Source of the DNA: Minisyncoccota bacterium
GTDB taxonomy: Bacteria > Patescibacteriota > Minisyncoccia > Minisyncoccales > JAGOPM01
Direction: 5' to 3'
Length of the DNA: 64,000 nucleotides
Assembly: GCA_041651395.1 (NCBI GenBank)
Contig: JBAZJI010000001.1
Location: 763,920 to 827,919 of the forward strand
Shown: one piece after another, positions 1-64,000 of the stretch
Layout: every line of letters starts with the position of its first letter
How positions within the stretch are numbered: the first letter of the stretch is position 1
The notes under the pieces: generated by a model
Seen by the model: the letters and a program-made list of their open reading frames with translations, nothing else
Database searches by the model: none
What the model was told of the DNA's origin: nothing
Program-made: the position numbers and the translations under genes

Positions 1-708
1 AGGGAAAGGCAAGCCACTGGAAGAATACTGGGCGGCTGCCGTAGCAGTAGCCATAGCCGCATCGCCAGCTAAAAGCGAAACCTCTGAATCAGCGGCAGAA
101 ACCGAGGAGGTAGACAATTCATACAAATAATCATCACGAGCTCTATCAACAAGCAGAATCGGCATGCCCGGTTCGGTAATCTTAAACAACGCTTTGGCAT
201 CGGTGTCTTTTAACCTCACACAACCGTGCGAATAAGTCGAGTAAACTTTTTTTCCGCCCGGAAAATATGGCACTCCGTGTATCCAAAATTTGCCGTAAAT
301 CTGCAAAGCATAAGGCATGTAGAGCCCCTCAGCAAAAGCGAATGCTTGAGTAATTTTATTGGAAATCTTATATTGTCCGACCGGTGTTCCTCCCCAGATT
401 GGCTCATTGCCCCGGGCCAGCACAGGATATTTTCGAAATTCCTGCCCACCCTTGTAATAATGCAGGACCATTTCTGGGAAATTAATTTCAATAAAAGTCG
501 AAGAGGCTGCTATCAGGTCTGCGCGTAAATCATTTAAGTCGCGCAATACTAAGGGCTGCTCGGGCGGCTCGGCCGTTTCTTCTACTAACGGAAATTTTAT
601 CGCATGAAAAATATCATAAGTAACCTCTGGCTCCACTGACAAAAAAATTCCCCAGACAACGCCCAGAATGGAAAAGAATAAAATTGTCAGGAATATTTTG
701 AAATTCAT
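1..708 (-). CDS. L,D-transpeptidase (YkuD domain); 3' end runs off the window start
   Basis: Absent from the ORF track because there is no stop in the window. My translation from the ATG at 708 gives MNFKIFLTILFFSILGVVWG (TM) ... IHGVPYFPGGKKVYSTYSHGCVRL, the YkuD H..SHGC[IV]R catalytic motif. The frame stays open to base 1. The start overlaps the upstream stop (TGATG). Confidence 0.8.
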   Translation of the reverse strand, partial: MNFKIFLTILFFSILGVVWGIFLSVEPEVTYDIFHAIKFPLVEETAEPPEQPLVLRDLNDLRADLIAASSTFIEINFPEMVLHYYKGGQEFRKYPVLARGNEPIWGGTPVGQYKISNKITQAFAFAEGLYMPYALQIYGKFWIHGVPYFPGGKKVYSTYSHGCVRLKDTDAKALFKITEPGMPILLVDRARDDYLYELSTSSVSAADSEVSLLAGDAAMATATAAAQYSSSGLPFP

Positions 709-1013
709 CAGAAGATATATGACAAGACAAGGGTTGCTACGACGCAGGAAATAATCATAAACAAAACCCTAAACCACCACTTTTTCGAAAGCTCAGCCAA
801 AAAATCGACTGCCGGCCACATTGCTAATGTCCAAAAATAACTTAAAAGAAAAACGAGTGCAAATAATAGCCAAAAAGCTACCGAAATAATCATCAAAGGG
901 ACGGAAACAAGAAAAATCGCCCCCTGCACAATAACCAAATATGGCAGAGTGGCCATGAACAGCAGTATTCCGATGAGTAATTTTTCCCACCACTGCATGC
1001 CCCAGTATAACAT
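708..1013 (-). CDS. small integral membrane protein (3-4 TM), unknown function
   Basis: 101-aa ORF that is almost entirely hydrophobic helices. It is translationally coupled to the downstream L,D-transpeptidase. Confidence 0.5.
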   Translation of the reverse strand: MLYWGMQWWEKLLIGILLFMATLPYLVIVQGAIFLVSVPLMIISVAFWLLFALVFLLSYFWTLAMWPAVDFLAELSKKWWFRVLFMIISCVVATLVLSYIF

Positions 1014-1040
1014 CGCGGTGACAAAATAAAAATGTGGAGA

Positions 1041-2582
1041 TTAAAATAAGGATTGAGCACTGCCGGCATCCGTATTTTTAGCCGGCTTTTTGGGCAACGG
1101 TTTTGCTTGGCTACCCTTAACCAGATTATTCAAAAATTTATAAATTTCTACCATGGCCCAAGTGTCCATTTGGCAATAAGTGAGCATATCTTGAACAATT
1201 TTATCCCTTTCCCCTTGCGGTAATTTCTCATCAATTACCTTTTTCCAGCTCTTGGAAGCGGTATTACCCTCTTGAATGTTAAGCGTTTTATAGGAAAGAT
1301 GCGGGGCCACTACGGGCAAGACATTTTTAATGGAATTGCTATTACAAAAATCCGGGTGCACATAATAGCCTTTGGAAAAACTGTCCATTAAATCATACAT
1401 GCGCTTATTCATACTTTTAAGCAGCGCGGCCTGTTTGGGGCATTTCTCCGCCAGCTCAACATTGCGCTCGGTTTCAAATTTTTTATACCAAGAAACAAAC
1501 GTCCCTTTTTTACCGACTATCTTTTCAAAAGAGGCGGCTAAATCTTGTGCCGGATCGTGGGCTTGGCGGGCCAAAAATTCATAATGTTTGACGTCTGATT
1601 CTGGGCTCTCCCAAACATGCAATGAATATTGAAAAATTACCGCCTGATAAGGCCGATAACCGTCATACATGGGCAGAGCGGAGCTGTAGGTTTCGTAATC
1701 CAAAAAATAAATCGGAAATTTTATTTTCTTCAACTCCTTTTTTATACCCTCAATATCAACAAAAGGCTGTTTATTCTTAACTGCGAGGCAATATTTTTCA
1801 AATTTTTTGCCCACAAAATATCCCGAAGGCAAATCTTCAATAGCGGCTATTTTCTGCTCAGCCAACTCTTGAATTTCCTGGGGCGTCAGCCACAAATCAT
1901 AAATGGAATATTCGGGCATATTCTTCCAGCAATAATCCATAAAGGCGCATTCGTGGGGATTATTACACTGCCTGATTATCTGCACTTTGGGTTCTTCTTT
2001 AGAAGCGACAACCTTAAAAGCATTCCCGATTTGTTCGCGATAAAGTTCCAAAACTTTTCCAGCCTTGGCGGTTACCTTCTCGGCTTTGAAAAGTTTTTTA
2101 GGCTCAATTTCGCCTTGGCGCACATATTTTGAGTTGATATGGACTAAATAAAGATTGCCGACCTTGTATCCGTTCTCTTCAAAACAGTATTTTTGAAAAG
2201 CTAAATCAATCAAATGTTCACTTTTTACCCGGGAACTGCCCTTCACTTCAAAAATATCCCACTTCCCGGTTTTTTTGCTATAACGAATAATATCGGAACG
2301 ACAATAAAGATTTTTACCAGAAATCGTGGGCTGAAAAATAACTTGCGCGCCCTCATTCATCAGCTTTTGCGTTTCCCAAGCGTCACGGCTAAAATCTCCA
2401 GTCATAGCATTTTGCCCTTTGGGAAAAAGTTTGTAAGCGACTTTTTCCGCCTCATTGCCCTCCTCCATCACAGCCAAAGAAGCGGCGCTAGGCGGCGCGG
2501 CCAATTTCCTTTTATTCTTCCAAAGCCATAAATATTTTTGGCATTGGACGTATTTTAGAAAATCACTCTTGCTGATTATCAT
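1041..2582 (-). CDS. DUF2779-family protein (Cas4/RecB-like PD-(D/E)XK nuclease N-domain plus exonuclease-like C-domain)
   Basis: 513 aa. The N-terminus ISKSDFLKYVQCQKYLWL is typical of DUF2779. It also has the Cys cluster CNNPHECAFMDYCW and a YFLDYETY acidic motif. Confidence 0.65.
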   Translation of the reverse strand: MIISKSDFLKYVQCQKYLWLWKNKRKLAAPPSAASLAVMEEGNEAEKVAYKLFPKGQNAMTGDFSRDAWETQKLMNEGAQVIFQPTISGKNLYCRSDIIRYSKKTGKWDIFEVKGSSRVKSEHLIDLAFQKYCFEENGYKVGNLYLVHINSKYVRQGEIEPKKLFKAEKVTAKAGKVLELYREQIGNAFKVVASKEEPKVQIIRQCNNPHECAFMDYCWKNMPEYSIYDLWLTPQEIQELAEQKIAAIEDLPSGYFVGKKFEKYCLAVKNKQPFVDIEGIKKELKKIKFPIYFLDYETYSSALPMYDGYRPYQAVIFQYSLHVWESPESDVKHYEFLARQAHDPAQDLAASFEKIVGKKGTFVSWYKKFETERNVELAEKCPKQAALLKSMNKRMYDLMDSFSKGYYVHPDFCNSNSIKNVLPVVAPHLSYKTLNIQEGNTASKSWKKVIDEKLPQGERDKIVQDMLTYCQMDTWAMVEIYKFLNNLVKGSQAKPLPKKPAKNTDAGSAQSLF

Positions 2583-2663
2583 GCTGTTTGCATTATAGCG
2601 ACTTAACCAAATAATTAAAGGCAGCCCCGCAAATAAAATTGTCCCTTTTAGGGGGCAGTTTTA

Positions 2664-3125
2664 TTACTGTGGTTGGGGCGCATTTGGCTGCGGCTCCTGG
2701 TCTTGGGGGCCGCGGCCTGGCCCGAGGGCGCCATCGCGCAGCTGCACGGTTTGGGCAGCAATGCTGCCATCGGCATTAGCTGTGCCCATCACGGTTATAT
2801 TGGCACCTTGAACCACATCACTTATTGAACCCGTAGACATTTTGCCCACGGTCGTTTTTTCAGAAATAAAAATAATTTTAGAACCGCCATCGCGTAATTT
2901 TACCGTCAAACTTTTATCATCTTTAGAAATCACCTCGCCACTTACAAATCCGCCATTTTGACCATTACCATTTTGGCGACTACCCATGCGCTGACCATGG
3001 AAGTCACCGGGCATATTGGCAAATCCCCTCTTCTGATTGGAAGAGTATTGCATGCCAGTATAAAAAGAACCGACACCAACTAAAACCACTAGCCCTGCCG
3101 CTATCGCAATATTTTTTGTATTCAT
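2664..3125 (-). CDS. secreted beta-rich protein (DUF5666-like, tentative), last gene of the efflux operon
   Basis: 153 aa with an N-terminal signal/TM, a repeated G..V.....ITV pattern and a Pro/Gln-rich tail. It resembles the ORF at 6852-7322. Confidence 0.45.
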   Translation of the reverse strand: MNTKNIAIAAGLVVLVGVGSFYTGMQYSSNQKRGFANMPGDFHGQRMGSRQNGNGQNGGFVSGEVISKDDKSLTVKLRDGGSKIIFISEKTTVGKMSTGSISDVVQGANITVMGTANADGSIAAQTVQLRDGALGPGRGPQDQEPQPNAPQPQ

Positions 3126-3143
3126 ATTTTATTTATTAATTAA

Positions 3144-4367
3144 TTATTCGTATCTCAAAGCCTCTATTGGATTAAGCGAAGCAGCACGCTGCGCCGGATA
3201 ATAGCCAAAAGCAATGCCAATGCCTGCTGAAACTCCGAAAGCCAAAAGTACCGATTCAAAAGAAATTTTTGTGGCGATGCCACCAAAAACAGAAATACCG
3301 ACAGAGATAAGCCAACCAACAAAAACACCCAAAAGCCCGCCAACAACCGTAAGCATGATAGACTCTGCTAAAAACTGCAGGCTGATTTCTTTTTTCTTGG
3401 CGCCCACAGCTTTGCGCAAGCCGATTTCGCGCGTACGCTCTGTCACTGTAGTAAGCATCATATTCATAATGCCAATACCTCCCACTAAAAGCGAAATGGC
3501 AGCCACGGAACCTAAAAGCAATGTGAAAGTATTGGTAATCGAGGAGGCAGCCGAAGCAATATCGGCTTGATTAACCGTGCTAAAATCTGCCAAAGTCGGA
3601 TCGGCAATATTATGCCGAGAAAGCAAAAGCGAAGTTATTTCCTCCTGCATAGCCACCATGGATTGCTGGTCAACCGCCTGCACGCCAATAGTGGAAACAT
3701 ATTTGCTTCCGGTCAAAAATTGCTGCGCCGAAGTCAGAGGAATATAAATCATATCGTCTTGATTATTAAACCCGCTGCCACCTTTGGATTTAGTCACTCC
3801 GATAATTGTAAAATCAATTGATTTTATCGTGACGGTCTGACCTATTGGGTCAACTCCTTCGCCGAAAAGATCATCACGCGTCGCCGGGCCCAAAACCGCC
3901 ACTTTGGCCATAGAATCGACATGTTGAGCGGTAATAAACGAGCCGGAATCGATTTCTACATTACGCACCGCCGGATAAGTTTGGGTCACGCCGACAACGG
4001 AAGTATTCGTATTGGTCCCTTTGGCCACAACTTGACTGCGAACTGAAAGCTCAGGAGAAACTTCTTGGACTGTATAAATTCCCTCTTTGATGGCTTGCGC
4101 GTCTTCTAGGGTTAAAGACTGGGCCGAGCCACGGCCTTGGCTCACTTGATAACCCGGGCCGCGCTGCATGCTAGGCATAACCAAAACCAAATTGGAGCCC
4201 AAAGATTGGATGCGAGATTCAATACTGCTCTGCGAGCCAGCCCCAACAGCAATCATAGAGATAACTGAAGCAATACCAATGACAATACCCAAAACCGTCA
4301 GCCCCGAGCGGGCCTTATTGGCCAAAAGCGCAAAATATATTTCTTCTATTAGATCGGATATTTTCAT
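3144..4367 (-). CDS. ABC transporter permease, MacB/FtsX family
   Basis: 407 aa with an N-terminal TM, a large periplasmic domain and a C-terminal FtsX-type 3-TM bundle (REIGLRKAVGA motif). Adjacent to the ATPase. Confidence 0.9.
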   Translation of the reverse strand: MKISDLIEEIYFALLANKARSGLTVLGIVIGIASVISMIAVGAGSQSSIESRIQSLGSNLVLVMPSMQRGPGYQVSQGRGSAQSLTLEDAQAIKEGIYTVQEVSPELSVRSQVVAKGTNTNTSVVGVTQTYPAVRNVEIDSGSFITAQHVDSMAKVAVLGPATRDDLFGEGVDPIGQTVTIKSIDFTIIGVTKSKGGSGFNNQDDMIYIPLTSAQQFLTGSKYVSTIGVQAVDQQSMVAMQEEITSLLLSRHNIADPTLADFSTVNQADIASAASSITNTFTLLLGSVAAISLLVGGIGIMNMMLTTVTERTREIGLRKAVGAKKKEISLQFLAESIMLTVVGGLLGVFVGWLISVGISVFGGIATKISFESVLLAFGVSAGIGIAFGYYPAQRAASLNPIEALRYE

Positions 4368-4370
4368 GGC

Positions 4371-5054
4371 TTATTTTTTCTTTTTGTCTTCTACAATTTG
4401 CCCATCTCTTATAACTATCATGCGGTCAGCAAATTCAGCCACATCCTTTTCATGGGTAATTAAAATAATAGTCCTCTTCTGTTTTTCATTGAGCTCGCGA
4501 AAAGACTCCAAAACAACTTGGCCGGTCTTAGTATCTAAATTTCCCGTTGGCTCATCGGCCAAAATTATCGAGGGATTATTAACCAGGGCTCGGGCAATGG
4601 CTACACGCTGCATTTGGCCACCCGAAAGCTGATTGGAAAGATGATTAAAATGCTCCTTATCCAGACCCGCATATTTTAGTGATTGAACGGCCCTCTCTTT
4701 GCGGTTTTGGGATGGCACCCCGTCATAAATCAATGGCATCATAACGTTACGCAAAACCGTGGCCCGGGGCAAAAGATTAAAAGATTGAAAAACAAAGCCA
4801 ATCTTGTTTTTGCGGATGTCAGCCAATTCGTCATCGGAAAGTTTGGAAACATCTTGGCCATCCAAAAAATACTGGCCACTGCTGGGAGTGTCTAAAGCTC
4901 CAAGCACATGCATCAAGGTAGATTTGCCCGAACCCGACGGCCCAGTAATGGCGACAAATTCCCCGTCTTTAATCTTGAAACTGACCCCTTTAAGCGCTTG
5001 AGTCTGCACGTCGCCAGATTGATATATTTTAATTATATTCTTGCACTCAATCAT
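4371..5054 (-). CDS. ABC transporter ATP-binding protein (MacB/LolD type)
   Basis: Walker A GPSGSGKST, ABC signature LSGGQMQRVAIARAL, Walker B ILADEPTGNLD. Confidence 0.95.
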   Translation of the reverse strand: MIECKNIIKIYQSGDVQTQALKGVSFKIKDGEFVAITGPSGSGKSTLMHVLGALDTPSSGQYFLDGQDVSKLSDDELADIRKNKIGFVFQSFNLLPRATVLRNVMMPLIYDGVPSQNRKERAVQSLKYAGLDKEHFNHLSNQLSGGQMQRVAIARALVNNPSIILADEPTGNLDTKTGQVVLESFRELNEKQKRTIILITHEKDVAEFADRMIVIRDGQIVEDKKKK

Positions 5055-5058
5055 ACTA

Positions 5059-6843
5059 TTATCTCATCATCGGCCCTCCCCCGCCAAAAAGACTTTTCTG
5101 GTTATTTTGGTTTTGGGTCTGCGTCCGGCTGGTGGCGCTATTAGATTTTATTATCACGTAATCACCTTCAGCGAGCCCATTGACGATTTCTATATACGAA
5201 TCATTAGACAAACCGGTTTCAACGTTTTGCTTTTTGGTTTTGTTTTTTAATTCTATCCCAGTGCCGGTTGTGGCCTTATTGGCGTCAATTTTTTCATCAG
5301 CCATTTCCACATATTTTTGGCCGGCAGTTGTTTTAACGGCAGAACTAGGCACGATAAGGGCGTCGGTCACGGAATCAATTATAATCTTGGCTGAAATGGA
5401 CATTCCCGGCTTGACCCTTTGGTCTTGGACGTCAAAACCGATCTTGGCGCTATAAGTAACAACACCCTGCGACACGGTTCCGATGGAATCAATTTCAATT
5501 ACCTCTCCAGTCACATTCAAATCATTGATGGCAGAAAATGTAATATTAGCCTTTTGCCCAACTTTGACCTTGGCCGCATCCACCTCATTAAGCGCAATGG
5601 TGGCAATTTTTTGCTTAGTGACAAAAGTAACTACCGAGGCATTTGAGGAAAGTGTGTCGCCCTTAGAAACATTAACTTTAGCGATTACGCCAGCAAATGG
5701 CGCACGGACATAATAGTCATTGAGTTTTTCTTTGGCATCCAAGAGCGCATCTTGTTTTTGCTTTAAGGAAAGCTCAGAGGATTCCTTATCTAATTGAGTG
5801 GCACCCGCTTTAAGATCAGCTAAACTTTGGTTTTTTTCGGCGAGGCTTCTCTTGGCATTTTCTAAAGAGGCCTTGGCACTCTCCAAACCTGTTTGGGCCG
5901 CAAGCAAAGCGCTTTGGTGCGCGCTAGATTTGGAAGCGTAAGAATTTAAGGAAGATAAATTAGTTTCAGCTAAAGCTTGCACATTGGCCTTGTTAGCCAC
6001 CATCGTATCTTTATAGAGCTGAATAAGGGCAGCCGCTCCTTTTACGGCCTCGCTTATTTTTTTCGAGGAAGCATAAGAAATAGAAATAAGTTGTTCGATC
6101 TTCTCTTCTTCCGAAAATACACTAGTCGATTTGTATGTATCATAACTCTTGGCATAAGAATCTTTGGCGGAGTCGGAGGCCAAGCGCGCCGCGCTCCGAT
6201 AAAATTCAGCCTTATTACTCTTGTCGAAATACTTAATATTGTCCGAATAATAATCAATATCGAATCCGCTCACCCCGTAGGAACTGTTAAACAACATGGT
6301 GTTGAGACCGTTCATAATAACCGGGTAATCAATGTAAGCCGCCGCCACATTGGCGAAGCCGTCCTCGTAAGCTTTAGTGAAATTATTTTGGGCTGTTTTG
6401 GCCGCCTCCTGCGCTTGAGCCAAATTATTTTCCGCCTGCATTAAAGATAGAGCATCGGGCGGCTCGATGAGCTTCTTATAAGATATTTGAGCTGATTCTA
6501 AACCGGTTTGCGCATCCCTGATGGATTTTTGCGCTTCGCTGTCATCGAGCTTGGCAATTACCTCCCCGGTCTTCAGCTCTTGGCCGTTAAGGGCATTAAG
6601 ATAAACAAGCTGCCCGCTAGCCTGCGATTTCAAATCAACTTGGTTGGAAGCGGCCACCTGCCCGCTGCCAGAAATTGTCGAAACTAAAAGATCTTTTTTG
6701 ACTTGGATAAAAACATATTTTTCTTTGGTCGAGCCCTTACTGATGGTAATTGTGACCCAATAAGAGACAAAAACGATAGCTAAAACAAGCAAGAGGGAAA
6801 GCCATTTGTGCCTAAGCGCAAAATTTTTAATCTTTGCAATCAT
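5059..6843 (-). CDS. efflux periplasmic adaptor (HlyD/MacA family) with a very long coiled coil
   Basis: 594 aa with an N-terminal TM, an extended Ala/Gln/Ser-rich coiled-coil region and a C-terminal beta-barrel region. Located upstream of the ABC pair. Confidence 0.8.
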   Translation of the reverse strand: MIAKIKNFALRHKWLSLLLVLAIVFVSYWVTITISKGSTKEKYVFIQVKKDLLVSTISGSGQVAASNQVDLKSQASGQLVYLNALNGQELKTGEVIAKLDDSEAQKSIRDAQTGLESAQISYKKLIEPPDALSLMQAENNLAQAQEAAKTAQNNFTKAYEDGFANVAAAYIDYPVIMNGLNTMLFNSSYGVSGFDIDYYSDNIKYFDKSNKAEFYRSAARLASDSAKDSYAKSYDTYKSTSVFSEEEKIEQLISISYASSKKISEAVKGAAALIQLYKDTMVANKANVQALAETNLSSLNSYASKSSAHQSALLAAQTGLESAKASLENAKRSLAEKNQSLADLKAGATQLDKESSELSLKQKQDALLDAKEKLNDYYVRAPFAGVIAKVNVSKGDTLSSNASVVTFVTKQKIATIALNEVDAAKVKVGQKANITFSAINDLNVTGEVIEIDSIGTVSQGVVTYSAKIGFDVQDQRVKPGMSISAKIIIDSVTDALIVPSSAVKTTAGQKYVEMADEKIDANKATTGTGIELKNKTKKQNVETGLSNDSYIEIVNGLAEGDYVIIKSNSATSRTQTQNQNNQKSLFGGGGPMMR

Positions 6844-6851
6844 GTTAATAA

Positions 6852-7322
6852 TTATTTTTTGGGAGTGGTAGTGGGTGGCGGAGGCAAAACTCTGATAAAC
6901 TTGGCCTCGATTTGCCCGCTGCTGCTCGGAGAGCCGATAACTACCACCGAATCATCAATTTTCAAATCGGAGGGTTTGATGTCGTCTCGAAATTTTCTAA
7001 TAGAAGTTTCGTTATGTAAAAGTAACGATTTTTCCGTCCCATCCTTATCCCGGATAAGCAGGTTGTTGCCATCAATTTTGATTATCTGGCCAAAAGTGCC
7101 ACTGCCGGGCATAAATTCCGGCCCCTCCATCTCATTCATAAAGCCGCGCGGCGGCCCACCAAAGTTACGATGGTAATTATTGCCCCAATCCAAGGAAAAC
7201 TTCGCTTTCCGAAAACCGACCATTTGCCCTATTTGAAATGATAAAAACATCAAAGCTAATACCAAAATACCGGCCAAAACACCCCAGAAAACTTTTGATT
7301 GAAATAAACTTTCTTTTTCCAT
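6852..7322 (-). CDS. membrane-anchored beta-rich protein (DUF5666-like, tentative)
   Basis: 156 aa with an N-terminal TM. The C-terminal half, GQIIKIDGNNLLIRDKDG...VVVIGSPSSSGQIEAKFIRV, resembles the ORF at 2664-3125. Confidence 0.45.
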   Translation of the reverse strand: MEKESLFQSKVFWGVLAGILVLALMFLSFQIGQMVGFRKAKFSLDWGNNYHRNFGGPPRGFMNEMEGPEFMPGSGTFGQIIKIDGNNLLIRDKDGTEKSLLLHNETSIRKFRDDIKPSDLKIDDSVVVIGSPSSSGQIEAKFIRVLPPPPTTTPKK

Positions 7323-7323
7323 A

Positions 7324-7731
7324 TTATTGTTTTGCTAATTTATTGAAAAAGTAATAATTGCGCGCCAAGGCCGAGAAAGACCAAAGACAAAAACCCATGG
7401 CCGCCAAACTCAAAGCCAAACCCAAGGCCGGCAAAGATTCCAAAACCAATAAAGAAAAATTATCCCAATAAGCAGCCACAGCAGAGATATCGGAGAATAC
7501 CAGAGATAAATAGGCTGATAAGTTACTGGCCGCAATGGCCCGGCTGGTAGAGATTAAGGCCCAGATTAAAAGCGGCACGGAAATAAAGGAAAAGACGCCA
7601 AAAACATAAAGGCGCATTTTTAGGTCATGACGACGCTGTTCCCTAAGGGCAAAAATTATCTTTGGCAGCAAACCGCTGGGAAGAGTTTGGCCGCTATGAT
7701 AAGCCATTAATTTCTCCGTATTATTCTCCAT
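7324..7731 (-). CDS. putative membrane anti-sigma factor (assigned by position), 3 TM
   Basis: Lies immediately downstream of the ECF sigma gene. I chose the start MENNTEKL at 7731 rather than the upstream ATG at 7758. No recognisable domain, so the function is inferred from context only. Confidence 0.4.
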   Translation of the reverse strand: MENNTEKLMAYHSGQTLPSGLLPKIIFALREQRRHDLKMRLYVFGVFSFISVPLLIWALISTSRAIAASNLSAYLSLVFSDISAVAAYWDNFSLLVLESLPALGLALSLAAMGFCLWSFSALARNYYFFNKLAKQ

Positions 7732-7771
7732 ATATATAGTAATACGAAAAAAATGCACTTTTGGTGCATTT

Positions 7772-8326
7772 TTATTTAAGTTTAGCCCTTAAAGAAATCA
7801 CGGCCCGCCGGCAACGGCTTTTTAACGTATCTAACGGCTCATATAAGGCTTGGGAAATTTCTTCAAAAGTCATTTTTTCCCAATAATGCAAACTCAATAC
7901 TTCTTGCTGGCGAGGTGGCAGCTCACTAATTGCTTTATTAAGCCGGACTACTAAATCTTTTTTTTCAAAAACTTCCGAAGGAATATCTTCGGAAATTATC
8001 CCCTCCTCTACATAATTATTCCCCGCCTCGTCTTCAAAAACCGAAAAGGGCAAAATCTTTTTTTGGCGCAAATAATCAATGCAGGCATTTTTGGCAATGG
8101 CAAAAAGCCAAGTCTTAAATTTTTTTTTCGGATCAAACTTTTTCAAATTTTTCCAGGCCCGTAAAAAAACTTCCTGAGAAATATCCTGGGCTTGAGAAGA
8201 ATCGCCCACATAGCGGAAGGCAAAATTATAAATCGAATGGAGATATCTGCCCACCAAAACCTCAAAGGATTTATCGTCCCCGCTTGCCCCGGCCACTGCT
8301 AATTGTTCGTCGCTGCGAGAATCCAT
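7772..8326 (-). CDS. RNA polymerase sigma factor, ECF (sigma-70 group 4)
   Basis: Region 2 (SQEVFLRAWKNLKKFD, WLFAIAKNACIDYLR) and region 4 (LPPRQQEVLSLHYWEKMTFEEISQAL). The ORF-track N-terminal extension to 8548 crosses a tRNA gene, so I moved the start to MDSRSDE at 8326. Confidence 0.9.
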   Translation of the reverse strand: MDSRSDEQLAVAGASGDDKSFEVLVGRYLHSIYNFAFRYVGDSSQAQDISQEVFLRAWKNLKKFDPKKKFKTWLFAIAKNACIDYLRQKKILPFSVFEDEAGNNYVEEGIISEDIPSEVFEKKDLVVRLNKAISELPPRQQEVLSLHYWEKMTFEEISQALYEPLDTLKSRCRRAVISLRAKLK

Positions 8327-8469
8327 TAAATTAATAATTACAAATCTAATAATACTAACTATATCTACCCCCAACCTGTTTTTCAACTTAAAAATTCCGA
8401 CATTACGGAAAATCAACAGCCAATCCGCCAGTTGAAATTTATCGAAAAATATATTATAACAATTAAATT

Positions 8470-8559
8470 GGAGAGGTGGCTGAGTGGCCGAAGGCACCGC
8501 ACTTGAAATGCGGCATCGGGGCAACCTGATCGTGAGTTCGAATCTCACCCTCTCCGCCA
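8470..8559 (+). tRNA. tRNA-Ser (anticodon UGA), CCA encoded
   Basis: Acceptor GGAGAGG/CCTCTCC, anticodon loop CTTGAAA, long variable arm, T-loop TTCGAAT. Confidence 0.9.
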
Positions 8560-8612
8560 GATGTCCATGTTAGAATAATTAGAATAATAGAAAGTCAAAA
8601 ATAAAATATTAA

Positions 8613-9473
8613 ATGATAAAATATATGAATATTATAAAAGGCAATAAAAAAATTATTAGCTTATTAGCTATTTTAGTACTTTTAATTATTACTACCGTTG
8701 TTGCGATGTTTTTTTATAGTAAAAATATACACACGCAAACAAAACCAATAAGCCAAGTTGCAGATAAAACTCTTATTGCTAAAACCGATTTTTATGACAT
8801 TAAGGTTATATATCCAGCAGAACCGTTAGATAAAAATGGAATAATGGAACAATTCGTAAAGCAACAGATAGAGCAAAGAAAAGAAGATTGGAAGATTGGC
8901 GGCCCAGCTTATAATGATGAAAAAAATATAGAGAAGGATTTTCCCGATAGACCAAAAATGGTATATTCCTTAAATATTGTTTATAAAAAATTTACAGCAA
9001 CAAACAGAGGTACGGTTTCTTATTTATTTTTGATTTATGAATACACTGGAGGCGCCAATGGAAGTGAAAAGGTGCAGACTTTTACTTTTAATAAAAATGG
9101 TCAAGTTGCCATTGAATCGATTTTAGACACTTCTGGATATGCAACAATGAAAGGAAAAAATAAAATGCCAAATGACCTGGCTTTGTCATACCTGTTATTA
9201 GAGCAAGCTAAAAATGATAAAGAAATTTTTCCAGATATCAATACCGTACGTGATGGCCTGGGCTTATCTTACCTAAAAGATGACGGAATAACGCTGGACC
9301 ACAAGAAATGCAATTGTGATGGCTGGCTCTACGCTTCTAATCTGCAGAATTTTGTCATTACTGATAACGGCCTTACGTTTTATTTCGATAAATTAGCGAT
9401 AACCATGGGTGCCGCCGGAAGCACGGCAATAAATTTATCATGGGACGAATTGGCGCCATATTTGTCAAAATAG
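8613..9473 (+). CDS. membrane-anchored hypothetical protein (DUF3298/DUF4163-like, tentative)
   Basis: 286 aa with an N-terminal TM. The pattern VSYLFLIYEYTGGANGSEKVQTFTFNK is reminiscent of DUF3298. The start could be the ATG at 8625. Confidence 0.45.
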   Translation: MIKYMNIIKGNKKIISLLAILVLLIITTVVAMFFYSKNIHTQTKPISQVADKTLIAKTDFYDIKVIYPAEPLDKNGIMEQFVKQQIEQRKEDWKIGGPAYNDEKNIEKDFPDRPKMVYSLNIVYKKFTATNRGTVSYLFLIYEYTGGANGSEKVQTFTFNKNGQVAIESILDTSGYATMKGKNKMPNDLALSYLLLEQAKNDKEIFPDINTVRDGLGLSYLKDDGITLDHKKCNCDGWLYASNLQNFVITDNGLTFYFDKLAITMGAAGSTAINLSWDELAPYLSK

Positions 9474-9632
9474 AACCAGTCTATAACGACAGATTAATAG
9501 ATTCTTTGTGCGAATGCTGGAACTTCAAAAGAGGCTGGATTTTCCTTGTAAATTCGGCGTAATTGGCGTATAATTTTATCAACACGATGAAAAGATAATA
9601 CCCGAACTGGTTCTAACTTTGGGACATCGTCA

Positions 9633-9699
9633 CCGCCAACAAAGAATCACGCAAGGACGTGATTTTTTGTTGGCGGAATTAGCTAAAAGGGATTCGAAC
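9633..9699. repeat. orphan hairpin plus tRNA-3'-half-like motif
   Basis: Hairpin CCGCCAACAAAGAATCACG / CGTGATTTTTTGTTGGCGG, followed by AATTAGCTAAAAGGGATTCGAAC. On the minus strand this reads TTCGAATCCCTTTTAGCTAA, a T-loop/T-stem/acceptor-like string. It is homologous to 24807-24843. Confidence 0.6.
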
Positions 9700-9865
9700 A
9701 TAAGAAAATTACCCTGAAAAGAAAAATAAAAATGCCCAAAGTGTTTTTTATTTTTCTCTGCTCCAGATACTATAAGACAAAAAGGTGCAAAAACCCTGTT
9801 TTTTGTATTGCATTCCAAAACATTTTATATATAATAAATTCATCAATTCCAAAAAAACTAAATAT

Positions 9866-10897
9866 ATGAGTAAGAAAGCAATTTTGAAAGAGACTATCAA
9901 CCATATTGATATTAAATCTTTCAACGCGATCCCGATCGTGGATCAATTCAACGACATGGCATTTTCTGCCAGAACGTTGGCCAGAGCGTCGTATATCTAC
10001 GACGACATGATTAAGGACAAAAAATGTTCTATTTTTTTATGCCTAGCCGGCTCTTTGATTAGCGCCGGGCTAAAAGCCGCTATTTATGATCTGCTAAAAA
10101 ATAATATGATCGACGCCATCATCTCTACCGGCGCCAATATTGTCGACCAGGATTTTTTTGAAGGTTTGGGTTATAGGCATTACAAAGGCGACATCTTTGC
10201 TAATGACGATGCTCTCATGAAACAAAATATTGATCGCATTTACGATACTTACATTGATGAGGACGAATTATTACACTGTGACGCCACGGTCGCCAAAATC
10301 GCCCAGGAACTTGAACCGCGCCCCTACTCTTCCCGCGAGTTTATTGCACAAATGGGCAAATATTTGAAGAAAAATAATTTGGGTAAAGATTCCATCGTTC
10401 GCTTAGCTTACGAAAAAAATGTCCCGATTTTTGTCCCGGCTTTTTCTGATTGCAGCGCCGGCTTGGGCCTGGCCAATTACCAGCACAAAATGGGAAGCAA
10501 GCCCAAAGTCACCATCGATTCCGTCCAAGACTTTTTGGAGCTTACAAAGATAAAAATTGCCGCTGGCGAGACTGGCCTTTTCATGCTCGCCGGAGGAGTG
10601 CCAAAAAATTTTGCCCAAGACACAACGGTAATGGCAGAAATTTTGACTGAAAAAGAGGCCAAGCTCCACAAGTACGCCGTACAGATAACCGTAGCTGATG
10701 AGCGCGACGGCGCGCTCTCCGGATCCACTTTGCGCGAAGCCCATTCCTGGGGCAAAGTCGGCGAGGAAAATGAACAGATGGTCTATGCCGAAGCGACTAT
10801 GGCCTTCCCTCTCATTGCCAGCTATGTTTACCACAAAAAAAATTGGAAAGACCGCGAACCTAAAAATTACGGCAAAATTTTCAATACAAAAAAATAA
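9866..10897 (+). CDS. deoxyhypusine synthase-like protein (DHS / homospermidine-synthase superfamily)
   Basis: The start was moved to MSKKAILK at 9866. STGANIVDQD motif, plus C-terminal GSTLREAHSWGK matching the DHS catalytic-Lys motif (E..SWGK). Confidence 0.85.
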   Translation: MSKKAILKETINHIDIKSFNAIPIVDQFNDMAFSARTLARASYIYDDMIKDKKCSIFLCLAGSLISAGLKAAIYDLLKNNMIDAIISTGANIVDQDFFEGLGYRHYKGDIFANDDALMKQNIDRIYDTYIDEDELLHCDATVAKIAQELEPRPYSSREFIAQMGKYLKKNNLGKDSIVRLAYEKNVPIFVPAFSDCSAGLGLANYQHKMGSKPKVTIDSVQDFLELTKIKIAAGETGLFMLAGGVPKNFAQDTTVMAEILTEKEAKLHKYAVQITVADERDGALSGSTLREAHSWGKVGEENEQMVYAEATMAFPLIASYVYHKKNWKDREPKNYGKIFNTKK

Positions 10898-10967
10898 ATT
10901 AAAACGCTCATGCCCAGTCCCGCGCTATAGGACTGGGCAAACGCATTTATAAAAAATTAACAAAAAA

Positions 10968-11567
10968 ATGGAAGACTCAATCATTAATAGTGTAAACACT
11001 GCGCCAGATATAGACCATGATCTCGTTCCTAAAAAAGTATTTTTTGTGAGCGGTTCTGGCGTGCACAAAGACCGCTTAGCCTCATTTGAGGCGGCTCTGC
11101 GCACTGCCGGCATTGAAAAATGCAATTTGGTTTATGTTTCCAGCATTTTTCCGCCTAATTGCAAAATCGTTTCCAAGAATGAAGGATTAAAGCATCTGAA
11201 TGCCGGCCAAATCACTTTCTGCGTAATGGCCAGAAATGATACAAACGAGCCGAACAGGCTGATTTCTTCTGCTATCGGCTTGGCCGTGCCTAGCGATTCC
11301 AGTAATTATGGCTATCTCTCCGAGCACCATGCCTTTGGAGAAAAGGCTGAAATTGCCGGAGAATATGCCGAAGACCTGGCCGCCACCATGCTAGCCACCA
11401 CCTTGGGCGTGGACTTTGATATCAATTCCGCCTGGGATGAGCGCAAAGAGATATTTACATCAAGCGGCCACATATTTAAAACTACACACACCGTGCAGTC
11501 TGCCGAAGGAAATAAGGACGGGCTTTGGACAACCACTATTGCCGCTGCTGTATTTTTGTTCGATTAA
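10968..11567 (+). CDS. pdaD: pyruvoyl-dependent arginine decarboxylase (archaeal PvlArgDC type)
   Basis: 199 aa. [11 protein letters not shown] contains the Ser-Ser self-cleavage site typical of PvlArgDC. Confidence 0.85.
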
Positions 11568-11572
11568 ACATT

Positions 11573-12418
11573 ATGCCTAGCAATTTTGGCGGGTTAGAAA
11601 AAAAATATTGCCAATACCAAACCTCGCGCTTTGCTGTTTTGCCGGTTCCTTTTGACGCAACCAGCACTTGGATAAAAGGGGCAGATTTGGGACCCAAGGC
11701 TGCCATCGAAGCCTCGGGCAATATGGAACTTTACGATATAGCCACGAGTAGCGAGCCATACTTAAAAGGAATATTCACCGACAAACCAGTCAAAGCTAAA
11801 AAGACCCAAGATATGGTCGCTAAAGTGCAGAAGCAAATAGCTAAGTATTTAAGCGATGGAAAAATTCCGATAGTCTTAGGCGGAGAACATTCAGTTTCGG
11901 CTGGCGCAATATTTGCCGCCGCCGAAAAATATCCGAATTTGAGTATTTTGCACTTTGACGCACACTCGGATAGGCGCGATATTTATGAAGGCGACAAGTT
12001 TAATCATGCCTGCGTGATGGCCCGCGCTCAAGAAAAATGCCACAATATTGTTTCGGTGGGAATCAGAAGCCAAGCCATTGAAGAAAAAGGAAATTTAGCC
12101 AAGGATACGATATTTTTTGCCCACGAAATTTACCGTGAAACTGCCCTGCCAGAAAAAGTTTGCCAAGCCCTAAAAAATGAAAATATTTACCTCACAATCG
12201 ATTTAGATGTTTTTGATTCCGGCTTAGTGCCCTCCACGGGCACACCTGAGCCGGGCGGGCTTACTTGGTATCAGGTCATTGAAATAATTACTGAGGTTGC
12301 CAAACAAAAAAATATTATTGGCTTCGATGTAGTAGAGCTCTGTCCAAATAAAATTAACAAAGCCCCAGACTTCCTAGCTGCTAAGCTTATCTATTCGGTC
12401 ATGGCCAGAATAAAATAG
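11573..12418 (+). CDS. speB: agmatinase (ureohydrolase family)
   Basis: Mn-binding motifs GGEHS, HFDAHSD and TIDLDVFD. I used the start MPSNFGG at 11573, because the ORF-track start at 11525 overlaps the upstream gene. Confidence 0.85.
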   Translation: MPSNFGGLEKKYCQYQTSRFAVLPVPFDATSTWIKGADLGPKAAIEASGNMELYDIATSSEPYLKGIFTDKPVKAKKTQDMVAKVQKQIAKYLSDGKIPIVLGGEHSVSAGAIFAAAEKYPNLSILHFDAHSDRRDIYEGDKFNHACVMARAQEKCHNIVSVGIRSQAIEEKGNLAKDTIFFAHEIYRETALPEKVCQALKNENIYLTIDLDVFDSGLVPSTGTPEPGGLTWYQVIEIITEVAKQKNIIGFDVVELCPNKINKAPDFLAAKLIYSVMARIK

Positions 12419-12430
12419 AAATCCGACAAA

Positions 12431-12460
12431 AAAATACCCCCTGAAATGGGGGAATTTTTT
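12431..12460 (+). terminator. rho-independent terminator after speB
   Basis: CCCCC TGAAAT GGGGG stem-loop followed by a T7 tract. Confidence 0.7.
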
Positions 12461-12543
12461 TATAAATAAATAATATTGCGCCCAATAACCCTTTATGGTA
12501 TAACAACGCATCTTTAACAAATCCTATAAAGGAGGAATAACCA

Positions 12544-13554
12544 TTGAGTGACAAAGGACAAGAGGCGGTAAAGCTGCTTGAATCACTTGAAAACGATTTG
12601 GAATCCCGCAAGGAAAAAAGTTTTTTAGCGATTTTTGAGGACCAACGCTTCAAAGAGGCACGCAAAATCTGTCAACAGGAAAAAGAGGGCGTCTATCGGG
12701 AAATATTCAGACATCTCGAGGATAGAAAGCAATTCGCAACTGCCCTGCTGTTAGATTTGGCCATTGGCGTGGAGGAGGTGGAAGAGGCAGTTAAAGGCGC
12801 GATTATTACCAAAGATTCTCAAGTTCGTTATGATACGAGAAAATACGTTGCCGCCATCATTAATTACGGCTATAAAAAAGGATTTCTGGTTTTAGAAAAT
12901 CCCCAAGAGAAAACCCTAAAAATAATTGAGCTCATTGAGGCCGACCGGCACTGCCGCTACAGCTCCAACATCCAAACATATTTAGAAAATCCCATCGTAA
13001 TTAAATTGATTGACGAATGCGCCGGGACAGACAAACATGCGATCATGGAAGGACTGATGCTCCACATTAAAAACAAACTCTCTTGGGTCCCGCTGGTTAT
13101 TATCAACGAAATCGCAAGCAAATACTTCGAATTGGAACTGCCCAAAATCCCGGAAAATTGGCAAGGCCGACTCTCCAAAATCAACAACAAATATTTGGTT
13201 TGGGGGTTAGGCAACGGGCTCTACCCTATCGCGACGGAAAAAGAACGCTTTGATAAAGAAATGCTTGATTTGGAATCAGCTTTCTTGCACGTCTCGGGGA
13301 AAAAATTCTCCCAGTTAATCGGAGCGATGCGCACCCACTTCAAAAAACCCATTCTTGTTTGGCTGTGTCTAAATTACCTCGACAACAATCATTGCGGGGA
13401 GCTGGCCATAAAAGTCCTGGAATATTGCGTAGAGAGCCCGCCATGCGAAGACTCAGGAAAAACCGAAGCTGAGATCAATTATGCCAAAGATTCCTGGCTG
13501 CGCTGGGGCTTTGAGGAGGGCTACATCCTTCATAATAGTTGGCCGCAAAAATAA
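12544..13554 (+). CDS. hypothetical protein (no recognisable domain)
   Basis: 336-aa ORF with a TTG start 6 nt after a strong AAGGAGG Shine-Dalgarno. Helical, Glu/Lys-rich N-terminus. No motifs recognised. Confidence 0.5.
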   Translation: MSDKGQEAVKLLESLENDLESRKEKSFLAIFEDQRFKEARKICQQEKEGVYREIFRHLEDRKQFATALLLDLAIGVEEVEEAVKGAIITKDSQVRYDTRKYVAAIINYGYKKGFLVLENPQEKTLKIIELIEADRHCRYSSNIQTYLENPIVIKLIDECAGTDKHAIMEGLMLHIKNKLSWVPLVIINEIASKYFELELPKIPENWQGRLSKINNKYLVWGLGNGLYPIATEKERFDKEMLDLESAFLHVSGKKFSQLIGAMRTHFKKPILVWLCLNYLDNNHCGELAIKVLEYCVESPPCEDSGKTEAEINYAKDSWLRWGFEEGYILHNSWPQK

Positions 13555-13585
13555 AAAACATTTCCCCGCTACTGGCGGGGAATTT

Positions 13586-15787
13586 TTAATAATGGATTAT
13601 CTCGTCTTCGTCTTCGGAGCTATACTCCGATTTATCATAGCGCTGATCTTGGCCGATTTTTCTCCAATCACCGCCAAATACTCCAAAATCTCCCAATCTG
13701 TTTTTAGAGCTAAATTGCTGTTTATGCTTGGGGTTTTCTTTTGGCACAGATTCGCGCATTTGCCGAAAAGCAGAACTTTCACCCCGATAATGTGGCTTAT
13801 AGCCCTGACTTTCGCCCCAAGGATCGCCAGAAAGCATATTAACCTCCTCAACTGCGCTCTGGATCTCTTTAAGAAACCTAGAAGGCTTACTCGCTTGGTC
13901 GCCTTTGCGCTTCCAATCCATCATCGGATAAGTAATGTATAAATTCTCTTTACAGCGGGTAATGGCCACATAAAAAAGTCGTCTTTCTTCCTCCAGAAAA
14001 TTCAAATCGTCCACAGATTTGCCATGCGGGAAAGACCCTTCTTTTAAGCCGATAATAAAAACCGTATTCCACTCCAAACCCTTAGCCTGATGGATAGTAG
14101 AAAGCGTAATTGCTTGGCCCTTTTGCCCGTTTTCATAGACTTCCCCCTCGAATTCCTCCGACAAGGTCATGGCCGAGAGCATATCGGCAATACTGCCGTA
14201 ATCCAATGAAAGCTTAGAAAGTTCGTGCACATCTTCAATCCGCTCGGGAGCATCAGGAAAAGAAACCTTAAGATACTGTGCATAAAAATCATCCAACCAA
14301 CAGAAAATTAATTTAGAGATATAGTCAGATGCTTTTTCTTTTTGCGCCAAAGAGGCCCCTTTTATTATTTTTCCCAAAGTAGCCATTCCCTCCTTGGCCC
14401 GGCTAGGGGCCATCAAGATCAAATCCTTGAGCAGGGCTTCATCATTTAGCTCTTCACAACTATTAAGTGAATAAATTCTCAAAAAAATTTTGCCTGCAGC
14501 CGCCGGCCCAACTCCGTCAAAAAGCCGCAGCACTCTCTCCCAAGCAGTTTGGTCTTTATTATTAGTTAAAGCGCGCAAAAATGCCAAAGTGTCTTTGATG
14601 TGCTGCTGTTCAAAAAACTTCATACCTCCACGCATCAGATAAGCAATAGAATGTTTAGCTAAGGCCAACTCCAATTCACTGGCGCTGTGCCTCCCGCGGA
14701 AAAGCACGGCAATTTTATTCAAATCTTCTCCTTGTGAGCGCATCCTGGCCACGGTCGAGGCCACAAACTCCGCCTCTTTGGTGGCGCTTTCCAGCAAAAA
14801 AACTTTGGGTTTTCTGCCAATATTTTTGACTGCCCGTAAAGTTTTGCGGATTTGCCCATAATTATGGCGAATACTTTCGTTGGCCACATCTAAAATCTCC
14901 GGAATAGAACGGTAATTGGTTTCTATTTTATAGACTTTAGCGTCGGGATATTTTTTAGAAAAATTCAAAATATGCTCAATATCTGCCCCGCGGAAAGAAT
15001 AAATGCTCTGGGCGTCATCGCCTACAGCCATAATATTTTTATGAGCTTCAGCCATCAACTCTACCATCCCCTCTTGAATAACATTAGTATCCTGATATTC
15101 ATCCACCAGCACATATTGGAAACGTTCAGAAATTTTTTGGCGCACCTCGTGGCTGTCTTTCAAAATATTTTGCCAATTTATAAGTAAATCATCATAATCC
15201 ATTAAATTCTGCTCCTTCTTTTTTTCATTGTAACGGCCCAGAATTTGCGAAAGTTTGTCGATTTCGCCATCGGCGAGCTCCAAATAGGAAAATTGGGAAT
15301 CCACCACCTCCTTCATGGGTTTACGTGTGTTTTGTGCCAAGGATAAAACCTCCTGCACCATAACCGCTTTGGGAAAATTAGGATAAGCACTTTTGGTAAT
15401 CTGCATCTCCTCCATTACTCCAGCGATTAAAATCTTGCTATCGTCCTCATCCAGAATCCCAAAATCGTTTTTATAGCCGGCAAAAGTGGCATAGCGGCGT
15501 AAAAATAAATTGGCAATATGATGAAAGGTACCGCCCAAAAGCCCTTGCGGGCGGAAACCCAAAAGATTCTCCACGCGGGAAAGCATTTGGCTGGCCGCTT
15601 TTTTGGTAAAAGTCACAAGCAAAATATTTTCCGGGTTTACACCCCTTTCCAATAAATAAGCCACACGATAAACCAAGGTCCGCGTTTTACCGCTGCCCGG
15701 GCCAGATATTACGAGGCAGCGCCCGTCCCCTTCTAGGACGGCTTTAAGCTGTTCGCCATTAAGTTCTTTTTGATAATCAATTTTCAT
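13586..15787 (-). CDS. ATP-dependent DNA helicase, UvrD/PcrA/Rep family
   Basis: 733 aa with motif I GPGSGKTRT, motif II VDEYQDTN, and the TIHQAKGLEW and YVAITR motifs. It has an unusual acidic/basic C-terminal tail. Confidence 0.9.
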   Translation of the reverse strand: MKIDYQKELNGEQLKAVLEGDGRCLVISGPGSGKTRTLVYRVAYLLERGVNPENILLVTFTKKAASQMLSRVENLLGFRPQGLLGGTFHHIANLFLRRYATFAGYKNDFGILDEDDSKILIAGVMEEMQITKSAYPNFPKAVMVQEVLSLAQNTRKPMKEVVDSQFSYLELADGEIDKLSQILGRYNEKKKEQNLMDYDDLLINWQNILKDSHEVRQKISERFQYVLVDEYQDTNVIQEGMVELMAEAHKNIMAVGDDAQSIYSFRGADIEHILNFSKKYPDAKVYKIETNYRSIPEILDVANESIRHNYGQIRKTLRAVKNIGRKPKVFLLESATKEAEFVASTVARMRSQGEDLNKIAVLFRGRHSASELELALAKHSIAYLMRGGMKFFEQQHIKDTLAFLRALTNNKDQTAWERVLRLFDGVGPAAAGKIFLRIYSLNSCEELNDEALLKDLILMAPSRAKEGMATLGKIIKGASLAQKEKASDYISKLIFCWLDDFYAQYLKVSFPDAPERIEDVHELSKLSLDYGSIADMLSAMTLSEEFEGEVYENGQKGQAITLSTIHQAKGLEWNTVFIIGLKEGSFPHGKSVDDLNFLEEERRLFYVAITRCKENLYITYPMMDWKRKGDQASKPSRFLKEIQSAVEEVNMLSGDPWGESQGYKPHYRGESSAFRQMRESVPKENPKHKQQFSSKNRLGDFGVFGGDWRKIGQDQRYDKSEYSSEDEDEIIHY

Positions 15788-15891
15788 TGCGCAATTGCCT
15801 TATTATCTTACTTCACTGAAAAATTTTCGCAAACCCCGCGCCGGTATTTTCGGTGCGGGGAAAATTATCCAAACAAATTACCCTAAAATGA

Positions 15892-16518
15892 TTATTGCGG
15901 AGAGCAAAATTGCTCTTTACAATAATCTTGTTGCGCTCCAATGGGCATCGTGTTGCACGAACTGCACATTTTCTGCGCCGCGTCACTAGCAGCTTCTTGG
16001 GCCTCTTGCATTATTCCGGTCATGTCCTGAAAAGTTATCTCGGCGGGCAAATCAAACTCATGCGAATCAACCACCCAAGGACGACATTTATAAGACAATT
16101 TTTTTGATTCGTCTTCTTGTACAGCCTCAGTTGGCGTAGGCTTGAAATAGTCCTGTGGGCTTATGGCAAGTTTTGTGCCTTCTTTTTGGTTACTCTGCCA
16201 GCCATAAAGCGTATTCCCATCATATAAAGTCAACAACTGATTCTTCTCGCTGTCGGGCATGAGCATCACTACTTTTATTTTTTGACCGTAAGCATACATG
16301 GTTATCTTTTGCCCGTCGGAAGTATTAGCCTCACACTTAAAATTTTTCCCCAAATTAAAAATTTCCTCCATCTTCCCAGTCACTTCCTCGCTGAAGGCCA
16401 TTTGTTCCGGGCTAATCACCGCAACTCGCTTTTGACGCAAAACAAAAAAGGCTCCGATACCAACAACTAAAAACATTATGGCAATAACCGAAAAAACCAC
16501 TTTTTTATTCATATTCAA
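15892..16518 (-). CDS. membrane-anchored or secreted hypothetical protein
   Basis: 208 aa with an N-terminal TM and Cys pairs near the C-terminus. ATGA overlap with the upstream HD gene. Confidence 0.5.
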   Translation of the reverse strand: MNMNKKVVFSVIAIMFLVVGIGAFFVLRQKRVAVISPEQMAFSEEVTGKMEEIFNLGKNFKCEANTSDGQKITMYAYGQKIKVVMLMPDSEKNQLLTLYDGNTLYGWQSNQKEGTKLAISPQDYFKPTPTEAVQEDESKKLSYKCRPWVVDSHEFDLPAEITFQDMTGIMQEAQEAASDAAQKMCSSCNTMPIGAQQDYCKEQFCSPQ

Positions 16519-17186
16519 CGTTTGTTTTGCTTTACTTCGCGCTCCAGCTGTAAAATATAATTTTTCATATAGGCGGCCAAGGGCTTGGAGGCTTTTTTCC
16601 CGAATTTCGTTTTGAAATTTTTCAAATAACTTATTTGGAAATTGAGCTCATCGACTATATATTGGCCAACGCCCTCCCCGCGATCGAACCGTAAATCAAA
16701 ATCCCTATTTGATAGCCCCCATGTTTCCCCCTTAATGTTAATTGGATCGAAAAGTGTTTTTTTGTGAGCGGTAAAAATAAAATTCCTTGCCAAACCAATA
16801 GCGCCCAAGGAATCCAGCATATCGGCATCACGGATAATGTCCAAAAGCCGGCCGCGCCCTTCTCGATTTTTATTATGGTAACGAATCGCATTGCAAATAT
16901 CCAGAATTTCCTCTCCGGTCCATGATTGGCTTTTTTCCAAAAAGGCCTGCGCGAATTTAGCCCCCTCTTCCCCATGGTTGCGCCAAGAAACGCTATTACG
17001 GGCTACGTCATGCAAGAGAGCGGCCGCTTCCACTGTTTCTAAATTTGGATATTTTTCCGACCGGGCGATTTTGAGTGCCCAATCGCGCACTCGATCGACA
17101 TGCCCAAATCCATGAACGATATCTTCAACGATGTGGTTTCGCACATATTCCTCAATGGCAGAAATTCTCGCACTCTTAAACTTCAT
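16515..17186 (-). CDS. HD-domain metal-dependent phosphohydrolase
   Basis: HGFGHVDRV ... LLHDV ... motifs (H..HD). Confidence 0.8.
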   Translation of the reverse strand: MKFKSARISAIEEYVRNHIVEDIVHGFGHVDRVRDWALKIARSEKYPNLETVEAAALLHDVARNSVSWRNHGEEGAKFAQAFLEKSQSWTGEEILDICNAIRYHNKNREGRGRLLDIIRDADMLDSLGAIGLARNFIFTAHKKTLFDPINIKGETWGLSNRDFDLRFDRGEGVGQYIVDELNFQISYLKNFKTKFGKKASKPLAAYMKNYILQLEREVKQNKR

Positions 17187-18033
17187 AAATTTCCCGCATC
17201 AATTTATTGACAAAATCCATGCCGCCATCACCCGTAAGAATAACATCAAAATTATTCTTAAACTCCTCCAGATTATCTTTCTCTTGGGCATCCGGAGATA
17301 AAAACCCGACTTTAATCAAAGCCTCAAAGGGAAACCCTTCCACCATGCCGATATCGGAAACATTATCACCCAGCAATAAAACATTGCCCCGATCCTCAAT
17401 TTTGTGGAAAATTTCCGGAAAAGATTTAATTGTAATTTCACTCTTGTTTGTAGAGTGGATTAGGGGCTCTTTAATTTTAACTACCTTGCCTTTTTCATTG
17501 AATTCAAAAACATTGGCAATGATACTAATATTGGAAAAAAACAGATGATTCTTCTCAAATATCATTTTAAGAGCATCACCAGGCCCAGCCGACATTATTA
17601 CCAGAGGTACGCCCTGCTTTTCCAATGATTCTAAAAATTCACTAGCCCCCTCTCGGAAGCGGGATAAATTTTCCGAAACCATTTTGTCCATAGTGTTATA
17701 ATCCAAACCACACTCTACGAGCAATTCAAAATGAACCCTCCACCATTCAGACATTTTGGCGGACTTTTCTTCCGGGGAAATTAAGGGATCAATTTCAATA
17801 GGTCGATATTTTTCGTAAAGAGCGGTGGCTCGAGCCACATAATCAGGGGTCAAATATTTGCCACTGCGCAACCCTCCGATAATCGAGGGGGCCTTCTTCC
17901 CGTCAACATAGGCGTAAGTAAGGGTTCGGTCAAAATCAGAAAGCACATGCAAACAAGAAATTCCGCCTTGGCGAAAAGCGGTTTTTTTGCGTTCAAAAGA
18001 GGCCTTATTGGGTATAATTATTTCTTGTTCCAT
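17176..18033 (-). CDS. HAD-superfamily 5'-nucleotidase, UMPH-1 / cytosolic 5'-nucleotidase III-like
   Basis: 285 aa. Motif I is DFDRTLT. The overall layout matches pyrimidine 5'-nucleotidase (PF05822-like). Late motif LLLGDNVSD. Confidence 0.7.
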   Translation of the reverse strand: MEQEIIIPNKASFERKKTAFRQGGISCLHVLSDFDRTLTYAYVDGKKAPSIIGGLRSGKYLTPDYVARATALYEKYRPIEIDPLISPEEKSAKMSEWWRVHFELLVECGLDYNTMDKMVSENLSRFREGASEFLESLEKQGVPLVIMSAGPGDALKMIFEKNHLFFSNISIIANVFEFNEKGKVVKIKEPLIHSTNKSEITIKSFPEIFHKIEDRGNVLLLGDNVSDIGMVEGFPFEALIKVGFLSPDAQEKDNLEEFKNNFDVILTGDGGMDFVNKLMREIYEV

Positions 18034-18049
18034 GTTTTTGTAACCAAGC

Positions 18050-18280
18050 TTAAAGTTCCTTCATTATTGCCTTAAAAAACTGAATAAAGGTGTAAATAAG
18101 GTACAAAAACAGGAAAATCACACTACCAAAGGATATGGATATTAAAATCGGATAATCCTGATTTAATAAGCCGTTGGCCGCGCTATAGGCTATTTGGCAA
18201 ACCAAAAAAAGGGACGAACAAAAAATCCCAACCGCCATTTTCTTCCATGATTTTTCTTTGACAAATGTCCCAATTGGCAT
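18050..18280 (-). CDS. small membrane protein (2 TM)
   Basis: 76-aa hydrophobic ORF with no similarity recognised. Confidence 0.4.
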   Translation of the reverse strand: MPIGTFVKEKSWKKMAVGIFCSSLFLVCQIAYSAANGLLNQDYPILISISFGSVIFLFLYLIYTFIQFFKAIMKEL

Positions 18281-18384
18281 AGCCTCTACTGGGCCTATTA
18301 TAGAACAAAAATAGCCCTCTTTCTATGTTGACTTTTCCACAGATATCTTGTATAAATTAATATCTTAACAACTGGAGGACTTAC

Positions 18385-18777
18385 TTGAATAAAAAAGAGA
18401 CCATTGAAAAAATCTTAAATGAAAAGGGCTTTAGTGTTGCCAATCCGATTATCAGCACCCTAGGAGGGCTGGCATTCTTATCGGCTGTACTCGGAGATAA
18501 AGAAACGGCTAAAAAAATCGATGAGGTTGATGATAAAGTTCACGCTAAGCTCAAAGAAAATGTTTTAACCACAATAGATGAGGTATTCAGTGAAAAAGAA
18601 CTCCAAGAATACTACAGCCTTATCTCTAACCCCCGCCTGAAACAATTAGAAAAAAAATTCAACCAGACTATCTTAAAGGCCGAAGGCGCAGGTCGGGAAA
18701 TAGTTGGAGCTGGTATGGAAGAGCTCGAAAAATTCCTGAAGCCAAAAATGAACACCGATCAATCAAAACCAAATTAA
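18385..18777 (+). CDS. hypothetical protein
   Basis: 130 aa with a TTG start after a GGAGG Shine-Dalgarno. Lys/Glu-rich and helical. Confidence 0.45.
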   Translation: MNKKETIEKILNEKGFSVANPIISTLGGLAFLSAVLGDKETAKKIDEVDDKVHAKLKENVLTTIDEVFSEKELQEYYSLISNPRLKQLEKKFNQTILKAEGAGREIVGAGMEELEKFLKPKMNTDQSKPN

Positions 18778-18799
18778 AGCCCTCTAGGGGGGGCTTCTT

Positions 18800-19252
18800 T
18801 TAATTTAACTTTTTGACAAATTCCTTGGCGTTTTGAAAATCGCCTTCATTGGGTCGCCCTTGATTAAGGCCACCAATAAGCTTAAATGGACCAAATTCAT
18901 CGAAAGCTTTACAAGACCATTCCCCCACCACTTTGTAACCGACATCCTGCAAAAGTTCTCGCAGCTTTTTATGGTGATACTGATCCATTTTTGGCCCAGC
19001 CCCAGAGGTAGAAAAAATAAAAGCCTGCTTTCCCTCTGCCGGCAAAAGCTTGCCGCCAAGATCCAAAATCGTACGATGATGCGAACCAAAATAAATCCCC
19101 GAGCCAAAACCAACTAAGTCGCACTCCGAAATTGCCAAAGGGTCGGCATCTTGCGGCTTAACGACTGGGCAATTTAGCACCGCCGCCATAGCTTGGGCGA
19201 TGCGCCAAGTATTCTTTTTGTGGATACTTTGGCAAATAATAATTGCCTTCAT
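18800..19252 (-). CDS. flavodoxin-like fold protein
   Basis: 150 aa. The MKAIIICQSIHKKNT...VGFGSGIYFG pattern is typical of short flavodoxin-domain proteins. Confidence 0.6.
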   Translation of the reverse strand: MKAIIICQSIHKKNTWRIAQAMAAVLNCPVVKPQDADPLAISECDLVGFGSGIYFGSHHRTILDLGGKLLPAEGKQAFIFSTSGAGPKMDQYHHKKLRELLQDVGYKVVGEWSCKAFDEFGPFKLIGGLNQGRPNEGDFQNAKEFVKKLN

Positions 19253-19254
19253 AA

Positions 19255-19689
19255 CTAACCGTTTAATTTGAATTGATCTGGCAATAATTGCGAAATTTTG
19301 GCAAGCTGAACCTTTTGCATATTAGCATCGGGCATGATGATTTCTATATCGCAATTAGAAAGCGAAGCCATTTCGGCAATTACTTGGCGGCACAAACCGC
19401 AAGGCGCAATCGGTTGCTGAGCTTTTAAGGCAAAAATAGCAATAGCCCTCACGTCACGATGGCCGGAGGAATTAGCGCAGGCAAGAGCGGCCTGCTCGGC
19501 GCAGATTGAACAAGGAAATGAGGCATTCTCAAAATTAGCTCCGAAATAAGAGGAGCCATCCGCACACAAGGCGGCGGCTCCAACCCGATAACCAGAATAA
19601 ACCGCGTAACCGCTTTGGCTAGCGGCTTTGGCCTGTTCGACTAATTTTTTATACTCAGGAATCAAATCCTGAAAATCTTTTGTTATCAT
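19255..19689 (-). CDS. cdd: cytidine deaminase
   Basis: Zn-binding motifs CAEQAAL and PCGLCRQ. Confidence 0.9.
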   Translation of the reverse strand: MITKDFQDLIPEYKKLVEQAKAASQSGYAVYSGYRVGAAALCADGSSYFGANFENASFPCSICAEQAALACANSSGHRDVRAIAIFALKAQQPIAPCGLCRQVIAEMASLSNCDIEIIMPDANMQKVQLAKISQLLPDQFKLNG

Positions 19690-19690
19690 A

Positions 19691-20017
19691 TTATTTTCTC
19701 CGGCTTTTAGCCGCTGAGGTTATATCGAAAATAATAGCCAAGGCCATGAAAACCACCTGCCAAAAACCCCATTGCCCGCCGAACCAATTCATTACCGCAC
19801 TATACCAAAGTAAAGTAAATGGCATTAAGAAAAAACCCAACAAAGGTATGGCCCAATGCTCAAACATGGCCCCACCCTTAAACCAAGTGGAGAAAAACCA
19901 TAAAATAACAATGGCTAAACGCGGGAAGATCATTCCCAAAATTACGGCAAAAATCATAAGTATTTTTATTTCCTTATTATAACAAAGCCCGGCTGCAGCC
20001 AAAAGCCCTGCCAACAA
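19691..20017 (-). CDS. small integral membrane protein (3 TM)
   Basis: 108-aa hydrophobic ORF, Trp-rich, ending one base from the cdd start. Confidence 0.5.
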   Translation of the reverse strand: MLAGLLAAAGLCYNKEIKILMIFAVILGMIFPRLAIVILWFFSTWFKGGAMFEHWAIPLLGFFLMPFTLLWYSAVMNWFGGQWGFWQVVFMALAIIFDITSAAKSRRK

Positions 20018-20038
20018 AAGCCACTTAAAAGTGGCTTG

Positions 20039-20743
20039 TTATTTTTCCATATATTTTTTGCGCTGCGGAGGGCTAAAATGCTCAAGAGAGTATCGCAGCA
20101 TTGTCCGGGGCATTTTTTTGGAAAACTTTACTAAAAATTTTTCCAAACCCTGGCGATCTACCTTGCCTGCTTCGCGCAGCATCCAGCCAGAAGCCTTATG
20201 TATCAAATCATGTTCTTCCCTTAGCAGCATCTGAGCAATCTTATACGTTTCCTTGGTATCGCCATTGCGGATAAAGGCGCTCGTTGAAACCGTGGCAATA
20301 CGCCGGGCCCATAAATTCTTAGACTTAACCATCTCATAAAGAATTGCCTTATCCTTGCCTATCAGATATTGCCCGACAATATCGCGACAGCTTAAGTCCA
20401 CGAGATCCCAATTATTAATGCGTTTGGCATTTTTCAAATAAAAATTAAAAATCTGTTCCCGCTGCCGTGCATCTCCCTTCTGGAATTGTTTGACCAAAAT
20501 CAAAAGCCCGGTTAGCCGCTGTTCATGGACAGGACTTTTGAGTAAATGCGCCACCTCCCCGAGCGACAGATCGTAAAATTCCCTGGCAACCTTTCTCTGC
20601 AAGGGCACGACGATTCCCCAAAAAATATCTCCTTCCCCATATTGGCCTTTGCCGGTCTTAAAAAACCACGCCAGGTCTTTGGCTTTTTTGGGGTTTTTTA
20701 ATCTTTCCAACTCTTTAATGACTTGAATGGCTAGCTGCTCCAT
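20039..20743 (-). CDS. DNA alkylation repair protein (AlkD-like HEAT-repeat)
   Basis: 234 aa. The pattern KAKDLAWFFKTGKGQYGEGDIFWGI...NNWDLVD is characteristic of the DNA_alkylation family. Confidence 0.75.
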   Translation of the reverse strand: MEQLAIQVIKELERLKNPKKAKDLAWFFKTGKGQYGEGDIFWGIVVPLQRKVAREFYDLSLGEVAHLLKSPVHEQRLTGLLILVKQFQKGDARQREQIFNFYLKNAKRINNWDLVDLSCRDIVGQYLIGKDKAILYEMVKSKNLWARRIATVSTSAFIRNGDTKETYKIAQMLLREEHDLIHKASGWMLREAGKVDRQGLEKFLVKFSKKMPRTMLRYSLEHFSPPQRKKYMEK

Positions 20744-20831
20744 ATTTCCACCATATACAAAAAATCTGGCTTGCGCCAGAGAGCTTTTTATTATCTGATA
20801 TTACTCGGTGATTATAGAAATTTTTTCCTTT

Positions 20832-21134
20832 TTAACCGGCTTTCTTATCCAACTTGTCTAAACCTAAACCCTTGACGCCATAATAAACAACTAAAGCCAC
20901 AACCAGAAAATCGATAAGCGTGGCCAAAAAATTTCCCCAAGCCACTTTGGCCGCACCAACCATAAAGTAACTGCTCTTAAAATCGCCGGCAAAGCCCAGG
21001 ACAAGGCCCAAGAGCGGGTTGATGACTTCGGTCACTAATGAAGAAACTACTTTAGAAACAGCGCCGCCCAACATGAAGCCGACGGCCAAGCCCACTACCC
21101 CCTGTTCCCTGATAAAATCCATAAAGCCCTTCAT
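20832..21134 (-). CDS. mscL: large-conductance mechanosensitive channel
   Basis: MKGFMDFIREQGVVGLAVGFMLGGA ... INPLLG, the canonical MscL N-terminus. Confidence 0.9.
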   Translation of the reverse strand: MKGFMDFIREQGVVGLAVGFMLGGAVSKVVSSLVTEVINPLLGLVLGFAGDFKSSYFMVGAAKVAWGNFLATLIDFLVVALVVYYGVKGLGLDKLDKKAG

Positions 21135-21155
21135 ATTTTTTATTTATTTTATTTT

Positions 21156-21611
21156 TTAATATTCTTCCGCAATTTTACCGCGCATCTTTTTCTTCTCGCC
21201 GATTTTCTTCTTATCCACTAGCCTTTCTTCTTTGGAGGCCCGGCTAGGCTTGGTTGGTATTCTTTCTTTTTCCACGATAAGGGCTTTACTAACCAGTCGG
21301 CGCAGCACCTCCACGGCCGCGGCGGCATTCTGCCCCTGCGAGCGCTCTTTTTCGCTTTGCACAATCAGCTCGCCCTTCTCATTAATGCGCGTGGCTAATT
21401 TTTCCTTAATAAGTTTTTTCTCCTCCTCGGAAAAAGCCTTGCTGGCCTCAATATCCCATCGCGCTTCCGCTTTCGTTTCGCGCTTATTGACGTTTTGGCC
21501 GCCCGCACCGCCAGACTTAGCAAAAGACATTTTTATCTCTACCAAGGGCACTTTGCGGTCATTTTCAATTTTTTCTGAAGCCGTAAAATTCATTTTTTCA
21601 AAATTTTCCAT
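21156..21611 (-). CDS. arfB: alternative ribosome-rescue factor ArfB (peptidyl-tRNA hydrolase, RF-1 domain)
   Basis: GGQ motif SGGAGGQNVNK plus a basic C-terminal tail. Confidence 0.85.
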   Translation of the reverse strand: MENFEKMNFTASEKIENDRKVPLVEIKMSFAKSGGAGGQNVNKRETKAEARWDIEASKAFSEEEKKLIKEKLATRINEKGELIVQSEKERSQGQNAAAAVEVLRRLVSKALIVEKERIPTKPSRASKEERLVDKKKIGEKKKMRGKIAEEY

Positions 21612-21614
21612 AAA

Positions 21615-22391
21615 TTATTGCCCTTCGACAAAAACATTCTTATATTTTTCCATTAAATTGGCGTAATTCTGACCACATTTAAGAGCTTCGTTTTCCGGTA
21701 CAATTTTATTTTCTATCAACCAATTTTTGTCTTTAGGATTTTGTCCATAAGCCAAACAGGCGTAATTGATGAAACGTGAAAGGTTGGTGCTGCGCTCGTC
21801 GGAAAAACTTAGCTGCTCCATTTTCTTTTCATCCCCTTTAGAAATAAAGTAGAGCCCGCCCACAAAAATATTCTCTGAACATTGATTGCCACAGCTTAAG
21901 GCAATGGAGGCAGCAATCTCATCGACTATCGAATCAGAGCCTGTGGCCGGCAAACTCCCAACCGCGTGGGCAATATTGTGCAAAACTAAATAGTAAGTGG
22001 AATTAACAATCGCCCGATCGTATTCGTTGACATCGCGAATATCATATGTGTAGGCCGAGCCCAAGGCATCAACCATCTCGTAGCAAGCCCGAATTTCGCG
22101 CTTTTGTTCGTCGAAATAAAAATCCTGCTTGCCACACTCACCAAAAACCAATTTGAACGGCTTATCAATGGAAAAACGGTTGATCGCTTTGGTTATCCCC
22201 TCGGCGACAGAACTGGTGGCAAATAATTTTTTATACCGCTCGAATCGCGGCTGCTTGGAATCAATGTAGGAAATTTGGAATTTCTGTCCAAAATTTATCT
22301 TTTTCACGCTGACCGGAAAAAATTTCCAAACCAGGAAAACTAACAAAACCAACCCTAAACAAAATAAAACTACCTTATATTTTTTATCCAT
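21615..22391 (-). CDS. membrane-anchored hypothetical protein
   Basis: 258 aa with an N-terminal TM. No motif confidently recognised. Confidence 0.5.
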   Translation of the reverse strand: MDKKYKVVLFCLGLVLLVFLVWKFFPVSVKKINFGQKFQISYIDSKQPRFERYKKLFATSSVAEGITKAINRFSIDKPFKLVFGECGKQDFYFDEQKREIRACYEMVDALGSAYTYDIRDVNEYDRAIVNSTYYLVLHNIAHAVGSLPATGSDSIVDEIAASIALSCGNQCSENIFVGGLYFISKGDEKKMEQLSFSDERSTNLSRFINYACLAYGQNPKDKNWLIENKIVPENEALKCGQNYANLMEKYKNVFVEGQ

Positions 22392-22536
22392 ATTATTTAA
22401 TGTTTTTTATATCCTAATATGAGCAGAAGGTTAGGTCAATCTAGCCCTTATCCATTATAACATACCAAATTCGCTGCGGCGAAGATTAAATATAGAATTT
22501 TCGGATAATAAAAAACCCGCCGTTAGCGGGATGATT

Positions 22537-23790
22537 TCACTGCATTAAATAATATTTTTCTTGTTCGGAGGTTAGGTGATCAAGGTCAAGGCCCAAAGTT
22601 TTGATTTTTAACCAGGCAACGCTTTGGTCGATTTCTGTTGACACATCAAAAACGCCGGGTTTAAGAGTATATCTGGTCTTGGATAAATATTCGGCACAAA
22701 GAGCTTGAATGGCAAAGGACATATCCATAATCTCTGCGGCATGCCCATCACCACCAGCCAAATTTACCAACCTTCCTTCTGCCAACAAATCCAAACAATT
22801 ACCATTGGGCAGTTCGTATCTTTGCACACCATCTCTTAGCTGATAACTATTGTGCGCCATAACTTTTAGACCCGCCACATCTACTTCCACGTCAAAGTGC
22901 CCGGCATTAGCCAAGATGGCACCATTTTTCATCTTGATGAAATGGTGACCATTTATTACTGAAATATTCCCAGTAACAGTCACAAAAAAGTCGCCGAATT
23001 GACAAGCTTCAGACATGGGCATTACTTCAAAACCATCATTGATAGCCTCAAGCGCCTTAACCGGATTAATCTCGGTCACAATAACTCGGCTCGCACCCCA
23101 ACCTTTAGCGTAACGCGCTACGCCTTTGCCGCACCAACCATAACCAGCCACAACAACCACTTTGCCTGAAATTTGCAAATTGGTTAGCTTGCTTATAGCC
23201 GTCCAAGTGCTTTGACCAGTGCCATAACGGTTATCAAAAAAGTGTTTGCACTGCGCATCATTGGCTGAAATCATCGGAAGAAGCAGCTTGCCGTCTTTTT
23301 CCCATTTTTTCAAACGGTTGATACCTGTCGTCGTTTCTTCCGAACCGCCAAACATTGCCGGAATATGGCTGCGATACTCCTTGTGTAATAAATCAGTCAA
23401 ATCGCCACCATCGTCAATGATGATATGCGGCTGAGGGTCGAGCAGATCATGCAAATATTGCCAATACTGCACCTCGGAACAATTATGCTTGGCAAAAACT
23501 TCCACTCCTCTTTCTTTCAGGGCCATCACGGCGTCATCCTGGGTTGAAAGAGCATTGCTACCGGCCAAAAAAACTTGAGCTCCGCCGGCTTTAAGCGTCA
23601 GGCACAACCGACAAGTTTTAGGCTCGGCATGTATGCAAACGGCAATCCGCAAACCTTCAAAAGGCTTCTCAGCGACAAAACGTTTTTCAATCGCGTCCAA
23701 AAGCGGCATATGTGCCCTATCTTCAACCCAAGCCAACTTGCGACAACCCAAGGCCAGTTGCCTTTCATACTCACTATTATCCATTAACAC
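22537..23790 (-). CDS. ahcY: adenosylhomocysteinase
   Basis: 417 aa with NAD-binding VVVAGYGWCGKG and conserved SAHH blocks (HFDVEVD, AEGRLVNL). Confidence 0.95.
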   Translation of the reverse strand: MLMDNSEYERQLALGCRKLAWVEDRAHMPLLDAIEKRFVAEKPFEGLRIAVCIHAEPKTCRLCLTLKAGGAQVFLAGSNALSTQDDAVMALKERGVEVFAKHNCSEVQYWQYLHDLLDPQPHIIIDDGGDLTDLLHKEYRSHIPAMFGGSEETTTGINRLKKWEKDGKLLLPMISANDAQCKHFFDNRYGTGQSTWTAISKLTNLQISGKVVVVAGYGWCGKGVARYAKGWGASRVIVTEINPVKALEAINDGFEVMPMSEACQFGDFFVTVTGNISVINGHHFIKMKNGAILANAGHFDVEVDVAGLKVMAHNSYQLRDGVQRYELPNGNCLDLLAEGRLVNLAGGDGHAAEIMDMSFAIQALCAEYLSKTRYTLKPGVFDVSTEIDQSVAWLKIKTLGLDLDHLTSEQEKYYLMQ

Positions 23791-23891
23791 CTCCTATTTG
23801 TTTTGAATTTTCTCCTTATAAAATAGCGCCGGATGAGCTTTGCGTCAACCGCTTGCCTTAAGCCAAATCATTCCGATCTGGAGGTTTTCCC

Positions 23892-23953
23892 AAATCAAAA
23901 GGCACCCTCGCGGATGCCTTTCAAATTTAGAATTATTGGTTAGCCCTGCGGAG
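23892..23953. repeat. 62-nt direct repeat, copy 1 (contains a terminator hairpin)
   Basis: Identical base for base to 24071-24132. On the minus strand it contains AAAGGCA-TCCGCGAGGG-TGCCTTTT. Confidence 0.95.
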
Positions 23954-24049
23954 TAGTCGCGAGAAGCATTACTGCCAGCTCGGCGCTTTAGCGCCGAATA
24001 CAAAATCTGCCGGCGGCGGCCGGCACCTTGGACAGAAAGCTGCCCGGGT

Positions 24050-24144
24050 ATCGCGGACTTGCTTTGAGATAAATCAAAAGGCACCCTCGCGGATGCCTTT
24101 CAAATTTAGAATTATTGGTTAGCCCTGCGGAGCAAGTCCGCGAT
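24050..24144. repeat. 14-bp perfect inverted repeat enclosing repeat copy 2
   Basis: ATCGCGGACTTGCT (24050-24063) pairs with AGCAAGTCCGCGAT (24131-24144). Confidence 0.9.
24071..24132. repeat. 62-nt direct repeat, copy 2 (probable terminator of the RRM gene)
   Basis: Identical to 23892-23953. Lies 17 nt downstream of the stop codon of the 24149-24454 CDS on the minus strand. Confidence 0.95.
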
Positions 24145-24148
24145 CAGC

Positions 24149-24454
24149 TTACCAAGCATTCCTCCTGCCTCCCCTGTCACCTCCGAAGTCCCTGCGGGGC
24201 TTGTCGGTCATAGGGCGGGCTTCATTGACAGTCAACTGCCTGCCGTCCATTTCTTTGCCATTGAACATTTCAATAGCCTTTTGAGCTTCCTCATCGTTGG
24301 ACATTTCCACGAATCCGAAACCCTTGGAACGGCCGGAGAACTTGTCAGTGATGATGCTGGTAGACTCAACGGTTCCAGCTTGGGCAAAAGCCTGAGCGAG
24401 AGCCTCTTGGGTAGTGCCCCAAGCGAGGTTACCAACATAAAGTTTCTTAGCCAT
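24149..24454 (-). CDS. RNA-binding protein with an RRM domain and a Gly/Arg-rich tail
   Basis: RNP-2 LYVGNL, RNP-1 KGFGFVEM, C-terminal RRDFGGDRGGRR. Confidence 0.9.
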   Translation of the reverse strand: MAKKLYVGNLAWGTTQEALAQAFAQAGTVESTSIITDKFSGRSKGFGFVEMSNDEEAQKAIEMFNGKEMDGRQLTVNEARPMTDKPRRDFGGDRGGRRNAW

Positions 24455-24585
24455 TTTGTTGTGTTTTATTTACTTTTCGCCGCAATTAAATCGGCGTCTA
24501 GCAAGGTGACCTTCTCTACTTAGCTCTGCATTCGGGAAAACCCCTCAACAAAATGCTAAAAACGAGAATGCTTACTACATCTATA

Positions 24586-24614
24586 ATGATAGCACACTTT
24601 TTCTTAAAAGTCAA
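24586..24614 (-). promoter_or_regulatory. candidate sigma-70 promoter of the RRM gene
   Basis: On the minus strand: TTGACT, 17 nt, TATCAT. This would leave a leader of about 130 nt. Confidence 0.4.
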
Positions 24615-24689
24615 TGGGCGAAAGCCCTTTGTTTACTGGCTCTCAACTTGATTTTTTGCTAAAATTACAGTACAAATATATGTTAGCTT

Positions 24690-24776
24690 GGAGGGGTGGC
24701 TGAGCGGCCGAAAGCAACACACTGCTAATGTGTTAACTGGGCAACCGGTTCGAGGGTTCGAATCCCTCCCCCTCCG
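24690..24776 (+). tRNA. tRNA-Ser (anticodon GCU), no encoded CCA
   Basis: Acceptor GGAGGGG/CCCCTCC, anticodon loop CTGCTAA, long variable arm, T-loop TTCGAAT. Confidence 0.9.
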
Positions 24777-24788
24777 CTCCAAAGGAAA

Positions 24789-24812
24789 ATCGCACGACTG
24801 GTGCGATTTTTT
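24789..24812 (+). terminator. terminator after tRNA-Ser(GCU)
   Basis: ATCGCAC GACTG GTGCGAT followed by a T6 tract. Confidence 0.8.
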
Positions 24813-24842
24813 CTTTGGCGGACTTGATAGAAGGGATTCGAA

Positions 24843-24885
24843 GTTTATACTGGCCGAGCTAGCAAGCGAGGGCAGTAAATGCCTC
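24843..24885. repeat. 43-nt direct repeat, copy 1
   Basis: GTTTATACTGGCCGAGCTAGCAAGCGAGGGCAGTAAATGCCTC, identical to 24949-24991. Confidence 0.95.
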
Positions 24886-24948
24886 CCCTACATTAATTCA
24901 ACTGAGGGAAACGAATCCCAAATTCGAACTTGTCTACCGTCAGACAGG

Positions 24949-24991
24949 GTTTATACTGGCCGAGCTAGCAAGCGAGGGCAGTAAATGCCTC
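24949..24991. repeat. 43-nt direct repeat, copy 2
   Basis: Perfect copy of 24843-24885 (period 106 nt), 55 nt upstream of the SemiSWEET start codon. Confidence 0.95.
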
Positions 24992-25045
24992 ACGCTCTTT
25001 TGACCAAAACACAATTACTCTTATAATTGATTAGCAACCAAAATC

Positions 25046-25312
25046 ATGGACCAAAACTTCGTTTCTAAAATCGGTTGGCTGGCCTCGCTCATGACCATTG
25101 CGATGTATTTTTCCTACATCGACCAAATAAGGCTCAACCTCTCTGGCAATCCCGGATCCGTGATTCTGCCTAGCATTACTTTTCTTAATTGCATAGCTTG
25201 GACATTTTATGGCTTCTTCAAAGAAAAAAAAGATTGGCCGATAATTGTCTGTAATATTCCAGGAATAATTCTGGGCGCCGCTACTGCTATCACGGCACTT
25301 AAAATATTTTAA
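25046..25312 (+). CDS. SemiSWEET-type (PQ-loop/MtN3) 3-TM transporter
   Basis: 88 aa with 3 TM. The layout ...YIDQIRLNLSG....F.N..AWTFYG....W.I...N matches bacterial SemiSWEETs. Confidence 0.7.
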   Translation: MDQNFVSKIGWLASLMTIAMYFSYIDQIRLNLSGNPGSVILPSITFLNCIAWTFYGFFKEKKDWPIIVCNIPGIILGAATAITALKIF

Positions 25313-25316
25313 TAAA

Positions 25317-25904
25317 ATGACATTACTGCAATATTTACCTTACTTAGTTTTCTTGGGTGCTGCTGTCCAGCTTTTCGGAATAACTTCTTATATTAAGGAT
25401 ACCCTCAAGGGCAAAACAAAGCCTAACAAAATCACTTGGCTTCTTTGGGCTATTGCTCCCCTTATTGCCACTGCCGCCGCAATATCCGATGGTGTAGGGT
25501 TAGCCGTTTTGCCGGTTTTTATTTCCGGCTTTGGACCTTTGCTTGTTTTTCTATCGTCCTTCGCTAACAAAGAAGCTTACTGGAAATTAGAAAAGTTTGA
25601 TTACATTTGCGGAGCTTTTTCAATTCTAGCTCTGATCCTTTGGTGGATAACGAAAAATCCGACAATCGCCATATTTTTTTCTATCCTGAGCGATTTTTTT
25701 GCCTGTATCCCCACTCTGGCCAAAGCTTGGAAGCATCCAGAAACAGAAAATCCCGATGCCTTTACTTATGGCCTCTTTAATTCATTAACCAGCTTTGCCG
25801 CTATTAATGTATGGAACTTTTCCTCTTTGGCTTTTCCTATTTATCTTACAATCGCCAATGTCGCCTTATCTTACGCCGTGCTAAGAAAAAAGATCCATAA
25901 ATAA
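25317..25904 (+). CDS. integral membrane protein (6 TM), unknown function
   Basis: 195 aa, co-directional with and 5 nt after the SemiSWEET gene. The weak PQ-loop-like segment YIKDTLKGKTKPNKITW is noted but not relied on. Confidence 0.5.
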   Translation: MTLLQYLPYLVFLGAAVQLFGITSYIKDTLKGKTKPNKITWLLWAIAPLIATAAAISDGVGLAVLPVFISGFGPLLVFLSSFANKEAYWKLEKFDYICGAFSILALILWWITKNPTIAIFFSILSDFFACIPTLAKAWKHPETENPDAFTYGLFNSLTSFAAINVWNFSSLAFPIYLTIANVALSYAVLRKKIHK

Positions 25905-25934
25905 AAACTCCCCGTCAAATGGCGGGGAGTTTTT
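25903..25934. terminator. bidirectional terminator
   Basis: ACTCCCCG ... CGGGGAGT flanked by A- and T-tracts, between convergent genes. Confidence 0.8.
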
Positions 25935-26922
25935 ATTTAGAATAAACGACATTGTTATCTCTTGGAGAATAATAAGGATTAGTTAATTCTTTAATATGCT
26001 TATAAACTTTATCGTTCTCAAATAGCTGAAAATTATTCTCGCTCACCGGCTGATGAATATTCTTTAATGCCGCCAAATCTTTTTCTGCTTGCTCCCTCAT
26101 AGCGGGAGACATATATTTAGGATCCTTATCTGCTTGCGCCAGATGATATTCGTATTGCATTATTGCCTCTTCCAAAAACAATCTTTGCATCGGATGTATA
26201 GCGAGCTCCATTATCCTCGTTTGAGCCATTTCTCTCACGCGGGGCGTTGGCTGCTCTTTCATCTTGCCGGCTAAAATATTCAATTCATTTGCCCTGATAA
26301 AAACGTCTCTTGCATGAGTGGCATCCGCTCCTAATATAATCGGCATTACATGCCCCTTATTTCCCCTCTCCTGCGTAAAAAATGACTTAAAATACTTAAT
26401 CTTTTGACCACCATTTTTTATTGTTTCTTGGTTACGTGACAGCTTCTGGGCAACTTCATTAAAATCACTCGTTTCCGTAGCATCAATACTGAGGCAGATT
26501 GTTGAATGCTGATCTTGCTCGTTTCCGACCCCGGGAATTTTTATTTCTAGATATGCATCAGTTTTATTTATTTTATCGTCATATTCTGAAGCCCGCGTAA
26601 CATGAGCGTCTTTTCCAAACCATTTATGACGGTTGACGATATGCACTACCACGCCAGCCTCAAACCTCTCCGATTCGGATTTTAAGGCTAGTGCCCCCTC
26701 TGACTCATTGGCCCTTTTCATATCCTGCCCTGCCTTCTCTTGAGCAACCAGAGCCTTATCCCTCATAACACCTTCGCGATCAATTTCAATGAATTCATCG
26801 AGATCAACCCTCTCATCTACTGGTAATTTTCTGACTACTAAATCGATATATTCTTTTTTAGAAGCCTCCTTATTTGTTGGTGCTTGTTCTGCCCTTTCCA
26901 TGAGTTTAGCCAATCTTAACAC
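25933..26922 (-). CDS. hypothetical protein, paralog A of an uncharacterised family
   Basis: 329 aa. Shares collinear blocks with the 27267-28331 product: S.YDD..N..D, L.L..D.T, KL.RN...I..GG.K.KYF.S, P..IG.D. Confidence 0.6.
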   Translation of the reverse strand: MLRLAKLMERAEQAPTNKEASKKEYIDLVVRKLPVDERVDLDEFIEIDREGVMRDKALVAQEKAGQDMKRANESEGALALKSESERFEAGVVVHIVNRHKWFGKDAHVTRASEYDDKINKTDAYLEIKIPGVGNEQDQHSTICLSIDATETSDFNEVAQKLSRNQETIKNGGQKIKYFKSFFTQERGNKGHVMPIILGADATHARDVFIRANELNILAGKMKEQPTPRVREMAQTRIMELAIHPMQRLFLEEAIMQYEYHLAQADKDPKYMSPAMREQAEKDLAALKNIHQPVSENNFQLFENDKVYKHIKELTNPYYSPRDNNVVYSK

Positions 26923-27101
26923 ATTAAGTCATAATACCGCTACCCCTTTATTTTTTTCACTCTTTGTGTTATATTCTATTGCGTTAGTGGGTACTGTTTG
27001 CTGGCTTGCCAGCTCAATATTCATTAGATACCTGCCTGCCGGTAGGCAGGTTAGAAATTAGAATTTAGATATTAAGCATTTTCTTTAGAAAATGCGTGAT
27101 T

Positions 27102-27176
27102 GGCCTCGTAGTTCAACGGATAGAATGCAAGCTTGCGGAGCTTGCGATCCAGGTTCGATTCCTGGCGAGGTCACCA
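27102..27176 (+). tRNA. tRNA-Arg (anticodon GCG), CCA encoded
   Basis: Acceptor GGCCTCG/CGAGGTC (one G-U pair), anticodon stem CAAGC/GCTTG, loop TTGCGGA, T-arm CCAGG TTCGATT CCTGG, discriminator A. Confidence 0.8.
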
Positions 27177-27179
27177 TAA

Positions 27180-27209
27180 AATTAAAACGCCCGAAAGGGC
27201 GTTTTAATT
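27180..27209 (+). terminator. terminator after tRNA-Arg(GCG)
   Basis: AATTAAAACGCCC GAAA GGGCGTTTTAATT. Confidence 0.8.
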
Positions 27210-27266
27210 TTGCTGTATGCCGCGCATCGCGCAGCGGGGGGGCGAGGATACGAACCGCATCCTTAA

Positions 27267-28331
27267 CTACATATTAAATATTAAGCGACGACTCACTTGT
27301 CCAAGCAGCCATGCCAAACTATCTTGTAAAGAAATTTGAAACTTTTCAGCTTCTTCATTTATTTTCTTGCGCTCCCGGCTACAATATTTTTGGATAAGCA
27401 TTTGGGTAACATCCTCATGCTTTTCTGGCGGCAAAACATTCCTCTTATCTGCCAATACTTGCGTAATGATTTCCGTGGCTTGTTTTACATTATTAATAGT
27501 ATTTCCAACATCTACCCCTTTACCTTTGTTTTGTAGTTCGCCCAAATGATCAATATAAAGCTTTAGCTGCGCCAATATTTCTTCAAGAAAAATAATCTGA
27601 CAGCGATTATTTTCAACTAAATGAGCCTTCTCCCCTTGCTTTGTTCTCCCTGATATTTCTTCTTGTTTGCGGAGACCGCAAACCAAAGAGGTTAACTCCT
27701 GCAAATCGTTGCTATCAAGACCGATGACCACGGGAACAATATTTTTTATTTCCCCTTTATAATTTTCCGCTTGAGAAGAAAAATATTTTACCTTCGCGCC
27801 ACCGGATTCAATCTTTCTCAAATTCCTGCCAAGTTTTTTCGCGATTGTCTGATCAGACATTCCCATAGTCATATCTACACATAAGGCTAAGCGATACGGT
27901 TTTTTATCGGCAGTATCGGTAAATTCAAACTCGCAAATCTCGTCTATTCCATTGGCAATATCATCAAAGCGCGAAGTCCTGACTATTTTTCCTTTAATAT
28001 TTTTTCCGGAAAACCACCCAAAATCAGTCCCTTCAGAGGCGACTACATGCTCAAGGGCCTCGGAATATTTTCGCCGCTTTTCAAAGTCTTTTTGTTCCCG
28101 CATTTGCACCGCCTCCTGTTTAACAAATATCTCTTCCATTCTTGCCACATACCGCATATCCTGCTCAATAACTTGAGAGGGATAAATATTATTAAAATCT
28201 TTCTCCTGGCATTGTTTGGATTTATCCGTCTTGGCTAAATATTCCAAGGCGGCAAATTCGGCCATTTCCGCGCCCTTGGCAAGCAGCTCCGGGCTTATTG
28301 CCTGTTCTTGGTATCTTTCCTTATTTTCCAT
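27267..28331 (-). CDS. hypothetical protein, paralog B of the same uncharacterised family
   Basis: 354 aa. See 25933-26922 for the shared blocks (SRFDDIANGID, LALCVDMT, KLGRNLRKIESGGAKVKYFSS, PVVIGLD). Confidence 0.6.
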   Translation of the reverse strand: MENKERYQEQAISPELLAKGAEMAEFAALEYLAKTDKSKQCQEKDFNNIYPSQVIEQDMRYVARMEEIFVKQEAVQMREQKDFEKRRKYSEALEHVVASEGTDFGWFSGKNIKGKIVRTSRFDDIANGIDEICEFEFTDTADKKPYRLALCVDMTMGMSDQTIAKKLGRNLRKIESGGAKVKYFSSQAENYKGEIKNIVPVVIGLDSNDLQELTSLVCGLRKQEEISGRTKQGEKAHLVENNRCQIIFLEEILAQLKLYIDHLGELQNKGKGVDVGNTINNVKQATEIITQVLADKRNVLPPEKHEDVTQMLIQKYCSRERKKINEEAEKFQISLQDSLAWLLGQVSRRLIFNM

Positions 28332-28401
28332 AACTTATTTTGATGATTTTAATAATATCAGTCAAACTGCCCAAAACCGAGAAAAGTGCTAAAATACTCT
28401 C

Positions 28402-30546
28402 ATGCAGGAGCTAGACCGGCCAATCGAAACATTAAGCCGTATACCCAGGCCATATATTTCGAAAGTAAAAAAACTCGGAGTCAAAACCCTGCGTGATCTT
28501 TTATTTTATCTTCCCTACAAATATGAGAACTTTGGCGAGGTAGTAAATATCAAAAATGTTAAAGTCGGCCAGAATAATTGCGTGCAAGGCGTAATAGAAG
28601 ATATCAAAGGCCAGCGCAGCTTTTTCCGCAAAGTGCACATTACAACTGCTATTGTCAAAGATGATACGGGAAAAATTGAATGCATCTGGTTTGGCCAAAG
28701 CTATTTGGATAAAACTCTTAAACCCGGCGATATTGTTTCTATTGCCGGCAAAGTGGCGCTAGGTAAAAAAGGATTATATTTTTCTGCCCCGGCCTATGAA
28801 AAAACTTCCCAAGGACTTTTTGCCGACAAACACGGCCTGACGCACACGGCCAAAATCGTACCAATTTATTCACAGACAGTCGGGTTATCTTCGCGCTGGC
28901 TGCGCTTTATATTGAAACCGCTTTTGGAAGAATACCGCTTTAAGCTGGAAGAAACCTTGCCCAAAGAGCTGCTAAACGAAATGAAGTTCATGCCCTTAAA
29001 TGAGGCTTTGTGGCAAGCGCATTTTCCGGAAACATTGGAAAAGGCCCAAGAGGCCAAGCGGCGTTTCGAATTTGAAGAAATGTTTATTCTACAGTTGGCG
29101 GTATTGCGCGAAAAACAAAGAATGCTGGCCCAGAGCGCTCCGACGCTCCCGATTAAACTGGAAAGAATCCAACTTTTTATTTCCGATTTACCTTTTACTC
29201 TGACCGACGATCAAAAAAAAGTTATCTGGCGGATTTTGAAAGATACGGAAAAGTCCTCGCCCATGAGCCGCCTTTTACAGGGCGATGTGGGTTCGGGCAA
29301 AACAGTAGTGGCGGCTATTGTGGCGCTTAATGCCATTAAAAACGGTTATCAAGCCGCTTTTATGGCACCCACGGAGATTTTGGCGCGCCAGCACTTCTCC
29401 ACCCTTTCTAAAGTATTCAAAGGCTTTGATGCCAATATAGGATTTTTAACCGGCAAGAGCGACGAATTCGTTTCTAAAAAATTACGCGGCCAGCCCATCG
29501 AAATCTCCCGCAAAAAACTTTTGGAAAAAACCGAAAAAGGCGAACTGGATATTTTAGTCGGCACTCACGCCTTAATAAAAGGCAAAGTAAAATTCAAAAA
29601 CTTAGCCCTGGCGGTAATCGACGAGCAGCATCGCTTCGGCGTAGAGCAAAGGGCCAATTTGGTAAAAACCAAAGGCGCGGCCGTCTCTTTGCCGCATTTT
29701 TTATCCATGACGGCCACGCCTATCCCCCGTTCCCTTGCCCTAACTATTTATGGCGATCTAGATCTGAGCATCATAAAAACCATGCCACATGGCCGCAAAG
29801 AAATTATTACCAAAATAATTTCAGAGAAAGAGCGCGAGGAAATGTATAAATTCATCGGTCAAGAAATCGAAAATGGCCGGCAGGCTTTTGTGATTTGCCC
29901 CCGCATCGACGAAGGCGAAACCGATAACCAACCAAGCGAAGCAAAATCACTTTGGGCCGATGTAAAAAATGTGACCGCTGAAGCGGAGCGTCTGCAAAAA
30001 GAAGTGTTCCCAAATTATAAAATCGGCTTATTGCACGGCAAGCTAAGCTCCACAGAAAAAGAAAAAGTGATGCTCGATTTCAAAAACAATAAAACCAATA
30101 TTTTGGTTTCCACTTCCGTGGTGGAAGTGGGCATTGATGTGCCTAATGCGACGGTCATGATGATCGAGGGCGCGGACCGCTTTGGTTTGGCCCAACTGCA
30201 CCAATTCCGTGGCCGGGTTGGCCGAAGCGAATATCAATCGTATTGTTTCCTACTCTTAAGCTCAGCGAACGGCAAAAGTCTGGCCCGAGCCAAAGCCATG
30301 GTAGATTTTGCCTCTGGCTTTGATATTTCCAAAAAAGATTTGCAGATTAGGGGCCCGGGAGAGCTGGCCGGCGGCAAACAATCAGGCATGCCCGATATCA
30401 TCATGGAACAACTCCAAGATATTTCTAAAGTAGAAAAGACCCGGGAAATGGCCTCTTCCCTTTTAGAAAACGATCCAGAACTAAAAAAATTCCCGGCTTT
30501 GCTGGCCAGGACGATAACTTACCGCGAGAGGCTGCATTTAGAATAA
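28402..30546 (+). CDS. recG: ATP-dependent DNA helicase RecG
   Basis: 714 aa with a wedge/OB N-domain, LLQGDVGSGKT, DEQHRFG, and MTATPIPRSL characteristic of RecG. Confidence 0.95.
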   Translation: MQELDRPIETLSRIPRPYISKVKKLGVKTLRDLLFYLPYKYENFGEVVNIKNVKVGQNNCVQGVIEDIKGQRSFFRKVHITTAIVKDDTGKIECIWFGQSYLDKTLKPGDIVSIAGKVALGKKGLYFSAPAYEKTSQGLFADKHGLTHTAKIVPIYSQTVGLSSRWLRFILKPLLEEYRFKLEETLPKELLNEMKFMPLNEALWQAHFPETLEKAQEAKRRFEFEEMFILQLAVLREKQRMLAQSAPTLPIKLERIQLFISDLPFTLTDDQKKVIWRILKDTEKSSPMSRLLQGDVGSGKTVVAAIVALNAIKNGYQAAFMAPTEILARQHFSTLSKVFKGFDANIGFLTGKSDEFVSKKLRGQPIEISRKKLLEKTEKGELDILVGTHALIKGKVKFKNLALAVIDEQHRFGVEQRANLVKTKGAAVSLPHFLSMTATPIPRSLALTIYGDLDLSIIKTMPHGRKEIITKIISEKEREEMYKFIGQEIENGRQAFVICPRIDEGETDNQPSEAKSLWADVKNVTAEAERLQKEVFPNYKIGLLHGKLSSTEKEKVMLDFKNNKTNILVSTSVVEVGIDVPNATVMMIEGADRFGLAQLHQFRGRVGRSEYQSYCFLLLSSANGKSLARAKAMVDFASGFDISKKDLQIRGPGELAGGKQSGMPDIIMEQLQDISKVEKTREMASSLLENDPELKKFPALLARTITYRERLHLE

Positions 30547-32088
30547 TCAGCGACTCTTGGGCGTTACCCAAAAACCCATATATTTTCCGAGCATCAAACG
30601 AGTTTGAGCATCAATGGCGGGCACAGAGGTAAAGAAAACCATAATAAATGGGACTAAAAGCCATTGGACTAAAATCATAAACCTATTCCAAATATTCCCT
30701 CGCAAAGTGGGCGCAGGCTTTAGCATCATGCCGCTATAGTAAGCCGACCAAAAAAGGCCGATCATGGAAATGGTCAAAAGCACACTGGTGGTGGGCGCCA
30801 AATTAAAGGCCACCGACATCCTGTTAAATTCCGGACCGCCGAAAAATATCGGCAACCAACCCACAGCGAAAATAATCGCCGAAGCACAAGCCCAAGACCA
30901 GTGACCATTAATTAATTCCCAAGTCCATTTCAGCTTTTCCCAAAGCTTAATTTTTTTATTCTTAGAAAAAGCAAAAAGAAAATAGGCAATGTCATTGCAG
31001 CCGTAAGCCCAGCGGCGCTGCTGCTTATAAATATTCTTTAAGGTTAGCCAAAGACTGGGCGCCACATTGGCATCCATGCAAACCGGGTAATAAAGCGGGC
31101 AAACAGTGTAATCACCATCGTATTTTAAGAAGCATTGCCAAAAAATCCGGGAGTCATCGGAAACAATATTGGTTTGCTTAAACCCCACATCTACTAAGGC
31201 CTTAAAGCTCATAGAGTGCGAAGAAAAAGTTATGAGGTTATCCATCCTGTCTTGGCTGATCATCTGCCAAAAACTCGTGGAAAAAGAAAAAACCCGGGAA
31301 ATGGCGCTGGCCTCATCGATGTTATTGGTAAACAAAGGAATAGGTTGGAAAGAAGTGCGGTAAGGATTATCAACGCTCAAAAAATTATGAGTCAAGCAGG
31401 CAAAATACCCGTCATAAACCACGGTATCAACGTCAAAAGAAGAAACGATGGCTTTTTCAACAGCTATATTATTAGCCTCGAGCAGCTCTTTGGATTTTTT
31501 GGCCGCCCAAGTTTCATTGGAAGCTTTCCCGGGAATTTCCTCGGGCAAATTAGCCGGATGCCAAGTAGTTAAGTATTTGAAAAATACATTGCCGAATTCC
31601 GCCTCAATTCTTTTGGCCGTCTCTTCAGAATTTTTTCTCGCCTTCTCTTCGCAAGCCAAAACCACAATAAATTTCTCTTTGGGGTATTGAGCCTTACTTA
31701 AACTGATAAAACTCTCGCGTACCACTTCATAGGGCTCATTATACATCGGCAAAATCACTAAATGATAAAGCCCCTCCCACTTTCCGGAAAAATCATTTTG
31801 GAGTTTTTGTAGCCAATTAACTTTCGAATACTCAGCCATTTTGTCATAACCGCCTTTAAGATTAAAAGCATAATAGACGCTCTTAAACAGCCAGTTGGCA
31901 TCAAAGATGATAATGAAAATACTAACCAGCCAAGGATTGCCGAATTTCCAGCCGATAGATAAAACAACGAGGCCGATTAACGTCCCCCAAGAGAGAATCC
32001 CGGGCAACATTTCGAGAAAACGATAATAGGCCCGGTCCCATTTATTTTCCAGATCTGCAGCTTTTGATATTCTCAAATACTCATCCAT
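30547..32088 (-). CDS. membrane-embedded family-2 glycosyltransferase (processive, cellulose/chitin-synthase-like)
   Basis: 513 aa with flanking TM helices, a DVDT-type acidic motif and QQRRWAYG (QxxRW). Confidence 0.8.
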   Translation of the reverse strand: MDEYLRISKAADLENKWDRAYYRFLEMLPGILSWGTLIGLVVLSIGWKFGNPWLVSIFIIIFDANWLFKSVYYAFNLKGGYDKMAEYSKVNWLQKLQNDFSGKWEGLYHLVILPMYNEPYEVVRESFISLSKAQYPKEKFIVVLACEEKARKNSEETAKRIEAEFGNVFFKYLTTWHPANLPEEIPGKASNETWAAKKSKELLEANNIAVEKAIVSSFDVDTVVYDGYFACLTHNFLSVDNPYRTSFQPIPLFTNNIDEASAISRVFSFSTSFWQMISQDRMDNLITFSSHSMSFKALVDVGFKQTNIVSDDSRIFWQCFLKYDGDYTVCPLYYPVCMDANVAPSLWLTLKNIYKQQRRWAYGCNDIAYFLFAFSKNKKIKLWEKLKWTWELINGHWSWACASAIIFAVGWLPIFFGGPEFNRMSVAFNLAPTTSVLLTISMIGLFWSAYYSGMMLKPAPTLRGNIWNRFMILVQWLLVPFIMVFFTSVPAIDAQTRLMLGKYMGFWVTPKSR

Positions 32089-32115
32089 ATTCTAATAACC
32101 CTTACAAAGGGTCAA

Positions 32116-32190
32116 TGGCGGTCTTAACGGGAATCGAACCCGTATTACCACCGTGAAAGGGTGGTGTCCTAACCGTTAGACGATAAGACC
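32116..32190 (-). tRNA. tRNA-Glu (anticodon UUC), CCA encoded
   Basis: Reverse complement: GGTCTTA..GTCTAACGGTTAGGAC..CCACC CTTTCAC GGTGG..ACGGG TTCGATT CCCGT TAAGACC G CCA. Confidence 0.9.
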
Positions 32191-32254
32191 AGAGCTTGAA
32201 TAATTTAACATAAAAATTGAAAAATAGCAAGTTATATGCTAAAACTTATAGGAT

Positions 32255-33397
32255 ATGAAAGTACTGGGAATTGATACAAGCTGTGATGATACTTCTGTGG
32301 CGGTCGTGGAAAGCCAAAATAACAGTACCTTAGAAGTCTTATCCAATATAGTTTCTTCCCAAATAGAACTCCATAAAGGCTACGGAGGGGTTTTCCCTAT
32401 GCTTGCCAAACGCGAGCACCAAAAAAATCTCGTGCGGGTATTAGGTGAGGCTTTACAAAAATCCCAACTGCTAAAAATAAGCGAAAAAAATATTGATTAC
32501 TCGCAAGATAAAACTCTGGCCGCCATTTTGGAAAGGGAGCCGGAATTACATAAAGAATTGGTGGCTTTTTTAGCCAAATATCAAAGACCCCAAATAGAAG
32601 CCATTGCCGTTACTCAGGGCCCGGGACTGGAGCCTTGTTTGTGGGTGGGGCTCAATTTTGCCAAGGCGCTTAATTATGTCTGGAATATACCGATAATCCC
32701 CGTGCACCACGTTGAAGCCCATTTGCTTTCCGCTTGGTTAGATAATGCTAATTTGGCAAATATTTCCTTCCCTGCCCTAGCCCTAATCGTCAGCGGCGGA
32801 CACACGCAATTAATTTTCTGCAAAAAAATCGGCGAATATAAAATTATTGGCGAAACTTTAGACGATGCGGCCGGAGAATGCTTCGATAAAGTTGCCAGAA
32901 TTTTGGGGCTTGGCTATCCGGGCGGGCCCATTATTGAAAAAGTAGCCCGAGAACCATCAAACGTAAAAGTCTCTTTTCCCCGCCCAATGCTTAAATCGCT
33001 GAATTTTGATTTTAGTTTCTCTGGCCTTAAAACCGCTGTGCTTTATGATGCTAAGAAAAAATGCCACGGGGCCTGCGATAAGGATTATACTGTGGCAGCA
33101 GCCAAGGAAGCTCAAGCTTCTATTATTGAAGTTTTAGTCAAAAAAACAATTTCCGCGGCAATTAAATTTGATGTTAAAACCATAATTATTGGCGGCGGAG
33201 TAAGTGCCAGCCAATATTTGCGTGATGAGCTCACTAAAACAGCCGCTCAAAAACTCCCCTTGGTTAAAGTAATAATCCCCGCGCGCCAATACTCCACTGA
33301 TAATGGTGCCATGGTCGCGACCACTGCCATTTTACATCCTAGGCCAAAATCTGATTACAAATCAGAAATGCCCGCCGATTCTAATTTCCAGTTATAA
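32255..33397 (+). CDS. tsaD: tRNA N6-adenosine threonylcarbamoyltransferase TsaD (Kae1/Gcp)
   Basis: MKVLGIDTSCDDTSVAVV, the HHVEAH metal site, and GGVSAS near the C-terminus. Confidence 0.95.
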   Translation: MKVLGIDTSCDDTSVAVVESQNNSTLEVLSNIVSSQIELHKGYGGVFPMLAKREHQKNLVRVLGEALQKSQLLKISEKNIDYSQDKTLAAILEREPELHKELVAFLAKYQRPQIEAIAVTQGPGLEPCLWVGLNFAKALNYVWNIPIIPVHHVEAHLLSAWLDNANLANISFPALALIVSGGHTQLIFCKKIGEYKIIGETLDDAAGECFDKVARILGLGYPGGPIIEKVAREPSNVKVSFPRPMLKSLNFDFSFSGLKTAVLYDAKKKCHGACDKDYTVAAAKEAQASIIEVLVKKTISAAIKFDVKTIIIGGGVSASQYLRDELTKTAAQKLPLVKVIIPARQYSTDNGAMVATTAILHPRPKSDYKSEMPADSNFQL

Positions 33398-33495
33398 AAA
33401 GAGCGCCACTCTGTGGCAGGGATATTCAAAACTTCATCAATAGAATAGTCAAATAGGGTGTTAACATGCTATAATCAGGAACAAATGCGTAATCC

Positions 33496-34272
33496 ATGCA
33501 GCTGACGTTTAATCCAATATCCATACTTTTGGGCATCCTTCCCGGATTAGTCTGGCTGGTATATTTTTCCAAGAAAGACAAAAATCCCGAACCCAAAACC
33601 CACATTCTTTTGGCGTTTTTTTTAGGAGCGCTTTCCGCCGGGGCGGCGCTTTTTGGCGGTGAACTTTTGGCCACGGGGTTTGCGCAATTTTTTGACCGGG
33701 CTAGTCTTGTTTATGTCTGCCTTAATTACTTCATCGCGGTAGCCTTAGTGGAAGAACTTGTAAAATATTTGGCAGTGCGAATGGTTATCACCGACCTAGA
33801 TGAATTTGATGAACCGATTGACTCTATGGTTTATCTGGTCAGCGCCGCTATGGGCTTTGCCACAGCCGAAAATGTTTTAACCAACATTGTTAAAGAAAGC
33901 AGTTTAACAAGCCTTGGCAGTAAATTTATTGGCGAGCATATTATAATCAATACTATTTACAGATTTTTTTTCCCCACCCTACTGCACGCCCTTTGCTCAG
34001 CCATTGTGGGATACTTTCTAGCTCTGGCATTTTTTCGAAGCAAAAAATTTGCTACTATTATCGGGTTAGGGCTAGCCACTTTTTTACATGGCTCTTATGA
34101 CCTGCTTTCTTATGCTTTTGGCGGGACCGGAGAGGCTAAATTTTTCCTTTATATGGTTGGCTTGCTCCTTTTAGCCCTAATATTTGTTTCTAGAATCCTA
34201 TTCAAACAGCTGCGTGCACAACAAATCAAGAAAAACAAAATAATATGGCGTTTTTCTCCAGACAAAAAATAA
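33496..34272 (+). CDS. PrsW-family intramembrane protease
   Basis: 258 aa, multi-TM, with an EELVKY motif and a later H....D pattern (LLHALCSAIVGY). Confidence 0.7.
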   Translation: MQLTFNPISILLGILPGLVWLVYFSKKDKNPEPKTHILLAFFLGALSAGAALFGGELLATGFAQFFDRASLVYVCLNYFIAVALVEELVKYLAVRMVITDLDEFDEPIDSMVYLVSAAMGFATAENVLTNIVKESSLTSLGSKFIGEHIIINTIYRFFFPTLLHALCSAIVGYFLALAFFRSKKFATIIGLGLATFLHGSYDLLSYAFGGTGEAKFFLYMVGLLLLALIFVSRILFKQLRAQQIKKNKIIWRFSPDKK

Positions 34273-34661
34273 ACCTCGAAACTCAACCCATCGAAAAGCC
34301 TCTCCTGAAAGGCAAAGAACAAGCAGCCGAACTGGCCCTTGATGTCTTTGAAAATGAAAAAGAGATAATAATCGTTTCCCTGATTGCCGGCATCCAAGAA
34401 ACCGATTTGGATATTTCTTTTGATAAGGGCATGCTTATTATCAAAGGCAAAAGACAGAGCCCCCTGCCCGATCAGGATGAAAAAAAATATTTAATCAAAG
34501 AATGCTATTGGGGAAGCTTTGCCAGAAGAATAGTTTTGCCCGATGAAATTGAAGAACAAAAAATCCAAGCCAACCTGAAAAACGGCCTTTTAGTCCTAAA
34601 AATTCCCAAAATATCTGAAACAGAAAACCACGCTAAGGTAAAAATCGTAAACCAAGAATAA
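34245..34661 (+). CDS. Hsp20/alpha-crystallin small heat-shock protein
   Basis: ACD blocks DVFENEKEIIIVSLIAG, GSFARRIVLP and ANLKNGLLVLKIPK. Overlaps the prsW-like stop by 28 nt. Confidence 0.9.
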   Translation: MAFFSRQKINLETQPIEKPLLKGKEQAAELALDVFENEKEIIIVSLIAGIQETDLDISFDKGMLIIKGKRQSPLPDQDEKKYLIKECYWGSFARRIVLPDEIEEQKIQANLKNGLLVLKIPKISETENHAKVKIVNQE

Positions 34662-34719
34662 AAATAACCCCGCTCTGGCGGGGTGTTTTTTTTCGCCCAA
34701 TTCTGTATAATCCATACAC

Positions 34720-34800
34720 GGGCGGGTGGCGGAATGGCAGACGCGCAGGACTTAGGATCCTGTACCGCAAGGTGTGGAGGTTCAACTCCTCTCCCGCCCA
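34720..34800 (+). tRNA. tRNA-Leu (anticodon UAG), no encoded CCA
   Basis: Acceptor GGGCGGG/CCCGCCC, anticodon stem CAGGA/TCCTG, loop CTTAGGA, long variable arm. Confidence 0.85.
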
Positions 34801-34806
34801 CAACTT

Positions 34807-34827
34807 GGCACCTTTAGGTGCCTTTTT
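34807..34827 (+). terminator. terminator after tRNA-Leu(UAG)
   Basis: GGCACC TTTA GGTGCC followed by a T5 tract. Confidence 0.8.
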
Positions 34828-34902
34828 GTATGGTTAAGAAATTGAAGGCGGAGACGGAGTAGAACCTTCGGCTCAATACAGGACATTCTTGTTTCTTTAA
34901 CT

Positions 34903-34927
34903 AAAAACAGCCCTTGCGGGCTGTTTT
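34903..34927. terminator. bidirectional terminator
   Basis: AAAAACAGCCC TTGC GGGCTGTTTTT, immediately 3' of the 34933-35310 gene. Confidence 0.8.
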
Positions 34928-34932
34928 TGAAA

Positions 34933-35310
34933 TTATTGTGTCAAATTAATTTGCGGGCCTCCAGTTGTTCCAGTGGCTGCTCCCTTTAATAGCACAAAAT
35001 TGACCAAGGCAAGCGCAACCAAAGCAACAATGATACCGATAACAGCCCAAGCAATTTGCTCTTTGGCCTTAGCGGCTTTAGTTGGGTCTCCCTGCGCCAC
35101 AACCATATCATAGCCAGACAAAACGATAATAATAATGGCAATGACAATGATTCCCCCGAATAAAAGATTCAAAACATTCCTAAGCCACCCCTCCAAAGTC
35201 ATACCAAAAGTATAGTCTGGCAAAGCGGCAAAGGCCGGGAGGGAAACAAGTATTGCGACCGTAGCTAATGACGCGGCTGCAATTATCTTTTTTTCTAATG
35301 AAGTGTTCAT
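34933..35310 (-). CDS. T4SS-pilin-like (TrbC/VirB2-type) small membrane protein, paralog 3
   Basis: 125 aa: signal peptide, 2 TM, and a conserved loop G.DP.KAAKAKEQI.WA..G shared with the two upstream paralogs. Confidence 0.6.
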   Translation of the reverse strand: MNTSLEKKIIAAASLATVAILVSLPAFAALPDYTFGMTLEGWLRNVLNLLFGGIIVIAIIIIVLSGYDMVVAQGDPTKAAKAKEQIAWAVIGIIVALVALALVNFVLLKGAATGTTGGPQINLTQ

Positions 35311-35404
35311 TTTTTGTATTTTTATTGTAAATACGACCTTTGCAATATGTTATGCTTAAATTATACCGGCCTCCAAGGATTGGCGCAAGCAAATAATTAA
35401 CAAC

Positions 35405-35755
35405 CTAATTAGTCTTGCCGGTCGCCAGCACCAAGAAAAAGAAACGGACAAGAGCCTCGGAAATCGCCATGGCCACTATGCCCCAAAGAGCATACTTTAT
35501 CAGATCCTTGCCTTTCTTGACGGCATCAGGATCAATTCCGGAATTAGAATTAACGAAATAAAACCCGGCAATAACAATCATAACGACCGCCAAGCATACG
35601 CCAATAATAAATAAAAAGTCGACTATCCCGATTACCAAAGCACCCCAAGTCTTGTATCCGAGCAGATCAGGCACATCGGCCCCGTAAACGATCCACGCAC
35701 TGGCCAGACCCAAAATAGCCAGAGCGGGCAATAACATTTGAAGTTTTTTATCCAT
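35405..35755 (-). CDS. T4SS-pilin-like (TrbC/VirB2-type) small membrane protein, paralog 2
   Basis: I used the start MDKKLQMLLPALA at 35755, because the ORF-track start overlaps the upstream gene. Motif GIDPDAVKKGKDLIKYALWG. Confidence 0.6.
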   Translation of the reverse strand: MDKKLQMLLPALAILGLASAWIVYGADVPDLLGYKTWGALVIGIVDFLFIIGVCLAVVMIVIAGFYFVNSNSGIDPDAVKKGKDLIKYALWGIVAMAISEALVRFFFLVLATGKTN

Positions 35756-35760
35756 AATAA

Positions 35761-36153
35761 TTAAAGTGAAGTTCCCGGCGGAGGCGCCTTGCCGGTGGTC
35801 AACATATAATAAACAAACCACCCGATGGCCTCAGCCCCTAAGATTATTAGAAGCCCAAATAAAGCATACTTTATCATATCTTTCCCCTTTTGTATGGCGT
35901 TGGGATCGATATTGGCGCCAAGAACAAAATAGTATCCGGACATAACAACTGTTGCGATGGCGATGAAGATCGCCAAAACGAACAAAAACTGCAGCATCCT
36001 TTTAAGCAAAGTCTGGAATTGATCCAAACCCCAAGGCGGTTTGACAACCACGCTACCCGCAGCACCCTCACCTTGAGCCAAGGCGCCAAGACTTAAAATG
36101 ATTCCAAAAATAACCAAGATACCCAGCAAAAAATTTTTTTGGCTATAGGTCAT
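35761..36153 (-). CDS. T4SS-pilin-like (TrbC/VirB2-type) small membrane protein, paralog 1
   Basis: I used the start MTYSQKNFLLG at 36153. Motif NIDPNAIQKGKDMIKYALFG. Confidence 0.6.
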   Translation of the reverse strand: MTYSQKNFLLGILVIFGIILSLGALAQGEGAAGSVVVKPPWGLDQFQTLLKRMLQFLFVLAIFIAIATVVMSGYYFVLGANIDPNAIQKGKDMIKYALFGLLIILGAEAIGWFVYYMLTTGKAPPPGTSL

Positions 36154-36154
36154 T

Positions 36155-36670
36155 TTAATTTTTTTGGAATAACATTGCAAAGTGGTATTGCCCAGCCTCC
36201 AAATGCCTTACAAATCGAAAGCCGGCCTGAATGGCTAATAGTTTGGCATCTTCAATACTGACAATCTCATTGCCCAAACCGATTTTTTGCACCCAATCAA
36301 TTATCACCAAAGATTCATCCGGGCCCAAAACTCGGTATGCTTCCTTGAGGCAAGAAATCTTGTCTTGCAATTGGAAAAGAACATTAACAAGAAAAACGTA
36401 ATCAAGTGAACCATTGGAAATGCCGGTCGAGCCGACTTTTTCCAAATCAGCTATAACGGTCTTAATATTGGAAAGATTTTCCGCTTTGGCTTGGGATTGC
36501 AAAACCGAGAGCGGCTCTTTTTGCAAATCAACGGCAAAAACTCGGCCCTTTTTGACCAAACGCGCTAAAGGGATGGTAAAGGCGCCACTGCCGCAGCCAA
36601 AATCGGCGCACTTCAATTCCTCGTTAAAATCCAATTGTTTAAGAATTTTCTCCGGGTTTACAAAGAGCAT
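36155..36670 (-). CDS. class I SAM-dependent methyltransferase
   Basis: Motif I DFGCGSG. 171 aa. Confidence 0.8.
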   Translation of the reverse strand: MLFVNPEKILKQLDFNEELKCADFGCGSGAFTIPLARLVKKGRVFAVDLQKEPLSVLQSQAKAENLSNIKTVIADLEKVGSTGISNGSLDYVFLVNVLFQLQDKISCLKEAYRVLGPDESLVIIDWVQKIGLGNEIVSIEDAKLLAIQAGFRFVRHLEAGQYHFAMLFQKN

Positions 36671-36745
36671 AGGTAAATAATTAAGAATTTATAATTCATA
36701 ATGCAGAATTAATTATGAATTCCGCATTCTAAATTCTGAATTAAC

Positions 36746-39235
36746 TTATACTGTCGTGATAGTAGCGGCCTTTTCCCCTTCTTCCAATTTCATTAGCCTC
36801 ACCCCTTGAGTGGTGCGTGATAGTTTGGGAACTGAAGAGAGGGCTAAACGGATAACTTGCCCTTTAATAGAAACAACAATCAGATCCTCTTCTTCTCCAG
36901 ATAAAATAGTGGCTGAGGCGACCGCACCGGTTTTGGGGGTCAAATTAAAAGCTTTGACGCCCGAGCCTCCCCTGCTCTGTAGCCGATACTCCTTAATATC
37001 GGTCTTCTTGCCGTAGCCGTTTTCCGAAACAAGCAAAACAAAATTATTTTTCGCGTCTTTCTTGACGACGCCTACCCCGACAATAATATCCTTATCCTTC
37101 AACCGCATGGCTGTAATGCCGGCAGCCTGCCTACCCATGGGGCGCACTTGCTTTTCTGGGAAGCGCACCGACATGCCATTTTTGGTGACAATCAACACCT
37201 CGTCATTTCCCGAGGTCTGCTTAACGGCACAAAGCGAATCGTCTTTTCTAAGCGTTAAGGCAATCAAGCCAGAGCGCCTGATATTCTGAAAATCAACCAA
37301 GGGAGATTTTTTGATTACACCATGCTTGGTAATCATCATCAGGAAATCTTTGCCTGACTTAATATCATCTTTGGTCAAGGCTAAAACAGCCATCACCTTC
37401 TCATTGGAAGAAATTTCCAAAAAGTTAGTTATGGCCCGGCCCTTCGAGCCTTTGCTGGCCTCAGGCACTTCGTAAGTGGGGATCCGGAAAACCCGCCCCG
37501 TATCAGTGAAAAACAAAAGTGAATCATGCGTATTGGCAGTCACGAAATGCTCGATGACATCATCACCGGACATTTTTACACCCGCACTGCCCTTACCGCC
37601 CCGATGCTGTAAGCGATAAGATTCCGGATTCATCCGCTTCACAAAACCCGTGGCCGTCATGGTGATGACCACATCTTCTTGCGGAATAAGATCCTCATCG
37701 GTCAGCTCATCGATTTTGCGTACCATGACTTTGGTACGTCGCTCGTCGGCAAACTGCTCCCTAAGCGTTTTTAACTCATCTTTCATGACCTCTTTGACCT
37801 TTTTAGGGTCTTTCAAAATATCGCCCAACTCTTTGATTTTGGCATGCAGGGCTTTAAGCTCTTCGTCAATTTTCTTCCTCTCCAATTTTGCTAAAGCCGC
37901 CAACTTGGTTTCCAAAATGGCATTAGCTTGGATCTCGTCAAGCTTGAAGCGTTTCATCAAATTCCTCTGAGCGTCAGCCCGATCGTCGGAGCGCCTAATT
38001 ATCGCAATCACCTCATCGATATCAGCCAAACATTTTGCCAAGCCTTCCAAGATATGAGCCCTCTGTCTGCATTTTTCCAAATCAAAAGCAATGCGCCTGC
38101 GGGTTACTATTTCCCGATGCTCGAGATAATGGGTCAAAACTTCCGCTAAAGATAAGACTTTGGGCTGAATGCCATTGACCAAAGCAAGCATATTAAGATG
38201 GTAATTCTTTTGCAGCCCAGAGTATTTATAGAATTGGTTCAAAACTTTCTGCGGAGGAATATCTTTCTGCAAATAAATGACAATCCTTACGCCTTCCTTG
38301 CCAGACTCATCCCTGATGTCGCGCACACCGATGACTTTTTTGTTTTCCACCAATTCGGCAAACTGCTCCACCAAGGAAGACTTTTCCGTTTCGTAGGGGA
38401 TCTCAGTAATTAAAATAATCGGCTTGCCCTGCTTGTCTTCTGTAATTTCCGCCTTGCCGCGGATCCGAATAGGGCCCTTGCCCTGAGAATAAGCAGCAAT
38501 GATTTCCTTCTTATCATAGATAATTCCCCCAGTCGGAAAATCAGGCCCTTGGACAAATTCAAATAAATCTTCGGTCGTCGCTTTCGGATGGTCGATTAAA
38601 TGGATAGAAGCATCGACAACCTCGCCTAAGTTGTGTGGCGGGATATTGGTCGCCATGCCCACGGCAATGCCCATGGCGCCGTTTAATAATAAGTTCGGCA
38701 ATAACGCCGGCAAAACAGTCGGCTCGCGCTTTGTACCGTCATAGTTATCGATAAAATCAACCGTGCCCCTGTTGATTTCATTTAGGGCTTGCTCGGCAAT
38801 TTTGGAAAGCTTAGCTTCCGTATACCTATAAGCAGCCGGCGGATCGCCATCAACTGAGCCGAAATTTCCCTGGCCAGTAACCAGCGGATAGCGATAAGAA
38901 AAGTCTTGCGCCATGCGCGCCATAGCCATATAAACCGATTGGTCTCCGTGCGGATGATATTTGGCAAGCACATCTCCGATTACCGCAGCGGATTTTTTGG
39001 TCTTCGCGCTGGAGTCTAAACCGATTTCGTACATGGAATACAAAATTCTCCTTTGTACAGGCTTCATTCCATCGCGCACATCAGGAAGCGCGCGCGAAAT
39101 AATAACTGACATCGCATAATCCAAATAGCTTTCTTTCATCTCATCAATAATTTCACGCGGCCGGACATTGCCCTTAACTATTTGGGACTGGATTGTCTGC
39201 TGTTTTTTTCCTTTTTCTTTTGGTGTTCTTGGCAT
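36746..39235 (-). CDS. gyrA: DNA gyrase subunit A
   Basis: 829 aa with [15 protein letters not shown], the active-site region [10 protein letters not shown], and C-terminal beta-pinwheel repeats. Confidence 0.97.
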
Positions 39236-39240
39236 ACTCT

Positions 39241-39666
39241 TTAATTGTTTTTCACCGGTTGCGAATTTGTCGAATTTGTCGTAGTTTCAAAAAACTGTTC
39301 TCCGATTTCCGATTGCAATTCCTTGAGGGCTTCTAAAGTTGAGCTCGAACTTGTGGCATTATCTAAAGCCTCCATATTTTTTCCCGTTTCGTTTATCTTC
39401 TGCACACCCTGCCCCATTCTTTCGGCATTATTTTTTGCTTTATCCAATAATGGCCTGGCTTCTTGGTACCCGGCGTTGTCCCAGTTGATAAAACTGGTGC
39501 CCTCTTTCATATTCATACTTTTCAAGCGCGTTTGAAAAATTCCCGCATAAATCAACCCGCCAATAATCGCTATGATTATACACAAGGCATAAAGCAGCAA
39601 AATTCTCTCTTCCTGGGGGCGGTTGAGAATTTTCTTCCAAAGTTTTTTTAAGTCTTCGGTCATCAA
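39241..39666 (-). CDS. membrane-anchored hypothetical protein
   Basis: 141 aa with one TM. ATGA-type overlap with the upstream gene. Confidence 0.5.
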
Positions 39667-40316
39667 GGAGTTAAGACGACTACTTTTATATTATCATCAG
39701 GCAAATCTTTTTGCTTGATTAAAAGTTTATCCTGTTTTTCGGGCGTTTCCCCGATAGCCTTCAAAAACTTTTCCGGTCCATCAATTTTTAATTTGTAGTC
39801 CGGCAAATGATAAAACATAGGAATGACGATCTTGGGCTCAACCTGCGTTACGATTGCGGCCGCGTCATTGCCATCAACGGTATAGCCACCGTCACCTACC
39901 GGAATTAATAAAATATCCACATCCCCTATTTCTTCTAACTGCGACGGAGTTAGTTCTTTTTGATTGAAAAGGCCCAAATGACAAATATTCATATTCTCAG
40001 CCTCAACCGTGAAGATAGTATTAGGGTTGCCTTCTTTATTTTTGGAAATTGAAGCCGGGCATGCAATGCCTTTGATATAAATCTCTTTGATTTCATACTC
40101 TCCCGGCCCATCAACAACATGGACTAATTCATCCGAACCAGTCACTAAATTTTCTTTTTCCGTTATCTGGGTAGATAAAATAATATCTGACTTAACGCGA
40201 GAAATTTTCGTTTCCGTAGAGGTATCGTAGGGATCAATTACCAAGCTGATTTGCTCGCCTTTATTTTGCGACACTAAAAGATTGAAGCAGGATTGCCCCT
40301 TCCAAATAATATGCAT
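39663..40316 (-). CDS. MBL-fold metal-dependent hydrolase (UPF0173-like)
   Basis: N-terminus MHIIWKGQSCF, with the 217-aa size and layout typical of this family. Confidence 0.7.
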   Translation of the reverse strand: MHIIWKGQSCFNLLVSQNKGEQISLVIDPYDTSTETKISRVKSDIILSTQITEKENLVTGSDELVHVVDGPGEYEIKEIYIKGIACPASISKNKEGNPNTIFTVEAENMNICHLGLFNQKELTPSQLEEIGDVDILLIPVGDGGYTVDGNDAAAIVTQVEPKIVIPMFYHLPDYKLKIDGPEKFLKAIGETPEKQDKLLIKQKDLPDDNIKVVVLTP

Positions 40317-40424
40317 AAATTTTCTTTCGTTTCTATCTTATCATGGCTGACTTCAATTATCAACGCCAAAAAATTCAAAAAATGCCTAGGGGGCTTGATT
40401 TTTCCGCCAAAATGTATTATTTTA

Positions 40425-41327
40425 ATGCTTAGTCAAACTATGAAGCCAGAAACGCAAGAAATAATTCAGGACACCGTAAAAATCCCCAAACCGGGCAATA
40501 TCGTGGAAGGCACGGTAATCGGCACGGGCAGATCGGCTGTCTATATAGATATCAAGGGCTCAAGGCCTGCCATTATCTATGGCCGCGAATTTATAGCGGC
40601 TAAAAACGTGCTCAAAAATATCCAAAAGGGCACGATGATTCGTGGAAAAGTTGTTAGCCCCGAAAACAAGGATGGATACATTGAGATCTCTATCCGCGAC
40701 GCCCAAGATTTCTATAGTTGGGACAAGCTCGATGAACTAAAGAACAAGAAAGAAACCACTAAAGCAAGGATAACCGGCGCCAACAAAGGCGGATTACTCA
40801 CGACTGTTTTAGGCGTACCCGCTTTCTTGCCGGTCAGCCAGCTCTCAGCCAAGAATTACCCGAAAGTCGATGATAAGGATTCAGAAAAAATATTAAGAAA
40901 GCTGCAAGAACTTGTCGGCAAAGATTTAGACGTCAAAGTTATCGACGTCTCCAAGCGTGAAAACAAACTGATTATCTCCGAAAAAGCCACTACTCAAGAA
41001 GTGACGGAAATATTAAAGAAATACAAAATCGGCGACGTGGTCAAGGGCGAAATCACTGAAGTTACCAATTTCGGTGCCTTCATCAAATTCCCCCACCCTG
41101 ATTTGGAATACGAGGGCTTAATCCACATTTCCGAACTTGATTGGAAAATGGTCCGCAACCCGGCTGATATTGCCAAAACCGGCGAAATAGTTGATGCCCA
41201 AATCGTCAATATTAATGACGATGGCAGAATTTTCTTATCACTCAAAGCGTTAAAGGAGCGCCCGGCCAGAACCGTTAAGCCTAAAGCTAAAGAGTCTGAA
41301 AAGGCTCCTGAAGCAGCCGCGCAATAA
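40425..41327 (+). CDS. S1 RNA-binding domain protein (ribosomal protein S1-like, 3 S1 repeats)
   Basis: Repeated G..V.G.V......G..V.. S1 motifs (GNIVEGTVIG; GDVVKGEITEVTNFGAFIKF). The start is uncertain (ATG at 40425 or 40440). The ORF-track start at 40293 overlaps the divergent gene. Confidence 0.8.
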   Translation: MLSQTMKPETQEIIQDTVKIPKPGNIVEGTVIGTGRSAVYIDIKGSRPAIIYGREFIAAKNVLKNIQKGTMIRGKVVSPENKDGYIEISIRDAQDFYSWDKLDELKNKKETTKARITGANKGGLLTTVLGVPAFLPVSQLSAKNYPKVDDKDSEKILRKLQELVGKDLDVKVIDVSKRENKLIISEKATTQEVTEILKKYKIGDVVKGEITEVTNFGAFIKFPHPDLEYEGLIHISELDWKMVRNPADIAKTGEIVDAQIVNINDDGRIFLSLKALKERPARTVKPKAKESEKAPEAAAQ

Positions 41328-41369
41328 AGGATATTTGGGCCCTGAGCCCGAAATTTAACTAAATAGCAC

Positions 41370-43253
41370 ATGAACAAATCTCTCAAAGACCTTGGGAAAA
41401 ACATTGCCATTGTAATACTGGTGTTTTTTGTCGCGTCTGCGGTTTTAGCCGGACTTTCTGGCCTTGGCCAAACCAAAGACAAAAGCGTTTCGCTATCTCA
41501 GCTCTCCAAAGATATAAACGAGGGCAATGTCAAAAAAATTACGGTTACGGGGCAAAAAATCGAGGCAACTTATTCCGACGAGAAGACCATTAAAGAAACC
41601 TACAAGGAAGAAGGCTCGGCCTTAACCCAAACTCTTAAAAATTTTGGCGTAAATGAGGAAGCGCTTAAACGCGTAGATCTCTCTGTTCAAGAACAGAAGC
41701 AGAGCACTTGGGATTGGCTCCTTCCCCTACTCCTTTATAACCTTTTGCCGTTATTGGTAATTGGATTTTTTGTAATGCAAATGTTTAAGCAGAGCAAAAA
41801 TCAGGGTGGACAAGTTTTTGATTTTTCCAAAGCCCGAGCCAAACTTTTCGATAAGGATAAAACAAAGCACAAAATATCATTTGAGGATGTTGGCGGCCTA
41901 ACCGAAGCTAAAGAAGAACTCAAGGAAGTAGTAGACTTCTTAAAAACCCCGCAAAAATTCATGCAAATAGGTGCTCGGGTTCCCCGCGGCATTTTGTTAG
42001 TTGGTCCGACTGGGACCGGCAAAACTTTACTGGCTCGGGCCATTGCCGCTCAGGCCAATGTTCCTTTTTTCTCCATCTCTGGCTCGGAATTTATCGAACT
42101 TTTTGTAGGTGTGGGCGCTGCGCGGGTGCGTGATCTTTTTTCCACAGCCAAAAAACACCAGCCTTCCATTATTTTTATCGACGAGCTTGACGCTATTGGT
42201 GGCAAACGGGGCCCCGGATTTGGTGGGGGCCACGAGGAAAGAGAACAAACACTGAATCAAATTTTGGTAGAAATGGACGGTTTTGAAAGGGATAGCACTT
42301 GCATTATTTTGGCCGCTACCAATCGGCCCGATACTTTGGACGCCGCTCTTTTACGGCCCGGGCGCTTTGACAGACGTGTAGTTTTTGACTTGCCTGATGT
42401 TAAGAACCGCGAAGAAATATTAAATATCCACTGCAAAGATAAACAAATTGATAACACGATAAAATTAGACGAAATTGCCGAACGGACACCGGGGTTTTCC
42501 GGAGCCGATTTGGCCAACTTAGTAAATGAAGCGGCTCTCTTGGCCGTTAAGCATAATAAAGCACGGGTCGGCCAAACTGAGCTGCTCAATTCGATAGACA
42601 AAGTCTTGCTTGGTCCGGAAAGAAAAAGCCATTTACTTTCCACTAAAGAAAAAGAAATCTCCGCCTATCATGAGGCGGGGCACGCCATTGTTAATACTTT
42701 TGTGCCCAATGGGAAAGATGTGCGCAAAGTTTCCATCATTTCGCGCGGCATGGCCGGGGGCTATACCCTTACCCTGCCCAAAGAAGAAAGGCACTTCAAA
42801 ACCAGGACTGAATTTGTTTCCGAAATTGCCACCCTATTGGGGGGATATGTAGCGGAAAAAACTGTCTTTAACGACATTACAACCGGGGCGGGTAATGACC
42901 TTGAAGTAGCTTCTAATATTGCCAGGTCATTAGTGAAAGAGTATGGCATGAGCGCCTTAGGGCCTATTACTTTTGGCCAGAGGGAAGAGCTAATGTACCT
43001 GCAATCCCCCGAACACGAAACGAAAAATTATTCCGAAAAAGTGGCGGAAAAAATCGATGAAGAGGTAGCGAATCTTATCCAGTCTGCCCAAAATGAAGCC
43101 CAGAGATTGCTTAATGAAAACCGCGATCTCTTAATGAAAACCGCCAAAGTACTCATTGAAAAAGAGACTATTGAAAAGGAAGATTTTGAAGAGTTGATCA
43201 AGGCGGACAAAGGTCCCCGCGCCCTCAAGGCTCGAACCAAAAAGCAAGAATAA
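41370..43253 (+). CDS. ftsH: ATP-dependent zinc metalloprotease FtsH
   Basis: AAA+ Walker A GPTGTGKT, Walker [12 protein letters not shown] region, zinc site HEAGHA. Confidence 0.97.
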
Positions 43254-43320
43254 TAAATTTGAAAGCCTGATTATTTTCTGATAGTAAAATATTATTGGGG
43301 CGCCTGTGGCGCCCTAAAAT

Positions 43321-43395
43321 GGGCGTATAGCTCAGTGGTAGAGCACAGCTCTTATAAAGCTGTGGCCGATGGTTCGATCCCATCTACGCCCACCA
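43321..43395 (+). tRNA. tRNA-Ile (anticodon UAU), CCA encoded
   Basis: GGGCGTA TA GCTC AGTGGTA GAGC A CAGCT CTTATAA AGCTG .. GATGG TTCGATC CCATC TACGCCC A CCA. The anticodon loop reads UAU. Confidence 0.85.
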
Positions 43396-43416
43396 AAGAA
43401 CCTTTAGGTTCTTTTT
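43396..43416 (+). terminator. terminator after tRNA-Ile
   Basis: AGAACC TTTA GGTTCT followed by a T5 tract. Confidence 0.75.
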
Positions 43417-43491
43417 ATTGTTGTTGTAAAACCCTTGCATTTATTAGTCCAATATGTTAAAATCGTACCCGTTAGCTAAACTTTGAAAAAT

Positions 43492-44205
43492 ATGGCCGGA
43501 CTAAATATTATCTATGAAGACCAGTATATTTTGGCCATAGATAAGCCGGCCGGCATTATTTGTTTTGGGGAAAATGAATACCAAAAAAGCGAACCATCCA
43601 TAGCTAAAATACTCTTGGAGGGGCGCCCAGAACAAGCCCAAATTGGAGAGCCACCTAGATATGGGATTGCTCATCGCCTAGATAAAGAAACATCCGGTCT
43701 TCTGCTAGCAGCCAAAGATAATGGGACGTTATCATGGCTACAAGAAGGATTTAAGGAGCATGGCGTGAGCAAAACCTATTTGGCCTTAGTGGCCGGAAAA
43801 CTGCCCCAAAGCCAAGGAACTATTGAGGCGGTAATCGGCCGGCATCCCAATGACCGGACCAAACAAGCAGCATTCCTGCCCATTGATCCGCAAGCGCAAA
43901 AAAAGGGCATAAGGCCGGCAATCACAAACTGGAAGAAGGTTAAAGAATTTGCAAACTACACCTTAGTGGAGGCACAGCCCGAGACAGGCCGTCGCCACCA
44001 AATAAGGGTCCACTTCCAATTTATTGGCCATCCGTTAGCTGGAGATAAAGTTTATGGGTTCAAAGACCAATCCCTGCCCCAGGGATTAACCAGACACTTT
44101 CTCCACGCCGCCCGAGTTTCGCTAAAAAATAAGGACGGGCAAATCCTAACACTAGAATGCCCGCTCCCCCCAGATTTAGAAATTGTATTGAAAAATTTGA
44201 AATAA
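43492..44205 (+). CDS. RluA-family pseudouridine synthase
   Basis: Catalytic motif HRLDKETSGLLL. I preferred the ATG at 43492 over the TTG at 43483. Confidence 0.9.
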   Translation: MAGLNIIYEDQYILAIDKPAGIICFGENEYQKSEPSIAKILLEGRPEQAQIGEPPRYGIAHRLDKETSGLLLAAKDNGTLSWLQEGFKEHGVSKTYLALVAGKLPQSQGTIEAVIGRHPNDRTKQAAFLPIDPQAQKKGIRPAITNWKKVKEFANYTLVEAQPETGRRHQIRVHFQFIGHPLAGDKVYGFKDQSLPQGLTRHFLHAARVSLKNKDGQILTLECPLPPDLEIVLKNLK

Positions 44206-44211
44206 AATAAT

Positions 44212-44598
44212 ATGTTGACCAAAGCAGACAAATTCATAGCCGCCCACAAAAAGGAAACTACCCCGGACATTATGCCCGGCGATAACGTTCGCGTTATCCA
44301 AAAATTTAAGGAGGGCAGCAAAGACAAAACCCAACCCTTCGAAGGCAAAGTTTTGGCTATCAAGCACAACAAAGAAATCGGTGGTACTTTTACCGTACGC
44401 GCCGAAATCGATGGTGTTGGCGTTGAAAAAATCTTCCCTATCCACTCTCCAGCCATTGAAAGTATTACTGTCTTGGAGAGGTTTATAACTAGAAGGGCGA
44501 AGGTTTATTACTTGCGCGATGCCAAAGGCAAGAGGGCTAGGCTTAAAAAACATCCTAAACAGCCTATCTCTGTTGCCAAGACCGCTAAAAACGAATAA
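44212..44598 (+). CDS. rplS: 50S ribosomal protein L19
   Basis: PGDNVRVIQKFKEG...FEGKVLAIKH....TFTVR...GVGVEKIFPIHSP..ESI.V, the canonical L19 pattern. Confidence 0.95.
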   Translation: MLTKADKFIAAHKKETTPDIMPGDNVRVIQKFKEGSKDKTQPFEGKVLAIKHNKEIGGTFTVRAEIDGVGVEKIFPIHSPAIESITVLERFITRRAKVYYLRDAKGKRARLKKHPKQPISVAKTAKNE

Positions 44599-44638
44599 AA
44601 TAATCTCATTAGCCGCGCCCTAAATTGGGGCGCGCATT

Positions 44639-44722
44639 GCCCAGGTGGTGAAATTGGCATACACGCTACCTTGAGGTGGTAGAGCCAGTAATGGCGTGGA
44701 GGTTCGAGTCCTCTCCTGGGCA
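44639..44722 (+). tRNA. tRNA-Leu (anticodon GAG)
   Basis: Acceptor GCCCAGG/CCTGGGC, anticodon stem CTACC/GGTAG, loop TTGAGGT, long variable arm. Confidence 0.85.
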
Positions 44723-44732
44723 CAGGCTCACT

Positions 44733-44806
44733 GGACGATTAGCTCAGTTGGCCAGAGCGCATCATTTACACTGATGAGGTCGCAGGTTCGAGCCCTGCAT
44801 CGTCCA
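44733..44806 (+). tRNA. tRNA-Val (anticodon UAC)
   Basis: GGACGAT..GCTCAGTTGGCCAGAGC..CATCA TTTACAC TGATG..GCAGG TTCGAGC CCTGC ATCGTCC A. Confidence 0.9.
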
Positions 44807-44914
44807 CAGGCAAAAGGGCGAGCATCGAGCCCTACCCTGCATCATTAGATGAATAAGTCATAATGTCTTATTCCCTCTTTTCAAGCATATAGTTTTTCTG
44901 TTAGAATACCGTAC

Positions 44915-44991
44915 GCCTCGGTAGCTCAGTGGTAGAGCGTTCCGCTGAAAACGGAAAGGTTTCGATGGTTCGATTCCATTCCGAGGCACCA
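44915..44991 (+). tRNA. tRNA-Phe (anticodon GAA), CCA encoded
   Basis: Acceptor GCCTCGG/CCGAGGC, anticodon stem TTCCG/CGGAA, loop CTGAAAA. By my fold the variable region is 7 nt. Confidence 0.85.
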
Positions 44992-44995
44992 GAAT

Positions 44996-45070
44996 GCGGG
45001 TGTCGTATAGTGGCTATTACACATCCTTGCCATGGATGAGACGAGGGTTCGATTCCCTTCACCCGCTCCA
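44996..45070 (+). tRNA. tRNA-Gly (anticodon GCC), CCA encoded
   Basis: Acceptor GCGGGTG/CACCCGC, anticodon stem CATCC/GGATG, loop TTGCCAT, T-arm GAGGG TTCGATT CCCTT, discriminator U. Confidence 0.9.
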
Positions 45071-45099
45071 AGAAAAAATGCCCCGCAAGGGGTGTTTTT
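45056..45099 (+). repeat. 44-nt direct repeat, copy 1 (tRNA-Gly 3' end plus its terminator)
   Basis: CCTTCACCCGCTCCAAGAAAAAATGCCCCGCAAGGGGTGTTTTT, identical to 45221-45264. Confidence 0.95.
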
Positions 45100-45118
45100 T
45101 GTTGGTTTGATTAGTGTT

Positions 45119-45264
45119 GAAGGGAATCGAAGGCGGAGCCGCGACTGGCGGCGAGCCGGGCCCTGAGGCAAAGTCACCAGACTTTGACCGAAGGGCGATT
45201 CTCCGCCGCAGGCGGACAGGCCTTCACCCGCTCCAAGAAAAAATGCCCCGCAAGGGGTGTTTTT
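45119..45264 (+). ncRNA. candidate structured RNA / tRNA-trailer module (uncharacterised)
   Basis: GC-rich and hairpin-dense: GGCGGAG 45132-38 with CTCCGCC 45201-07; CCGC/GCGG 45139-51; CAAAGTC/GACTTTG 45169-86. It ends in a copy of the tRNA-Gly 3' end plus an intrinsic terminator. There is no expression evidence. Confidence 0.3.
45221..45264 (+). repeat. 44-nt direct repeat, copy 2
   Basis: Perfect copy of 45056-45099, 165 nt downstream. Confidence 0.95.
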
Positions 45265-45332
45265 ATTGCAATAGGCCCCGCCGAAACATCCCCTCAAACC
45301 AACCCTTATTTTCCAAGGGTTTTTTAGGGTCA

Positions 45333-45389
45333 AAAAAGCCTTATTTTACGTGGTTTTTGCCGAAAAAGCCTTATTTTACAATGGTTTTT
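45333..45389 (+). repeat. tandem direct repeat (2 units, period 30) upstream of the 3D-domain gene
   Basis: AAAAAGCCTTATTTTACGTGGTTTTT followed by AAAAAGCCTTATTTTACAATGGTTTTT. Confidence 0.85.
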
Positions 45390-45471
45390 TGAAAATGACC
45401 GCTTGACAAAAGCCCAAAAATTTGCTAACATTATAGTATAATTTCGTCCGAAAGGATGATTTTTATTTATT

Positions 45472-45942
45472 ATGAGTTTACGCAGTATTATTACACTTTT
45501 GATTGTTTGCGCCGCAGCTATCTGCTTCGATCCCATGATGTTTATCACGGCATCAGAAAAAGATAATTACGCCGCCTCAACGAGCGAGTTAAGCCTGCCA
45601 AACTTCCCCATGCTACAGGGAAACTCTTTGTTTGCCTTAAGCCGCAAAGTAGTCAAAAAAATAAAAGTAACCGTAACGGCCTATTCCTCTACGGTCGAAG
45701 AATGTGATAATTCCCCTTTTGTGACCGCCACGGGTAATTATGTGCGCGAAGGTATTGTTGCCGCTAATTTCGTCCCTTTTGGAACTAGGATCAGGATCCC
45801 GGAAGTCTTCGGCGATAAAGAATTCATTGTTGATGACAGAATGCATCCGCGCAACAAGAAAAATATTGATATCTGGATGCCTTCCAAAGCGCTTGCCATG
45901 GAATTTGGAAAAAAATATACTTATATTGAAGTTTTAGACTGA
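45472..45942 (+). CDS. 3D (Asp-Asp-Asp) domain protein, MltA/RlpA-like double-psi beta-barrel, secreted
   Basis: Signal peptide, then VTVTAYSS....CDNSPFVTATG......GIVAAN..PFGTRIRIP..FG...F.V.DRM........IDIWM. Confidence 0.8.
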   Translation: MSLRSIITLLIVCAAAICFDPMMFITASEKDNYAASTSELSLPNFPMLQGNSLFALSRKVVKKIKVTVTAYSSTVEECDNSPFVTATGNYVREGIVAANFVPFGTRIRIPEVFGDKEFIVDDRMHPRNKKNIDIWMPSKALAMEFGKKYTYIEVLD

Positions 45943-46020
45943 TAAAAGCCCTTTCAAGAGGGCTTTTATTTTAGTTTTTCACTTTCCTCAAACGAATAGA
46001 AACGCTATAATATTGCCATA

Positions 46021-46554
46021 ATGGATCGCCTTGAACTGAAAAAATTGTTTGAGAGCGCCAAGGCCGGAGACAAAAAGTCTTTTGATTTAATATACCAACA
46101 ATACTATTCCCCTATTTTTCGCTACGTTTATTATCGCACTAAAAACAAAACTGAAAGCGAAGATTTGACCCAAGATATTTTTATTAAATTTTACAAGCAT
46201 TTGGCCGGTTTTGAAGTTGGGGAAAAAGATCCGCTTTGTTATTTTTTCACCATCGCCAAAAATACGGTGATTGATTGGCAGCGAAAGAAGAAACCCATTT
46301 ATTGTGAAGAAATTGTTGAGGCAACAACTGAAACAAAGACCTCGCGTAACGAAACCGATTACCTTGCTGGCAAAATTATGCAGACTCTCAAGCTGCTGCC
46401 AACCGATCAACAAGAAGCTGTGGTGCTACGCATCATTCAAGGCTATGATAACAAAAAAATTGCCCAGATACTAAACACCAGCGAGGGCAATGTGAGACAA
46501 TTGCAGAGCCGGGCTTTCAAGAAGCTGCGTAACTACATGAAGATATATAAATAA
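46021..46554 (+). CDS. RNA polymerase sigma factor, ECF-type (sigma-70 family)
   Basis: Region 2 (EDLTQDIFIKFYKHL, FFTIAKNTVIDWQRK) and region 4 (LPTDQQEAVVLRIIQGYDNKKIAQIL). Confidence 0.9.
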   Translation: MDRLELKKLFESAKAGDKKSFDLIYQQYYSPIFRYVYYRTKNKTESEDLTQDIFIKFYKHLAGFEVGEKDPLCYFFTIAKNTVIDWQRKKKPIYCEEIVEATTETKTSRNETDYLAGKIMQTLKLLPTDQQEAVVLRIIQGYDNKKIAQILNTSEGNVRQLQSRAFKKLRNYMKIYK

Positions 46555-46580
46555 CCCCGCTATCAGCGGGGTTATTTTGT
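46552..46580. terminator. bidirectional terminator between the sigma and pilin genes
   Basis: ATAACCCCGC TATCA GCGGGGTTAT followed by TTT. Confidence 0.8.
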
Positions 46581-46591
46581 TAATTATACTC

Positions 46592-47155
46592 TCAAAACGT
46601 TGCATCCCCCGCCCCTTCTTTTAAGATATAAAGTATTTTTTCGGCATCTTTACCTCCCCTATCGTCTACGCATTCTGGTATTTGACTACAATTATTATCA
46701 CACCATTGTGGCGCTTCGTTAGTGGTGCAATTCGCACCTTCGCAGCGCGCATAAATAAATGCATAGGTGCCCGGCGGGGCACAAGGAGGATTAAGCCATC
46801 TTCGATATTTATAAGTGCAAAGGGTACCATTTATTACTCCGGATTCTAGTGGCAGATTTGTGGCATATTTCGAATCAATAACTGCTTTCAAAAAATTCCC
46901 GGACACAGCCCTATTGCCCACCTCCCAATCATCACAAAATACCGCATTGTTAGGAACAGAATCAGGAAATTTACTGAATTGCGGATCGATATAATAAGAG
47001 GTCAAAAACTTCTTTATTTGACTGATATCGGCAATACGTTTGCCGTCCCGAGCGGAAATTTGAGCATTCCTCACCCCGACTAATAGCAAACCTGAAATAG
47101 TTACAATAATCGTTACAACTATCAGGAGCTCTATGATGGTAAAACCCTTTTTCAT
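46592..47155 (-). CDS. type IV pilin / pseudopilin (prepilin-type N-terminal methylation domain)
   Basis: MKKGFTIIELLIVVTIIV, the class III signal peptide (G|FT..E). Cys-rich globular C-terminal domain. Confidence 0.85.
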   Translation of the reverse strand: MKKGFTIIELLIVVTIIVTISGLLLVGVRNAQISARDGKRIADISQIKKFLTSYYIDPQFSKFPDSVPNNAVFCDDWEVGNRAVSGNFLKAVIDSKYATNLPLESGVINGTLCTYKYRRWLNPPCAPPGTYAFIYARCEGANCTTNEAPQWCDNNCSQIPECVDDRGGKDAEKILYILKEGAGDATF

Positions 47156-47231
47156 GATATTAATTAATTATAACACAGAAACTACTCTTAATCTGCAAAT
47201 TTTTATCCACAAAAAAACCCTTTCGCAAGGG

Positions 47232-47765
47232 TTATAGATTAAGATGCTTTTGGGCAATCTTATTTTCTAGGTAGTACATAATACAGCTCGGAACATAACG
47301 CTTAACGACTGCTTCCCAACTTTTCGGGCCAATTAAGCCTTTCACCATGCTCGAACTAATACCGACTAGCTCGGCAGGAGGAAACAAATAAACCGTTATA
47401 ATGCTTGGATCGGAAATTGCAGTATTCACATCATACATAGCCCTCTCGAACTGATAATCAGTTGGAGAACGGATGCCCCTAATAAGAATATTGGCTTGAC
47501 ATTGGTAGGCGTAATCAACCAAATACATGTTTTCAAAATTCCGTACAGAGATGTCGCACATTTCACTAGTGGCTTCGACTAACATTGCCATTCGTTCCTC
47601 AACCGTAAACAGACATTTCTTTTCAGGGTTCGTGCCTACGGCCACGATGAGCTCATCAACCAGCCTTAAAGCCTGTTTGATGACTGACATATGCCCATTG
47701 GTTGGCGGGTCAAACGACCCGGCATACAATCCGATGCGCTTTTTCACTTCAGAGCCTTTGTGCAT
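47232..47765 (-). CDS. coaD: phosphopantetheine adenylyltransferase
   Basis: GSFDPPTNGH (the T/HxGH nucleotidyltransferase motif) and ISSSMVK. Confidence 0.9.
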   Translation of the reverse strand: MHKGSEVKKRIGLYAGSFDPPTNGHMSVIKQALRLVDELIVAVGTNPEKKCLFTVEERMAMLVEATSEMCDISVRNFENMYLVDYAYQCQANILIRGIRSPTDYQFERAMYDVNTAISDPSIITVYLFPPAELVGISSSMVKGLIGPKSWEAVVKRYVPSCIMYYLENKIAQKHLNL

Positions 47766-47775
47766 TTTTCTCCTT

Positions 47776-48957
47776 TCAAGTCAATTCTTCCATAATTACC
47801 CGGCTGATCATGCCAACCATACTCCAATCCACCTGACACCCCTCTCCCGCTAACAGGTCACGGAAAAGAACTATTTGGCGATAGGTCCTTTCCGAGTCCT
47901 CTACAACGCCCAGAGGCTGCGAAGCCTGAGCTTGGAGCGTCTTAAGTTCCCGGGGAGTAATTTTGAGCGAGAAAAGCGCCGCCTTGTGCGAGGAAAGAGT
48001 GGAAGTGAGCTGACGGTCCTCATAATATTTTAGGCGCAAAGGGTTGATATCCAGTCCCGTTTCCTCAAAAACCTCATGAGCCGCTAACTCGCGCGGATCT
48101 ATGCCGTTTTTCACGGTTGAACCGCCGGGCACTTCGAAAACATAGCCTGAAATATTGGAAACCGGACTGCGAAACTCCTTAACCAAAACAATGCGAGCCT
48201 GCTCGATGTCGCGCGAATTATATTCGCAGGGGCAATAAACGACAACACAGGAAATGCTAGACCGGAAAAAAACAAATTCGTTGACCTTGTTTCGCTGCTC
48301 CCCCTCCACCCAAATATTCATCTGGATGATATAAGAGAAAAGGTACTGCTTATTTGCGCCGACACGAAATGTCCAGAGCAATTTGGCGCCATCAATCCTA
48401 TTGTCAGCAGTTCGCAGATCATTGTAATACTGCTGAAAAGACGGCGTATGCCAAATAAACAATGGAATACAACACTCCCCTCCCTGTCTTTGCACTGCTT
48501 GAGAGACAACGGCCAAGGCAATATCAACAGTTTCACTTAAAGTCTGGGCTTGTGGTAGGAATTCCTTTTGGCAAAGGTATTCCAAATAGCGAACCTTATG
48601 TGCGTCGGGTGGAGCACCGAAAACAACCTTGCCTAGCTGGTACAAAAAGCCAAATTCCACATTAGTAGTAAAGCCGGGCATTGACTCAACATCCCGAGGT
48701 ACCCAAAAAAGCACGCAATCAGAATGGTTGAGAGCCTCGTGCTCCCAAGCTACTTGCCTCTGATAATCCTGGTCTTCATCCCAGCCCACTCTGGGTTCTG
48801 GCACAAAAACCACACCATCATACTTCTTTTCTTCTAGCAACCTAAGGGCAAAAACCCTCCATGTGGTTAGCTCTTTTCCACGCTTTGTCGGTCCGGCCAA
48901 AAAAATACTGGCAGAAAAACTTTTCGGTATTGGTTCTCCGGCAAAAATCACTTTCAT
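47776..48957 (-). CDS. fusion protein: nucleoside 2-deoxyribosyltransferase-like N-domain plus a Nudix hydrolase C-domain
   Basis: The N-terminus SIFLAGPT...W...., VVFVPEP and TNVEFGF resembles Nuc_deoxyri_tr2. The C-terminus has a Nudix box, GGSTVKNGIDPRELAAHEVFEETGL. Confidence 0.6.
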   Translation of the reverse strand: MKVIFAGEPIPKSFSASIFLAGPTKRGKELTTWRVFALRLLEEKKYDGVVFVPEPRVGWDEDQDYQRQVAWEHEALNHSDCVLFWVPRDVESMPGFTTNVEFGFLYQLGKVVFGAPPDAHKVRYLEYLCQKEFLPQAQTLSETVDIALAVVSQAVQRQGGECCIPLFIWHTPSFQQYYNDLRTADNRIDGAKLLWTFRVGANKQYLFSYIIQMNIWVEGEQRNKVNEFVFFRSSISCVVVYCPCEYNSRDIEQARIVLVKEFRSPVSNISGYVFEVPGGSTVKNGIDPRELAAHEVFEETGLDINPLRLKYYEDRQLTSTLSSHKAALFSLKITPRELKTLQAQASQPLGVVEDSERTYRQIVLFRDLLAGEGCQVDWSMVGMISRVIMEELT

Positions 48958-49078
48958 TAAATACCTCCTATATTTAATTTTTAATTGTCATATTATAACA
49001 CATTAATAACAAAATGCAATATTAACTTTTGATTTAACATATGGAAAAAAACAATTTTTTATGCTAAATATATCCTAT

Positions 49079-49161
49079 GCCCGGGTGGTGGAATGGTATA
49101 CACGAAGGACTTAAAATCCTTTGATCTCACGATCTTGTGGGTTCGAGTCCCGCCCCGGGCA
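49079..49161 (+). tRNA. tRNA-Leu (anticodon UAA)
   Basis: Acceptor GCCCGGG/CCCGGGC, anticodon stem AAGGA/TCCTT, loop CTTAAAA, long variable arm, T-arm GTGGG TTCGAGT CCCGC. Confidence 0.9.
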
Positions 49162-49163
49162 CA

Positions 49164-49202
49164 GTAAACAAAAATCAGTCGCAAGATTGATTTTTTGTTT
49201 AC
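49164..49202 (+). terminator. terminator after tRNA-Leu(UAA)
   Basis: GTAAACAAAAATCA ... TGATTTTTTGTTTAC long hairpin. Confidence 0.7.
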
Positions 49203-49330
49203 ATAGATGTTTTCGGGACGAGAACCCCAATAAGTGAGGAACGCCTATTGGCGCAGCGGATTATCGAAATATCACCATTGCACGGCAATGCCAAAGAACT
49301 TCTGATTTATGCCTTATAAATTCTAAATTC

Positions 49331-49357
49331 AAAAATCCGCCCATAAAGGCGGTTTTT
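49331..49357. terminator. bidirectional terminator (3' of tRNA-Cys)
   Basis: AAAAATCCGCC CATAAA GGCGGTTTTT. Confidence 0.8.
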
Positions 49358-49362
49358 GCTTG

Positions 49363-49434
49363 AGGCCTGGGCGAGAGTTGCACTCGCGCATAAAGGTTTT
49401 GCAGACCTTTGCCTTGCTACTTGGCTACCAGGCC
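49363..49434 (-). tRNA. tRNA-Cys (anticodon GCA), atypical T-loop
   Basis: Reverse complement: GGCCTGG..AAGGT CTGCAAA ACCTT..GCGAG TGCAACT CTCGC CCAGGCC U. The discriminator U fits Cys. The T-loop has G where U55 is expected. Confidence 0.75.
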
Positions 49435-49454
49435 ATAAGAAAATAAGAATTCTC

Positions 49455-49799
49455 CTATTTCCCCCCTCCTATCTTGTATAAGATATCGTTAACCTTGACC
49501 ATTTCCCGCTCCTCGCTATCATCCTTAAATGATATCTTGGGCACTGGCCTAATCCTTAACTTTTTATCCAATATCTTTTGGATATGATAAATGTTTTTAC
49601 TTAAGATTTCAAGCGCTTCCTTGATTTTTTTATCAGGAAAAACCCCCACGAAGACCGCAGCGTTAGCAAAATCATGACTGATTTTAACACGAGTAACGGT
49701 CACAATGACATCAGGGGAAAAATCAACCTCCTTAAAAATTATTTCACTTATTTCATGGCGCAACAATTCCGCCATTTTTTCATGTCTGAACATTGCCAT
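49455..49799 (-). CDS. rbfA: ribosome-binding factor A
   Basis: [16 protein letters not shown]....DF...IVTVTRV.IS.D...A.V pattern. Overlaps the infB stop by 20 nt. Confidence 0.9.
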   Translation of the reverse strand: MAMFRHEKMAELLRHEISEIIFKEVDFSPDVIVTVTRVKISHDFANAAVFVGVFPDKKIKEALEILSKNIYHIQKILDKKLRIRPVPKISFKDDSEEREMVKVNDILYKIGGGK

Positions 49800-51261
49800 A
49801 AAAAATCAAAGTATCGTCTTCTTTAATTTTAGCATCGCCCTCAAAAAGGATTGCCACCTCATCGCGGCGCACGCCTTTGTCGATATCTTTCTTGTTTTTT
49901 TGCAAACTCAAATTTCGGCCCTTGCCAACAATTTGCCCTTCGTGCTCAATCTCGATTTGCAGATTTTTGGTAATTTCACCATCAGTTATCCGGCCGCCCA
50001 CTATTTGGCGACTGCCTTCGGTAAAGAACACCGCCAAAACCCTGATGCGCCCCATCTCCTTGCGCACAATTTTGGGCTTAATCATTTCGGTCTGCCAAAC
50101 TCTGACGCCCTGCGAGAGATTATAGATAATATCAAAAAACATCAGGCGGATTTTTTTATCATCAGCCAACCGCTCGATCATTGGTGGAGCTTTAACCCGA
50201 AACCCGACAATCCGAGCTCCGGTGCTGATAGCAAATTCCACATCATTTTCCGTAATATCACCGGCTTCGGCGCGCAAAATATGAATGGGTATTTCTTCTT
50301 GCGGGAGTTGTTCCAATGTTTTCTCGATAGCCTCAATAGAACCGGCTACATCAACCTTCAAAACCAAATTAAGAGGCCGGCGGGTATCTAAAGGATCAAA
50401 TTCCCTCCTTTTCTTTTTGCGCTCCTCTTCGCATTTTTTTACCCATTCTTCAGCCTCACCTAAAATAGGATAAACATTAAATTCCTCGCCTACACCGGGA
50501 ACATTGGAAAATCCATTTACTAAACAGGGTTGGGCCGGCTTCACGGACTTTATCGGCCTGCCCATAAAGTCCGCCAGAATCCTCACCTTGCCGCAAGCTG
50601 TTTTCGTAGCTAAAACGTCGCCAACATTGAGCGTCCCATCTAATACTAAAAGTGTGGCCATTGGCCCTCTTTTTTTATCAAGATTCGATTCGATAATGAC
50701 ACCCGTGGCCAGAGATCTTTCATTACCCGAGAGGCCAGACATTTCCGCCATCAGCAAAATCATATCGAGTAATTCTTCTATCCCTGCCCCGCTCTTAGCG
50801 GAAACATTTATCGAAGTAATATCTCCACCCATCGATTCAACTAAAATTCCCAATGTGGCCAGTTCGCGTTTAACTTTTTCCGGATAGGCACCCTCTTTAT
50901 CGATCTTATTAATAGCAACAATAAAAGGCACTTTAGCCTTTTGGATAACGGCAATCGCTTCTTTGGTTTGGGGCTTTACCCCCTCATCAGCAGCCACAAC
51001 CAAAATTGCAATATCAGCCACTCCCGCGCCTCGAGTCCGCATAGCCGAAAATGCCTCATGGCCGGGAGTGTCAATAAAGGTAATTTTTTGACCCTTGAAT
51101 TCTATTTCATAGGCCCCGATATGTTGAGTAATCCCCCCGGACTCTCCGGCAGCCACATTAGACTTTTTTATGTAATCCAAAATGGTGGTTTTACCATGAT
51201 CGACATGGCCCAACACCACCACGATGGGAGATCGCTTATTTTTACCTTTAGTGTCTGCCAT
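49780..51261 (-). CDS. infB: translation initiation factor IF-2 (short form lacking the N-terminal extension)
   Basis: The G-domain starts at residue 12 ([22 protein letters not shown]). Only 493 aa. Confidence 0.95.
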
Positions 51262-51278
51262 AATTTTCTGAGATGATT

Positions 51279-51755
51279 TTACCGCTTAGCAACCGCTTCG
51301 GCTAAAACTTTCTTTTCTTCGCCAGAAAGCTGATATTCGCACTTACCCTCAACGACTGGTTTAGCATAAATCTTATTAAAATCCCGGCCAAAATGACTAG
51401 TCAAAACTATGCCGCTATTATTAGCGTCCAGCAACGACAGAACAAAACTCTGATCGCTACCTACATCCTGAAAAGGATTAAAACGCATAAAAGCCATTTT
51501 GCGGAAACTTATTTGGGAAAATTCCTTAAGAATCCCCATTTCTTTGCGGATCTGCTTCATTTCCTCGTCTTGGCGCACCAAATCTCTGACTTGGCGGTCA
51601 AGCATGGCCTCGAAATTGGCATCCCCTTTCTTGAAAAATTTGGTAACCCGGCTACCAATTTTAAGGCAATAAAGCAGAAGTATTAAGGAGGTTAAAAAAG
51701 AAATGGCCCCCAAACCAATAGCCAAAGAAAGCATTTGCTCCATAGTTTTTCGCAA
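51279..51755 (-). CDS. DUF4446-family membrane-anchored protein
   Basis: N-terminal TM, then ...RFNPFQDVGSDQSFVLSLLDANNSGIVLTS, typical of DUF4446. The start may be MEQML at 51743. Confidence 0.6.
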   Translation of the reverse strand: MRKTMEQMLSLAIGLGAISFLTSLILLLYCLKIGSRVTKFFKKGDANFEAMLDRQVRDLVRQDEEMKQIRKEMGILKEFSQISFRKMAFMRFNPFQDVGSDQSFVLSLLDANNSGIVLTSHFGRDFNKIYAKPVVEGKCEYQLSGEEKKVLAEAVAKR

Positions 51756-51811
51756 AAAGCGCTACCAGTATTTGTAGCACTTTTTAGGCTTTTGAGCAAG
51801 CTGGAAACTAA

Positions 51812-52174
51812 TTATTTTCCGGTCAAAATTTTGTCATTTTCGACTTCGGGCAGCTTAAAAACCAAATAACAAACATTTTCCTTATCCGCATATTCTTCAT
51901 GCCTATCGCCGGGATCCAACACAACCAAGGACCCTGAAGGCAAACTGTACTCTTGACCATTAAACTTGGCGTGCATGGGCGTTAATAAATAAAAGACTTC
52001 CGTAAAATGTTCATGATAATGCTCGTCAGCCTTTGAGCCTGCCGAAATGACTACTTCTAAAAAAGCCATTTTCTCCACCATTTTGCCAATAGGCAAACCC
52101 ACCGAGGATACTTGATATCCTCCCTGCCCTCGATATCTTTTTATCTCTTTAGAATCCGGCAAAATTATTTTCAT
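51812..52174 (-). CDS. cupin-domain protein
   Basis: Cupin motif GSKADEHYHEHFTEVFY ... GD.H. Confidence 0.75.
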   Translation of the reverse strand: MKIILPDSKEIKRYRGQGGYQVSSVGLPIGKMVEKMAFLEVVISAGSKADEHYHEHFTEVFYLLTPMHAKFNGQEYSLPSGSLVVLDPGDRHEEYADKENVCYLVFKLPEVENDKILTGK

Positions 52175-52191
52175 ACAGCGCTATTATTCAA

Positions 52192-52212
52192 TCTAGCGGA
52201 GGGGGTGGGATT
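52192..52212 (-). repeat. direct duplicate of the tRNA-Ser(CGA) 3' end
   Basis: TCTAGCGGAGGGGGTGGGATT is identical to 52309-52329, which covers the tRNA 3' T-stem, acceptor strand and 5 trailer nt. Period 117 nt. Confidence 0.95.
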
Positions 52213-52313
52213 CACTGCCAAATTCTGCTGAATTTGCCAGTACCTTGTTTCAAATCCCAGTCCATTTATTTCCGCTTTCAAGCAACTACGCCGGTCGCGC
52301 AGTTACTTTCTAG

Positions 52314-52400
52314 CGGAGGGGGTGGGATTTGAACCCACGATCGGGTTGCCCCGATACCGCATTTCGAGTGCGGCGCCTTCGGCCACTCAGCCACCCCTCC
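52314..52400 (-). tRNA. tRNA-Ser (anticodon CGA), no encoded CCA
   Basis: Reverse complement: GGAGGGG..CCGCA CTCGAAA TGCGG, long variable arm, GTGGG TTCAAAT CCCAC CCCCTCC G. Confidence 0.9.
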
Positions 52401-52436
52401 ATAATCAAAAACTTATAACATAAATACTAGCAAAAA

Positions 52437-53381
52437 TCAAAGCAGCGGGAAATCGTTATCCCGGCGGTATCTGGCTGGAAGTAAAAAAGGCAAATTAAAC
52501 CCCAGAAAACCCGTTAACTTTTTAGCCAAATTGCCGCGCGCAATGGCTGGCCGGAAAAGATCCTGTATTTTTTTATTATACTTTTCCAAATCGGGAAAAT
52601 TTTCGACCAAAATATCTACAGCTGTCAGACCCCAAATAACTCCTCCCCCGCTCCAAGGCTTGCAAAGCCCGGCCGCATCCCCGCAAACCGCCATGTTGCC
52701 AGAAACTATTTTTCTTAAGCCATGCGGGATAAGGGCGGAATGAATTTTTTCCCGCTGGTAGGGCCATTTTTTTTCTTGGCAAAATTTTTCAAAAGAATCC
52801 ATCAGACCTTTGGCCTCACCCATGACTCCGTATTCTACATCCTCGCCTCTTGGTATCCGCCAATAAAAACCACTTTTGTGCGCCCAAGTTTGGACGTAAT
52901 TTTGGTTATCTTTTTCCTCACCGATAAACTGAATGCCGAGATAAAAATCTCCACTAGCCATGGCTAGCTCCTTTTCGGCTCGAGAATAAGCCCCATCGCA
53001 AAAAATATACTGAGAAAAACCTGAAGGAATCTCCACGATCTCCCGGCTAAACTGGTAATTAACGCCTGCTTGCCTGCCTAAGTCCATTAATCTTTGATTG
53101 ATCTTATTCCTATCCAAAACATAATGTACCGGTTCCATTACCAATTCAATCTGTTTTTGCGGATAATTTATCAAGCACTTATCGATCTGATTTAAGACAA
53201 AATCCTTTTCTATTTTAACAAAATTTCCTAATCTTACTGAAATTAAGCCAGAGCAAACCTTGCCAAATGGTGCAGCTTTTTTTTCAAAAACAGTCACCTC
53301 GAAACCCTTTTGAGCTAAGCGGTAAGCGGCATATAATCCACAAATTCCCGCCCCGACGATGGCAAGATTATTTTTTTTCAT
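52437..53381 (-). CDS. FAD-dependent oxidoreductase (geranylgeranyl-reductase-like)
   Basis: N-terminal dinucleotide fold LAIVGAGICGLYAAYRLAQKGFEVTVFEK and a later GDAAG motif. Confidence 0.75.
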   Translation of the reverse strand: MKKNNLAIVGAGICGLYAAYRLAQKGFEVTVFEKKAAPFGKVCSGLISVRLGNFVKIEKDFVLNQIDKCLINYPQKQIELVMEPVHYVLDRNKINQRLMDLGRQAGVNYQFSREIVEIPSGFSQYIFCDGAYSRAEKELAMASGDFYLGIQFIGEEKDNQNYVQTWAHKSGFYWRIPRGEDVEYGVMGEAKGLMDSFEKFCQEKKWPYQREKIHSALIPHGLRKIVSGNMAVCGDAAGLCKPWSGGGVIWGLTAVDILVENFPDLEKYNKKIQDLFRPAIARGNLAKKLTGFLGFNLPFLLPARYRRDNDFPLL

Positions 53382-53467
53382 ACTGCATCATAAGGCTTGC
53401 CTTGCTACTTTTCAACAGCGCGTTCAAAAATCTCAAAAAATACTGTAAAATATAAGCAAGGCACATT

Positions 53468-55264
53468 ATGCGCACGCATTTTTTTCGCAAAGGATTCTCT
53501 TTGATTGAGGCCGTGGTTGGCGCCACCCTTTTTGCCATCGTGGCGACCATGATTTATCAAAGCTACACCTCAATCCTTTCGGCCTCTAGCTTTGCCAAAC
53601 TCCGTTCCTCGGCACTCGCGCTAGCTAATGAACAAATGGAAATAGTGCGCAATATGCCTTATGCCAGTGTGGGTATTGAAAATGGCTTACCTTCGGGCAT
53701 AATCCCGCGCTTCCAGCAGCTCACCCGAGATAATACAACTTTTGGGATTACAACAACCGTCAGGACTATCGACGATCCTTTTGATGGCACGGTAACCACT
53801 TCCCCGGCCGATCTTTCGCCGGCTGATTATAAATTGGTAGAAATTGAAATCGGGGCACCCGAACATCCGGAACTGAATAATATCTTTTTGACTACCTATG
53901 TAGCCGCAAAAAACCTTGAGTCTAATGCCAATAATGGCTCTCTTTTTGTACGGGTATTTGATGCTAATGGACAACCACTTCCGCAAGCTTTTGTTACTAT
54001 CACCAATAATACAGGAACTTCAACTATAAATATTTTGGAAGTAACCGATAATAATGGCTACTTGCAAATAGTTGACGCCCCAACCGGGACAGAGGCTTAT
54101 AATATTTCAGTGACCAAACCGGGGTATTCAACTGATAAAACCTATGCCGTAACCACCAGCCTCCCTCACCCGGTCAAGCCACCAGCTACAGTGCTTTGGC
54201 AACAAATTACCCAAATCAGTTTTGCTATTGATAACCTTGGAAGAATAAATGTCTTTTCGGTTGATCCGGCATGTAACCCGATTGCCAATGTTGAATTTGA
54301 TCTGACTGGCGCCAAAATAATCGGGACCGATCCTTTCACATTCAAATTTACGACTACAAGCCAAACCGACTACTCGGGACAAAAAACATTTCCGGAATTG
54401 GAATGGGATGATTATACGATAACGCTCCAATCAACCGCCTACGATCTTATCGGCACTATCCCCTCCGCCCTGCTTAACTTGGCTCCCGGAGGGCTGAAAG
54501 AGGTAAAGCTAGTACTTGGCCCGCTCAACCCCAATACCCTATTAGTCAATGTCAAAGACGCGGCCACCTTGCTGCCAATTTCCGGAGCAACTATTTCTTT
54601 AACCCAGTCAGAAACAATTGTGGGCACCGGAAGCACTGGTCGCGGATTCTTGCACCAAACAGACTGGAGCGGCGGCGGCGGACAGGAAATGTTCTCCGAG
54701 ACCGCCCGCTATTCCCAACAAAGTGGCACAATCAGCGTTAGCGACCCGGCCGGAGAGATAAAATTAGCCAAAACCGGGGAAAACTATGCCTCTGACGGTT
54801 GGCTCGAGTCATCAATATTCGATACGGGCGCCGCCAGTAATTTTCATAATATTTTATGGAATCCAACCGACCAACAATCAGAAAACGGCCCAGATAGTGT
54901 AAAATTCCAAATTGCTTCAGCTACAAGCTCCTCAAGCACCTTTGCATACAAAGGGCCGGATGGGACCTCCGCCACTTATTACACCGCCACCAACAACACC
55001 ATAAATTCTTTGCACAATGGCGACCGCTATTTCCGCTATAAAATATTTTTATCCAGCATAACGCCCACCACCACGCCTAATGTAGCCGAAATTTCCTTTA
55101 CTTTCACAACTGCCTGTATGCCTCCCGGGCAAACCCATTTTCAAAATTTAAGTAATGGAACTTATATAGTCCAAGTCGAAAAATCCGGCTATGTCAGCAC
55201 CAGCGTAACAACTAGCATTAGCAATGCTTGGCAACAAACAGAAATTAAACTAATGCCAGAATAA
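53468..55264 (+). CDS. giant pseudopilin (prepilin N-terminal domain plus carboxypeptidase-regulatory-like beta-sandwich repeats)
   Basis: FRKGFSLIEAVVGATLFAIV class III signal. Repeated V.V.DA.G.PL..A.VT. segments. 598 aa. Confidence 0.8.
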   Translation: MRTHFFRKGFSLIEAVVGATLFAIVATMIYQSYTSILSASSFAKLRSSALALANEQMEIVRNMPYASVGIENGLPSGIIPRFQQLTRDNTTFGITTTVRTIDDPFDGTVTTSPADLSPADYKLVEIEIGAPEHPELNNIFLTTYVAAKNLESNANNGSLFVRVFDANGQPLPQAFVTITNNTGTSTINILEVTDNNGYLQIVDAPTGTEAYNISVTKPGYSTDKTYAVTTSLPHPVKPPATVLWQQITQISFAIDNLGRINVFSVDPACNPIANVEFDLTGAKIIGTDPFTFKFTTTSQTDYSGQKTFPELEWDDYTITLQSTAYDLIGTIPSALLNLAPGGLKEVKLVLGPLNPNTLLVNVKDAATLLPISGATISLTQSETIVGTGSTGRGFLHQTDWSGGGGQEMFSETARYSQQSGTISVSDPAGEIKLAKTGENYASDGWLESSIFDTGAASNFHNILWNPTDQQSENGPDSVKFQIASATSSSSTFAYKGPDGTSATYYTATNNTINSLHNGDRYFRYKIFLSSITPTTTPNVAEISFTFTTACMPPGQTHFQNLSNGTYIVQVEKSGYVSTSVTTSISNAWQQTEIKLMPE

Positions 55265-55265
55265 T

Positions 55266-55883
55266 ATGGCGAAAAACAAGGGCTTTAGCCTTATCGAAAT
55301 TCTCGCCGCCTCGGGCATATTAATTATTATCACTATCTCTATTGCTCTCTTACAAAGAAATATTTTTAGCTTTGGAAGGCTTATTCAAGGAAATTTAGAT
55401 GCTCAAAAGGAAGCCAAAAGAGCTTTCGCCCAAATGACCAAAGATATCAGAAATGCTTCTTATGCTTCTAATGGGGCTTACCCCATTGCCTCGGCCTCGA
55501 CTAGTAGTCTGACATTTTTTGCCGACGTTGATGGCGACAAATATAAAGAGCAGGTCCGCTATTTTGTCGACGCCTCCAATACGCTGCGTCGCGGAATTAT
55601 TGAGCCAATTACCAGCACCCAACCAATAAGTTACTCGGCGCCGGAAGTTAATTCTATTTTGGTCAGTAAAATCTTTAACACTTCCACCCCGATTTTTACT
55701 TATTACAATACTAATTATAATGGAACAAGTAGTACCGCCCCGCTCTCCTATCCGCTAAACATGATGGATGTTCGTTTGGTTAAAATTGAAATATTATTGA
55801 AAACTCAAGAAGGAAATCAACAGCCCCTCACAATAATCATGACCACTCATGCCATGCTCCGAAACCTAAAAGATAATTTATGA
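55266..55883 (+). CDS. minor pilin / pseudopilin
   Basis: MAKNKGFSLIEILAASGILII prepilin-type N-terminus. 205 aa. Confidence 0.8.
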   Translation: MAKNKGFSLIEILAASGILIIITISIALLQRNIFSFGRLIQGNLDAQKEAKRAFAQMTKDIRNASYASNGAYPIASASTSSLTFFADVDGDKYKEQVRYFVDASNTLRRGIIEPITSTQPISYSAPEVNSILVSKIFNTSTPIFTYYNTNYNGTSSTAPLSYPLNMMDVRLVKIEILLKTQEGNQQPLTIIMTTHAMLRNLKDNL

Positions 55884-57313
55884 ACCAACAAATTTACGCC
55901 AGAGGTTCGACTATTTTACAAACAATGTTTGTTTTGTTTATCGCCATATTATTAATAGTCGGTTTTACAAGCTTTGCTACCTATAGCGTCCGGGCGGCAC
56001 GCTATCAAGAAAAACGTGAGCTGGCGCTGCAATTAGCTGAATCGGGCGTAAATTATTACCGCTGGCACCTCGCCCATGCTACAACTGATTACCAAGATGG
56101 CACGACAAGCACCGGCCCTTATATCCATCAAGTCAAAGATAAAAATGGCAATCTCTTGGGGACATTTTCATTGGAGATTAGCCCGGCAGCCACTGGTTCC
56201 AGCATTGTCAACGTTCAATCAACCGGCCAACCAACCAATGAAAGCCTAATTAAAAGAAAAGTTAAGGCGGTTTTGGCCATCCCTTCCTTTTCGCAATACG
56301 CAGTGGCGGCCAATGCCAATTTACGCTTCGGTTCAGGTACGGAAACTTATGGCCCCATACACTCCAACGGCGGAATACGATTTGACGCCGTTGCGCATGG
56401 GATAATCACTTCAGCAGTTGCCTCTTATAATGATCCTGATCACTTCGGAGGGAATGAATTTGGCGTACATACCCACACCTCGCCGATTGATCCACTGCCA
56501 CCTAATAACGTGCCCAACCGCTCGGATGTTTTTATGGCCGGAAGAAAATTTCCTGTGCCGATTTTGGATTTTCCCGGCCTAACTGGAGATTTGGGTAATC
56601 TTAAAACAATTGCCAATTCCACTAGTGGAAAATATTTTGCCCATAGCGGAAGCCTTGGATATCATATCGTCCTTAAAAATAATGGGACCTATGATATCTA
56701 CAAAGTTAACCGGTTGGAAAATGCCTCGGGTGGCTGCAGTAATGAATTAGGACAAGATGGTTGGGGCACTTGGAGCATCAAAAGTACTAACGGCGAAGAA
56801 TACATCAATAATTATGCTTATCCTTCTAATGGGATAATTTTTGTCGAGGATAACCTTTGGATTGACGGCCAGGTTAATAATAATCGACTTACGATTGCGG
56901 CTGCCCGATTCCCCGATACTACCTCTACGCGCACCAGCATCACCATTAATCAAAACCTTACTTACACCTATTATGACGGGCGCGATGTTGTCGGGCTTAT
57001 TGCTCAAAAAAATGTTAATGTTGGGCTGTTTAGCAATAATGATCTGAAGATTGATGCTGCGGCTATTGCCCAATATGGCCGCGTGGGGCGTTATTATTAT
57101 GGCAGCGGCTGCGGGCAACATAATAAAAACCGGCTAGAACTCGTCGGCATGATTGGAACCTTTGAGCGCTATGGATTTGCCTACACCGATGGCACTGGCT
57201 ATAAATATCGTGACCTTTATTATGACTCCAACCTAATGTATGCCCCTCCCCCCCATTTTCCTTTGGCGGCTGACCACTATCAAATTATCTCCTGGGAAGA
57301 ACTCACTAATTAA
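55880..57313 (+). CDS. PilX-like pilus assembly protein (large minor pilin)
   Basis: RGSTILQTMFVLFIAILLIVGF hydrophobic N-terminus in the PilX_N style. 477 aa. ATGA overlap with the upstream pilin gene. Confidence 0.65.
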   Translation: MNQQIYARGSTILQTMFVLFIAILLIVGFTSFATYSVRAARYQEKRELALQLAESGVNYYRWHLAHATTDYQDGTTSTGPYIHQVKDKNGNLLGTFSLEISPAATGSSIVNVQSTGQPTNESLIKRKVKAVLAIPSFSQYAVAANANLRFGSGTETYGPIHSNGGIRFDAVAHGIITSAVASYNDPDHFGGNEFGVHTHTSPIDPLPPNNVPNRSDVFMAGRKFPVPILDFPGLTGDLGNLKTIANSTSGKYFAHSGSLGYHIVLKNNGTYDIYKVNRLENASGGCSNELGQDGWGTWSIKSTNGEEYINNYAYPSNGIIFVEDNLWIDGQVNNNRLTIAAARFPDTTSTRTSITINQNLTYTYYDGRDVVGLIAQKNVNVGLFSNNDLKIDAAAIAQYGRVGRYYYGSGCGQHNKNRLELVGMIGTFERYGFAYTDGTGYKYRDLYYDSNLMYAPPPHFPLAADHYQIISWEELTN

Positions 57314-57317
57314 AGAC

Positions 57318-57360
57318 AGGAAATAAAAAAGGAGTAAAAATTACTCCTTTTTTATTTCCT
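57318..57360. terminator. 20-bp perfect hairpin, bidirectional terminator
   Basis: AGGAAATAAAAAAGGAGTAA AAA TTACTCCTTTTTTATTTCCT, between the pilX-like stop and tRNA-Ala. Confidence 0.85.
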
Positions 57361-57367
57361 CAAACTG

Positions 57368-57440
57368 TGGACCCAACCGGACTTGAACCGGTCGCCTCAT
57401 CCATGCCATGGATGCGCTCTACCAGATGAGCTATGGGCCC
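57368..57440 (-). tRNA. tRNA-Ala (anticodon GGC)
   Basis: Reverse complement: GGGCCCA..CATCC ATGGCAT GGATG..TGGGTCC A. The G3:U70 identity pair is present. Confidence 0.9.
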
Positions 57441-57467
57441 AAAATCATCCTAAACAAGGCTCTGGTG

Positions 57468-57539
57468 TGCCCTCAGAGGGAATCGAACCCCCATCTTTTC
57501 CTTAGGACGGAATTGCTCTATCCATTGAGCTATGAGGGC
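57468..57539 (-). tRNA. tRNA-Arg (anticodon CCU)
   Basis: Reverse complement: GCCCTCA TA GCTC AATGGATA GAGC A ATTCC GTCCTAA GGAAA .. GGGGG TTCGATT CCCTC TGAGGGC A. The anticodon stem has one A-A mismatch. Confidence 0.75.
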
Positions 57540-57611
57540 TTATTTTTGCCTCTCCTCTGACAAAAAGAGAATAGCATTTTTGGACAAAAATGACAAGTGT
57601 GTTATTTTTCT

Positions 57612-57641
57612 TTGCCTTACTCAAACAAAGCATGCTACAAT
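57612..57641 (+). promoter_or_regulatory. candidate sigma-70 promoter of the htrA-like gene
   Basis: TTGCCT, 18 nt, TACAAT, ending 13 nt before the ATG at 57654. Confidence 0.4.
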
Positions 57642-57653
57642 ATATAAGGAAAC

Positions 57654-58682
57654 ATGACTCGTAAAACACCAATAACCCAAATAGCGAAAAAAGTGTGCCC
57701 AGGAGCCATTACTATTGTGGCTACCAAAGATCTCCCCTCTTTAGAGGAGTTCTACGCTTTAGCTTTTGAAGGGAAAAGCATTAGCTTGCCTAAGGCCAGC
57801 AATGAAAAGAAAGAACCGACGAAAGTTGGAGGCGGATCAGGTTTTATTGTTTCTGCCGATGGCTTCGTAATTACCTGCAACCACGTCGTGCAAGATCCGG
57901 AATGCGAATATACGGTAGTCATTAGCCCAGAGAAAAAATATAAAGCAGAAGTTTTGGCTCGCGATCCTTTGGTTGATTTAGCTATTCTTAAAATTGACGG
58001 AAGAGATTTGCCAGTAGTACCCATGGGTGATTCTGACACCATCGAATTAGGGGAAAATGTTTTAGCTGTAGGTAATAGTTTAGGAGAATTCGATGATACG
58101 ATATCTATGGGTATTGTTTCCGGCCTCTCCCGTCGCATTACAGCTTACGCTGGAATACACGCCGGAGCAGCTAATTTAGGTGGCCTTATCCAGACCGATG
58201 CCGCCATTAATCCCGGAAACTCCGGAGGCTGTTTGGTAAATATGGAGGGAGAAGCTATCGGCATTAATACGGCGGTTGTTATGGGGGCCCAAAACATCGG
58301 TTTTGCTATTCCGATTAATTTGGCCAAAAATATGATTGTCGAGGTTAAAAAATTCGGCAAAATCAAAAGACCATATCTTGGCTTGCGCTATTTTGTCCTT
58401 AACGAAACAATCGCTAAACAAAATAATTTGCCAGTCAACAATGGCGCCATTATTGTGCGTGAAAGGCTAGGCGAACCGGCCGTTGCTCCCTTTTCCCCTG
58501 CCGATAAAGCCGGCTTAAAGGAATTCGATATCATTACCGAATGCGATGGGGAGAAGATTACTGAACAAAACACGCTTGGTGACGTTTTACAGCGCCACGA
58601 AATACACGATGAAATAATTTTTACCCTTATCCGCAGCAATAAGGAAATAAAAATAAATATTAAGCTGGAAGAAAAAATTTGA
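57654..58682 (+). CDS. HtrA/DegP-family serine protease (trypsin-like domain plus PDZ)
   Basis: Catalytic blocks TCNHV, DLAILK and GNSGGCLVN, with a C-terminal PDZ-like region. Confidence 0.9.
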   Translation: MTRKTPITQIAKKVCPGAITIVATKDLPSLEEFYALAFEGKSISLPKASNEKKEPTKVGGGSGFIVSADGFVITCNHVVQDPECEYTVVISPEKKYKAEVLARDPLVDLAILKIDGRDLPVVPMGDSDTIELGENVLAVGNSLGEFDDTISMGIVSGLSRRITAYAGIHAGAANLGGLIQTDAAINPGNSGGCLVNMEGEAIGINTAVVMGAQNIGFAIPINLAKNMIVEVKKFGKIKRPYLGLRYFVLNETIAKQNNLPVNNGAIIVRERLGEPAVAPFSPADKAGLKEFDIITECDGEKITEQNTLGDVLQRHEIHDEIIFTLIRSNKEIKINIKLEEKI

Positions 58683-58696
58683 ATCCCATTAGATAT

Positions 58697-58720
58697 AAAA
58701 ACACGCCTAAGCGTGTTTTT
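58697..58720 (+). terminator. terminator after the htrA-like gene
   Basis: AAAAACACGC CTAA GCGTGTTTTT. Confidence 0.8.
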
Positions 58721-58723
58721 ATA

Positions 58724-58744
58724 TTGGGGTAGCTAACGGGAATC
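58724..58744 (-). repeat. degenerate direct duplicate of the tRNA-His 3' end
   Basis: TTGGGGTAGCTAACGGGAATC compared with TTGGGGTGGCTAACGGGATTC at 58891-58911 (19/21 match). Period 167 nt. Confidence 0.85.
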
Positions 58745-58864
58745 TCACGTCGTCCGCCAGACGGCGGACTCTTTCAAAACCCCCGGTTTTGAATAATTTC
58801 CAATACGGGGAGGATGAGGATGTCATCCTCCCCAACCCCCTCCTTTTCAAATCCCGTTGGTAAC

Positions 58865-58888
58865 AAAAAACCTCCTCAGGGAGGTTTT
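58865..58888 (-). terminator. terminator after tRNA-His
   Basis: CCTCC TCAG GGAGG flanked by A6 and T4 tracts. Confidence 0.75.
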
Positions 58889-58891
58889 CTT

Positions 58892-58966
58892 TGGGGTGGC
58901 TAACGGGATTCGAACCCGTGCTAAGAGCTCCACAAACTCTTGTGCTGCCGCTACACCATAGCCACC
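58892..58966 (-). tRNA. tRNA-His (anticodon GUG) with encoded G-1 and CCA
   Basis: Reverse complement: G-GTGGCTA..AGAGT TTGTGGA GCTCT..ACGGG TTCGAAT CCCGT TAGCCAC C CCA. G-1 pairs with C73. Confidence 0.9.
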
Positions 58967-58988
58967 ATAAATATTCTAATTTCCCCTG

Positions 58989-59060
58989 TGTCCTCGGCAG
59001 GAATCGAACCTGCATCACCAGCTTAGAAGGCTAGAGTTCTATCCATTGAACTACGAGGAC
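58989..59060 (-). tRNA. tRNA-Arg (anticodon UCU)
   Basis: Reverse complement: GTCCTCG TA GTTC AATGGATA GAAC T CTAGC CTTCTAA GCTGG .. GCAGG TTCGATT CCTGC CGAGGAC A. Confidence 0.9.
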
Positions 59061-59137
59061 TAGATAAGAGATTGAACCCGCCTCCGGGATTTCAAATACT
59101 CAAATATTATACTCAAAATCACAATAATATCAAGCCA

Positions 59138-59530
59138 TTACTGGAGCAAAGGCTTATTTTCTTTAGTGCTGCTGGCCGGTTTGGCAGAGGAATCTTTGCC
59201 TTTAATGACCTCACTTGAAGTGGGAGCACTTTCCTTTTTTGTCTCCAAAAAGAAAGGATTGGGCAACTCCGGAGTGGAGGTAGAAAGATATTTCTCGTTC
59301 CTTGCCACTTCCTGTTTTTGCAGGTCCTCCAACACTTCTTTATTAATTTTTACCTGCGAAAAATTACCGCCGTTTGAGCTATTGATATCGAGAAAAATAG
59401 AACGGTACCAAAGGCAAATCGAAAATAACAAGAATATGATAAAAAACAATTTTATCCAAAATATTCTTTCGCGCATTACTCGAAAAATAGGGGCAAAAAA
59501 ATTCTTGAGGTTGCTAAATCCTATCTTCAT
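59138..59530 (-). CDS. membrane-anchored hypothetical protein at the PilP position of the pilMNO operon
   Basis: 130 aa with one TM and a Ser/Lys-rich tail. Function inferred from position only. Confidence 0.4.
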   Translation of the reverse strand: MKIGFSNLKNFFAPIFRVMRERIFWIKLFFIIFLLFSICLWYRSIFLDINSSNGGNFSQVKINKEVLEDLQKQEVARNEKYLSTSTPELPNPFFLETKKESAPTSSEVIKGKDSSAKPASSTKENKPLLQ

Positions 59531-59531
59531 A

Positions 59532-60029
59532 TTATTTAGTCATAACCGCTAATTTGAAATTAAGGCTCATTTGGTCGTTTGAAGCATTGTATTGTGCCGA
59601 CAAATCAGAAACTTCTATCAGCCAAGGGGCATTTTCCAAATGATAGACAAAATGCAAACAATTTTGCCAAGGCCCGATACAGCTCATGGCTAAGACCAAA
59701 GGACCCGTCGGAGGAGAGGCAACGGAATGCCTGACATCAACACTGTTGTTTACTTCCTCATCGTTGATAAATTTTAGGAAATTTCGCGGATCGCGCGAGT
59801 CGACAAATTGGTTGCCGATGGTCGCAAAATCGGTTTTATATTTTTTGAGCTCCAAATCTTTTTCTTTTAACGAAATTTCCTTATTTTTGAGCTGCGCTAC
59901 TTCCCCCTTAACCGATTTAATCTCTTTATGTATGGCAGACACTTTTACTATCCCCCAAAATGCCAAACCGATTAAGGCAAACAATAATAAACCAGAAAAT
60001 ATTAATTTAAGCGGAGCGCCTTTGGACAT
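59532..60029 (-). CDS. pilO: PilO-like type IV pilus assembly protein
   Basis: N-terminal TM plus a coiled coil (KSVKGEVAQLKNKEISLKEKDLELKK), then a small alpha/beta domain. Operon position after pilN. Confidence 0.6.
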   Translation of the reverse strand: MSKGAPLKLIFSGLLLFALIGLAFWGIVKVSAIHKEIKSVKGEVAQLKNKEISLKEKDLELKKYKTDFATIGNQFVDSRDPRNFLKFINDEEVNNSVDVRHSVASPPTGPLVLAMSCIGPWQNCLHFVYHLENAPWLIEVSDLSAQYNASNDQMSLNFKLAVMTK

Positions 60030-60040
60030 ATCTGTAACTA

Positions 60041-60595
60041 TTATAATTTTTTATATTCAAAAGAAATCTCAAAATTTATATCCTGATCCTGCAAAAAAAG
60101 CGTATCGGGAATAACCAATTTGCTTATCTCCTTGTCCCCTTCCAATTTGCCGCGGAAATCAAAGAGCGAAGAATTGTCTTCAGCTAAACCGGCTAATTTT
60201 ATTTGGTACGATAAACCGTCTTTATTTTTTTTGGCGGTAATATTGGAAATTTTTATTCCGCTGACCAAATTGTCAGAAATTTTTCTTAGTATCCCCACTT
60301 GACTGGTCATTCCCTGCTTGAATTTAGCAACTGCCAAGGCCTGATCATTAAGCTCTTTAATTTGCGCGTCCAATTTAACTACCTCCTCGCCCTGCCGATA
60401 ACCCTGTAGAGTAGCTTTTTGAAAATTCAATTCCGCCCAAAGGAAAGAATAAATCAAGCCAAGGCCGACTAAAAAACAAATAAGAAGCAAAAGAAAATAC
60501 CCCTCCACTCCGAAGATGAGGCGCTGTTGGGCCTGCTGTTTCAATTCTTTTTTGAATTTTTCCGGGATTAAATTAATCATATTTTTCTTTCTCAA
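60041..60595 (-). CDS. pilN: PilN-like type IV pilus assembly protein
   Basis: MINLIPEKFKK N-terminal motif (an alternative start at 60580), TM, coiled coil. Confidence 0.65.
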   Translation of the reverse strand: MRKKNMINLIPEKFKKELKQQAQQRLIFGVEGYFLLLLICFLVGLGLIYSFLWAELNFQKATLQGYRQGEEVVKLDAQIKELNDQALAVAKFKQGMTSQVGILRKISDNLVSGIKISNITAKKNKDGLSYQIKLAGLAEDNSSLFDFRGKLEGDKEISKLVIPDTLFLQDQDINFEISFEYKKL

Positions 60596-61664
60596 TATTT
60601 AATCCTCTCATAGCTAGCCCCAAGACAGTCGCTAAGCCTACTGATTGTGCATAATCAATTGTCGGTATTTGCCGATGTTTTTCGGAGATAATATTAACCC
60701 AAGGATTCCCGATCCCAACCGGAATGCAAAGCCGGCCGGAGATAAATGCCTCAATGCCTCGCAAGATTGCCCCTTCTCCGCATAAAATTGCCCGCATTTT
60801 TTCGCTCTCCTCGAGACAATTCTCAGCCTTTCCGTAATAAAAATCCGTATACTTTTTTACCTGCCGGGCTAAATTTTCAATAATTGGCTCAATCGCAGAA
60901 GCCACTTTTTTAGCCTCTTCATTTTCCCTCAAGAGACCATACTTGTTCTTTAGCTCGAGGGCCTTTTTCAAATCGACCCCCAGTTCCGTTTGGATGGCTT
61001 TTTGCATTTTTAGCATTGATTCGGCTATTGTGCCGCCAAATCTCAAATTACCATCGTGGAAAATCGAAAAATTTGTGCGGGTATTGCCGATATCTATTAT
61101 TAAAATTGTCTCCTGAGGGGCCAAAGAAGGAACCAAGGCCCGGGCCGCAGCTTGATTTTCTGTTTCCATAATTACGGGCATCAAACCCGCCCCTTCAATT
61201 ACTGAAGCATAGTCGTCGACAATATTGCGAGGCGTTGCCACAATAAGAGCCTCAGTGAACCTCCCCTGAAGGTCTTGAAAAATTTCACAATCGATATAAA
61301 CATCCCTTAAAGGCATGGGGATATGATTTTCCGCCTCAAATATTGCCGCCTTTTTGGCGGCCGCTGAATCCATTTTTGGCAGCTTAATTATCCTTAAAAA
61401 TGTCTCCTCCTCGGGCAAAGCCACGGCTACATATTTACTCCGAAGCTTATCACCATTTAAGCTAGCACATAAATTTTTTATAGCGACCGTCAGATCAGCT
61501 TGCCGCTTAATCTCCCCGTCGGAAATTATTCCAGGAATAATATCAACCTTACCCCAAGTAGCCAAATACAGGGCATTGCCCCTTCTGGCCAATTTAGCCA
61601 GCTTGATGGAATCCTCAGAAATATCCAGCCCGAAAGCTTCATTTTGTCCGAAAATATTAGCCAT
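60573..61664 (-). CDS. pilM: type IV pilus assembly protein PilM (actin-like ATPase fold)
   Basis: 363 aa with FGLDISEDSIKLAKL and IDIGNTRTNF phosphate-binding motifs. Confidence 0.85.
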   Translation of the reverse strand: MANIFGQNEAFGLDISEDSIKLAKLARRGNALYLATWGKVDIIPGIISDGEIKRQADLTVAIKNLCASLNGDKLRSKYVAVALPEEETFLRIIKLPKMDSAAAKKAAIFEAENHIPMPLRDVYIDCEIFQDLQGRFTEALIVATPRNIVDDYASVIEGAGLMPVIMETENQAAARALVPSLAPQETILIIDIGNTRTNFSIFHDGNLRFGGTIAESMLKMQKAIQTELGVDLKKALELKNKYGLLRENEEAKKVASAIEPIIENLARQVKKYTDFYYGKAENCLEESEKMRAILCGEGAILRGIEAFISGRLCIPVGIGNPWVNIISEKHRQIPTIDYAQSVGLATVLGLAMRGLNIEKEKYD

Positions 61665-61668
61665 ATTA

Positions 61669-62904
61669 TTATAAGTTTCCTAATGTCGAATAAATTGGCG
61701 AGAACAGCGCCGAGGCAAAAAAACCGACCGCAATAGCCACCACAATCATCAAAAGCGGCTCAATTATGGTAGTTAAACTATCCGCCGCCCGAGAAACCTC
61801 TTCTTCGTAAAATTCCGACAATTTACGCAAAATATCGCTGGTCATACCGGTCTCCTCCCCTATGCCGATCATTTGGACAACCGACAAAGTATATAAATTT
61901 TTATATGGCTGAAGTGCCTCTGATAACTTTTTGCCCTTTTGAATTTTTTCAATCGCCTCACCAAGGGACTTGGCATAATAATAATTAGTCGTAGCGCTAG
62001 ATAAAATTTGTAACGACTGCACTACAGGAACCCCCGATTGCATTAAAACGCTAAAATTACCGATAATACTAGCAATATTGCTCTTGCGCACCAAGGTACC
62101 GATTACCGGCAATTTGATGGAAAGATTATCAAAGAATCTCTTGCCCGGTTTTGTTCTTGCAAATGATGTAATGGCAAAGATAATCAAGGCTATTACCCCG
62201 AGGAACACGGCTACATTTATCGGCTGCTTAAAATAATCTCCGATGGCCACCAAAGCTTGGGTAGTTACCGGGAGATCTTTTAACTCTACACCCATATCTA
62301 CAAACATTTTTAATAAATTAGGCACGACAAAAATCATCAAACCAATACCCATAATGAGCATCACACTGACAATAACGCTAGGATAAGTCATTGCGCCCTT
62401 AATCTTGGAGGTAATCCTATATTCCTTTTCCATCTGATAAGCCAAATCTTTCAACACCCTATCCAAGCCTCCGGTCTTCTCTCCGATAGAAACCATTCCG
62501 CAAAAGAAATCAGAAAAAACTTTAGGGTACTTCCTAGCTGTTTCAGAAAAACTTTTGCCCTTTATAATTTCATCCTTAACGCTATAAATTATTTTTTGTA
62601 ATTGGGTATTTTCGGTTTGGGCGGCAATTATTTCTAAAGCTTGAGGCAAGCTAATACCCGCCGCAACCATAATCTGCAAATTTCTGACAAACATCAGCTT
62701 ATCAACAAAACCAATTCCTCCAAAAGTAGGTATTTTAATTTCCACATTCAGGCCACCCCTCTTCTTGGTGGCAATTTCTGAACTGACCATTACTAATCCT
62801 TCTTGCTTTAGAATTCTGGCCAAATCATATTCATCAGCCGCCTCCCTATTTCCAGAAACATCCTGACCAACTTTATCTATTGCTCGATATACATATTGTG
62901 TCAT
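61669..62904 (-). CDS. pilC: type IV pilus platform protein PilC (GspF/T2SSF family)
   Basis: 411 aa with two T2SSF repeats, 3 TM, and the conserved ...GEETG..D..L..L motif present twice. Confidence 0.9.
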   Translation of the reverse strand: MTQYVYRAIDKVGQDVSGNREAADEYDLARILKQEGLVMVSSEIATKKRGGLNVEIKIPTFGGIGFVDKLMFVRNLQIMVAAGISLPQALEIIAAQTENTQLQKIIYSVKDEIIKGKSFSETARKYPKVFSDFFCGMVSIGEKTGGLDRVLKDLAYQMEKEYRITSKIKGAMTYPSVIVSVMLIMGIGLMIFVVPNLLKMFVDMGVELKDLPVTTQALVAIGDYFKQPINVAVFLGVIALIIFAITSFARTKPGKRFFDNLSIKLPVIGTLVRKSNIASIIGNFSVLMQSGVPVVQSLQILSSATTNYYYAKSLGEAIEKIQKGKKLSEALQPYKNLYTLSVVQMIGIGEETGMTSDILRKLSEFYEEEVSRAADSLTTIIEPLLMIVVAIAVGFFASALFSPIYSTLGNL

Positions 62905-64000
62905 TGATTTTTCTTGATTATTTCTTGAGTGGATGTAGCGGGAATAACAGGAATATTTCTGTGCATAGCCTTCAAAACTTCAGGATTGCCCGGGTTCAAA
63001 TCCAGAACATGCTTAAAATATTCATCAGCCTTAGTTTGGTTTCCCCTTTGCTGATAGATCTCACCCAAAAGGAATAAGGAATCAGAATGATTTGGGTAGC
63101 CAGAAATTATAGCTTCAAAAATTGACTGCGCCTTTGCAAAATTCTTTTGCCGAAAATAAAGACGACCGAGCTGAAAAAGATTGTCCGGGTCACTTTGCGG
63201 ATAGAGCGCATAAGCTCCTTCCAATAAAACTACGGCCTCCGAGAGCTTATCTTGCTTTTCTAAAATCAAAACTTGCTCGATAGTTGCCGGAATATAATCG
63301 GACTTTAGCTGCAGGGCAAGCGCGACAGAGCTTTGCGCCTCTTCAGTAGCGCCGGCAGAAAAATATAGTTTTCCAAGTTCGGTTAAAATAATCGGATCGT
63401 TAGGGTCTAAAGCCTGAGCCCTCTTTAGCAACTCGATAGCCCCATTCAGAGTACTGGGTTCAAATGGTGCCAACTCTCGATAAAAAGCCGCTTTGGTTTC
63501 CCATACCGCCACTCTATTGGGAAACATTTTTGTGCTAGAGGAAAGCAAATTATCAACCTGAATTACTTTTTCCCCGAAAACTTTAATTTCTTTTTTAATG
63601 TCATTGGATTTGGCAAAATCAAGCAGTTCAGCAAAAGAAAGACGGGCGTAATCCTGCTGATACGATTCGCTATATGGATTTAAGCTGCTCGCCTTGGCCA
63701 GCGTATCCTTGGCCAGAGCCCGATCGCCAGAAATTATTGCCTGATAGTAAAGCAGATCCGCTTGGAAAAACTGAAAACCGATAAATGCCGTATACAAAAA
63801 TAAAATGGAAAACAAAATTGCGCCGACGCCAAGCCATTTATAAGAGATGACTATAAGTTTTTTGTCCTGCCCGCCAAAACAACCGGCAATCAGTCCCAAA
63901 GAAATCCAAAACATTAAAAGAAGCCAAACGCTTTGATGATAGAAAAAAAATGCAACCAAAATCCCGCCTAAAAATGGAAATATCCAATCTGCCTCCGGAG
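62901..64000 (-). CDS. TPR-repeat membrane protein; 5' end lies beyond the window (possibly an O-antigen-ligase-like N-domain)
   Basis: The ORF-track start at 63959 is a TTG. The same frame stays open to base 64000 (..PEADWIFPFLGGILVAFFFY..). The C-terminal half has multiple TPR motifs. ATGA overlap with pilC. Confidence 0.7.
   Translation of the reverse strand, partial: PEADWIFPFLGGILVAFFFYHQSVWLLLMFWISLGLIAGCFGGQDKKLIVISYKWLGVGAILFSILFLYTAFIGFQFFQADLLYYQAIISGDRALAKDTLAKASSLNPYSESYQQDYARLSFAELLDFAKSNDIKKEIKVFGEKVIQVDNLLSSSTKMFPNRVAVWETKAAFYRELAPFEPSTLNGAIELLKRAQALDPNDPIILTELGKLYFSAGATEEAQSSVALALQLKSDYIPATIEQVLILEKQDKLSEAVVLLEGAYALYPQSDPDNLFQLGRLYFRQKNFAKAQSIFEAIISGYPNHSDSLFLLGEIYQQRGNQTKADEYFKHVLDLNPGNPEVLKAMHRNIPVIPATSTQEIIKKNQ

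Follow-up and report, generated by a model that had tools for sequence, protein, structure and literature searches.

Hairpin-rich non-coding modules carrying inverted and direct copies of tRNA 3' ends in a Paceibacterota genome, tentatively read as miniature mobile elements

Seven tRNA genes with free downstream space were found to bear a small, non-coding, hairpin-rich module at the 3' end, the weak cases Arg-GCG and Leu-TAA included, in the 64-kb window (the whole stretch of 64,000 nt analysed) from a member of the Patescibacteria (CPR), Paceibacterota. The modules are ~100-180 nt long, with no ORF inside. The initial annotation described an inverted T-arm copy after a hairpin downstream of six tRNAs; the hairpins are present, the six coordinate pairs are located exactly as given, and the inverted copy (U') forms the module's left edge. 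In the general layout, the tRNA runs to the T-loop and continues with U (T-loop and 3' T-stem strand), the remaining tRNA 3' end and a terminator hairpin (X). Next comes U', the sequence of U from T54 on in reverse complement, followed by a body (E) of one to three GC-rich hairpins. The unit ends with a repeat, in direct orientation, of the tRNA 3' end; this second copy starts either within the T-loop or where T-loop and T-stem meet, and often includes its terminator. X is an intrinsic bidirectional terminator (GC-rich hairpin flanked by A-tract and T-tract) at Gly, Ser-GCT, His, Leu-TAA, Leu-TAG, Arg-GCG and an RRM-protein gene. This identity accounts for X but not for U', E or the repeats. 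U-X-U' folds as a long imperfect hairpin with paired T-loop/T-stem, an acceptor-strand bubble and a paired CCA/A-tract, and U' can pair with the start of the downstream repeat over only 6-10 bp. The tRNA-Gly-GCC locus carries the following features.

44996-45070, plus: tRNA-Gly-GCC (ARAGORN, Rfam)
45048-45061, plus: U (T-loop, 3' T-stem strand and 2 nt)
45056-45099, plus: direct repeat copy 1 (44-nt exact repeat)
45073-45099, plus: terminator hairpin X (terminator scan)
45118-45131, plus: U', perfect 14-nt inverted copy of 45048-45061 (repeat search)
45132-45220, plus: module body E, GC-rich hairpins (fold, motif search; no Rfam or phage match)
45202-45216, plus: terminal palindrome of E, TCCGCCGCAGGCGGA
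45221-45264, plus: direct repeat copy 2 (44-nt exact repeat)

Copy 1 of the Gly repeat comprises the tRNA 3' end from the second base of the 3' T-stem strand, plus the terminator hairpin; the inner repeat is identical to the host genome's own terminator variant. The sequence 3' of copy 2 is orthologous to that 3' of the single terminator in relatives, whose compared contigs begin at the tRNA-Gly 3' end. Gly, Ser-CGA and His have direct repeats of the tRNA 3' end at 106-179 nt downstream, and Ser-GCT and Val have degenerate ones, which removes the earlier objection that att-type scars should be direct repeats. Perfect tRNA-end/terminator repeats measure 21 nt (Ser-CGA), 44 nt (Gly) and 62 nt (RRM gene).

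A 13-nt query, the T-loop + 3' T-stem + 1 nt in reverse complement, was compared with the 140 nt downstream of each tRNA. U' scores were 13/13 for Gly-GCC, 12/13 for Ser-GCT and His-GTG and 11/13 for Ser-CGA, with lower values for Arg-GCG (10/13) and Leu-TAA (9/13 in this 13-nt register). Shuffled trailers (34,000) gave per-trailer probabilities of 0.0014 for scores of at least 11 and 0.00015 for at least 12; among 17 tRNAs, ~0.02 loci with at least 11 matches are expected and four independent ones were observed. The Gly, Ser-GCT, His and Ser-CGA matches are therefore far beyond chance. Arg-GCG and Leu-TAA, the other two cases originally listed, are weak, and Leu-TAG, a further case with one indel, had been missed. 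In the cross-tRNA comparison the own tRNA gave the top score for Gly, His and Ser-CGA and the joint top for Ser-GCT; the Arg-GCG copy is weak, because it scores no better than with foreign T-arms. The Leu-TAA match of 12/14 holds in the register first reported, with two central purine-purine mismatches, and is further decayed in the 97% relative L209 (9/14). The Cys/Leu-TAA spacer is 41 nt in L085 versus ~200 nt in the window.

49079-49227, plus: tRNA-Leu-TAA, terminator and weak U'
49164-49202, plus: long terminator palindrome of Leu-TAA
49214-49227, plus: weak U' of Leu-TAA (12/14)
34720-34869, plus: tRNA-Leu-TAG, terminator and inverted copy
34776-34798, plus: U of Leu-TAG
34807-34827, plus: terminator of Leu-TAG
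34847-34869, plus: U' of Leu-TAG, whole T-arm and acceptor strand, one indel
27102-27256, plus: tRNA-Arg-GCG, terminator and doubtful copy
27178-27211, plus: terminator of Arg-GCG
27242-27256, plus: doubtful inverted T-arm-like stretch of Arg-GCG
9630-9699, plus: orphan block (repeat search)
9633-9676, plus: terminator palindrome of orphan block
9687-9699, plus: U'-like AAGGGATTCGAAC of orphan block

The orphan block opens with the tRNA-3'-end-like TCACCGCCA, 1.07 kb from tRNA-Ser-TGA, and the reported trailer similarity between 9663 and 24807 extends over 38 nt at 76% identity.

Decay of convergent duplicate tRNA genes, chance and assembly artefact are highly improbable sources of U' and largely refuted. 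Real terminator-sharing pairs (Cys/Leu-TAA in the window; L002) do match likewise, and the palindromic TTCGAA in the T-loop inflates weak matches. However, no tRNA-like remainder was found beside U' with ARAGORN or Infernal (even at E<=10), the copy ends at T54 in the four best loci, a non-tRNA gene has the same layout, and chance is rejected by the shuffle and cross-tRNA controls. None of 113 tRNA-Gly trailers from unrelated metagenomic bacteria with an identical 25-nt 3' end has an inverted copy at <=2 mismatches. Of 103 further tRNAs from fetched loci, the only ones to reach at least 11/13 were two genuine convergent pairs and a single true parallel, in a Saccharibacteria MAG. Around the 20 perfect-stem terminator-like hairpins of the window, flanking inverted matches exceed shuffles only at tRNA-linked ones. 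Assembly artefact was rejected, as the exact direct repeats (21, 43, 44 and 62 nt) fit no single k-mer length and independent NCBI, Logan and ENA assemblies show the same architecture.

The two serine loci are arranged as follows.

24690-24777, plus: tRNA-Ser-GCT (ARAGORN)
24757-24769, plus: U of Ser-GCT
24784-24842, plus: X, TGGCGGA, bubble and U' together
24784-24813, plus: terminator X of Ser-GCT
24830-24842, plus: U' of Ser-GCT (12/13)
24843-24991, plus: module body of Ser-GCT
24843-24885 and 24949-24991, plus: 43-nt hairpin unit ACTGGCC..GGGCAGTAAAT, two copies
52313-52400, minus: tRNA-Ser-CGA (ARAGORN)
52323-52333, minus: U of Ser-CGA
52309-52329, minus: direct repeat copy 1 (21-nt exact repeat)
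52192-52308, minus: 117-nt insertion (empty versus filled sites in relatives)
52282-52306, minus: hairpin after the tRNA
52249-52259, minus: U' of Ser-CGA
52213-52242, minus: hairpin ACTGGCAAATTC..GAATTTGGCAGT
52192-52212, minus: direct repeat copy 2 (AATCCCACCCCCTCCGCTAGA)

At Ser-GCT, X and U' are separated by TGGCGGA, the complement of the tRNA 3' end, and an AT-rich bubble; the 43-nt units are separated by a stretch that resembles, in degenerate form, a tRNA 3' end and a T-arm. Comparison with related genomes identifies the modules as insertions: the window and L209/L210 contain the Ser-CGA unit, whereas L081/L214 have a clean empty site. The duplicated tRNA ends co-vary, matching the resident tRNA end within each genome (both Ser-CGA copies have CCGCTAGA in the window and CCGCCA in L209), and module hairpins vary by compensatory substitutions, as in E between the window and L206-208. 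The reported tailoring to individual T-loops was recovered: TTCAAAT of Ser-CGA appears as ATTTGAA, and TTCGAAT in the homologous Ser-GCT module as ATTCGAA. E bodies of 60-120 nt have no counterpart in local sequence, and are homologous and constant in length across Ser-GCT, Ser-CGA and the RRM gene, and across L072 and units 1 and 2 of L080 (see below). Within the 64 kb recurrence is confined to sub-motifs, a GGCAGTRAAT hairpin four times and TCCGCC..GGCGGA twice; palindromes TCCGCC..GGCGGA and ACTGGC..GGCAGT are present in further Paceibacterota loci.

Modules are able to stack in tandem, as seen at tRNA-His-GTG and in Saccharibacteria.

58892-58965, minus: tRNA-His-GTG (ARAGORN)
58902-58914, minus: U
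58678-58888, minus: trailer with two layers
58865-58888, minus: layer 1 terminator X1
58846-58858, minus: layer 1 U'1
58807-58833, minus: layer 1 hairpin
58752-58769, minus: layer 1 palindrome GTCCGCCGTCTGGCGGAC
58724-58743, minus: layer 2 imperfect copy of tRNA 3' end (~20 nt)
58693-58724, minus: layer 2 terminator X2
58678-58690, minus: layer 2 U'2, overlapping the HtrA stop codon

The second His layer (~115 nt) is missing from L209. In three lineages the His U' keeps 12-13/13 and hairpin 1 does not vary, while the terminator stem between U and U' has been replaced by three different compensated stems across lineages. In more distant relatives (69-74% HtrA identity) the His U' is absent altogether, which counts against a miniature-element reading. 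The Saccharibacteria MAG L080 has two ~178-nt homologous tandem units at tRNA-Leu-TAA and the MAG L072 has one at the same tRNA; repeats in both start exactly at the T-loop/T-stem boundary (position 60/61). The L072 U' fits its own tRNA at only ~10/13, again unfavourable to miniature elements, and the suggestion that copies are always tailored to their own T-stem thus holds in part, the copy being partly inherited with the module.

Nor is the feature confined to tRNAs, as first supposed. Modules occur at at least one mRNA terminator, that of the RRM-protein gene (24149-24454), where the same layout includes a perfect 14-nt inverted copy of non-tRNA sequence.

23892-24144, minus: 3' UTR module (repeat, motif searches)
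24131-24144, minus: U
24071-24132, minus: 62-nt repeat with terminator
24050-24063, minus: U', 14/14, perfect copy of unique non-tRNA sequence
23954-24049, minus: module body, ending ..CTGGCAGTAAT
23892-23953, minus: second 62-nt repeat

The 62-nt repeat, perfect in the window, is imperfect in 97% relatives. Repeats undergo gene conversion and vary in length (21-62 nt), thus perfection is no proof of recent integration. U' and repeats are templated from local sequence, as seen with the RRM non-tRNA U', the Gly terminator variant and the Ser-CGA repeats. Such templating, in the non-tRNA case and with genome-specific terminator variants, would also be expected of a replication or repair by-product, in which template switching or fold-back at the terminator palindrome generates a direct-inverted-direct micro-triplication with no dedicated element, small palindromes accumulate later, and the match between the arms is maintained by hairpin-templated (quasi-palindrome) correction and by gene conversion. 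A strong palindromic terminator is at the centre of every case, the repeats undergo conversion, the start of the direct repeat falls within or beside the T-arm (itself a hairpin and a possible host for the switch back), and no mobilising gene was found among the scanned window ORFs. However, fold-back should copy the acceptor strand, and at nearly all loci that part is unrelated AT-rich sequence, although T-loop/T-stem are copied perfectly. The E bodies, which lack a local counterpart and are homologous between loci at constant length, and the absence of the feature from the 113 other bacteria sharing the tRNA-Gly end, also argue against this origin, which appears unlikely but credible.

A role in RNA is improbable; for the readthrough sequestration first suggested, the data tip in neither direction. 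On readthrough, U' would pair with the T-loop and 3' T-stem strand, marking precursors for cleavage or decay or insulating downstream genes, or the hairpins would form a small structured RNA that ends tRNA-like. Predicted folds are very stable, and somewhat more so on the tRNA-sense strand in 8/10 units (Gly -16 kcal/mol, Ser-CGA -9), a bias that hints at RNA-level constraint, against miniature elements. The His U' and the L209 Ser-CGA hairpin have G.T wobbles on their sense strand, compensatory changes preserve hairpins, and the His U' and its hairpin are conserved in three lineages. The Ser-CGA hairpin has no T-tract, so readthrough is expected there, and the Ser-GCT module has a promoter-like site (TTGATA-16-TATACT). 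Against this, a promoter and terminator scan found such sites not to be general across modules, the mismatch at Ser-GCT reads C.A on the sense strand, no Rfam family matches, and an RNA role for the direct duplication of the tRNA end is not obvious. Presence or absence in close relatives, and absence further out, argue against an essential conserved function. Moreover, a strong bidirectional terminator separates U and U' at most loci, so both arms would seldom be in one RNA, and a DNA-level role for U:U' is plausible.

A recombination or mobile-DNA footprint, one of the explanations first offered, is the best reading, with blocks present or absent among relatives. Specifically, the modules may be miniature elements, non-autonomous and entering the tRNA at the boundary of T-loop and T-stem, whose insertion leaves the tRNA end restored (probability roughly 0.45). 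They would supply a replacement tRNA 3' end and terminator, and a recombinase or nuclease encoded elsewhere would move them in trans. The U-X-U' hairpin may be a DNA-level recombination or target-recognition structure, comparable to the folded integron attC or CTX-phi attP, and gene conversion or hairpin-templated repair would maintain agreement of U' and the repeats with the resident tRNA. Against miniature elements speak the wide variation of bodies from tRNA to tRNA, which a typical multi-copy element does not show, the great and variable length of the repeats, the poor fit of the Leu-TAA U' in L209, and the negative searches, described below, for a mobilising enzyme and for free or phage- or plasmid-borne copies.

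In line with the original statement on integrases, no integrase, transposase or Cas1-like gene, nor any other recombinase, was found among ~50 window ORFs scanned by Pfam (~200 aa or more, plus small ORFs beside tRNAs). A DUF2779/Cas4-like nuclease domain (1041-2582) lies at least 20 kb away from any tRNA-linked module. No recombinase was found beside L072/L080, no module match to Rfam 15 covariance models at E<=10 in the window or L080, no phage match, and no excised or free form or copy within a phage or plasmid. No described family with this layout was found, in agreement with the initial annotation.

The closest parallels are tRNA-targeting integrative elements (tyrosine-integrase phages, islands and CIME-type remnants with T-loop-region crossover), which share the tRNA 3' direct repeat from T-loop/T-stem, restoration of the tRNA by the incoming copy and tandem accretion on the tRNA side. 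As at att sites, such repeats flank the insert (Gly 44, Ser-CGA 21, His ~20 nt imperfect), and relatives have empty and occupied sites (Ser-CGA) or one versus two units (L072/L080). In contrast, the modules measure just ~100-180 nt and neither contain a gene nor have an integrase close by (window ORFs; L072/L080 flanks), the host's own terminator is often part of their repeat, an inverted T-loop/T-stem copy is present in them, and they also occur at an mRNA terminator. With integron attC and CTX-phi attP(+) they share a long imperfect hairpin with paired ends, an unpaired central bubble and a structure that persists while sequence varies. The likeness is structural only, as no IntI was found in the window, there is no sign of Xer involvement, and the resident tRNA gene itself supplies one hairpin arm. 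Integron arrays carry their newest unit beside the fixed site; the module layout is compatible with this but does not establish insertion order.

REP/BIME, ERIC and MITE-like repeats and IS1397-type hairpin-loop insertions are likewise small non-coding intergenic hairpin units near terminators, with palindromes that recur, as here in other Paceibacterota loci. However, the 64-kb window holds no near-identical multi-copy family, terminal inverted repeats and a fixed short target duplication are lacking (duplications vary, 21-62 nt), and each module bears target-derived inverted and direct copies. CRISPR repeat duplication, casposons (Cas1-type) at tRNA 3' ends and the IS1202 group (24-29-bp duplications) resemble the modules in a long palindrome-containing target duplicated beside a fixed 'leader' (the tRNA) and in the repeat-insert-repeat array of L080, but no Cas1 or casposase was seen in scanned ORFs, the inserts are mutually homologous structured units rather than spacers, and duplications are variable, up to 62 nt. 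Group II introns (EBS/IBS) and IS110/IS1111 bridge or seek RNAs are also complementary to sequence just 5' of the insertion point; the modules have no intron or ribozyme core and no recombinase, and these systems do not duplicate tens of target bases. A new class of enzyme-poor, guide-bearing mobile DNA, with a ~100-nt non-coding unit whose U' pairs with T-loop/T-stem or pre-terminator sequence, the target 3' end being duplicated and the tRNA left intact, is quite improbable; a host enzyme might recombine the folded single-strand hairpin, or a guide might direct the unit as bridge RNAs do.

Patescibacteria have tiny genomes and few recognised mobile elements, and Saccharibacteria have a module family parallel to that of the window. 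If mobile, the modules would be among the smallest site-specific insertion elements known, and would show how tRNA 3' ends survive repeated use as landing sites. The target-matched U' raises the question of whether nucleic-acid pairing or hairpin formation, rather than protein recognition alone, contributes to target choice. Duplicated tRNA ends and terminators are open to mis-annotation as tRNA fragments or att scars. They also fall at contig ends in short-read assemblies of close relatives, breaks that could also stem from tRNA sequence common to co-occurring strains.

Inserted blocks were found in trailers (the DNA 3' of a tRNA) of the window; a duplication of the 3' end of the target marks their limits, and within them the sequence immediately 5' of that duplication is present again in inverted orientation. 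The window is a piece of the chromosome of a Patescibacteria (CPR) bacterium, and one of its proteins is 100% identical to one attributed to a Candidatus Paceibacterota MAG. It has 17 tRNA genes (ARAGORN and Rfam concordant), and its gene products include GyrA, FtsH, a short IF-2, RecG, UvrD, type IV pilus proteins and T4SS-type pilins. On inspection of the trailers, the layout starts at T54 with the T-loop and 3' T-stem strand (U), followed by the remainder of the tRNA and then by X, an intrinsic terminator that is bidirectional in most cases. Downstream of X, the A-tract and T-tract pair, often together with the CCA end (TTGG, TGGCGGA); the acceptor strand lies opposite unrelated AT-rich sequence, and beyond it the inverted copy (U') pairs with U. 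In the predicted fold, U-X-U' forms a long hairpin interrupted by an internal bubble. A simple fold-back origin was rejected, as the inverted acceptor strand that it predicts is missing. One to three GC-rich hairpins (E) lie 3' of U', and downstream of E the tRNA 3' end is present once more, as a direct copy, which closes the layout. The initial annotation had argued against att scars on the ground that these are normally direct repeats, an argument that does not hold, since direct repeats of the tRNA 3' end do exist at these loci.

Direct copies of the tRNA 3' end downstream of E
Gly: 44 nt, exact, terminator included
Ser-CGA: 21 nt, exact
His: about 20 nt, imperfect, with another terminator and another U'-like stretch after it
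Ser-GCT and Val: degenerate

In the trailer of tRNA-Val-TAC (window 44808-44850), the degenerate copy of its own T-loop-to-3'-end sequence (TCGAGCCCTACCCTGCATCAT) has a small T-arm-like hairpin (AGGGC..GCCCT) ahead of it. The terminator of an RRM-domain protein gene (24149-24454) has the same layout as the tRNA loci. There, U is followed by two identical copies of a 62-nt block that includes the terminator, and between these copies lie a perfect 14-nt U' and, after it, a hairpin body. Immediately 5' of the downstream copy, a hairpin ACTGGC..GGCAGT(R)AAT is shared by Ser-GCT, Ser-CGA and the RRM gene, and is also present in the Leu-TAA trailer of one relative. At Gly and His, a palindrome TCCGCC..GGCGGAC lies ahead of the downstream copy; it is repeated in the Paceibacterota locus L215, within partial pseudo-copies of tRNA-Arg-TCT. 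There (L215:5115-5470), three or four such pseudo-copies lie downstream of tRNA-Arg-TCT; in them the palindrome TCCGCCAnCnGGCGGAC takes the place of parts of the D/anticodon region and of the T-loop, and all of them end in tRNA-3'-end-like CTGGTGARGGCAC.

The inverted copies had initially been reported 3' of six tRNAs, with positions that are all correct. For scoring, the reverse complement of the T-loop, 3' T-stem strand and 1 nt was matched against the 140 nt 3' of each tRNA.

Match of U' to its own tRNA
Gly: 13/13
Ser-GCT: 12/13
His: 12/13
Ser-CGA: 11/13
Arg-GCG: 10/13
Leu-TAA: 9/13 (12/14 in the register used initially)

Comparison with shuffled trailers, the control foreseen for this claim, gave P = 0.0014 for scores of at least 11 and P = 0.00015 for at least 12, leaving four loci clear. 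The observation stands at four loci, two or three more are plausible, and Arg-GCG is weak. Each copy had also been said to be specific to its own tRNA. In cross-pairing with all other T-arms this is upheld at Gly, His and Ser-CGA, where the own tRNA is best, and at Ser-GCT it is tied best; however, the Arg-GCG copy is no better matched to its own T-arm than to foreign ones. The Leu-TAG trailer, overlooked initially, has an inverted copy of the entire T-arm plus acceptor strand. For 20 terminator-like hairpins of the window with perfect stems, flanking inverted matches rise above shuffles only at the tRNA-linked ones. The inverted copy was found in none of 113 trailers of tRNA-Gly genes with an identical 25-nt 3' end, obtained in a metagenome scan with that 25-mer; the matches are mostly from unrelated high-GC bacteria and serve as a negative control only. 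A convergent tRNA pseudogene was rejected, since the opposite strand has no remainder of a tRNA. A k-mer assembly artefact is excluded by the differing lengths of the exact repeats (21, 43, 44 and 62 nt) and by the recurrence of the structures in independent assemblies.

The comparison covered 64 kb of the source genome and ±10 kb around the loci of relatives. In an IF-2 scan of the genome collection the best relative was only 50% identical, and close relatives were therefore reached via protein look-ups.

Relatives compared, with identity to the window per protein
L206-L213: GCA_964596325.1 and Logan/ENA assemblies, about 96-97% (amino acid)
L085: Logan assembly, 89%
L081/L214: Logan assembly, 76-90%
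L215-L220: remoter relatives, 69-74%

The blocks are insertions. At Ser-CGA, L081/L214 have a clean empty site, with the downstream ORF directly after the tRNA, and a 117-nt block is present in the window and L209/L210. Block repeats are homogenised with the resident tRNA: the two Ser-CGA tRNA-end copies co-vary per genome (CCGCTAGA twice in the window, CCGCCA twice in L209), indicating concerted evolution. Next to this locus, the 97% relative has an L-serine dehydratase gene between tRNA-Ser-CGA and a DAO-family gene (L209:3685-5034), which the window lacks (52400-52437). Block hairpins are maintained. At His, U' and the first hairpin are nearly invariant across the window, L209 and L214, and between U and U' lies a terminator whose stem takes three different forms, each internally compensated. 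U' there matches 13/13 in both L209 and L214, with pairing that reaches 16 bp in L209. The second His layer (about 115 nt in the window), with ATTCAAA at both boundaries, is missing from L209, and the window's outer terminator is similar to the sole terminator in L214. In remoter relatives the tRNA-His T-arm is the same and U' is absent. At the RRM gene, the 97% relatives have U-X-U'-E in common with the window, and two of the hairpins show compensatory changes. The outer terminator block of these relatives has diverged, and thus the perfect 62-nt repeat of the window reflects a recent conversion or re-duplication. At Gly, the sequence 3' of the outer repeat copy is orthologous to that after the single terminator in relatives' contigs, which start at the tRNA-Gly 3' end, and the inner copy has exactly the sequence of the variant of that terminator found in this genome. 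The Cys/Leu-TAA spacer has only a 41-nt shared terminator in L085, as against about 200 nt in the window. The weak U' of Leu-TAA is further decayed in L209.

The blocks are able to stack. In a parallel family from two Saccharibacteria MAG loci fetched through IF-2, tRNA-Leu-TAA is followed by units of about 178 nt, one in L072 and two in tandem in L080. Each unit comprises a terminator, GGGAATCGAACC (the inverted T-arm), a three-hairpin body of about 105 nt, and the repeat CCCTCC..GGGCACCAC together with a terminator. The bodies of all three copies are homologous, and the repeat begins precisely at the T-loop/T-stem boundary. The constant unit length favours a discrete element over random deletion remnants. 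The L072 inverted T-arm fits its own tRNA more poorly (about 10/13), and thus U' is at least partly inherited with the unit. Template switching during replication, with no element involved, would account for the local templating of U' and of the repeats. However, it leaves unexplained both the missing inverted acceptor strand and the foreign E bodies, homologous between loci and constant in length, and is considered unlikely.

The anatomy of the modules and their comparison suggest, with a probability of roughly 45%, that they are miniature non-autonomous insertion elements. Such an element would enter at the T-loop/T-stem boundary, restore the tRNA end and be moved by an enzyme encoded elsewhere, with the U-X-U' hairpin as a putative structure for recombination or recognition at the DNA level. 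What favours a role in DNA is that the two arms, in RNA, would normally be kept apart by a strong terminator. Against this stands the somewhat greater fold stability of the tRNA-sense strand in 8 of 10 units; an RNA-level role of the trailers nonetheless seems improbable. As initially stated for integrase, none was found among about 50 window ORFs scanned, nor was a transposase or Cas1, and none of these lies beside the Saccharibacteria arrays. Rfam searches of the window and L080 (gathering and E ≤ 10 thresholds) returned only the 17 tRNAs and noise, with no family on any module. Nothing was found by blastn searches of phage genomes with the module bodies of Gly and L080 or by a pattern scan of viral contigs, and a metagenome scan with a pattern from the Saccharibacteria module body gave no match.

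Several other readings of module parts were rejected. The idea that the downstream tRNA-end copy continues leftward as a complete pseudo T-arm, broken by a palindrome, has marginal support at Gly (p~0.02) and at the RRM gene (p~0.05), and none at His, Ser-CGA, L080 or L072. The Ser-GCT module has sigma-70-like promoter matches, TTGATA-16-TATACT (window 24824-24851), of which U' forms the spacer, and TTGTCT-16-TATACT (24930-24957), but nothing comparable is seen at Gly. A primer-binding site pairing to the tRNA 3' terminus fits Ser-type loci (TGGCGGA) but fails for Gly and His. A small ORF in the His hairpin was rejected, as the changes between lineages there are non-synonymous loop changes.

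Free-standing homing-endonuclease-type genes lie directly 5' of tRNAs with complex trailers in other genomes (L072:16490-16975, L214:1022-1525, L215:4797-5051). Two HNH genes 5' of tRNA-Leu-TAA, from a Saccharibacteria and a Paceibacterota genome, are 58% identical, well above housekeeping identity, and a GIY-YIG gene is upstream of tRNA-Arg-TCT in L215. The window has no counterpart of these HNH or GIY-YIG genes. A 1.07-kb low-GC (35.5%) segment of the window (8560-9628), with one PdaC/DUF3298-like ORF, lies between tRNA-Ser-TGA and an orphan block of tRNA-3'-end-like sequence, terminator and inverted T-arm, with the two halves of a 7-nt inverted repeat (GATGTCC/GGACATC) as its boundaries. 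The segment may be an insertion with cargo at a site like those of the modules. In a non-CPR bacterium (L086, metagenome contig Ga0209633_10027589), a 126-nt insertion at tRNA-Gly is bounded by a direct repeat of the T-loop-to-3'-end sequence, with a hairpin abutting the repeat and no inverted T-arm copy. Thus, miniature att-bounded inserts without U' exist elsewhere. At L002:2545-2760, a tRNA-Val-TAC gene, flanked by the inverted repeat CCCCGTTAAAT / ATTTAACGGGG, apparently lies inside another tRNA-like gene, split in the anticodon loop. Three repeats of about 26 nt at window 45298-45388 (AAAAAGCCTTATTTTAC..TTTTT; a weak hairpin plus T-tract) precede a 156-aa ORF and are conserved in the relatives L081, L082 and L085.

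Follow-up and report, generated by a model that had tools for sequence, protein, structure and literature searches.

The tRNA-Gly locus and its duplicated tail

The window, by which we mean the whole 64,000-nt stretch of DNA analyzed here, contains a Leu-Val-Phe-Gly tRNA array whose last member is tRNA-Gly(GCC), and the neighbors at this locus are a pseudouridine synthase, L19, a 3D-domain protein, and a sigma factor. Downstream of this tRNA, part of its own 3' end recurs after a short insert, and the following features lie on the forward strand:

44996-45070, + strand: tRNA-Gly(GCC) (ARAGORN; Rfam tRNA 61.2 bits), the target or partner of the element
45056-45099, + strand: direct-repeat copy 1, comprising the T-stem 3' strand, the acceptor 3' strand, CCA, and a terminator hairpin
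45100-45117, + strand: AT-rich spacer TGTTGGTTTGATTAGTGT, read from the sequence
45118-45131, + strand: left arm TTCGATTCCCTTCA, the exact reverse complement of tRNA positions ~54-67
45202-45220, + strand: window-specific 19-nt insertion, the hairpin TCCGCC-GCA-GGCGGA plus CAGG
45221-45264, + strand: direct-repeat copy 2, comprising the tRNA tail from C62 and a second terminator hairpin

A repeat search recovered the perfect 44-nt direct repeat of the original prediction (CCTTCACCCGCTCCAAGAAAAAATGCCCCGCAAGGGGTGTTTTT) at 45056-45099 and 45221-45264, with 100% identity between the copies. The intrinsic-terminator-like hairpin that follows tRNA-Gly(GCC) spans 45073-45100, and hairpins of this kind come after both tail copies in the window. 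Within the spacer at 45100-45117, TTGG lengthens the terminator hairpin onto the CCAA end of tRNA-Gly, and in relatives, too, comparable hairpins in the spacer pair with the 3' end of the tRNA. The antisense T-loop/T-stem segment that had been noted in the insert proved to be 14 nt long, one base longer than first described (45118-45131, TGAAGGGAATCGAA), and an inverted-repeat search found it to be 100% complementary to tRNA-Gly at 45048-45061. Further downstream, the 19-nt insertion at 45202-45220 splits the second tail copy between C61 and C62; without it, the sequence reads CGATTC followed directly by CCTTCACCC, identical to tRNA-Gly.

The 121-nt insert between the two repeats is GC-rich, as had been claimed, reaching 59-64% GC vs. 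~30-45% in the flanks, and it folds better than shuffled versions of itself (z = -4.15). The claim that it has no coding capacity also stood, and the ORFs that overlap it are spurious. When ARAGORN was run on both strands of the insert, it found no tRNA or tmRNA gene. The right end of the repeat lies exactly k-1 = 30 nt after the start of a contig from an independent sample (L003). Such a start falls at a forced de Bruijn branch point, which indicates that the duplication is real and not an assembly artefact.

A structured family with a covarying core

By scanning metagenomes for the invariant hairpin, we found ~55 distinct low-GC copies with the same layout. A covariance model (R1), built together with its alignment from 29 copies, then gave 75 copies in 60 loci on low-GC Patescibacteria-type metagenome contigs, including tandem copies, one nested copy, and copies lacking the exact search motif. 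The densest contig held 7 copies in 7.4 kb. A 16-mer scan of genome contigs gave only one real copy (L123) among the at least 120 matches listed, the others being nearly all chance matches in GC-rich genomes, and viral contigs, phage records, and plasmids gave no copies save for one chance hairpin match. The family is widespread in Patescibacteria and apparently undescribed, and our literature search found no description of this arrangement.

In a relative, L009, the neighboring 3D-domain protein is 61% identical to that of the window and the same construction occurs three times, once after tRNA-Leu(GAG) and twice after tRNA-Gly. Each L009 copy consists of an antisense T-loop segment, a near-identical ~65-nt core, and the 3' end of its own tRNA from C56. 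The L009 core contains GGCGC-GACTG-GCGCC, relative to which the window hairpin is a compensatory G-C to C-G swap. In the window, the family fold is laid out as follows:

45121-45204, + strand: family core, a three-way junction (covariance model R1, 87.6 bits, E=1.7e-23)
45122-29 with 45196-203, + strand: stem A, ~8 bp, from the left arm to the start of the tail copy
45132-34 with 45155-57, + strand: stem B, GGC/GCC, 3 bp
45138-42 with 45148-52, + strand: hairpin C, 5 bp, GCCGC/GCGGC, with loop GACTG at 45143-47
45161-64 with 45192-95, + strand: stem D
45166-75 with 45180-90, + strand: hairpin E, with a bulged A at 45187 and loop ACCA at 45176-79

Across the family, the core is ~65 nt, the whole folded element ~83 nt, and the arm 7-23 nt long. 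Almost no variation is seen in stem B, an internal loop (GGA/GA), or hairpin C (loop GACUG), while stem D, a G-A-rich internal loop, and hairpin E vary freely in sequence with their pairing kept. Hairpin E has a bulged A, a 7-bp upper stem, and an ANYA-type tetraloop.

The core helices are conserved by compensatory change beyond both shuffled and slid controls. In the 29-sequence alignment, 90.4% of cells were paired vs. 68.5% after shuffling, with none of 500 shuffles reaching the observed value, and this fraction fell to 33-45% when the partners were slid. Among 65 distinct model-aligned copies, the corresponding values were 92.3% vs. 61.2% shuffled, and double changes occurred in all 30 of the 30 pairs. 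RNAalifold, as an independent prediction, returned the same three-way-junction architecture. Co-varying conserved helices had been proposed as something to look for, and they are present and strongly covarying across the family. Moreover, G-U and U-G pairs greatly outnumber A-C and C-A combinations in the family helices (73 vs. 17), indicating that the strand that folds is the tRNA-sense strand. This active folded strand may be either RNA or single-stranded DNA.

All four helices originally listed for the insert can be drawn, but only CCGC/GCGG and CAAAGTC/GACTTTG are family-wide, the latter (45169-75 with 45180-86) lying within hairpin E. In place of the long-range helix between GGCGGAG (45132-38) and CTCCGCC (45201-07), the family has the local 3-bp stem B. 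The pairing of CCGCC with GGCGG that had been likened to a switch is part of the 19-nt insertion found in this copy alone, and nothing supports a conserved switch. That insertion contains a window-specific 15-nt hairpin (TCCGCC at 45202-07 with GGCGGA at 45211-16). Hairpins of the form TCCGCC-loop-GGCGGA occur twice in the window, against an expectation of 0.05, and both lie inside elements that trail a tRNA (Gly and His). The same hairpin stands in place of hairpin C in the second copy at locus L140, and a swapped hairpin C is the sole difference between L140 and L170.

A known RNA family would have explained the insert differently, and no clear match to one was found. On the window locus, cmscan at E up to 10 over 44400-45900 placed nothing on 45100-45220. 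The Rfam 15 families gave no match on the element at 10 other family loci, and at gathering threshold the element was likewise unmatched at 12 more; the matches at the scanned loci were limited to tRNAs, rRNA, and one group I intron. Rfam 15 includes hammerhead, HDV-like, twister, twister-sister, pistol, and hatchet ribozymes, as well as tRNA-like elements, Y-RNA-like RNAs, attC, and HEARO. On inspection, we also rejected a hammerhead or HDV-like ribozyme, as the conserved helices do not fit the hammerhead junction or the HDV-like double pseudoknot.

The recurrence of one core also bears on whether a dedicated element is needed at all. Neutral template switching during replication of highly transcribed tRNA genes could be imagined instead, and the normal-inverted-normal pattern of T-loop sequence is what two template switches produce. 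However, the same ~65-nt structured core is present in dozens of unrelated contigs, and chance rearrangements would not import it each time. This largely refutes the template-switching explanation, which we consider very improbable.

Association with tRNA genes and turnover

Around the core, tRNA-linked members of the family share one order, namely the tRNA, a spacer or terminator, the left arm, the core, and a copy of the tRNA's 3' end, with the left arm antisense to T-loop positions 54-63. Approximately 35 distinct copies lie 30-120 nt downstream of a tRNA, always co-oriented with it, and together they cover at least 13 isotypes (Leu with 5 anticodons, Gly, Ser, Tyr, Trp, Val, Met, Glu, Arg, Ala, His, Asp, and Thr). 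In each tRNA-linked copy, the tail copy matches the upstream tRNA's own 3' end. It usually runs from C56 to A76, with a modal length of 21 nt and a range of 16-57 nt, and in two copies it begins at G52 or G53. Repeats of 16-57 nt were seen in ~30 copies besides the 44-nt repeat of the window. The original prediction had taken the repeat to mark the edge of the element, and this part had to be given up, as the relatives' tail starts at ~C56 and mostly ends at the tRNA 3' end (21 nt). The element unit is instead a spacer, a left arm, a ~65-nt three-way-junction core, and a copy of the tRNA 3' end.

The left arm fits the T-loop and the T-stem 3' strand of whichever tRNA stands upstream, and it covaries with bases 57 and 59 of the local T-loop. 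Opposite position 57, the pair is C-G in 12 sequences and U-A in 10; opposite position 59, four pair types occur; and pair 6-85, also in the left arm, is G-U in 7 sequences. At L170 and L009, cores that are nearly identical carry different tails, each matching the local tRNA. Outside stem A, in its acceptor part, the tail copy has in most cases remained identical to the tRNA, a hint of constraint or of conversion that is still going on. tRNA genes without CCA have tail copies without CCA (L009, L183). These CCA-less tails and the terminator included in the window's tail indicate that the tail was copied from DNA, ruling out a retro-copy of mature tRNA. The upstream tRNA remains intact because the tail is a DNA-level copy of its 3' end.

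The window itself illustrates how unevenly these elements are distributed. Among its 17 tRNAs, three have full copies (Gly, Ser-CGA, and His), tRNA-Ser(GCT) has a degenerate copy, and tRNA-Leu(TAG) has a fragment only. Besides the tRNA-Gly element, the following were located:

52192-52260, - strand: variant element after tRNA-Ser(CGA) (52313-52400, -), R1 19.7 bits, E=0.0018
58725-58856, - strand: element after tRNA-His (58892-58965, -), with the same architecture and a different core
24833-24919, + strand: degenerate relative after tRNA-Ser(GCT), with an antisense T-loop arm at 24833-24842

The Ser-CGA element has the left arm CTGGGATTTGAA at 52260-52249, an E-type hairpin, and a 21-nt tail copy at 52212-52192. 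In the His element, the left arm is at 58856-58846, the hairpin TCCGCC-GTCT-GGCGGA at 58768-58753, and the tail copy, which has 2 mismatches, at 58744-58725, followed by the element's own terminator. The Ser-GCT relative has CGAATCCC at 24912-24919 and is without a copy of the acceptor strand. Like the window's His element, a copy at tRNA-Ile in L247 combines the same arm-and-tail architecture with another core.

Empty sites in relatives had been named as a check on the original prediction, and two were found. L007 and L008, whose neighboring proteins are 87% and 56% identical to that of the window, respectively, have the tRNA-Gly and its terminator without the element. Both share the downstream flank of the window, relative to which the window has one extra repeat copy plus 121 nt. 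The L007 site is on a short-read contig and could be a collapsed repeat. Three contigs of the same species as L007 (L004-L006) start 30 nt before the terminator end, which suggests that some populations of this species carry a duplication too.

Further signs of turnover came from the rest of the family. Some copies form tandem arrays, among them three perfect 112-nt units that follow tRNA-Ser at L183, and a tail-less copy was found in addition to the nested one. Decayed copies include that after tRNA-Gly at L183 and the window's own at 24833-24919. A second group of copies has no tRNA and arms of 12-23 bp: the L123 copy sits between convergent genes, and the arms of L132 and L229 covary between the two loci. 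At L157, a copy lies antisense inside an insertion in the 16S rRNA gene, beside a group I intron. In one subtype of these non-tRNA copies, we noticed by eye a possible 5-6-nt flank repeat, GAGCG(A).

These observations can be set against the possibility that the insert is a functional small RNA or a cis-acting 3' trailer of tRNA transcripts. The unit of arm, core, tail, and terminator would then be transcribed either from a weak promoter or by polymerase reading through from the tRNA. Such an RNA might protect or process the 3' end of the tRNA transcript, or its folded scaffold might present a single-stranded tail, made of the acceptor 3' strand and CCA, as a decoy or guide, and its antisense arm could pair with either the upstream tRNA or the tail copy, leaving room for a flip-flop. 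The strict co-orientation with tRNAs at a fixed short distance, the strong covariation with its sense-strand G-U bias, and the preservation of left-arm pairing via G-U changes rather than exact copying are all in keeping with an RNA function. So are the tail copy, mostly identical to the tRNA even in the part outside stem A; the terminator copy in which the window unit ends; and the presence of the element at the same tRNAs (Gly, Ser-CGA, and Leu-TAA) in several genomes. However, the element is sporadic, being present at no more than 5 of the 17 window tRNAs even when two degenerate copies are counted, and the closest relatives are without it at the same site. The decay and truncation of some copies, the tandem arrays, and the nested copy resemble the behavior of selfish DNA, and some copies lie away from tRNAs, with one antisense in a 16S rRNA gene. 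Moreover, the same arm-and-tail architecture is combined with different cores (window His and L247-Ile), and no sigma-70-like promoter site was found between 45100 and 45118, that is, between the first terminator and the left arm. We consider a functional RNA an unlikely explanation, though the likeliest of those that compete with insertion.

Candidate enzymes and the nature of the insert

The element encodes nothing, so a mobilizing enzyme cannot come from the element itself. An all-against-all comparison of ORFs within 4 kb of the copies revealed no recurrent neighbor protein, the only recurring ORFs being spurious ones that overlap the element, and no transposase, integrase, or reverse transcriptase linked to the element was found. 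No TnpB, IscB, or Cas gene adjoins the window element. At L225, 2.5 kb separates the tail copies, and this interval contains a large serine recombinase, which we rejected as a partner. Its family is very widespread, its relatives abut the CCA end of tRNA-Ser in every locus examined, with or without the element, and no strong R1 match was present at any of their other loci that we examined. The recombinase island is bounded by its own CCGCCA repeats and is an unrelated island nested between the tRNA and a pre-existing element. L242 is analogous, with a separate island nested at the CCA end, and the two islands mark the 3' ends of tRNAs as hot spots for insertion in general in these genomes. We also rejected a link to the group I introns of PMC13011429, which sit elsewhere in the tRNA (position 35/36 in the anticodon loop) and are unrelated to the element.

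Integration at tRNA genes raises the prospect that the insert is the scar of a conventional integrase island that entered the T-loop, with tRNA-tail repeats as its attL and attR, and later lost its interior, with the core representing its attR-proximal end. A direct repeat running from the T-loop to or past the tRNA end is reportedly the classic mark of tRNA-integrating elements, and it matches what is seen here. The recombinase islands demonstrate that integration at tRNA 3' ends does occur in these genomes, and at L241, ~640 nt with an ORF lie between the tail copies. Yet one core is combined with the tails of at least 13 tRNAs, each of them local, which a tail carried on attP would not produce. 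The window repeat also includes the host terminator (44/44 nt) and therefore looks like a target duplication rather than an imported attP. The helices covary freely, unlike double-stranded protein-binding arms, and no integrase accompanies the element, the kilobase-scale gaps at L225 and L242 being separate CCA-end islands. We consider an integrase scar improbable.

Instead, we favor the explanation that the insert and one repeat copy form a non-autonomous insertion element that depends on its structure, has the tRNA T-loop as its target, and duplicates the tRNA tail, a view we hold with about as much doubt as confidence. The sporadic, multi-copy, decaying, and nested distribution and the empty sites count in its favor. 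On the other side, the identical cores at neighboring tRNAs (L170, L009) could reflect gene conversion rather than movement, and the occurrence of copies at the same tRNAs in several genomes also fits inheritance. We know of no transposition chemistry that both duplicates 21-57 nt of the target and leaves an inverted copy of it. Of the two readings first offered for this locus, a miniature element with att-like ends and a structured RNA with its own terminator, each still stands after modification: the covarying family, the tail repeat, and the empty sites support them, while the proposed edge, the long-range helix, and the switch have been dropped.

If the insert is such an element, the left arm may act as a guide that matches the target. 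It would close stem A by pairing with the T-loop region of the target or with that of the copied tail. On insertion, the target would be duplicated starting at a set position in the T-loop and ending at varying positions, at the tRNA end or past it, and the observed duplication lengths would fit a fixed first break followed by a variable second break or a template switch. Copies with duplications shorter than 21 nt would leave the tRNA truncated and may be removed by selection, which could account for the mode at 21 nt. Recombination between the repeated tails would in turn generate both tandem arrays and precise loss.

A bolder version, which we regard as unlikely, is that the family represents a new class of mobile nucleic acid, either RNA or single-stranded DNA, which carries a guide and finds tRNA genes by base-pairing with the T-loop. 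The left arm would then pair with the T-loop/T-stem strand, perhaps the displaced non-template strand of heavily transcribed tRNA genes, and insertion would proceed with a built-in copy of the tRNA tail. The three-way junction might itself be a catalytic RNA or might serve as a handle for a host or element enzyme.

Either outcome would matter for our understanding of Patescibacteria. Their tiny genomes have little room for non-essential DNA, yet the family occurs commonly, with some stretches of a few kilobases holding several copies, and selection maintains the fold. If mobile, the element inserts harmlessly beside essential tRNA genes by means of a target-matched arm and a tRNA-restoring duplication, and finding the enzyme responsible could bring to light a programmable targeting principle as well as new chemistry of recombination or template switching. 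As a functional RNA, it would represent a new class of tRNA-linked non-coding RNA in a phylum whose RNA biology is almost unknown. The motif is also of practical use, as it can be included in RNA family libraries, and it accounts for contig breaks and spurious ORFs beside tRNA genes in these genomes.

The element has points of contact with several known systems. Theta ribozymes, which are minimal HDV-like ribozymes, are reported to adjoin phage tRNAs (PMC10879173), and like our element they are small structured RNAs that lie directly downstream of tRNAs in the same orientation. By contrast, our element has a nested three-way junction, lacks an HDV-like double pseudoknot, and matched no Rfam ribozyme. 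Theta ribozymes are not known to come with a tail duplication, and the hosts there are phages rather than Patescibacteria.

More broadly, the element is akin to small non-autonomous elements at tRNA genes, and there is a small but appreciable chance that the targeting principle itself is new in kind. Integrative elements that target tRNA genes likewise have direct repeats of the 3' part of the tRNA from the T-loop onward, leave the tRNA intact, form tandem arrays, and can be lost precisely by recombination between the repeats. Unlike tRNA-integrating islands, our element comes without an integrase in a unit of ~100-165 nt, its tail fits the local tRNA (at least 13 isotypes) rather than a fixed attP tail, and an antisense T-loop arm and a covarying single-strand fold stand beside the distal repeat. 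With MITEs, REP/BIME sequences, and palindromes derived from IS200/IS605, it shares a short, non-coding, multi-copy, intergenic, and hairpin-rich form with inverted arms, a structure read on one strand, and decayed, nested, and tandem copies. It differs from MITE and REP elements in that its arms follow the target tRNA rather than being fixed terminal repeats, and its duplications, at 16-57 nt, greatly exceed ordinary target-site duplications and are not constant in length. Moreover, no RAYT or TnpA partner of the kind expected for REP and IS200-type elements was seen with it.

Guide-carrying element RNAs form a final point of comparison. These include group II introns with their EBS/IBS pairings, the omega RNAs of TnpB and IscB, and the bridge RNAs of IS110, and type V-K CAST systems use a homing crRNA against tRNA genes as safe-harbor targets. 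Unlike these RNAs, our element is found without a cognate protein gene and has a scaffold of only ~65 nt. Its arm is also complementary to the downstream flank and pairs in cis, and it would therefore mask a guide. By analogy, however, the element may resemble such RNAs in having tRNA genes as safe-harbor targets and in joining a conserved scaffold to a short segment that matches the flanking target, with ~21 nt of target sequence lying directly 3' of the scaffold.

Further tRNA-linked units in the window

Besides its main copy after tRNA-Gly(GCC), the window carries four units or remnants related to the folded Patescibacteria element, each downstream of a different tRNA gene:

58697-58856, (-) strand: unit of the same architecture as the family, downstream of tRNA-His (58892-58965)
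52192-52260, (-) strand: second family-type unit, downstream of tRNA-Ser(CGA) (52313-52400)
24778-24993: degenerate relative after tRNA-Ser(GCT)
34842-34853: degenerate relative after tRNA-Leu(TAG), of which the fragment TTGAAGGCGGAG is the sole remnant

The tRNA-His unit combines an arm antisense to the T-loop, a copy of the tRNA tail (with two mismatches) and its own terminator, around a core of about 100 nt that differs from that of the family. For this arm, the tRNA is a better pairing partner than the tail copy. In the tRNA-Ser(CGA) unit, which lacks the B/C arm (stem B and hairpin C of the core), the left arm reads CTGGGATTTGAA, the E-type hairpin has the loop CAGCAG, and the copied tRNA-Ser tail is 21 nt long. 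We also observed a hairpin C-like hairpin, GCGCGACCGGCG, in the spacer upstream of this unit, at about 52283-52303.

After tRNA-Ser(GCT), the remnant retains an antisense T-loop arm together with CGAATCCC, and a 43-nt direct repeat is present at 24843-24885 and 24951-24993. The terminator hairpin of this tRNA has the loop CGACTGG, resembling hairpin C of the family.

Hairpin swaps and insertions among copies

Two copies after the same tRNA-Leu(GAG), in contigs L140 (1814-1899) and L170 (6051-6135), are identical apart from hairpin C, which has been swapped wholesale (GGCGC-GACTG-GCGCC versus GTCCGCC-ACG-GCGGAC). This difference points to gene conversion, or to an exchange of modules, from one copy to another. 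Small GC-rich hairpin insertions also split the tail copies of tRNA-Gly-linked elements, at or near the boundary of T-stem and acceptor, both in the window (45202-45220, 19 nt) and in L242 (155-195, 34 nt). A further copy lies antisense within a 16S rRNA gene insertion (L157, 10258-10336), with a group I intron core (9810-10186) ~70 nt away.

Neighboring genes and repeats

Directly ahead of the 3D-domain gene's promoter lie three repeats of the type GCCTTATTTTAC..GGGTTTT (45301-45390; start-to-start spacing 35 and 30 nt), which are kept in three relatives (L004, L007 and L009). Possible roles for these repeats are as binding sites or as stacked terminators.

At tRNA-Ser genes, we found a large serine recombinase:

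L225, 2583-5007: large serine recombinase, with family members also in L249-L256

The family is very widespread, with 7,941 proteins matching the L225 query at E<=1e-20, the best 120 of them at 68-95% identity. In all loci examined, the gene is convergent with tRNA-Ser and adjoins its CCA end, at the edge of islands with restriction-modification and RadC genes. In L225, it is flanked on both sides by inverted repeats (134 nt, 99%) and is followed by a 636-nt imperfect palindrome.

Finally, ARAGORN predicted a tRNA-Ile with anticodon TAT at 43321-43395. This anticodon is uncommon in bacteria, where AUA is usually decoded by a modified CAT tRNA.

Follow-up and report, generated by a model that had tools for sequence, protein, structure and literature searches.

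A candidate ORF-less insertion element in the 3' flank of tRNA-His on a Paceibacteria-like CPR chromosome

The region directly downstream of the tRNA-His gene (58678-58891) in the analysed 64-kb stretch of DNA (hereinafter referred to as the window) could well be the footprint of a small, hairpin-rich insertion element that lacks ORFs, inserts at the T-loop of tRNA genes and is in part subject to selection, a reading that we hold tentatively. Judged by sequence comparison, the hairpins and conserved flanks of this His module form a family, named X, which is not in Rfam and does not appear to have been described so far. The X family most likely inhabits the 3' half of tRNA genes in Paceibacteria-type CPR bacteria, and the window itself is part of a Patescibacteria (CPR, Paceibacteria-like) chromosome. 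In the CPR/Patescibacteria, genomes are tiny and each tRNA gene is present as a single copy; their mobile DNA is, to our knowledge, poorly characterised. If the insertion reading is true, a gene-less element that repeatedly enters tRNA genes, which stay intact, would be a new route for selfish DNA into the most conserved sequence of a genome. It would also explain why tRNA loci of these metagenome-assembled genomes contain pseudo-tRNA fragments and why assemblies break there, and X would be a marker of between-lineage recombination.

The features of the locus are listed below; coordinates are given on the plus strand, and sequences are read on the minus strand.

57654-58682, plus strand: HtrA-like ORF, convergent, its TGA stop overlapped by A'2
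58678-58692, minus strand: A'2, second inverted T-arm copy, CTAATGGGATTCAAA, 13/15
58693-58724, minus strand: T2, second terminator, perfect 14-bp palindrome ATATAAAAACACGC/GCGTGTTTTTATAT
58724-58744, minus strand: A2, distal degenerate direct copy of the tRNA-His T-loop-to-CCA segment, 19/21 (against 58891-58911)
58752-58769, minus strand: B3, GTCCGCC GTCT GGCGGAC, right-end hairpin of X
58773-58793, minus strand: B2, TTCAAAACC GGG GGTTTTGAA, then AAAGAG; the 7-bp hairpin at 58775-58791 extends to 9 bp
58794-58845, minus strand: 5' half of X, consisting of conserved 5' flank AAGGAGGGGGTT, hp1 and conserved 3' flank GTATTGGAAATTA
58807-58833, minus strand: hp1, perfect 11-bp hairpin
58846-58858, minus strand: A'1, inverted copy of the T-loop and T-stem 3' strand, AACGGGATTTGAA, 12/13, left junction of X
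58865-58888, minus strand: T1, terminator hairpin AAAACCTCC/GGAGGTTTT with T-run, core CCTCC/GGAGG, A-tract and T-tract
58892-58914, minus strand: A1, proximal repeat copy, the T-loop-to-CCA segment of tRNA-His
58892-58965, minus strand: tRNA-His (GUG), CCA encoded (ARAGORN; Rfam RF00005, 62.2 bits)

All features listed in the initial annotation (T1, A'1, the three hairpins and the 19/21 copy) were present and above chance; T2 and A'2 had been overlooked there. The inverted and direct His copies each beat 200/200 shuffles (p = 0/200), and the segment 58693-58862 folds at -75.6 kcal/mol (z = -7.0 against dinucleotide shuffles). The pairing proposed to close the whole domain also held, AACGGGA (58735-41) being complementary to TCCCGTT (58852-58), and related copies at other sites preserve this closing stem. 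T1 forms the centre of a long imperfect palindrome built from the tRNA 3' end and the inverted copy. A simple terminator scan missed it; the case for a functional hairpin comes from two relatives in which the stem has changed with full compensation, to CCTCT/AGAGG in L001 and to CACGC/GCGTG in L072. A'1 is perfect in the same relatives (16/16 in L001, GCTAACGGGATTCGAA; 15/15 in L072, CTAACGGGATTCGAA). B3 always lies immediately upstream of a displaced tRNA 3' fragment, and B3-type hairpins also precede the direct copy in the Gly module of the window and in L009, L079, L077-Phe, L092 and L097. A2 is interpreted as a displaced older tRNA 3' end. The stem of T2 (ACACGC/GCGTGT) is identical to that of the single terminator after tRNA-His in L072. 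Promoter-like sites were absent inside the module (58678-58891), the sole strong one being located at 59104-59133, upstream of the tRNA operon.

A search pattern derived from the His module of the window and the Gly-tcc module of L009 retrieved three metagenome contigs, in which every element lay directly 3' of a tRNA: two tandem X units after tRNA-Gln-ctg in L079 and L081, and one unit after tRNA-Gly-tcc in L080. Distant CPR genomes thus also carry X, 3' of tRNA-Gly-tcc and tRNA-Gln; its stems covary and its arms match the local tRNA. The HtrA proteins of genomes bearing X at the His, Gly-tcc and Gln sites are only ~54% identical. The order of parts is colinear: inverted T-arm, GAGGGGGTCGGG-hp1-CCGTGTAGGAA, an optional GC hairpin, B2, AAAG, B3 and a direct tRNA 3' fragment. 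Across 247 kb of CPR DNA, the motif GGGGTCGG-stem-CCGTGTAGGAA gave a single match outside such modules, a false positive in coding sequence. In hp1, 8/8 pairs are kept, six of them with double changes, and B2 has homologues with compensatory changes (GAAACC/GGTTTC in L009, GAACC/GGTTC in L079). RNAalifold of the X copies gave 29 pairs, 11 with compensatory changes; in the named X structure 90.6% of cells are paired and 10 pairs carry double changes, which was matched by 0/500 shuffles. A covariance model of X scored full copies at 100-111 bits and truncated copies at 44-54 bits, and a search of ~297 kb of CPR DNA with this model revealed neither further copies nor a comparable score elsewhere. 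The initial annotation had suggested that the architecture alone, and not the sequence, was the selected or generated feature. The His interior instead has relatives in sequence at other tRNAs and in other genomes, which share its single-stranded motifs and show covariation in the stems, so that sequence counts as well as architecture.

The arms of X differ by site, following the adjacent tRNA (His, Gly or Gln). The distal copies of the window His module and of the second Gln unit in L079 both read GTGAGATTCC, whereas their own tRNAs have GAATCC, so the arms look element-borne. L092 has three tRNA-Arg 3' ends that have been displaced and differ in allele type, each behind a hairpin of the TCCGCC..GGCGGA type. 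Together with the two units in L079, these point to repeated hits at one tRNA and tandem accretion.

Downstream of tRNA-His, X is present in the window, in L001 (HtrA 96% identical; the same in four further metagenomes) and in L072 (HtrA 90%). It is missing at the syntenic tRNA-His of L088/90/91 (HtrA 71%), after tRNA-His of L087 (HtrA 74%, not syntenic) and after tRNA-Gln in L094-L097, which are relatives of L079 at 81-88% NAD kinase identity. This patchy distribution among relatives indicates gain by insertion. At tRNA-Gln, the gene in L096/L097 is followed by TCTGAAGAAAAT, which in L079 comes after the distal fragment; the intervening block includes a terminator not duplicated from nearby DNA. 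As the distal fragment of L079 abuts the ancestral flank, the block is an insertion, and it came with a terminator of its own.

Conservation of the hairpins in relatives, on which the initial annotation had made its proposal depend, was divided. The 5' half with hp1 is kept in both L001 and L072, whereas B3 and the tail are lost in both and B2 is lost in L001 or cut mid-hairpin in L072. L001 corresponds to the window sequence minus the segment between two TTTGAAT repeats, one of which lies in A'2, and ends just before B2; X in L072 is cut off in the middle of B2. The window version is the complete form. The 5' half was found in six independent assemblies, so the His structure is not the assembly artefact that had been considered possible. 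The inverted copy and hp1 are identical at 57/60 nt between the window and L072, between which third-codon identity is 0.48 and synonymous sites are saturated. Strong retention of A'1 and hp1 at this divergence shows that at least part of X does something.

An insertion of the following kind would produce this arrangement. The incoming DNA would carry the element body (inverted T-arm copy, hp1, B2 and B3) together with a terminator of its own, T1, and a tRNA-His-like segment extending from T-loop to 3' end. It would recombine with the chromosomal tRNA-His inside the T-loop, around GTTC|GA. The tRNA-His gene would retain its 5' part and receive the proximal 3'-segment copy as its new end. The older 3' segment (58725-58744) would move ~150 nt downstream together with the older terminator T2 and an inverted copy belonging to it. 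An excised circle would join B3-GACGTGA to GAATCCCGTTAGCC-T1. The three hairpins would be conserved parts of the element, which would meet tRNA-like sequence at the inverted copy on one side and at the degenerate duplicate on the other. Purifying selection has since maintained the 5' half (inverted copy and hp1), and sister lineages have lost the 3' half by deletion. Catalysis may be due to a recombinase or transposase supplied in trans, and the crossover may fall in the T-loop by analogy with tRNA integrases of the T-loop class. The palindromes (tRNA end, T1 and inverted copy; inverted copy, X and direct copy) may act as folded single-strand sites.

Known integrative elements that target tRNA genes resemble X in several respects. 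The direct copies of the modules begin at G57/A58 of the T-loop, continue past the gene end into flanking bases and measure 17-44 nt, as is typical of attL/attR repeats where elements integrate into tRNA T-loops (PMC1762012; PMC9897764). In mycobacteriophage Ms6, the integrase crossover lies in the T-loop (PMC1762012), and the product of tRNA-targeting integration is generally one complete and one partial tRNA gene (PMC9897764). At His, one copy of the repeated 3' segment likewise completes the gene and the other is partial (19/21). The intact tRNA, the distal partial copy beside the ancestral flank, the tandem displaced 3' ends and the variable presence in relatives are further shared traits. 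A distal copy at the ancestral flank together with empty relatives was found for L079 against L096/L097; for His the corresponding evidence is indirect and consists of the relatives without X at 71-74% HtrA identity. In contrast, tRNA-targeting integrative elements measure kilobases and X measures 100-400 nt and carries neither an integrase nor any other ORF. X also differs from them in its inverted T-arm copy, for which classical tyrosine-integrase att sites have no role, and in its conserved covarying hairpins.

Several observations count against the insertion reading. No integrase, transposase or homing-endonuclease gene was found beside any window tRNA. Pfam scans of 29 window ORFs, including those flanking modules, gave no recombinase or integrase in or beside the insert, and the 147-nt insert is too short for an ORF. 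No protein partner consistently co-occurred with X, and neither an excised circle nor a clean empty site was seen among the assembled sequences compared. With 100-170 nt, the X unit is far smaller than any known integrative element. Since the tRNA matched by the arms changes from site to site, the element would need to acquire arms anew with every change of target, and a single X copy in 64 kb with 17 tRNAs gives no sign of a recent burst. The 57/60 conservation is unlike that of a dead selfish remnant and points to a host- or RNA-level function beyond the element model.

Some process independent of sequence must also be involved, since the Gly and Ser modules of the window share the architecture without X sequence. 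An inverted T-arm copy was found 33-55 nt downstream of 6 of the 17 window tRNAs (p<=0.01; ~0.2 expected) and upstream of none of the 17. A direct copy of the tRNA 3' end is additionally present at three of them, His, Gly-gcc and Ser-cga. The shared architecture proposed for His, Gly and Ser-CGA therefore recurs at Gly-gcc and Ser-cga, and partly at Ser-gct, Leu-tag and Leu-taa. The direct repeat is 21/21 at Ser-cga and 44/44 at Gly-gcc, where it takes in the terminator. The module interiors had been called unrelated in sequence. Within the window this is essentially so, as the covariance model built from the His element detected neither the Gly nor the Ser module and found one X copy in the 64 kb, but a TCCGCC..GGCGGAC hairpin directly before the direct copy is common to His and Gly. 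The Ser-cga module is missing in L072, where an ORF begins immediately 3' of the tRNA. No distant direct repeats marking a kilobase-scale island were detected within the window. The L072 and L073 contigs both break at the Gly-gcc repeat.

The shared architecture could also have arisen by local replication error, hairpin template switching having copied the tRNA 3' end first inverted and then direct, with GC-rich hairpins growing in the loops and no mobile element involved. Tandem inversion duplications and short-range template switches characteristically leave a direct-inverted-direct order with a hairpin at each junction (PMC4689423, PMC8794818), and palindromes extending existing terminator stems are a further shared trait. 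At His, Ser-cga, Gly-gcc and L079, a single long imperfect palindrome comprises the tRNA end, T1 and the inverted copy, its centre being the terminator loop. The perfect Gly-gcc repeat with its terminator, the unrelated interiors of the window modules, the similar folding energies of the sense and antisense strands and the lack of a recombinase among the window ORFs fit the same process. Template switching nevertheless fails to explain how one interior (hp1 flanks, B2 and B3) came to lie at His, Gly-tcc and Gln in genomes with HtrA ~54% identical, or how the L079 insert gained a terminator and ~300 nt that have no local source. Inverted copying of the tRNA body does not account for the interiors, which show no similarity to it. 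A pure tandem inversion duplication was rejected on these grounds, since hp1, B2, B3 and T1 have no local source by BLAST and have homologues at other tRNA loci in unrelated genomes; the arms alone fit. As a full account of the His module, template switching is unlikely.

That the module is a functional structured RNA on the tRNA strand seems distinctly unlikely. Such an RNA would be a 3'-trailer or read-through product, its closing stem mimicking an acceptor/T-arm minihelix with a 3' tail, and would serve in tRNA processing or as a decoy or regulator. The covarying stems, the single-stranded motifs kept across distant genomes and the 57/60 identity of the inverted copy and hp1 despite saturated synonymous divergence are consistent with it, as are the G-U pairs of four copies (16 on the tRNA-sense strand against 6 on the antisense strand) and the terminator after the distal copy in the window, the Gly module and L079. 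On the other hand, the whole block lies beyond T1, which is itself conserved by compensatory change. The two closest relatives have lost B2, B3, the closing 3' strand and the CCA tail and yet conserve the remainder, the element is missing from most relatives and most tRNAs, and the module lacks a promoter-like site. It has no Rfam match even at E<10: in a comparison with known RNA families (Rfam 15; tmRNA, Y-RNA-like, omega-RNA/HEARO, ribozymes), only tRNA passed, the others scoring at most 31 bits against thresholds of at least 50. The distal copies comprise gene and flanking bases and have no CCA at genes that do not encode it (Ser-cga ...CCGC+TAGA; L009 Gly-tcc ...GCTC+AA); they are thus DNA copies of the locus and not CCA-tuned tRNA mimics. 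For the same reason, there is little to support the suggestion that tRNA 3'-end enzymes act on the CCA-ending tail. A SINE-like retro-copy of mature tRNA was likewise rejected, as the copies include TAGA, AA or a whole terminator.

Scars from the repair of repeated homing-endonuclease (HNH, GIY-YIG) breaks in tRNA genes, made of partial duplications and filler and possibly selected because the recognition site is destroyed, are very unlikely to explain the module: no HNH or GIY-YIG ORF lies near a module in the 64-kb window, homing is homologous repair that by itself makes no target duplications, and the conserved X sequence is left unexplained. What favours such scars is the position of HNH ORFs between tRNA-Arg-tct and tRNA-His in L080 and L014 and beside tRNA-Leu-taa in L072, and of GIY-YIG ORFs directly adjoining a tRNA or module in L009/L080, L077, L092 and L095, the gene in L092 lying between a 5' pseudo-tRNA-Arg fragment and the intact gene. 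T4 SegB is a precedent, being a homing endonuclease active in a tRNA cluster that drives segmental amplification (PMC2330249, PMC13096335).

Among other small elements, MITEs, REPINs and Rickettsia palindromic elements are like X in being small, non-coding and hairpin-rich, with inverted-repeat arms, covarying structure and an intergenic location near terminators. The arms of X, however, copy the neighbouring tRNA and vary by site, its location is strictly at tRNA 3' flanks, and a long tRNA-derived direct repeat replaces the short fixed target duplication. A MITE or REPIN, which requires many near-identical copies and fixed terminal inverted repeats, was rejected on the single copy in 64 kb and the varying arms. 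The integron attC site and the CTXphi attP hairpin share with X the inverted and direct core copies around a variable hairpin region and an architecture conserved above sequence, and a folded stem of X would mimic a double-stranded target as theirs does. X differs in its tRNA-derived core and its lack of cassette ORFs, and neither IntI nor Xer was found among the window ORFs. Identity with attC was rejected because GTTAGCC/GTTAGCT misfits GTTRRRY (R'/R'' GTTRRRY/RYYYAAC), the arms are T-arm sequence and no integrase was found. By analogy with attC and CTXphi, X might be a kind of miniature mobile DNA in CPR that carries no ORF and has not been described before. It would home to the universally conserved T-loop of tRNA genes and supply a new tRNA 3' end and terminator, with hairpin-folded single strands whose stems mimic the tRNA gene duplex serving as its sites, and its 5' half would have been domesticated as a conserved tRNA-flank element; we regard this broader proposal as rather unlikely.

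The remaining candidates were set aside more directly. TnpB/IscB omega-RNA, retron ncRNA, group II intron remnants, IS91 or IS200/IS605 ends and a tmRNA-like domain each lacked the defining protein, motif or Rfam match. Phage origin was not supported, as megablast of 56000-62000 against 50,697 phage records gave no match, and scans of viral contigs with the X patterns gave chance matches only, none near a tRNA. Nothing specific was found in the literature on CPR tRNA-flank elements. A small protein was also rejected: the 35-codon ORF starting in hp1 is not conserved, having 18 codons in L001 and no ATG in L009, and the substitutions in this ORF are non-synonymous and located in the hairpin loop.

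The module 3' of tRNA-His (58892-58965, minus strand) was found to contain all six features of the initial annotation, on the minus strand and at the positions given there, together with a second terminator and a second inverted T-arm copy that had not been reported. The order was tRNA(A1)-T1-A'1-(hp1-B2-B3)-A2-T2-A'2, where A1 is the proximal copy of the tRNA sequence from T-loop to 3' end.

Features of the tRNA-His module
58865-58888, minus strand: T1, terminator, previously listed
58846-58858, minus strand: A'1, inverted T-arm copy, 12/13
58807-58833, minus strand: hp1, perfect 11-bp hairpin
58775-58791, minus strand: B2, hairpin, 9 bp when extended to 58773-58793
58752-58769, minus strand: B3, hairpin
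58724-58744, minus strand: A2, direct copy of the tRNA 3' end with CCA, 19/21
58693-58724, minus strand: T2, second terminator, perfect 14-bp palindrome directly after A2, newly found
58678-58692, minus strand: A'2, second inverted T-arm copy, 13/15, overlapping the stop codon of the convergent HtrA-like protease gene, newly found

The inverted copy and the direct copy were each better than 200/200 shuffles, and the folding z of the region was -7.0. An assembly artefact, one of the refuting outcomes named in the initial annotation, was excluded by independent assemblies. The tRNA-Arg-tct/His operon has a strong promoter-like site (TTGATA-16-TATAAT, 59106-59133), and its leader carries, directly behind this site, a T-arm-like sequence in permuted order, TTTGAAATCCCGGAGGCGGGTTCAATC (59070-59096, minus strand), which was identical in the close relative L001.

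The search of related genomes proposed in the initial annotation identified elements with the His hairpins at tRNA-Gly-tcc and tRNA-Gln-ctg, hereinafter referred to as family X, and their stems covaried. In L009, a CPR genome with HtrA 54% identical to that of the window, tRNA-Gly-tcc had the same layout as tRNA-His, and the two interiors were colinear (alignment z = 3.1, p ~0.007). A pattern search for B2+B3 detected three metagenome contigs, and in each of them the element adjoined the 3' end of a tRNA. L080 was a near-identical copy of L009; L079 and L081 harbored two tandem units after tRNA-Gln-ctg, each closed by a degenerate tRNA-Gln 3' fragment. The X consensus starts with an inverted T-arm, GAGGGGGTCGGG, hp1 (G-rich stem), CCGTGTAGGAA, and an optional variable GC hairpin, followed by TTCAgAACC-NNN-GGTTcTGAAAG (B2), AGTCCGCC-NNNN-GGCGGAC (B3), and a direct T-loop-to-3'-end fragment. 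RNAalifold gave 29 pairs, 11 of which had compensatory changes; the stem in which the inverted copy pairs with the direct copy and closes the element was among them. In the three core helices, pairing held for 90.6% of cells and 10 pairs were doubly changed, and neither any of 500 shuffles nor any slid register came close to the observed pairing. With the covariance model, the four full copies reached 100-111 bits and L079 unit 1 reached 71, against 54 for the truncated L072 copy and 44 for the truncated L001 copy; no further comparable match was found in ~297 kb of CPR sequence.

In L001 (HtrA 96% identical; the same sequence was present in four further metagenome assemblies), the tRNA-His flank comprised T1, its stem altered with compensation, an inverted copy perfect at 16/16, and hp1, and then directly the HtrA stop. 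L001 corresponds to the window except for a missing stretch bounded by two TTTGAAT repeats, a sign of microhomology deletion. In L072 (HtrA 90%, IF-2 88%), the terminator stem was differently compensated, being equal to the T2 stem of the window, and was followed by a perfect inverted copy, hp1, an additional GC hairpin, half of B2, and then a hemerythrin gene. At other loci, X regularly includes B2, B3, and the distal fragment; the copy in the window is therefore complete and those of the relatives are truncated. The syntenic tRNA-His of L088, L090, and L091 (HtrA 71%) and the non-syntenic one of L087 (HtrA 74%) had a terminator only, with a short GC hairpin in addition in L088. The absence of X in these relatives and its presence in the closer ones place its gain in the ancestor shared by L001, L072, and the window. 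Differences at tRNA boundaries were also seen among strains of the L001 species: compared with L083, L084 had different DNA right after tRNA-Ala-ggc, and L085 had tRNA-Arg-ccg in place of Arg-tct and an extra tRNA-Arg-gcg upstream.

After tRNA-Gln, X was absent in the relatives of L079 (L094 to L097; NAD kinase 81-88% identical), which had the same tRNA-Gln. TCTGAAGAAAAT, which directly follows tRNA-Gln in L096 and L097, follows the distal fragment of unit 2 in L079, where ~390 nt thus separate the T-loop from the ancestral 3' end. This block (a new terminator, inverted copy, unit 1, 3' fragment, and unit 2) is an insertion bearing sequence without a local source. Related scars were also found. 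L092 (1700-2474) contained a 5' pseudo-tRNA-Arg fragment, a GIY-YIG ORF, an intact tRNA-Arg-tct, and three displaced tRNA-Arg 3' ends that differ in allele type. A TCCGCC..GGCGGA-type hairpin stood directly before every displaced end, in one case nested with a CCTGCCTGCC..GGCAGG (CCTGCC..GGCAGG) hairpin. L077 contained a tRNA-Phe 3' copy with a TCCGCC..GGCGGA-type hairpin in the T-loop and a perfect 32-nt duplication of the tRNA-Cys 3' end. In L097 (1-102), a pseudo-tRNA-Gln, inside which the contig ends, was located 25 nt past the intact gene, its T-loop split exactly between C56 and G57 (GGTTC / two 15-nt GC hairpins / GAATCC); L096, with an identical NAD kinase protein, lacked it. The recurrent junction across the scars was in the T-loop, around GTTC/GA.

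X shares several hallmarks of tRNA-gene insertion by site-specific recombination (PMC1762012, PMC9897764), namely a direct repeat from T-loop to 3' end with the tRNA intact, a distal fragment adjoining the ancestral flank, tandem accretion, and patchy presence among relatives. Unlike such insertions, the insert is only 100-400 nt without an ORF, opens with an inverted T-arm copy, and is made of conserved covarying hairpins. Based on these hallmarks and the small ORF-less hairpin body, we tentatively assign the His module to a family of insertion elements without ORFs that would target tRNA T-loops and supply a replacement 3' end and terminator, giving this somewhat less than an even chance. 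The two palindromes may serve as folded single-strand sites imitating the tRNA-gene duplex. X is best filed as tRNA-targeting insertional DNA, for which neither a corresponding Rfam family nor a like element in the literature searched was found.

The window (G+C ~43%) contained 17 scattered tRNA genes, with type IV pilus components and the HtrA-like protease as gene neighbours. The nearest public contigs were Patescibacteria/CPR MAGs labelled Paceibacterota, Staskawiczbacteria, or Saccharibacteria, and no phage match to the window was found. On the downstream side, at 33-55 nt, an inverted copy of T-loop and T-stem 3' strand was detected for six tRNAs out of 17 (His, Gly-gcc, Ser-gct, Ser-cga, Leu-tag, and Leu-taa; each p<=0.01); upstream, there was none. 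Direct 3'-end copies at 100-150 nt followed His, Gly-gcc, and Ser-cga. In each case, tRNA 3' end, terminator, and inverted copy combined into one long imperfect palindrome with the terminator loop at its centre; in the inverted arm, the T-loop/T-stem block was perfect or near-perfect and AT-rich sequence replaced the acceptor part. The Gly-gcc module (45056-45264, plus strand) had a 44-nt perfect direct repeat (45056-45099 and 45221-45264) of the tRNA 3' end and whole terminator; between the repeats were an inverted T-arm copy matching at 14/14 (45118-45131) and, at 45202-45216, a TCCGCC..GGCGGA hairpin. Contigs L072 and L073, from one relative, ended exactly at the Gly-gcc terminator, which suggests a repeat-induced assembly break. 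The Ser-cga module (52192-52329, minus strand) comprised a perfect direct repeat of 21 nt, four of them flanking bases, together with two hairpins and an inverted T-arm copy (52249-52259); in L072, the entire module was missing and an ORF began right after the tRNA. The initial annotation had proposed that architecture, and not sequence, is the selected or generated feature. The layout was indeed common to the Gly and Ser modules, which lack X sequence and were undetected by the covariance model; the proposal did not hold for the His interior, which has relatives elsewhere. This shared architecture favours a local replication mechanism such as template switching, whose products the long palindromes resemble (PMC8794818, PMC4689423). 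We consider it unlikely that such a mechanism alone lies behind the modules; that it had a part in forming at least the arms is probable.

At third codon positions, identity to L072 was 0.48 for HtrA and IF-2 alike, indicating saturated synonymous sites; between the window and L001, the value was 0.71. Over the ~60 nt that start with the inverted copy, span hp1, and end at GGAAA, the window and L072 were identical at 57/60 positions. In T1, between the tRNA and this block, 4/5 stem pairs were changed and fully compensated; T1 is thus under structure-only constraint, and the inverted copy and hp1 are under sequence constraint. Other tRNA flanks, e.g., that of tRNA-Ala, could not be aligned across these genomes. 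In four copies, G-U pairs numbered 16 in tRNA sense and 6 in antisense, with folding energies alike on both strands. An RNA or other host-level function would account for this conservation, the covariation, and the G-U bias, and is rated a little lower than template switching. Its tRNA-mimic version is argued against by the position of X past the conserved terminator and by the fact that the nearest relatives have lost both the closing strand and the CCA tail.

HNH and GIY-YIG genes adjoined tRNAs in several related genomes, and no recombinase or nuclease gene was found near any module in the window; that the modules are homing-endonuclease repair scars is improbable.

HNH ORFs were located between tRNA-Arg-tct and tRNA-His in L080 (2640-3125) and L014 (4660-5211) and beside tRNA-Leu-taa in L072 (12133-12636); the window has a 22-nt Arg-tct/His spacer and no HNH ORF at Leu-taa. 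An inverted 3'-end copy (34847-34867) was also present at tRNA-Leu-tag, and this tRNA is closely followed by a large ORF and TrbC/VirB2-type T4SS pilin ORFs (34933-39235, minus strand), which may represent a conjugation-like gene cluster; no distal tRNA repeat was found within the window. At tRNA-Ser-gct (24816-24991, plus strand), the downstream inverted 3'-end copy had its C5 run swapped for AT-rich sequence; after it, the two copies of a perfect 43-nt direct repeat (24843-24885, 24949-24991) enclose scrambled T-arm-like pieces. Three ~33-nt tandem copies of GCCTTATTTTAC..GGTTTTT (45304-45400, plus strand), upstream of an ORF at 45472, were kept in L072/L073. Further, an AT-rich AATTCATAATTTAGAATGCAGAATT-like motif, palindromic in the window (36678-36743), recurred in relatives (L072 1802-1923 and L077 12121-12229), in their tRNA spacers.
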